Positions 1 to 19,266 of a DNA stretch of 19,266 nt are shown piece after piece. Below the pieces are notes generated by a model. That model did not search any database, was not told the origin of the DNA, and saw only the letters and a program-made list of their open reading frames with translations. The position numbers were made by a program, and so were the translations under genes. The stretch spans positions 1-19,266 of the forward strand of contig JBNPEG010000030.1 in NCBI GenBank assembly GCA_051117555.1, written 5' to 3'. Each line of letters begins with the position of its first letter. The stretch's first letter is position 1. Source of the stretch: Elainellaceae cyanobacterium. GTDB lineage: Bacteria; Cyanobacteriota; Cyanobacteriia; CAZCXK01.

Positions 1-2
1 AC

Positions 3-86
3 TGCGATCGCTTGCTATGCGACATCGAAAATTCTCTTCATCAAATTCAGGTCTGGATGATGGCGACAACTCCAACCCCCATCTAA
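3..86 (+). CDS. Possible 3' end of a gene entering from the left edge (…CDRLLCDIENSLHQIQVWMMATTPTPI*)
   Basis: Frame open from the window edge to TAA at 84-86 and looks like an amphipathic helix, followed by AT-rich repeat-containing intergenic DNA. Too short to assign a product. Confidence 0.35.
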   Translation, partial: CDRLLCDIENSLHQIQVWMMATTPTPI

Positions 87-199
87 AGAGCATTAGGGGA
101 ACATTGATTGCTCTAAACGGTCATTTAATCAATTCTCGATTTTGGATTTTAGATTGGTGGACACAAACTCTAAAAGAGTTCTAGCCCTGTATTGAGGCT

Positions 200-265
200 A
201 TCCCTTACCTTTCCCCAAGAGGGAAACAAGCATTTTAGCTACCCTCTTGGGAGAAGTTGGGGATG
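200..265. repeat. Imperfect inverted repeat (dispersed palindromic repeat or possible terminator) downstream of the 320..745 gene
   Basis: CCCAAGAGGG (214-223) pairs perfectly with CCCTCTTGGG (242-251), with imperfect outward extension. Heptamer-like GATTTTG/GATTTTA repeats lie nearby at ~138-153. Confidence 0.55.
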
Positions 266-319
266 CGTTTCAATCATCACATCGAACGTGCGAGATTGTT
301 GCTTAGCAGGCCCTTAAAC

Positions 320-745
320 TTACCACAATGCTCGAGGATAGGTTTCATCAGTGACGACATCGGGTGAGCCTTCTAACGGTGCCTCTGCATCAGGAGATGC
401 GGGCGATTCATCTTCGACAGGTGCCGGATTAGCTGGAGATTCCATGTCGGTAGGTTCGTCCTCAAACGTAGGATCGGTATCCATAGATGGATCGTCATCA
501 AACGTAGGATCTGCATCCATAGATGGATCGTCATCAAACGTAGGATCGGTATCCATAGATGGATCGTCACTAGCAGGCAGATCGTCCTCAGGAGTCCCTT
601 CGTCAAGGGTTTCCTCAGGAGTTGGCGTGGGAGTTGGCGCGTCTTGAGATCGTGCTGATGATATTAATCCGCCCACACCTGCAATCGAAACTAACGCGAT
701 GGAAACGCTTAGCAAAAGTCGGTAGACAGATAACCAATTAACCAT
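320..745 (-). CDS. Secreted acidic Asp/Pro/Glu-rich low-complexity protein with 12-aa repeats, C-terminus YPRALW
   Basis: Hydrophobic N-terminal signal peptide (LLLSVSIALVSIAGVGGLISSARS|Q), strong SD AGGAGG (753-758) upstream of the ATG, and three DDPSMD[T/A]DPTF[D/E] repeats. Confidence 0.85.
   Translation of the reverse strand: MVNWLSVYRLLLSVSIALVSIAGVGGLISSARSQDAPTPTPTPEETLDEGTPEDDLPASDDPSMDTDPTFDDDPSMDADPTFDDDPSMDTDPTFEDEPTDMESPANPAPVEDESPASPDAEAPLEGSPDVVTDETYPRALW
462..569. repeat. In-frame 36-bp tandem repeat x3
   Basis: TCAAACGTAGGATCGGTATCCATAGATGGATCGTCA at 462-497, 498-533 (2 mismatches) and 534-569, with no spacers. Confidence 0.95.
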
Positions 746-752
746 GATTCAT

Positions 753-758
753 CCTCCT
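753..758 (-). promoter_or_regulatory. Shine-Dalgarno site overlapping the upstream stop codon (translational coupling)
   Basis: Minus strand reads TAAGGAGGATGAATC-ATG; the TAA is the stop of 758..2284. Confidence 0.75.
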
Positions 759-2284
759 TAAGATGGAGAGTGCGGCAAATGAGCAGCCCCTCGCCCACAA
801 GACAAGTCCCCGTTGATGAGGCTGCCATTACGCCACGTTCCGGTTTCGGATGACCCATCGGTGAATTGAAAGGTTCCCTCACCGTGACATTTGTTGGCCT
901 GGAACTCACCTATGTAGCGATCGCCCGTTTCGAGTGTCCATATTCCAATGCCTTCAAATTGATCATTCTCAAACTGTCCGACATATTGCCGTCCATTGTC
1001 AAAGGTAAACGTGCCACAGCCGTTCCGCCTGCCATCTCGATATTCGCCGTCGTAGCGATCGCCATTGGCAAAAATCATCGTGCCGCGACCGTCTGCTGGG
1101 ACATTGCCAGAAAATTCTCCATAAAACTCGGTGCCATTTTCGTAGGTGTAGTCTGGAGTCTGCGCCGAAACATTCGGCAATGGTGGCTCATTGCAAGGCA
1201 GATTGGCTAGATCGACTGCCGAGGCAGACCGTGGAGAACGAATCGTGGTGCGCCAGCCGATTACTGCCACACTTGCAATTGCTCCAACGCCGAGAATAAT
1301 TGCGGTAATCATGACTCCCCGGCTCAATCGCCAGTCTCGCGTTGGTAATGATAATGGGGCGTACTCTTGATTGAGTCGATTGATGGGCGATCGCTGCGAC
1401 TGGACACGAGAGGAAGTTGGAATGGCTGACTCGGCGTGAAGAGCAGCAGGTTGAGACACAGCAATCTGAGGGAGGGATTTCGGAGCATTGTCCTTGGTAT
1501 TGTTTAACCAAGGGTCGGGGAGCGATCGCGCCGATGGTGTTTGATCTCCACCAGATTCTGAATTATTCCCGGTTTGAGGAGCTGTTGCGGGTTCGTGGAC
1601 AGGATCTGATATATCCGAGTTGGCGATCGCTAGGTCATCTGGCGTGATATCGGTATCAGTCGCTTGATTGAGTTCTGTACTGGGAGTATTTGCGTGAGCC
1701 TCATTACCTAACTCATCGGGTGATTCATTAGAGGATTGAACCGTTGCCCAAGTAGACAAATCAGGCTGTTCTCGAACCAAGGTAGCAAACTCATTAGGCT
1801 TTAAGTTACCCCGTTGAGGATAGCGACTTTGCTCGTGCTGCCGTAGATAGACATGGGTGCAGTCTACGCGCTCAAATTTCGTCGCTAGACTAATTGACCA
1901 ATTTTCAAGACAGGCTCCGGTGAGACGAGCAGCGCTAAAGTCTGTACCGTCTGCTTGGACACTGACTAGCTTAGCTGCTGCTAAGTTTGACGCACTGAGA
2001 TTAGCTCCGGTGAGGTTAGCACCTGCAAGGTTAGCACCTGCGAAACAGGCACCGCTAGCATATGCGCCTGTGAGGTCGGCACCTGTTAAATCTGCATGGA
2101 TTAAGTTAGCACCAATCAGACATGTGCGGTTGAAAATCACATGTTGCAAATTTGCCCCGCGCAAGTCGGCCTCAAATAAATAACAGCGACTTAAATCTGG
2201 TTTTACGTGGGGATGGGTCTCTCTCCATTGATTCCATGGGTCTACACCCCGCTGAATCAAATCAAAGAAGTGACTATCGCTCAT
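758..2284 (-). CDS. Pentapeptide-repeat / single-TM / MORN-repeat membrane protein
   Basis: N-terminal W-N-x-W-R cap and A(D/N)LxG pentapeptide repeats, a disordered linker, a TM helix (GVMITAIILGVGAIASVAVIGW), then MORN repeats (YDGEYRDGRRNGCGTF, YVGQFENDQFEGIGIW, YIGEFQANKCHGEGTF). Confidence 0.9.
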   Translation of the reverse strand: MSDSHFFDLIQRGVDPWNQWRETHPHVKPDLSRCYLFEADLRGANLQHVIFNRTCLIGANLIHADLTGADLTGAYASGACFAGANLAGANLTGANLSASNLAAAKLVSVQADGTDFSAARLTGACLENWSISLATKFERVDCTHVYLRQHEQSRYPQRGNLKPNEFATLVREQPDLSTWATVQSSNESPDELGNEAHANTPSTELNQATDTDITPDDLAIANSDISDPVHEPATAPQTGNNSESGGDQTPSARSLPDPWLNNTKDNAPKSLPQIAVSQPAALHAESAIPTSSRVQSQRSPINRLNQEYAPLSLPTRDWRLSRGVMITAIILGVGAIASVAVIGWRTTIRSPRSASAVDLANLPCNEPPLPNVSAQTPDYTYENGTEFYGEFSGNVPADGRGTMIFANGDRYDGEYRDGRRNGCGTFTFDNGRQYVGQFENDQFEGIGIWTLETGDRYIGEFQANKCHGEGTFQFTDGSSETGTWRNGSLINGDLSCGRGAAHLPHSPS

Positions 2285-2321
2285 GGAAGCAGCGCCGAAT
2301 GAATGTCAATCGAACGTCAAT

Positions 2322-3809
2322 TTACTGTGATGAGGTGCGATCGCCCGATGAACGGTTAACTGACGATAATCTACCATTATCAGATGGCGTTTCTAACCCG
2401 TGCTCACTCGATTGTACTAGCGTTGACAGCTCAGGTAAGGTGCTGTCTGACTCCGACAATGTACGGTCAATTCTTTGCAATGCCCATTGAGCTGTTTTTC
2501 GCACCTCTGCATCCACGTCGTTAACCGCAAATCGCAAATGACGGTTCACTTGAGCGACCAAATCATAGATGCGAGTGATTTCTCGAATCGCGTTTTTGCG
2601 AACATCTACATTTTCATCTTGCATCGATACAATAAGTGCCCGATTCATAGGTTTTAGGATGCGAATTCCAATTTCTGAAACTGCCGCCAAAATCAGACAG
2701 CGTTGATGAGAATCAGACGTTGCCATTAGATCTATCAGAGGAAGGATGGCATCTGAATTTCCTTGCTGACCCAGTTCCCAGATAGCTTTACGACGAACAT
2801 TCGGGTCGGTGTGATCCAGGTCAAGCGTTAACTGGCGAACAATCTCAGTTTGAGATGGGGGTGTTACGGGGGTAGGCACCATCAGCAACGGTTCGTCACT
2901 TGACGGCGATTCGGCATTATTCTTACTCGCTCCGGTACGGTTTGTATCGAGAGAACGTATTTGAGACGAGGCCGGAGTTGACGAAGCCAAATTAGATCGA
3001 TGAAATCTATGGCTCGATGCTGCGGTTCGCGGCGTCGCTGAAGAACGAGAGGCTCGTGCCCTAAATTGCCTGAAAAATAAGGAAATCTGCCGCGATCGAG
3101 GAATTCGAATTAGCCCGTAGTAAGTCAAGGCGTAGGTAACTATGCTGCCAGTGCCCAGCACCACGGCTATGATTAAGAACTGATTCAGCCAGTCCTGTTG
3201 AGCGTTTTCGGTGTTGACGGTTGCGCCTGCGTCTACTTCTGGACTGGATGGTGCATCGGGACTTGCCTCATCCTCTTCAGAAACTGTCTCACCAGTTTCA
3301 CTCGCTAACGTCGAATTGTCTTTGAAGAATTCAGAAATATCGGTTCCAGGATTAAGTTCTTGGAGAGTCTGCCAAGTTTCTTGATCAAGTTCACCCGTGT
3401 CGGACAACCTAAACTGACGCTGGAATTCAATCAATGCGAGTCGCGTTTGATTGCCATAGACTCCGTCGATTTCACCGTTGTAGTATCCGGCTTGATATAA
3501 AAGAGTTTGCAGTTGAGCGACCTCTGCATCACTAGGACTAACCTCTGAGGACGGAGTTTGCGGTTCAGTCAAACGGGTTGAGACAAGGCTGGCCTGAGCA
3601 GAATCGGCTACAGGGACACCATCAGTTATAACGCTTACCGAACTTTTGTCGGGAGCAAATCGCACCTCTGACGCACCTAAAATTAAATTAGATGATACGA
3701 TGCTGCAACTTGCCAGACTTGTTGCAATCAAAAGCTTTAAACGACAAGACATGGCATTTAGCACAGGGAAACTGGCAGATTGAAGAACAGACCCCCGAGC
3801 GTATCCCAC
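2322..3809 (-). CDS. Peptidoglycan-binding-domain / TM / HEAT-repeat protein (true start may be the ATG at 3752)
   Basis: PG_binding_1-like VAQLQTLLYQAGYYNGEIDGVYGNQTRLALIEFQRQFRLSDTGELDQETW, TM FLIIAVVLGTGSIVTYALTYYGLI followed by an Arg-rich stretch, and HEAT-like DPNVRRKAIWELG, DENVDVRKNAI, DAEVRKTAQWAL. Confidence 0.88.
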   Translation of the reverse strand: MGYARGSVLQSASFPVLNAMSCRLKLLIATSLASCSIVSSNLILGASEVRFAPDKSSVSVITDGVPVADSAQASLVSTRLTEPQTPSSEVSPSDAEVAQLQTLLYQAGYYNGEIDGVYGNQTRLALIEFQRQFRLSDTGELDQETWQTLQELNPGTDISEFFKDNSTLASETGETVSEEDEASPDAPSSPEVDAGATVNTENAQQDWLNQFLIIAVVLGTGSIVTYALTYYGLIRIPRSRQISLFFRQFRARASRSSATPRTAASSHRFHRSNLASSTPASSQIRSLDTNRTGASKNNAESPSSDEPLLMVPTPVTPPSQTEIVRQLTLDLDHTDPNVRRKAIWELGQQGNSDAILPLIDLMATSDSHQRCLILAAVSEIGIRILKPMNRALIVSMQDENVDVRKNAIREITRIYDLVAQVNRHLRFAVNDVDAEVRKTAQWALQRIDRTLSESDSTLPELSTLVQSSEHGLETPSDNGRLSSVNRSSGDRTSSQ

Positions 3810-3963
3810 CTAATTCATGGGCAATCACTATCGCTGCGATAGCAAGCTCGACCCGGAGGCAAAGCGTTCACACACATAATGTTATAGTTTGCAGGACGAT
3901 TCCATTCAAGGTGAGTTCCTGCTCAAGGATAGTCAAAATTGATGTCCCACACTCAACCTAACC

Positions 3964-5778
3964 TTAATTTCCGCTTTGCGATTGTTTGCTGAAATAAACT
4001 TTATAGATTTCGTGGGCAATCGGCAGGGCAGCAGTGCTGCCGTATCCACCATTCTCGACGATTGCTGCGATCGCAATTTGGGGATTATCAGCAGGACCAA
4101 ACCCGACAAAGAGGGAGTGAGAGGGTTTTCCAAGCACTTCTGCCGTTCCCGTTTTGCCACCAGTCAGTGGAATTAATCCATCATTAAGTCGTCGTGCAGT
4201 CCCGTTTTGAACGGCTGCTACCATACCAGATCGAATAACTGCTAACGATTCGGGCGGAATTCCGGTGGCTACGCGCTCCGTGGTGGCGGTATTGGTTTCG
4301 TCTGCGAGCAGGTGAGGCTTGACTCGCAATCCCCCATTGACAATCGTTGAGACGACGGTAGCAAGCTCTAACGGAGTGACTTGAACCAACCCTTGTCCGA
4401 TTGCCATACTCACCGTATCGCCTGTATACCAGGGTTCGCCAAACAGTTCTTCCTTCTCTTCAGGGGTTGGCACCATGCCTCCATTTCCACCACCGAGCCC
4501 TAAGTTTCCTGCGACCCCAACCCCCAAAGCCTTCGCCCAGTGAGAAATTTGTTGAGGGCCAGCGGCAATGCCGACCTGATAAAAAAAGGTGTTACTGCTG
4601 TAGGCGATCGCCTGAGGAAACCCAATCACCCCATAGCCGCGATTGCTGTGTTCCCAGAATTGTGTGCCGCCTACCGTAATAAATGCAGATGTTCCAAGCG
4701 TAGAATTGGATGAGAACTTTCCAGACTGCATTCCAGCCGTTGCAGTGACAATTTTGAACGTACTGCCGGGTGCATAGCCTTGCAATGCTCGATTGAGGAA
4801 GGGTTGGCTGGCTCCCTGCAATTGATTCCACTCATCCTCACTAACACGACGAGTAAACATATTGGGATCGAATGACGGCCCGCTCGCCAATGCCAATACT
4901 TCTCCCGTTTGAACATTCAAGACTGCAACCGCACCACGACGGTTATTAAGGGCTCGTTCAGCCGCTTTCTGCAAGTCTAGATTCAATGTCAGTCGAACCT
5001 GAGAGCCTGCTTCAGGTGGTTGCACCCCCAACCATCGAAGTTCTCGTCCTCTGAAATCAACCTCGACGAGTCGGCTTCCCCATGTGCCCTCGATTCGGTC
5101 ATTGGCCAAGCGCTCGACCCCCATTTGACCGACAATCATGCCCATCGGATAAGCGGGGTTAGCATTCATATCTTCTTCATTGGCTTCGCCGATATAGCCC
5201 ACGACATGTGCTGCAAGATCGCCATGAGGATAGTAACGGCTCGATTCACCTAGCACCTGCACACCCGGAAATCGCAATGCGTGTTCTGCTAATGTGACGA
5301 ATGCCTTCGGGTCAACTCGCTGGCTTACTCGAATGGGTAATGCAGAGTTGTATCCAACTTTTTCAAGCCGCTGGATGATTTCTTCGGGTGGAATATTGAG
5401 TAACTGACCCAAATCCGCCGCTGTTTTCTGCCACTGTTGCCGAGATTGGTAGCGAGGCCACAGATACACTGAACGGGTGAGTCGATTGGCCGCTAAGATT
5501 TTGCCGTTGCGATCGGTGATATTGCCCCGATCAGAGGGAACTGGTACCAGTCGAATTCTGTTTTGATCCGCAAGTTGACGATAATAATGCCCGTGATCAA
5601 GCTGGATTTGGGCAATGCGGAGGCCGCATAGTCCCATCAGGGTCGTCATGATCAACACGACAAATGTTCCACGCAGGACGAGATTCTCGCGATCAACCAC
5701 GTTATGCATGAACGAATCGGGCGTTTGTTTTCTAGCGCCCTGTCGATGGGGTGAATAGGTGGAAAGCCCTCTAGCCAT
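3964..5778 (-). CDS. mrdA: Penicillin-binding protein 2 (class B transpeptidase)
   Basis: N-terminal TM, dimerisation-domain motifs RGNITDRNG and RYYPHG, and catalytic motifs SxxK (STFK), SxN (SSN) and KTG(T). Confidence 0.93.
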   Translation of the reverse strand: MARGLSTYSPHRQGARKQTPDSFMHNVVDRENLVLRGTFVVLIMTTLMGLCGLRIAQIQLDHGHYYRQLADQNRIRLVPVPSDRGNITDRNGKILAANRLTRSVYLWPRYQSRQQWQKTAADLGQLLNIPPEEIIQRLEKVGYNSALPIRVSQRVDPKAFVTLAEHALRFPGVQVLGESSRYYPHGDLAAHVVGYIGEANEEDMNANPAYPMGMIVGQMGVERLANDRIEGTWGSRLVEVDFRGRELRWLGVQPPEAGSQVRLTLNLDLQKAAERALNNRRGAVAVLNVQTGEVLALASGPSFDPNMFTRRVSEDEWNQLQGASQPFLNRALQGYAPGSTFKIVTATAGMQSGKFSSNSTLGTSAFITVGGTQFWEHSNRGYGVIGFPQAIAYSSNTFFYQVGIAAGPQQISHWAKALGVGVAGNLGLGGGNGGMVPTPEEKEELFGEPWYTGDTVSMAIGQGLVQVTPLELATVVSTIVNGGLRVKPHLLADETNTATTERVATGIPPESLAVIRSGMVAAVQNGTARRLNDGLIPLTGGKTGTAEVLGKPSHSLFVGFGPADNPQIAIAAIVENGGYGSTAALPIAHEIYKVYFSKQSQSGN

Positions 5779-5816
5779 GCTTCAACACGTTCCTGCTCGT
5801 CAATGAATTGGTCTGT

Positions 5817-5909
5817 TATAGCCCTACGAGTTTGGACTTATGGGTAGAATCCCCGTGCCGCTGGGGTTCTACACACGTTTGACGTCCCAATGCGAGACAC
5901 AAGGCTATA
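5817..5909. repeat. Small TATAGCC...GGCTATA palindromic dispersed element, copy 1 (degenerate)
   Basis: Starts TATAGCCCTACG, contains a TGGGTAGAATCCCC/GGGGTTCTACACA stem, and ends GCGAGACACAAGGCTATA. Similar to 18881-18965. Confidence 0.7.
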
Positions 5910-6125
5910 TTTCGCCCTCAATACATTTGGGCGATCGCTGCGATGAAATCAGTGGACAATCCCGAACCATTCCATCTGCTGTAAAATTCAACCTATTCGA
6001 CCCAGCAATCCGGATAGATTTACCGAGAAACTATGTAGTTTTTACGAAGCTTGTCGGAATAACGAAATGAGTTGATACCGCCCTATGGATATGGCTGCGC
6101 TAGCACTGTGCTCGTGTTGTACGGG

Positions 6126-7262
6126 TTAATCAAATCTCACTCGTAACAGAGACAGATCATCATCTAGAGTTTTTTGACCTCTAAATGCATAAATTTCGCT
6201 GAGTATTCCATCTAAGTTTGTATGCTCTGGCTGGTTTCTCAATAAATCAATAAATGCTTCAAGACCGCCACGTTCATCATAGTAATTAGCATTTTGATTA
6301 ATTTCATAGGCACCATCGCTAAATACGTATAAGACGCTTCCCTCTGGAATAAAATGACAACTGCTTTTGTAGGTAATATCGGTCATCATCCCAATAGGAA
6401 GGTTGGGCGTTCTTAGTTGCTCAAACGTTAATTTCTGACCCTCAGGCGTCACTAAAATTGCGGGTGGATGACCGGCACTTGCATAGACAAGCTGACGTTT
6501 TACCCGATTAAATATTCCGTACCACATCGTGAAATATTTATCATTTTGGCTATTCATTTGAAATGTTTCATTTAGTGCTTTTAAAACAGCAGGAGGCTGA
6601 TAAAAGCTAACCTCTGGAAGTGACTGCGATCGCAACACATTTAAGATAGAAATTGACGGTAACGCTGCGCCCAAGCCATGACCTGAAACATCTAACAAAT
6701 AAATTACTAAATAGTCGGGATCAAGCCAGTAGTAGTCAAAGCAGTCACCGCCAAGCTGACTCGATGGTATAAATCGGGAATCAATGCTGACAGTTCCCGT
6801 TAACGGAAGAGGTAGAATTGATCGAACATAATCAGCAGCTTCATGGAGCTCTGCTTCTAAAATCTGCTTCTGGGTTTGTAAGTCTTGATTGAGCTGATAA
6901 AGCCTTAGCCCAGCTCGAACTCTTGCCCGTAACTCATTGATTTCAATCGGTTTTGTTAGAAAATCATCTGCCCCTGTGTCTAACCCTTTAACGCGATCCT
7001 CAACTTCAGTTCGAGATGTCAGCAGAATAAAAAACGTCGTTGATAAATGAGGATTGCATTTAATGTGACGACAAACATCTAATCCGTCTAACCCTGGCAT
7101 CATCCAGTCACAAATAATCAGCGCCGGACGAAACTGCTTGGCCTTGTCTACACCGCTTTCGCCATCACTAGCGACAATGACATCACAATCTTGCTCTTGC
7201 AATGCTTTTTTGAGAACGAGCCGAACAACTGGATCATCATCGATGACAAGAATCTTGGGCAT
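6126..7262 (-). CDS. Response-regulator receiver fused to a SpoIIE/RsbU-type PP2C phosphatase
   Basis: Receiver motifs IDDD, CDWMMPGLDG, LTS and TKP, a coiled linker, and PP2C motifs GGDCFD, DVSGHG, SAGHPP, FSDG and DDDLS. Confidence 0.93.
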   Translation of the reverse strand: MPKILVIDDDPVVRLVLKKALQEQDCDVIVASDGESGVDKAKQFRPALIICDWMMPGLDGLDVCRHIKCNPHLSTTFFILLTSRTEVEDRVKGLDTGADDFLTKPIEINELRARVRAGLRLYQLNQDLQTQKQILEAELHEAADYVRSILPLPLTGTVSIDSRFIPSSQLGGDCFDYYWLDPDYLVIYLLDVSGHGLGAALPSISILNVLRSQSLPEVSFYQPPAVLKALNETFQMNSQNDKYFTMWYGIFNRVKRQLVYASAGHPPAILVTPEGQKLTFEQLRTPNLPIGMMTDITYKSSCHFIPEGSVLYVFSDGAYEINQNANYYDERGGLEAFIDLLRNQPEHTNLDGILSEIYAFRGQKTLDDDLSLLRVRFD

Positions 7263-7501
7263 AACAAAATGAGGCTAGCGAGTCTAAAACTATGAAATAT
7301 TTATTAATCGCGAAAAAGTTATCGATGAAACGTTATTCATTAGGTTTGCCAACTTAATCTTCGATGGTTGAGAGTGATAATAAGGAATCAATATGTAAAG
7401 ACTATCAAGAAATATGAGTATTAAAATTAAGTTTCCTTGAAGATATAGGTACCCTTGCTCCCGTACAACTCCCCGGATTCGACTTAAATGGTTTAGTAAG
7501 A

Positions 7502-7999
7502 TTGATGAGAGCTTATTGGCAGACTCTCGTTCGTGCGTTGATTTCACTGGGGGATTACTTTCCGTTGAAAGTGACTCAGAAACAGGCTATTCAAGTTCAT
7601 ACCGACTTGGGTGAATTGCCCAATGTGTTGTCGTGGTTTGATCGCTTCCAATATCCCTTGGTTCCCTATTCGACTTGGCTCCAGTGCCAGTTGGCGTTAG
7701 CAGAAGGGTTTACCAATGCGGTTCGCCATGCTCATCGCAGTCAACCGTCAGAAACCCTTATCGATATTGAGGTCTGTGTGCTAGACCATGCGGTTGAGAT
7801 TCGTATTTGGGATTATGGTCCAGGATTTGATCTCGACCAAATGGTCAATCAAATGCCGCTAGAGGTCGACCAGGATTCTGAGAGCGGTAGAGGGTTGCGA
7901 CTCATGAAACGATTGGCAGATCGACTCAGCTATAAACGTGGGGACGATCAGCGAAATTGCCTTTTAGTGGTGAAATATTATTCCGAAACAGATGACTAG
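7502..7999 (+). CDS. RsbW/SpoIIAB-like anti-sigma factor Ser/Thr kinase (true start may be TTG 7565 or GTG 7571)
   Basis: GHKL motifs: N-box EGFTNAVRH, G1 DYGPGF, G2 GRGL. Divergent from the PP2C gene. A GGGGGA SD-like run lies at 7549-7554. Confidence 0.88.
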   Translation: MMRAYWQTLVRALISLGDYFPLKVTQKQAIQVHTDLGELPNVLSWFDRFQYPLVPYSTWLQCQLALAEGFTNAVRHAHRSQPSETLIDIEVCVLDHAVEIRIWDYGPGFDLDQMVNQMPLEVDQDSESGRGLRLMKRLADRLSYKRGDDQRNCLLVVKYYSETDD

Positions 8000-8108
8000 T
8001 ACTGTTTGGCAACAATAAGCCAACCATTTAAGCGCGGGCAAGATGCCCGCGACGTGAGCGAGACGCTCACACTACGGGTATGAAACTTCTGCCATCTTGT
8101 ACTAGTCA
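7993..8108. mobile_element. MITE/REP-like mini-element with 10-bp terminal inverted repeats and two internal hairpins
   Basis: TGACTAGTAC (7993-8002) and GTACTAGTCA (8099-8108); hairpins CGCGGGCA-AGA-TGCCCGCG (8033-8051) and GTGAGCG-AGA-CGCTCAC (8054-8070) followed by ACTAC (GTAG on the minus strand). Mobility is inferred only. Confidence 0.6.
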
Positions 8109-8219
8109 GTGAATATAATTAAATTCGAGCGCGTTTCATCAATTCAAAACCAAAGGGATTGATATCACAAATCGTGAGTATTTGTTTAGAGTAAAGCCCT
8201 ATCTGGTTAAGCTCACTCC

Positions 8220-8270
8220 TGATAGCCAGATGTGATAGCCAGATGTGATAGCCAGATGTGATAGCCAGAT
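8220..8270. repeat. 13-bp tandem repeat, about 4 copies
   Basis: TGATAGCCAGATG at 8220, 8233 and 8246, plus TGATAGCCAGAT at 8259. Confidence 0.95.
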
Positions 8271-8373
8271 ATTTTTTCAATTTTATTGTTGACCGTTACA
8301 AAAACTGCAACTCTCGGTCATCGGAATCAGTAGCGGTGCCATGGTAGAGCGGTATAGATTTTATATTTAAACT

Positions 8374-10782
8374 ATGAAGCTCTCATCTATCGGATTGGCG
8401 ATCGCCCTATTCACCAGCATTTCAAACAGTACTTTTCCCATCGCACTCGCACAATCAACTCAGTCTCCTCAGATGCAGATGAATCCTTCAACTATTCGCT
8501 CCGCATCAGACGCCGCTGCTCCTCAGGCCACTGGCGGACTCTACGTTCAATCGGATACGGAGCAGCGTGTATTTCCGCTGATACACACCGATGTTACCGC
8601 TACGGTCAGCGGCAACCTATCACGGGTAGAAGTGACTCAAACCTTTGAAAATCCGTTTGAGGAGTCTCTAGAAGCAGTTTATGTGTTTCCCTTGCCTGAC
8701 GAGGCTGCTGTTGATGCGATGGAGATCAAACTGGGCGATCGCACGATTCGCGGAGACATTAAACGCCGAGAAGAAGCCCGCCAAATTTACGAACAGGCAA
8801 TCCAAGAGGGTCGCACTGCCGGGCTGCTTGAACAAGAACGTGCCAATATTTTTACCCAGTCTGTTGCCAATATTCGCCCCGGCGAGCAGGTCGAGGTCAC
8901 AATTCGCTATACCGAGAGCTTACGGTTTGAAGATACGGCCTATGAGTTTGTTTTTCCGATGGTCGTTGGGCCGCGGTATATTCCTGGTGTACCGACTAAC
9001 CCACGGGGCGACACCGATCAGGTCTCGGATGCGTCACGAATTACGCCTCCCGTTTTGCATCCGGATGAGCGGTCTGGGCATGACATCAGTGTAATGGTCA
9101 ATATTGAGGCAGGCATCCCGATTCGAGAGGTGCGATCGCCCTCCCATGAGATTCAGACCCAACACAATGGCGATCGCATCCAGGTGCAGCTTGCCGACCA
9201 GGACACGATCCCAAATAAAGATCTAATTCTGCGCTATCAAATATCTGACGAAAACACTCAAGCAACCGTGCTCACCCAAGCCGACGATCGAGGCGGGCAT
9301 TTTGCTGCCTATCTTGTTCCGGCCATTGACTATCCCACTGATGAAATTGTCCCCAAAGATGTGGTGTTTCTCATGGATACCTCGGGTTCACAGCAGGGTG
9401 AGCCCTTGGCAAAGTCGCAAGAACTCATGCGCCGCATGATTAATGGCCTAAACCCAGACGACACGTTTACCATTATTGATTTCGCTAATACTGCCGCGCG
9501 CTTGTCATCAGCGCCCTTGCCTAACACTCCCCAAAATCGGCAGCGGGCGATCGCCTATGTGAATCGCCTTACGGCAAATGGGGGCACCGAATTGCTCAAT
9601 GGCATGCAATCTGTGCTCGATTTTCCGGCAGCAGAGGCAGGTCGGCTACGCAGCATTGTACTGCTGACAGATGGATACATCGGGAATGAAGCCAGCGTCA
9701 TTGCCGAAGTGCAGCAGCGGCTCAACGAGGGCAATCGGCTCTATGGGTTTGGCGTGGGCAGCTCAGTCAACCGCTTTTTGCTGAATCGGCTTGCAGAGGT
9801 GGGGCGAGGCACGGTTCAGGTGGTTCGCCATGATGAACCCACCGAGGAGGCGATTGAGCAATTCTTTCAACACATCAACAATCCCGTGTTGACCAACATT
9901 CAGGTCGAATGGAACGGGCAAGGAGACGCGCCCGATATGTATCCTCTAGCGGCTCCAGACTTGTTTGCCAACCAGCCGCTCGTGCTGTTTGGGCGTAAGG
10001 CAGATCGACTCAGCGGCACATTGACAATAACGGGCACTGCGGCGGGCGGGCAGCCTTATGCTGAAACCTTGAATATCAATTTTGACGACACTCAGCCCAA
10101 TGAGGCGATCGCCCAACTGTGGGGGCGTGCCAAAATCAAAGACCTGATGAATCAAATGTATGGCGGAGAAACAGTATCAGGCGTGGAAGCTGTAACGCAA
10201 ACGGCGCTAGAGTATCGCCTCCTTTCGCAATACACCTCATTTGTTGCTATGAGCGAAGAAGTGCGAGTTGACCCAGACGGCACACGACGCACGGTTCAGG
10301 TTCCAGTTGAGCTCCCCGAAGGAGTCAGCTACGAGGGCATTTTTGGTGCTCCAGAGGCGGCATCCCAGATGGGAACACCCCCAGCAGGTTTTGCTACGCT
10401 TCAACGACGGAGCCGAGGCGCTATGCCGTCTGCTGGGGTCGCTCCAAGTCTAGATACCGCGTTAGAAAATCGTCCGATTCGACCGGCTCAACCGCCAATC
10501 CGTCGCGTCAGCGTGATAGATGTCGAAGGGTTAGATGAATCAGCGATCGCCCGATTAGAGCCCTATCTCCAGCGCATCCAGCCGCCTACAGACGTATCGG
10601 GAGAGGTCGTCTGGGAACTTCGTCTCTGGAATGGTCGGATCGAACGCATCCTGCTTGATGACCGAGCCTCTACCCTTCACGATCAAACAACCTTGAATGC
10701 CATGCGGCGATCGCTCCAGATGTGGCAACCGCCTGATGGGGTAACGGGCACCGTGCGGATACGTCTAAGCGTTAGTCCTTGA
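8374..10782 (+). CDS. Secreted VIT (vault/inter-alpha-trypsin inhibitor) + vWA domain protein with an extra C-terminal domain
   Basis: Signal peptide ending ALA|Q, VIT motifs (VEVTQTFENP, EAVYVFPLP, AGLLEQER.NIF), vWA MIDAS DTSGS...GGTE...LTDG, conserved LWGRAKI and LLSQYTSFVA, then a Pro-rich linker and a ~90-aa terminal domain. Confidence 0.92.
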   Translation: MKLSSIGLAIALFTSISNSTFPIALAQSTQSPQMQMNPSTIRSASDAAAPQATGGLYVQSDTEQRVFPLIHTDVTATVSGNLSRVEVTQTFENPFEESLEAVYVFPLPDEAAVDAMEIKLGDRTIRGDIKRREEARQIYEQAIQEGRTAGLLEQERANIFTQSVANIRPGEQVEVTIRYTESLRFEDTAYEFVFPMVVGPRYIPGVPTNPRGDTDQVSDASRITPPVLHPDERSGHDISVMVNIEAGIPIREVRSPSHEIQTQHNGDRIQVQLADQDTIPNKDLILRYQISDENTQATVLTQADDRGGHFAAYLVPAIDYPTDEIVPKDVVFLMDTSGSQQGEPLAKSQELMRRMINGLNPDDTFTIIDFANTAARLSSAPLPNTPQNRQRAIAYVNRLTANGGTELLNGMQSVLDFPAAEAGRLRSIVLLTDGYIGNEASVIAEVQQRLNEGNRLYGFGVGSSVNRFLLNRLAEVGRGTVQVVRHDEPTEEAIEQFFQHINNPVLTNIQVEWNGQGDAPDMYPLAAPDLFANQPLVLFGRKADRLSGTLTITGTAAGGQPYAETLNINFDDTQPNEAIAQLWGRAKIKDLMNQMYGGETVSGVEAVTQTALEYRLLSQYTSFVAMSEEVRVDPDGTRRTVQVPVELPEGVSYEGIFGAPEAASQMGTPPAGFATLQRRSRGAMPSAGVAPSLDTALENRPIRPAQPPIRRVSVIDVEGLDESAIARLEPYLQRIQPPTDVSGEVVWELRLWNGRIERILLDDRASTLHDQTTLNAMRRSLQMWQPPDGVTGTVRIRLSVSP

Positions 10783-10806
10783 ATACCTCGCTTTGCCGTT
10801 TTGCAT

Positions 10807-10854
10807 TCACTATTTTGTATTCTCACTATTTTGTATTCTCACTATTTTGTATTC
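10807..10854. repeat. 16-bp tandem repeat x3 overlapping the cyclase stop codon
   Basis: TCACTATTTTGTATTC at 10807, 10823 and 10839. The last copy encodes N-T-K-stop of the minus-strand gene. Confidence 0.95.
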
Positions 10855-13535
10855 ATCAGATATACCCCGTCCCAATGATCGGGCGGGGGATGTTTGAGAT
10901 AGCGGCGCGATCGCTGCAAGAAAGTCTTAATGGCCCGATCGTTTTCTTTAAGCCGTTGCGCCTGCTCAAAAATCTGAATTGCGCGTTGAAAATTACGATT
11001 AGAGTATGCAATACGCCCCGATTGATACAGTTCAATGAATTCCTGCATGAGGTCGCTCAAGGGTTCGCGGCGATCGCCAATCAGCTCGTAGATATTGATG
11101 GGATTCGTTTTGCCTTTCACGCACACATGATCGAGTTCTCGCACCCAAACGCGATCGCGGCACAGTTGGTACGTAAATTCACTCAAGATGATGTCACATC
11201 CCTGGCGATCGGTCGTGCCATACTGCTTCGTCAGCCCTTCTAACCGGGAGCTGATGTCTACCCCATCGCCAATCACGGTATAATCCATGCGTCGTTGAGA
11301 GCCGATGTTGCCGGATACCACCTCGCCAGAGCTAACGCCAATTCCGATTTTAATTTTCATGTCATCGGGGCGAGTGCGGTTAAATTCTGCCAGGCGGCGA
11401 CGCATTTCTAATGCCGACTGTACCGACATCCATGCATGATTCTCCAGTGATAGGGGGGCACCGAAAACTGCCATCAGCGCATCGCCAATAAATTTATCGA
11501 GAGTGCCTTCGTAGTTAAATACCGCTTCAACCATTGTTTCAAAGTAGTTGTTGAGCAGTGAAACAACATCAGCGGCTTCGAGGCGTTCGGTGAGAGAGGT
11601 ATAGCCGCGAATATCAGAAAATAAAATCGTCACGTCTTTGCGCTCACCCACCATAAGGGCATCGTCGCCTAGCGCCAGCACTCGTTCTGCCACAGCAGGA
11701 GGCATATAGCGGTGCATGGTAGCTTTCATTCGCTTTTCTTGGCTAATGTCTTCTAAGACTACCAATCCCCCGATTACTCCGCCCTCTAAATTTGTCAAAG
11801 GATTGACCGTGAGATTGACGCTGCGCTCAATGTTTCGAACGTCGCGGGTTGGCACCCCGTGAATTGACCCGTTGTTGCCGTTATGGTCAGGTGAAATTGG
11901 CTCATTCCACAAAAGGCATCGGTCGGGATTAGTGCGATCGCGCACTGCCAAGACGTAGGGTTCAGCCAGTTCGAGTCGATCAGCGTCATCCGTTTGTAGG
12001 CCAGGGACATCTCGCCCTGTTCGGGGGTGTGGAGGTGAGGAAACGTGTGTGGTTTTTGGGGCTCCAGTTCTAGGGATCATGACACGAATCGTGCCAGGAT
12101 GCCGAAATAGCCCGGTCTTCAGACTCTGTTCTGGAACATAGTGCCGAGCGGCTGCGGTTAGACTATCATTGAGCCGAAACTCTAAGTTTTCGACTGGCAC
12201 AACATCCCAAACTAAGCGCCCAATCAGCTTCTGATGCCAGAGCACTTGATGCGAGCGATCGCCCTCCTCGCTCATCGGGCAGCCCAATAGATGGAGCGCT
12301 GCATCGTTGATTGTGACAATCTTGCCCTGCATATCCGTTGAAATGACAGCATCCGAAAGGCTTTGCAACATATCTTTCTGATACTGCTTTTCTTGCAAAA
12401 CGCGTTCAAACAGTTGGGCATTTTCTAGCGCAATGCCCGCCTGAATATTAAACGCTCGCATAAACTCTTCATCTGACTGGGTAAACCCTCCTTGGTGTTT
12501 GTTGATCAGTTGCGTCACGCCAATGAGGGCACCCCCAGAGTTGTATACAGGCATACATAAGATATTATGCGTGTGATAGCCCGTCTTTTGGTCAGTGGTC
12601 GGATCAAATCGAGGATCTTCATAGGCATTGGGAATATTTAGCGTGCGTCTAGTGGAGGCGACATATCCTGCGATCCCTCTGTTAGCCGGAATGCGGATAT
12701 CTACCATAGTTGTGCCGTCCGCTTTGGCGATTCGTGACCAGAGTTCGTTTTGATCAGAATCGAGCAAAAATAGAGTGCTGCGATCGGCCTGCATCAGGTT
12801 TCGGGCTTCATCCATAACCGACTGCAAAGTTTTCTCTAAATCGAGGCTTTGCCCCAGACATGATGCCGCTTTGAGGAGGGCATTGACGCCTCGCTGATTG
12901 CGCGCAGCGACATAAAAGGAATTGCAGCTTTCTAAAATGATGCCAATCGAGTCTGCAAATTCGCGAAAACTGCGCTCATCATCTCGATCAAACGGCATAC
13001 CCGTCCGTTTATTGAGAAGCTGCACCACTGCTACGACCTGTTTTTTGGTGCTCAAAATGGGCATACAGAGGATATTTTGGGTCTGATATCCTGTTTGCTT
13101 GTCAACGTCTCGGTTAAAGAGGGGATGCGCATAGGCATCTGGAATATTGAGGTACTCTCCTGTGGTTGCCACATGCCCCGCAATTCCAGCATTGATAGGA
13201 ACGCGAATTTCTAATGATTCCTCCCCCTGACCTTGAGCAATTTTTGACCAAAGCTGCTCTCGCTCTTCGTCAACCAGGAAAATCGTGGTGCGATCGGCTT
13301 GGAGAATCTGCCCGATTTTGAGGGTGAATGCTTCCAAAATCTGCTCGAGCATTGTTTCCAGGGCTTCGTTGTTGATCATCTCGATCGCCTGGAGGAAATG
13401 CTCAAACTCTTTGGTGATTTGGTCGAGCAGACTGATGAATTGAGGAACGGGTAGATCTTTGACGCGATGAGTCAGGTCGCTCTTGCGATCGACCTGAGAC
13501 AGCGTAGCCAGCATACTGCTAGAGGAGGATGTCAT
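10842..13535 (-). CDS. cyaB: CyaB-type class III adenylate cyclase (GAF-GAF-PAS-cyclase-TPR-like tail)
   Basis: Tandem GAFs with NKxnFxxxDE signatures (NKRTGMPFDRDDE, NKHQGGFTQSDEE), PAS-like LSDAVISTDMQGKIVTINDAA, cyclase motifs FSDIRGYT, DKFIGDA, GNIGS..RMDYTVIGD and SRLE, and a C-terminal WDGV tail. Confidence 0.92.
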   Translation of the reverse strand: MTSSSSSMLATLSQVDRKSDLTHRVKDLPVPQFISLLDQITKEFEHFLQAIEMINNEALETMLEQILEAFTLKIGQILQADRTTIFLVDEEREQLWSKIAQGQGEESLEIRVPINAGIAGHVATTGEYLNIPDAYAHPLFNRDVDKQTGYQTQNILCMPILSTKKQVVAVVQLLNKRTGMPFDRDDERSFREFADSIGIILESCNSFYVAARNQRGVNALLKAASCLGQSLDLEKTLQSVMDEARNLMQADRSTLFLLDSDQNELWSRIAKADGTTMVDIRIPANRGIAGYVASTRRTLNIPNAYEDPRFDPTTDQKTGYHTHNILCMPVYNSGGALIGVTQLINKHQGGFTQSDEEFMRAFNIQAGIALENAQLFERVLQEKQYQKDMLQSLSDAVISTDMQGKIVTINDAALHLLGCPMSEEGDRSHQVLWHQKLIGRLVWDVVPVENLEFRLNDSLTAAARHYVPEQSLKTGLFRHPGTIRVMIPRTGAPKTTHVSSPPHPRTGRDVPGLQTDDADRLELAEPYVLAVRDRTNPDRCLLWNEPISPDHNGNNGSIHGVPTRDVRNIERSVNLTVNPLTNLEGGVIGGLVVLEDISQEKRMKATMHRYMPPAVAERVLALGDDALMVGERKDVTILFSDIRGYTSLTERLEAADVVSLLNNYFETMVEAVFNYEGTLDKFIGDALMAVFGAPLSLENHAWMSVQSALEMRRRLAEFNRTRPDDMKIKIGIGVSSGEVVSGNIGSQRRMDYTVIGDGVDISSRLEGLTKQYGTTDRQGCDIILSEFTYQLCRDRVWVRELDHVCVKGKTNPINIYELIGDRREPLSDLMQEFIELYQSGRIAYSNRNFQRAIQIFEQAQRLKENDRAIKTFLQRSRRYLKHPPPDHWDGVYLMNTK

Positions 13536-13849
13536 GACGGTAGACTTTCAGGACAGCACTTGTCCAGCGTTAGATAGATGATAGAGTCCAGAACACAGAA
13601 AGGGATGTCAAGCGTTCCAGAACGTCGGTCTGACGCTGGCAACGCACCATTAACTGTGCTTAACTATTACGCTACAACGTCTGCAAACGAGGACATCAAA
13701 TCATGAGTCTTTAATTTGAGACTTTACATAATTTGGCAGCTAGATGTAGTAATGACAAAGCACGGATACGCGATTATACATGTCCTCTTAACTAAAATGG
13801 GGTTACAGCGTTATTTCTGATGCAGATTATCCCCATCGCCTGCCTATTT

Positions 13850-13873
13850 AAATCAATCGCGAAATCAATCGCG
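13850..13873. repeat. 12-bp tandem duplication abutting a HIP1 site
   Basis: AAATCAATCGCG at 13850-13861 and 13862-13873, with GCGATCGC at 13873-13880. Confidence 0.8.
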
Positions 13874-13944
13874 CGATCGCACCCCAATGTTTCTATCTGA
13901 GTGTAGTCTGTCTTATCGGGTGCAAAATTAAAATTTGCAGATTA

Positions 13945-16032
13945 TCATCCAGCCATATCAAGAACGCTCACCAGAAAGCCAAACTTGTCGGCAATTTCTT
14001 CAATAATTTTGGTGGTCGGTTTACCCGCTCCGTGCCCGGCTTTTGTTTCGATGCGAATCAGCACCGGAGCATCGCCTGCATGAGCATCTTGCAGCGCTGC
14101 TGCAAACTTAAAGCTGTGGGCAGGCACCACGCGATCATCGTGATCAGCCGTTGTAAGCAGCGTTGCAGGATATGCGGTTCCAGGACGCAAATTGTGCAGG
14201 GGTGAATAGGCATACAGCGCTTTGAATTCGTCGGGATCATCGGGGGAGCCGTAGTCTGATGTCCATGCCCAGCCGATCGTGAATTTGTGAAAGCGCAGCA
14301 TATCCATCACGCCAACGGCAGGCAGCACGGCGGCAAATAAGTCTGGGCGTTGAGTCATGCAAGCCCCAACCAGTAAGCCACCATTGCTGCCGCCAGAAAT
14401 TGCTAACTTGCTAGACGACGTATAGCGATGCTCAATCAGCCACTCTGCCGCTGCAATAAAGTCATTAAAAACATTCTGTTTATTAGACTTGGTGCCTGCT
14501 TGGTGCCAGTCTTCACCATATTCACCGCCGCCTCGCAGATTGGGAACCGCATACACCCCTCCGAGTTCCATCCACACCAGATTGCTAATCGAGAAACTAG
14601 GCGTTAGCGAAACGCCAAATCCGCCGTATCCATATAGCAGCGTTGGATTATTGCCGTCGAGTTCTAAGCCGGTTTTGTGAGTAATAAACATGGGCACTTG
14701 AGTGCCGTCCTGACTGGTATAAAACACCTGCCTGGTTTCATAGTCGTCTGGATTGAAGTCTACGGTGGGTTGACGAAAGAGAGTGCTCTCGCCTGTCACG
14801 AGGTCATAGCGATAAATCGTAGGCGGAGTGGTAAACCCGGTGAACGCATAGAAAGTTTCTGTATCGTCTCGCTGGCCACGAAATCCGCCTACTGAACCGA
14901 TTCCGGGCAGATCTATATCTCGCACCCCAGACCCATCTAAGTTAAAAATCTTGACTGTGGAATAGGCATCTTTCAAATATGCAGCCACAAACTGATGGTT
15001 AAGCAAGCTGATTCCTTGAAGCGTGTCATCGGATTCAGGAATAATTTCGTGCCAGTGTTCAGGTGCTGGATTCGTAATATCAATGGCGATCGCCCGTCCT
15101 CGCGGAGCATGCAAATCCGTTTGAAACCAAAACGTCGTGCCATCATTGTCGATGAAATTATACTCGGCTTCAAAGGTATTGATTAGCTCAACGACCTCAG
15201 CATCGGGCTGGGTGAGGTCTTGATAAAACACCAAATTCTTAGGGTCGGTGCCTTTCCACACTGAAATGATGAGATAGCGTCCATCATCGGTCACGCTGCC
15301 GCCGAATCCCCATTCTTTTTGGTCAGGACGGTGATAGATCAGCACATCATCCGATTGGGAAGTGCCCAGACGGTGATAATACAGCTTTTGATAGTAGTTA
15401 ACGTCTTCTAGTTTCGTGGCGTCGTTGGGTTCGTCATAGCGACTGTAAAAAAAGCCCTGATGGTCGTGAGTCCAAGAGGCTCCAGAGAATTTGACCCACT
15501 GAATATGGTCATCTAAGTCTTCGCCCGTCTCTACATTGCGCACGTTCCATTCTTGCCAGTCTGAACCGGATGTAGACATGCCATAGGCAACCAGTTTGGC
15601 ATTTTCGCTAATGGCAACCCCAGACAGGGCAACCGTTCCATCGTCAGAGAAGGTGTTGGGGTCAATTAAAACCGTTGGCTCTGCGTCTAAATCCGTCAGA
15701 GTGTAGAGCACATCTTGATTTTGCAAACCATCATTTTTGAAGTAAAAATAGCGGTCTGCCTTCTTGATTGGAGTGCGAAATTTTTCATAATTCCAGAGGC
15801 GGGTGAGTCGCTCTTTGATAGACTGTCGTTCTTCAATATCGTTCAAATATCCAAATGTCAGCCGATTTTGCGCCTCAATCCAGGCTCTGCTTTGCTCAGA
15901 ATCGGGATTCTCAAGCCAGCGATACGGATCGGCAACTTTGATGCCGTGATAGTCGTCAATTTGATCAACTTTAGGACTTTCAGGATATGCCAGCAATTTT
16001 GCAGGATTGAGCATGGTCAATACTGAGAGCAA
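13945..16032 (-). CDS. Prolyl oligopeptidase (peptidase S9A; true start may be the ATG at 16014)
   Basis: DPYRWLE, beta-propeller region, YGYGGF, RGGGEYG, nucleophile elbow GGSNGG, Asp motif HDDRV and His motif AGHG. No signal peptide evident. Confidence 0.96.
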   Translation of the reverse strand: MLSVLTMLNPAKLLAYPESPKVDQIDDYHGIKVADPYRWLENPDSEQSRAWIEAQNRLTFGYLNDIEERQSIKERLTRLWNYEKFRTPIKKADRYFYFKNDGLQNQDVLYTLTDLDAEPTVLIDPNTFSDDGTVALSGVAISENAKLVAYGMSTSGSDWQEWNVRNVETGEDLDDHIQWVKFSGASWTHDHQGFFYSRYDEPNDATKLEDVNYYQKLYYHRLGTSQSDDVLIYHRPDQKEWGFGGSVTDDGRYLIISVWKGTDPKNLVFYQDLTQPDAEVVELINTFEAEYNFIDNDGTTFWFQTDLHAPRGRAIAIDITNPAPEHWHEIIPESDDTLQGISLLNHQFVAAYLKDAYSTVKIFNLDGSGVRDIDLPGIGSVGGFRGQRDDTETFYAFTGFTTPPTIYRYDLVTGESTLFRQPTVDFNPDDYETRQVFYTSQDGTQVPMFITHKTGLELDGNNPTLLYGYGGFGVSLTPSFSISNLVWMELGGVYAVPNLRGGGEYGEDWHQAGTKSNKQNVFNDFIAAAEWLIEHRYTSSSKLAISGGSNGGLLVGACMTQRPDLFAAVLPAVGVMDMLRFHKFTIGWAWTSDYGSPDDPDEFKALYAYSPLHNLRPGTAYPATLLTTADHDDRVVPAHSFKFAAALQDAHAGDAPVLIRIETKAGHGAGKPTTKIIEEIADKFGFLVSVLDMAG

Positions 16033-16171
16033 CGTCTATAAACCTCATCCCAGTTCAGGAGTGGAGCTCTACCTGTGAAAAAAACTCCAGATCCCGAGCT
16101 GGACTTGGTATAAGTCTAATTCAATTTGGAATCAGGGTTTTTCATTGTTGCAAAATTAAGGAGCTCTGAAT

Positions 16172-16759
16172 ATGTCAGCACTAACTCGCTATTTCGTCTC
16201 AGGTTCAGCGATCGCCCTTATGTTGGGTTTGGGTGTGTCAGGGGCGATCGCCCAGCCTATGAACCAACCGCTGAAGCAGGATTCTATGATGAACGAGGCA
16301 ACCGTTCAAGTGCCTGCTACGGTTGAGCAAGTCTACGATTCTGGAAATGTCCGCGTTCAGCTAGAAGACGAATCCTATCGAACAATTCCGCTATCAGATT
16401 TAGATATCGAACGGCTCGACCTCGAACCGGGCACCGAGGTGATGTTAACCCTTGAAGACGACAGAGTAATTGCTGTATCGAATGATGATGCAGTGGCCAC
16501 GATTAATATTGCCGATGCAGACGACGTGTCTAATCCATCAGATACCGAAGCAGACTTGGCTGCGACAGATGATACGGACGACACAACAGAGCTGGGAACT
16601 GACACCGAAATAACAGACACAGAGGTGACAACCCGACGCACCGTTGAGGAAGAGCGCCGCGTTGAACCGATTCAAACCGAGACAACTGCCCAAGAACCCG
16701 TGGTTGAAGAAGAACCCACCGAAGTCCAGCAGGGCGAAACCGTTCGCGGACTCTGGTAA
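16172..16759 (+). CDS. Secreted acidic protein: small beta-rich domain plus Thr/Asp/Glu-rich tail, C-terminus TVRGLW
   Basis: SD AAGGAG upstream, signal peptide ending AIA|Q, AbrB/OB-like beta segment (LDLEPGTEVMLTLEDDRVIAV), acidic low-complexity tail and a downstream hairpin. Confidence 0.85.
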   Translation: MSALTRYFVSGSAIALMLGLGVSGAIAQPMNQPLKQDSMMNEATVQVPATVEQVYDSGNVRVQLEDESYRTIPLSDLDIERLDLEPGTEVMLTLEDDRVIAVSNDDAVATINIADADDVSNPSDTEADLAATDDTDDTTELGTDTEITDTEVTTRRTVEEERRVEPIQTETTAQEPVVEEEPTEVQQGETVRGLW

Positions 16760-16772
16760 GTCGTTGCTCAAG

Positions 16773-16798
16773 TCAGGGCATGGTCGCCCATGTCCTGA
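16773..16798 (+). terminator. Stem-loop downstream of the VRGLW gene (putative terminator or 3' stabiliser)
   Basis: TCAGGGCATGG-tcgc-CCATGTCCTGA is an 11-bp stem with one G-U pair, 13 nt after the stop and between convergent genes. No clean U-tract. Confidence 0.6.
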
Positions 16799-16933
16799 GT
16801 GTTGAGTTTGCGTTTCAGATATCGTTTAATTTTTGTAGAACTTACACCAGTTTTCGATTTTTGATTTTTGATTCTTGTTTGTGTAGTCGTTAATGTAGCG
16901 CCAACATTAGCATTTACAGATTTCTAGATGATA

Positions 16934-18832
16934 TTATGACAGCGGTACTTGAGGAGATGAATCTGATTCATCTTTGCCGTTACTCGATGCGTGCGATCGC
17001 CTCGCTTGTTCAAACGTGGCTAAATCACTGCCATTGCGAATCCAAATAAACTGCTGAGGCACGCCAATGGGTATATTGTGCGCCTCAAATGCTAGCTTTA
17101 GCCGTCGTCGAAACTCGCGAGAAACATTCCACTGCTGCAACGGTTTGGTCTTAATCCAGACTCGAATCAAGATGCCATCGTGAGCCAGCTTGTCGATACC
17201 TAAAATATCTGCGGGTTCTAAAATGCGATCGTTCCAAAGCGATTCATGGCGCATATCTTCTGCGACGTGCTCCAATACTTGCAGGGCTCGATCGACATCG
17301 ACATCGTAAGACACTTCGATTTCCAAGTTCACCCGTGACCATCCGTTCGAAAGATTTCTTACTGTAGTGATTGAGCCATTCGGGATTGTCACTAGCTCAC
17401 CATCCGGGTCACGAATTTGGGTAATACGAAGATTCACATATTCCACAAAGCCCATCTCGTTTCCGACCGAAATCACATCCCCCACTGCATACTGATCTTC
17501 AAGCAAAATGAGAGAACCATTGATCATGTCTCGGATGAGACTTTGAGCGCTAAAGGATAAGGCAAATCCCAAGATGCCAGCGCCTGTTAACACGGGAGCG
17601 ATCGGAACTCGTAGCTCATACAGCACCCAAATTCCACCCACCACAATCGATGCGATGGTGCTCATTCCTTTCAGCGCGACTGAGTAAGTTGGCACTCGAC
17701 ACGCTTGGCGATGTGCCCCTATAGGCTTCAGCGATTCTTGCTCCGCCCACGCCTGCAAGAATTTATCGATGAGCACTTGGCTAACTTTATTGGCAAGCCC
17801 CATCACGACTAAAATGCCAAGCAATCGGATCGGTAAGCCAGAGAGCCACTGTCCTTGTTCGCGAGTCTGAGGGAATAGGGTCAAAATCCAAATCGTTCCA
17901 CCCAGCCAAATGGCAACCTGAGTCCACTGCAACAGTCGACGCAGAATTAGGTTGATATTGCGCTGACGGGCTAAGGTCAGTTGAGGCAAATGCAACGCCA
18001 AAAATCGGAGCGGATGGTTCACTGCCAAGTCTTGCATGGAGCTAATGCCGTCTATGTCGTCAAGCATTTTGTGGGGGGTGATGACTTGGCAATTGAGTTG
18101 ATTCCACTTTGCCTTTAGAAACCGTTGCACCAAAGCAACTAGAATGCTGGCAATGATCATGGCCACTAACGCCCGCAAGGCGCGAATGGCTTGAGCCTTT
18201 AAGTAGTCCGGTTGGCGTTCTTGTAGGGCTTGCCTGAGGCGATCGCGAATAATCGTGATCCAATCTTGAACCAAATCCGACTCTGATACGCCTGAGATGC
18301 GGGTATCGAGTTCGGTAATCGTCACAATTTGGATGCGCCGCAGCCCCATATTGCCTGACACGAAAATAACCGGCTGATTGTTTAACTGTCCTGCGATGAC
18401 CTGAAGTTCATCTGGGTCAGGTTCTTGAGCAACCACTTCGCTGAGATTCGTTTGAATGTGTTTCACTCGTTGTTGAACCGTTGGGGTCATGCTGTCTCCA
18501 TCTAAGGTGTCGGCTGCGGGTGCAGTCACTTGAAACAGCAATCGTCCATCAAAGCGGACATGGGCATATTCAATATTGCCAAGCCGCTCAACCTTGATAT
18601 GGGTTGACGGCTCAATGTCATTCGGTGTTTGGACTGTTAAATTGGGAATTTGCCCAACGCCAACCGAACTCCACGCGATCGCCCAAAATCCCACCAACAT
18701 CCCCATTGCTAACAACCGATACCCTCGATTGTGCGTTCGTCGTAAACTCCGGATGTCCAGCAAATGGGCGATCGCTCGAATTGACTGCTGAATTGACTGC
18801 CAGATGCGACGCATTACAGTGAGACTTTGCAT
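16934..18832 (-). CDS. MscS-family mechanosensitive channel with a long N-terminal extension
   Basis: Pore helix LTGAGILGFALSFSAQSLIRDMING, YAVGDVI, GFVEYVNLRITQIRD, TIPNGSI, C-terminal EFRRRLKLAF..IPIGVPQ, and several upstream TM segments. Confidence 0.93.
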   Translation of the reverse strand: MQSLTVMRRIWQSIQQSIRAIAHLLDIRSLRRTHNRGYRLLAMGMLVGFWAIAWSSVGVGQIPNLTVQTPNDIEPSTHIKVERLGNIEYAHVRFDGRLLFQVTAPAADTLDGDSMTPTVQQRVKHIQTNLSEVVAQEPDPDELQVIAGQLNNQPVIFVSGNMGLRRIQIVTITELDTRISGVSESDLVQDWITIIRDRLRQALQERQPDYLKAQAIRALRALVAMIIASILVALVQRFLKAKWNQLNCQVITPHKMLDDIDGISSMQDLAVNHPLRFLALHLPQLTLARQRNINLILRRLLQWTQVAIWLGGTIWILTLFPQTREQGQWLSGLPIRLLGILVVMGLANKVSQVLIDKFLQAWAEQESLKPIGAHRQACRVPTYSVALKGMSTIASIVVGGIWVLYELRVPIAPVLTGAGILGFALSFSAQSLIRDMINGSLILLEDQYAVGDVISVGNEMGFVEYVNLRITQIRDPDGELVTIPNGSITTVRNLSNGWSRVNLEIEVSYDVDVDRALQVLEHVAEDMRHESLWNDRILEPADILGIDKLAHDGILIRVWIKTKPLQQWNVSREFRRRLKLAFEAHNIPIGVPQQFIWIRNGSDLATFEQARRSHASSNGKDESDSSPQVPLS

Positions 18833-18880
18833 GGGTGCTAGACAGCCTGATTAATAAACGTTGGAACTGAATTCACTGAC

Positions 18881-18965
18881 TATAGCCCTACGGACTCTTT
18901 GTGTGTAGACTCCGACGCGCGGGGTCTACACACAAAGAGTCCTAGCGCGAGAGCGTGAGGCTATA
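18881..18965. repeat. Small TATAGCC...GGCTATA palindromic dispersed element, copy 2 (perfect 19-bp stem)
   Basis: GGACTCTTTGTGTGTAGAC (18892-18910) is the exact reverse complement of 18924-18942. Termini are TATAGCCCTACG and CGTGAGGCTATA. Confidence 0.85.
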
Positions 18966-19140
18966 CTAGAAAAGCATTAACGGCTGAGTTTTGAATGAGA
19001 TTTTCTACTCACGAATTCAGAAAGAACTCTCCTCATAGACGCCATCAATGCTGAGTCAAGCACAGTTGACTGCGCCCCGACGGTTTCTCACTGAGTCACA
19101 ATGCTGCTTGGCTAACGCTTGCCACTAGAGCGATCGCGCC

Positions 19141-19266
19141 GGGAGCATGTCACTTTTGCGCCCCAATCATGCCATTGAGGTAAGCGCAACGATGAGCCAG
19201 GACTTGTGGAACGTTGTTTTCATTCCACTGAGCACCTGAGATTTTGACGCGACGACCAATCTGCTT
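19141..19266 (-). mobile_element. End of an ISKra4-family-like insertion sequence (continues beyond the window)
   Basis: Transposase C-terminus with its stop codon inside a putative terminal inverted repeat GGGAGCATGTCACTTTT (19141-19157). The partner end is not in the window. Confidence 0.7.
19150..19266 (-). CDS. Partial ISKra4-family transposase (last 38 aa; not in the ORF track)
   Basis: Manual translation gives KQIGRRVKISGAQWNENNVPQVLAHRCAYLNGMIGAQK*. I recognise the K-x-SGAQW...VPQVLAHRCAYLNG tail from cyanobacterial ISKra4 transposases. Confidence 0.8.
   Translation of the reverse strand, partial: KQIGRRVKISGAQWNENNVPQVLAHRCAYLNGMIGAQK

Follow-up and report, generated by a model that had tools for sequence, protein, structure and literature searches.

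Two genes of the window (the whole stretch of 19,266 nucleotides analysed here, from an Elainellaceae cyanobacterium) encode exported proteins that end alike and are otherwise dissimilar (best BLASTP E 0.17), which raises the question of what such an ending does and with which partner. The first gene (320..745, reverse strand) encodes 141 amino acids ending in DETYPRALW, and the second (16172..16759, forward strand) 195 amino acids ending in GETVRGLW. Both open reading frames proved real, as did the strong Shine-Dalgarno sites claimed for them: AGGAGG at 753..758 on the reverse strand, 7 nt before the ATG at 745, and AAGGAG at 16158..16163 on the forward strand, 8 nt before the ATG. With their stop codons, the tails Y-P-R-A-L-W and T-V-R-G-L-W occupy 320..340 (reverse) and 16739..16759 (forward). 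Judged by eye and hydropathy, both proteins have Sec-type signal peptides (predicted at residues 1-33 and 1-27), whose hydrophobic N-termini end in A-R-S|Q and A-I-A|Q, and both mature proteins would start with Gln, as the preliminary description had it.

The 141-residue protein continues as an acidic linker of DDDPSMDxDPTF-type repeats; domain searches found no folded domain in it, and it contains no lysine. Its orthologues in three genomes (G001, G002 and G003) are 170-180 residues long, and every one ends in VVTDETYPRALW. The 195-residue protein has a small beta-rich domain (weak TOBE match, E 0.035) followed by an acidic and Thr-rich linker, and K35 is its sole lysine; a paralogue in the source genome (G000, contig C169) ends in PIPALW. 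Asp and Glu make up 26% of the first protein and 23% of the second. Directly upstream of the 320..745 gene lies a gene for a pentapeptide-repeat and MORN protein (758..2284, reverse strand; PF00805, PF02493). At one locus of another genome (G025, L280), a gene that resembles the latter by eye is followed first by one for an acidic protein with a tag (...PNPAALW) and then, after 46 nt, by one for a YkuD L,D-transpeptidase (LDT).

A survey of C-termini showed that the tag is wider than the R-[A/G]-L-W first described. Endings of the form [VIP][PRNQ][AG][LM]W, a pattern set after seeing the matches, occur in 6 of the 6508 open reading frames of at least 100 amino acids in the source genome, compared to 0.07 on average, and never more than 1, in 200 shuffles. 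All six have a hydrophobic N-terminus, compared to 44% of all open reading frames of that size. The other four tails (QPVPALW, EAIPALW, DPVNALW and EPIPALW) exclude the proposed E-T-x-R from the motif. Within Cyanobacteriota, to which the search was confined, 130 distinct tails were collected, and residues were counted over the 122 carried by proteins with a hydrophobic N-terminus, leaving out eight others of which four look real. The consensus is P-[VI]-[RP]-[AG]-L-W-COOH, with P in 100 tails, [VI] in 117, [AG] in 121, L in 116 and W in 110, counts that are inflated since the set was chosen by such patterns. Arg, taken at first as fixed, is dispensable (Pro replaces it in 44 of the 122), and the last residue may also be Y (5 tails), G (5) or F (2). 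Both window tails are slightly atypical, with Y or T at -5 where P is usual. Lysine is rare, both within the last six residues (2 of 92 tails) and in the linkers (0.6% of residues). The stop codon directly follows the tag Trp, and there is neither membrane helix nor basic cluster. Neither Pfam nor NCBIfam has a model for the tail, and no NCBIfam sorting domain matched it. The claim of a short C-terminal tag common to exported proteins and free of a membrane helix holds.

That the two window proteins end alike by coincidence is hardly credible. Only R-x-L-W is common to their tails, and short patterns do match DNA by chance often: in family f44 all 18 pattern matches were false and none was a real tagged gene. 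Short or shadow open reading frames matching the pattern were likewise rejected, including one of 83 amino acids at L035/L076, as was an apparent tag in L327. Six observed cases where 0.07 are expected speak against chance, however, as do the 122 different tails counted above, all from proteins whose N-terminus is hydrophobic, and the orthologues, which retain the tag while their linkers diverge. The tag is also present in Gloeobacterales. Since these have no thylakoids, a role in the thylakoid lumen was rejected.

The tag occurs in several copies per genome (six in the source genome, with signal peptides judged by hydropathy), on otherwise unrelated proteins. Carriers include fasciclin, DUF1400, Ferritin_2 (ferritin-like), FecR-like, META, pentapeptide and NPCBM proteins, a 1238-residue barrel-like protein, and bare membrane-anchored linkers; by eye, those anchored in the membrane lack a free N-terminus in the periplasm. 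The carriers are thus mostly not the paralogous set that had been supposed, and an acidic linker is not obligatory, linkers consisting mainly of P, T, A, S, E and Q. One conserved carrier family has a predicted helical fold (mean pLDDT 80) without a match in the PDB (best E 1.8), and with only unnamed cyanobacterial clusters as matches in the ESM Atlas. One carrier family includes two members without the tag (P0119 and L180), in which an SLH wall-binding domain stands in its place.

The tag is associated with an LDT, both by gene neighbourhood and by presence and absence. Among 318 neighbouring open reading frames of 92 tagged genes, the LDT, a lead chosen after the fact, adjoins three separate carrier sequence clusters; only cimA-like and thiO/thiG-like genes, which flank one syntenic locus, are linked to more. 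When LDT loci were fetched blind to their neighbours, a tagged gene lay within 1.5 kb in 10 of 41 (6/18, 3/10 and 1/13 by batch), compared to 0.33 expected, three of the ten being one Gloeobacterales cassette sampled repeatedly; the remaining 31 loci had no tagged neighbour. The closest pairs of LDT and tagged gene share a strand and are separated by 4-70 nt, and carriers of six or more types occur beside the enzyme. LDTs with a tagged neighbour are dispersed through the LDT tree (10 changes, 3 of them forced by starred branches). In the source genome neither window gene adjoins an LDT; relatives of the 16172..16759 protein do so in other genomes.

Enzymes of this LDT subfamily match PF03734 at 102.4, 98.8 and 84.9 bits (curated cut-off 23.4), and His173, Gly174, Thr175, Gly188, Cys189 and Arg191 are invariant across 75 LDT sequences. 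Two LDTs of the source genome (C47:25054-25698 and its paralogue C254:85837-86661) are catalytically intact by sequence. The motif IGFHGT-X10-SHGCIR of the source genome fits the YkuD motif phi-G-phi-H-G-(S/T)-X10-(S/T)-x-G-C-phi-R, as given in PMC12729407. A narrow scan of all-species genomes returned 12 LDT loci, all cyanobacterial; an apparent LDT in L104 was rejected as a false match. Among solved structures, the LDT profile is most closely related to Bacillus subtilis YkuD (PDB 2MTZ, 1Y7M; E 2.9e-27). The HGT...S-x-GC-x-R core is the same, whereas in the cyanobacterial enzymes some 15 inserted residues precede the GP-x-NPLG loop, and there is a W-T-D-G hairpin. We know of no tag for the B. 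subtilis enzyme.

Co-occurrence was assessed in 75 class-level cyanobacterial genomes. An intact LDT was found in 53 of them, in which the tag was read in 49, variant tails in two and none in two. The LDT was absent from 21 genomes of nine families, some of them 4-5 Mb in size, and these had no tagged gene. A relaxed tag pattern gave as many matches in these 21 genomes as in the control (81 in each case), and the 57 loci that were read included no gene for a tagged exported protein; of 12 LDT-positive genomes in which the tag had not been settled before, the same pattern recovered it in 9. More search routes were applied to genomes with the LDT than to those without, and the Fisher P values of 1e-13 and 6e-6 overstate the significance, the genomes being related. 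Paired contrasts of presence and absence were found inside families f35, f2 and f16. One genome (G128) has only an LDT remnant preceded by a stop, and no tag. One carrier family was sought in five LDT-negative genomes in a search without positive control, and nothing was found. Three genomes depart from the pattern. G044 keeps a PVRALY tail, while the sole LDT copy found there is split by an IS-like insertion (four congeners have it intact), and in G016 and G014, which have the LDT, the stop-ending matches that were read (4 of 5 and 4 of 7) include no tag. These three genomes, the 31 LDT loci with no tagged neighbour and the lack of an LDT beside either window gene count against the reading favoured below.

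On balance we favour the reading that the tag is a cyanobacterial C-terminal sorting signal, and that the LDT likely cleaves it and joins the protein to mDAP of peptidoglycan in the manner of a sortase. Export by Sec or Tat, or an N-terminal membrane anchor, would place the C-terminus in the periplasm, where the disordered linker would reach the wall. The LDT cysteine would then attack the last peptide bond, Leu|Trp-COOH, as the analogue of mDAP|D-Ala-COOH, with release of Trp ([GA]|Leu being an alternative cut site), and the free amine of mDAP would resolve the acyl-enzyme. The products would be small domains bound to the wall, and tethers that link either the inner or the outer membrane to it. 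Either LDT of the source genome could act in trans on both window proteins. Because the tag almost never has lysine, an Lpp-type acceptor route fails, and a tagged protein that ends in W, Y, F or G without lysine could only be the donor; the last residue varies as a leaving group may. The SLH domain replacing the tag points to the wall, and the great diversity of carriers suits a sorting signal better than a regulator. Against a donor role, cutting an all-L bond (L-Leu-L-Trp) has no precedent in the part of PMC12729407 available. In its fullest form the proposal has an even chance of being right: the YkuD LDT, running in reverse, would be a sortase of the cyanobacteria's own, with P-[VI]-[RP]-[AG]-L-W as acyl donor and an all-L bond cut, and would attach to peptidoglycan domains in the periplasm as well as tethers of the inner membrane and barrels of the outer one, and the system would date to the Gloeobacterales split, tag and enzyme having been lost together in several lineages.

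The tag might instead bind the LDT, or a wall structure that this enzyme makes (3-3 cross-links, tripeptide stems), by non-covalent docking, the carriers recruiting, regulating or following the enzyme uncut. Neighbourhood and co-occurrence would be explained just as well, with no need of new chemistry, and a peptide that is rich in Pro, ends in an aromatic residue and has its carboxylate free would resemble a docking ligand. We nevertheless consider it rather unlikely, since the carriers are too varied to suit a regulator well, and since Gly, which can stand for the terminal Trp, would be poorly tolerated in a docking anchor. The tag could also bind another envelope partner (a PDZ protease, Omp85/BamA, an SLH-porin or a secretin), the link with the LDT then arising because streamlined or unicellular lineages lost envelope functions together. 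PDZ domains and BamA do bind aromatic C-termini, and G044 retains its tag despite a broken LDT. Such shared loss leaves the repeated tight adjacency across six carrier types unexplained, however, and fits poorly with LDT-negative genomes of 4-5 Mb, which makes this explanation decidedly improbable; among the partners listed in the preliminary description, a transpeptidase-like enzyme alone gained evidence.

Cleavage by the LDT with an acceptor other than peptidoglycan, be it water (trimming or release), a polyamine, a lipid amine or the lysine of another protein, appears improbable. YkuD enzymes do include carboxypeptidases and amidases, but the amidase DpaA has no conserved arginine (both from PMC12729407), presumably the same residue as the Cys-x-Arg arginine that is invariant in the LDT; the SLH domain in place of the tag also speaks for the wall.

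The favoured reading, cleavage of the tag and transfer to peptidoglycan, has parallels in several known systems. In Lpp-box anchoring, E. coli Lpp is handled by LdtA/B/C, and Dickeya dadantii Lpp (VRTYKK) and OutB (VRTTKK) by Ldt03/Ldt84 (PMC12274547, PMC12729407). There too the enzyme is of the YkuD type (PF03734), a short C-terminal box can be grafted onto other proteins, and the layout of OutB (N-terminal membrane anchor, variable linker, C-terminal box) is that of one carrier class here. However, Lpp and OutB are acceptors through a C-terminal Lys, whereas the present tag nearly always lacks Lys and is found on many unrelated proteins per phylum. According to Table 1 and the legend of Figure 1 of PMC12729407, the acceptor role always falls to the anchored protein, and the bond that LDTs break is an L-D one. 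YkuD enzymes also tether varied outer-membrane proteins in Coxiella (Gly-Gly) and Brucella (Ala-Asp), but through an N-terminal signal, with the protein as acceptor (PMC12729407). A donor other than mDAP (L-Ala) can be used by the 1,3-LDT LdtGo2 of Gluconobacter, which is confined to stem peptides and has a divergent YkuD-like fold (PMC12729407).

With LPXTG/sortase A, PEP-CTERM, GlyGly-CTERM and MYXO-CTERM, the tag shares a C-terminal motif after a low-complexity linker, presence on unrelated exported proteins, several per genome, and a co-occurring Cys enzyme (10.1101/2023.01.19.524832, PMC13721041). At least three motif residues are nearly invariant, as in tripartite sorting signals, and cleavage followed by transfer, as proposed here, is how a sortase works. 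Unlike tripartite signals, the tag is the very C-terminus, with nothing after the motif, and the co-occurring enzyme found is a YkuD protein, not a sortase, exosortase or rhombosortase. The host is diderm.

Literature searches, with supplements and most subscription papers outside their scope, returned no description of the tag or of protein anchoring by LDTs in cyanobacteria; among motif spellings only the string 'piralw' matched, in papers none of which concerns cyanobacteria by title. The LDT as candidate partner of the tag is a new element. If the proposal is true, a YkuD enzyme taking a protein tail as donor would bring new chemistry to a much-studied family, and cyanobacteria would have a phylum-wide way to fix proteins and membranes to their wall. 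A testable role would follow for an unstudied LDT subfamily and for many hypothetical proteins, including a nearly universal single-copy cyanobacterial family, and periplasmic display would gain a simple tool in a six-residue tag. A non-covalent link would still make this a new tag-enzyme pair, with natural controls of gain and loss.

Both tagged ORFs of the window were recovered with their tails: the one at 320..745(-) encodes 141 aa and closes with TYPRALW, the one at 16172..16759(+) has 195 aa and the tail TVRGLW. The preliminary description had read R-[A/G]-L-W as a candidate novel C-terminal sorting or attachment signal on two exported, otherwise dissimilar proteins. In line with the SD sites and export signals claimed there, each ORF has a ribosome-binding-like AGGAG site and a hydrophobic N-terminus; their pairwise alignment gives E 0.17, and neither tail is covered by a Pfam or NCBIfam model. 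A six-frame scan of the same genome (G000) identified four further real tagged proteins, on contigs C47 (ending QPVPALW), C148 (fasciclin-like, EAIPALW), C151 (DPVNALW) and C169 (EPIPALW). As these four tails are devoid of Arg, the residue taken to be fixed is in fact optional, and the motif (hereafter the tag, borne by 'carriers') becomes P-[VI]-[RP]-[AG]-L-W-COOH. It ends 6 of 6508 ORFs of at least 100 aa, compared to 0.07 in shuffles, and the N-terminus is hydrophobic in every one of the six. Hydropathy and charge suggest that all carriers place the tag outside the cytoplasm.

The 320..745 gene closes a run of genes on one strand; those upstream of it, within 758..5778(-), encode a PBP2-like protein (by eye), a PG_binding_1 and HEAT protein, and a pentapeptide and MORN protein; this is a wall-related neighbourhood. 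The two paralogous beta-domain tagged genes of G000 are each convergent with a gene for an MscS-type channel: 16172..16759 with 16934..18832(-) (Pfam), and the C169 paralogue with C169:2847-4310(-) (by eye).

The tail proved to be conserved in orthologues. Those of the 320..745 protein (141 to 180 aa) all end VVTDETYPRALW, while relatives of the 16172 protein, in which the linker diverges, end TVRGLW, PIRGLW, PVQGLW, PVRGLW, PVRGMW or PIPALW, the tag being present at 9 of 10 loci (L007 is the untagged one). A DNA pattern (tag plus TRR) had matches in 94 of the 201 phylum genomes scanned, including all those of families f31 (26/26), f28 (10/10) and f32 (11/11), and only 2 of 82 in f43, outside the class. 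In f44, 0 of 18 matches were real tagged genes; since the pattern thus yields chance matches, tagged genes were counted only where read individually. The tag is phylum-wide and real. Carriers contain fasciclin, DUF1400, Ferritin_2, FecR-like, pentapeptide, META or NPCBM domains, or consist of nothing but a linker preceded by one or two membrane helices. Over 122 distinct tails (8 of 130 rows dropped), residue counts, biased by the search patterns used, were P 100, V/I 117, R/P 112, A/G 121, L 116 and W 110. A conserved locus between cimA-like and thiO/thiG-like genes (named by eye) encodes a membrane anchor joined by a disordered linker to the tag, and nothing else (C151:31932-32438 in G000; L041-L048, L054, L426-L428); it was the source of the PIRALW match in 5 of 5 f31-type loci read, plus three more. 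A candidate outer-membrane-to-wall tether is encoded at L424:4263-7979 (genome G023): this secreted protein of 1238 aa resembles, by eye, an outer-membrane beta-barrel, after which come a P/E-rich linker and PVPALW.

One carrier family, secreted and helical, is near-universal, with a single copy in 98 of 121 class genomes (C47:23557-24027 in G000; orthologues L129-L198, P0004-P0119). It usually adjoins a pyrE-like gene, and Pfam and PDB gave no match. Among genomic copies 30 of 71 are tagged, as are 72 of 116 homologues from databases; in untagged members the protein either closes with a G-S-E-F-x-F-E-like segment or breaks off earlier, and two of them bear a porin-type SLH domain instead. Judged from these sequences, the tail is modular. 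Divergent tails, namely PIRGRG (L183, L185 and L188, family f20), PVPARF (L186) and LPQRY/LPQRF (L147, L152, L154), may map the tolerance of the tag.

Clustering of 318 ORFs flanking 92 tagged genes revealed one neighbour common to three unrelated carrier clusters, a YkuD-family L,D-transpeptidase (LDT; PF03734 above cut-off), with His, Cys and Arg invariant across 75 sequences and B. subtilis YkuD as closest solved relative. Because this lead was found after the fact, it was tested in two ways, by neighbour-blind loci and by a presence/absence profile. LDT loci were fetched blind to what flanked them; within 1.5 kb, 6/18, 3/10 and 1/13 of three sets had a tagged gene, that is, 10 of 41 compared to 0.33 expected; several of the ten are one Gloeobacterales cassette, leaving about six independent events. 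These loci also brought new carriers and tails missed by the strict pattern (PAALW, GVRALW, AIRGLW, AIRGLG). In genome G025, the LDT follows a pentapeptide-MORN gene and a tagged acidic protein, by eye the same pair as 758..2284 and 320..745 of the window. Tag-adjacent LDTs are scattered over the LDT tree, on which bootstrap is not settled.

The Gloeobacterales cassette (L287, L288, L289, L293, L294) opens with a tagged protein, twin-arginine-like and rich in G/A/P, whose tail is IRGLW, IKGLW or IRGLG; the LDT gene lies 4-13 nt downstream of it and precedes genes for an HprK-related kinase and an NTP_transf_5 nucleotidyltransferase. Tandem LDT pairs (L285, L296, L298, L368) have catalytic S-N-G-C in one copy and S-H-G-C in the other, those of L296 and L368 coming after a tagged fasciclin gene. 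LDT domains of the same subfamily also occur at the C-terminus of 600-900-aa fusion proteins (P0263, P0265, P0268, P0309, P0314, P0341).

The profile covered 80 genomes, of which 75 belong to the class; an absence is relative to the queries used, and Fisher values for co-occurrence are inflated by kinship of the genomes. Among 53 genomes with an intact LDT, the tag was read in 49 and variant tails (PVPARF, PIRGRG) in 2; in G016 and G014, no tag was found among the 4 of 5 and 4 of 7 stop-ending matches read. The LDT was not found in 21 genomes spanning 9 families. In these, a relaxed pattern matched 81 times, with controls also at 81, and none of the 57 loci read, including every stop-ending match, held a tagged exported gene, tails ending in Y, F or G being searched in some of these genomes only. 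In LDT-positive genomes that had been left unresolved, the relaxed pattern recovered tags in 9 of 12. Presence/absence contrasts occur within families f35, f2 and f16. In G128 (L290), only the C-terminal end of the LDT is left, preceded by a stop codon, and no tag was found; the one exception is G044 (L372), in which an IS-like transposase insertion splits the LDT, yet a PVRALY tail is kept. Four congeners of G044 have an intact LDT, so this break may be recent. Among the envelope partners listed in the preliminary description, the transpeptidase-like enzyme gained support from adjacency and co-occurrence.

Gloeobacterales lack thylakoids. Since both tag and LDT are present there, the periplasm is the likely site of action; in addition, CurT and PsbZ had no match in family f51. 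In a stem peptide, cleavage falls on the bond to which the last residue, bearing the carboxylate, contributes the nitrogen; its equivalent in the tag would be Leu|Trp, and in Gloeobacterales and f20 Gly can take the final position. On both grounds, we lean towards a reading in which the LDT would release the last residue and transfer the protein to mDAP, [GA]|Leu being the alternative cut site. We infer, and commit ourselves to, a sortase-like chemistry. The tag resembles LPXTG/sortase in logic but, as had been claimed, has no helix at the tail; by the criteria in the portion consulted of bioRxiv 10.1101/2023.01.19.524832, it differs from tripartite sorting signals in having neither helix nor basic cluster.

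In known LDT anchoring, the protein is the acceptor, offering a Lys at its C-terminus (Lpp, OutB) or a Gly/Ala at its N-terminus, and the portions consulted of these sources (PMC12729407, PMC12274547) hold no precedent for the tag as acyl donor. The enzyme family is common to Lpp/OutB anchoring, but the tag fails the Lys test: Lys occurs within the last six residues of 2 of 92 tails, and the 320..745 protein has none at all. With tails nearly Lys-free, a covalent link would require the protein to act as donor; non-covalent docking of the tag on the LDT or its product is a less likely alternative. Cleavage of the tag by the LDT with an acceptor other than mDAP is improbable, and binding to another partner in place of the LDT a little more so. 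The literature searched (subscription papers mostly outside it, supplements excluded) holds no description of the tag or of a tag-linked LDT role, and the tag is apparently undescribed. Whatever the chemistry, a functional link between tag and LDT is very likely, and the LDT is a well-supported enzyme partner of the tag.
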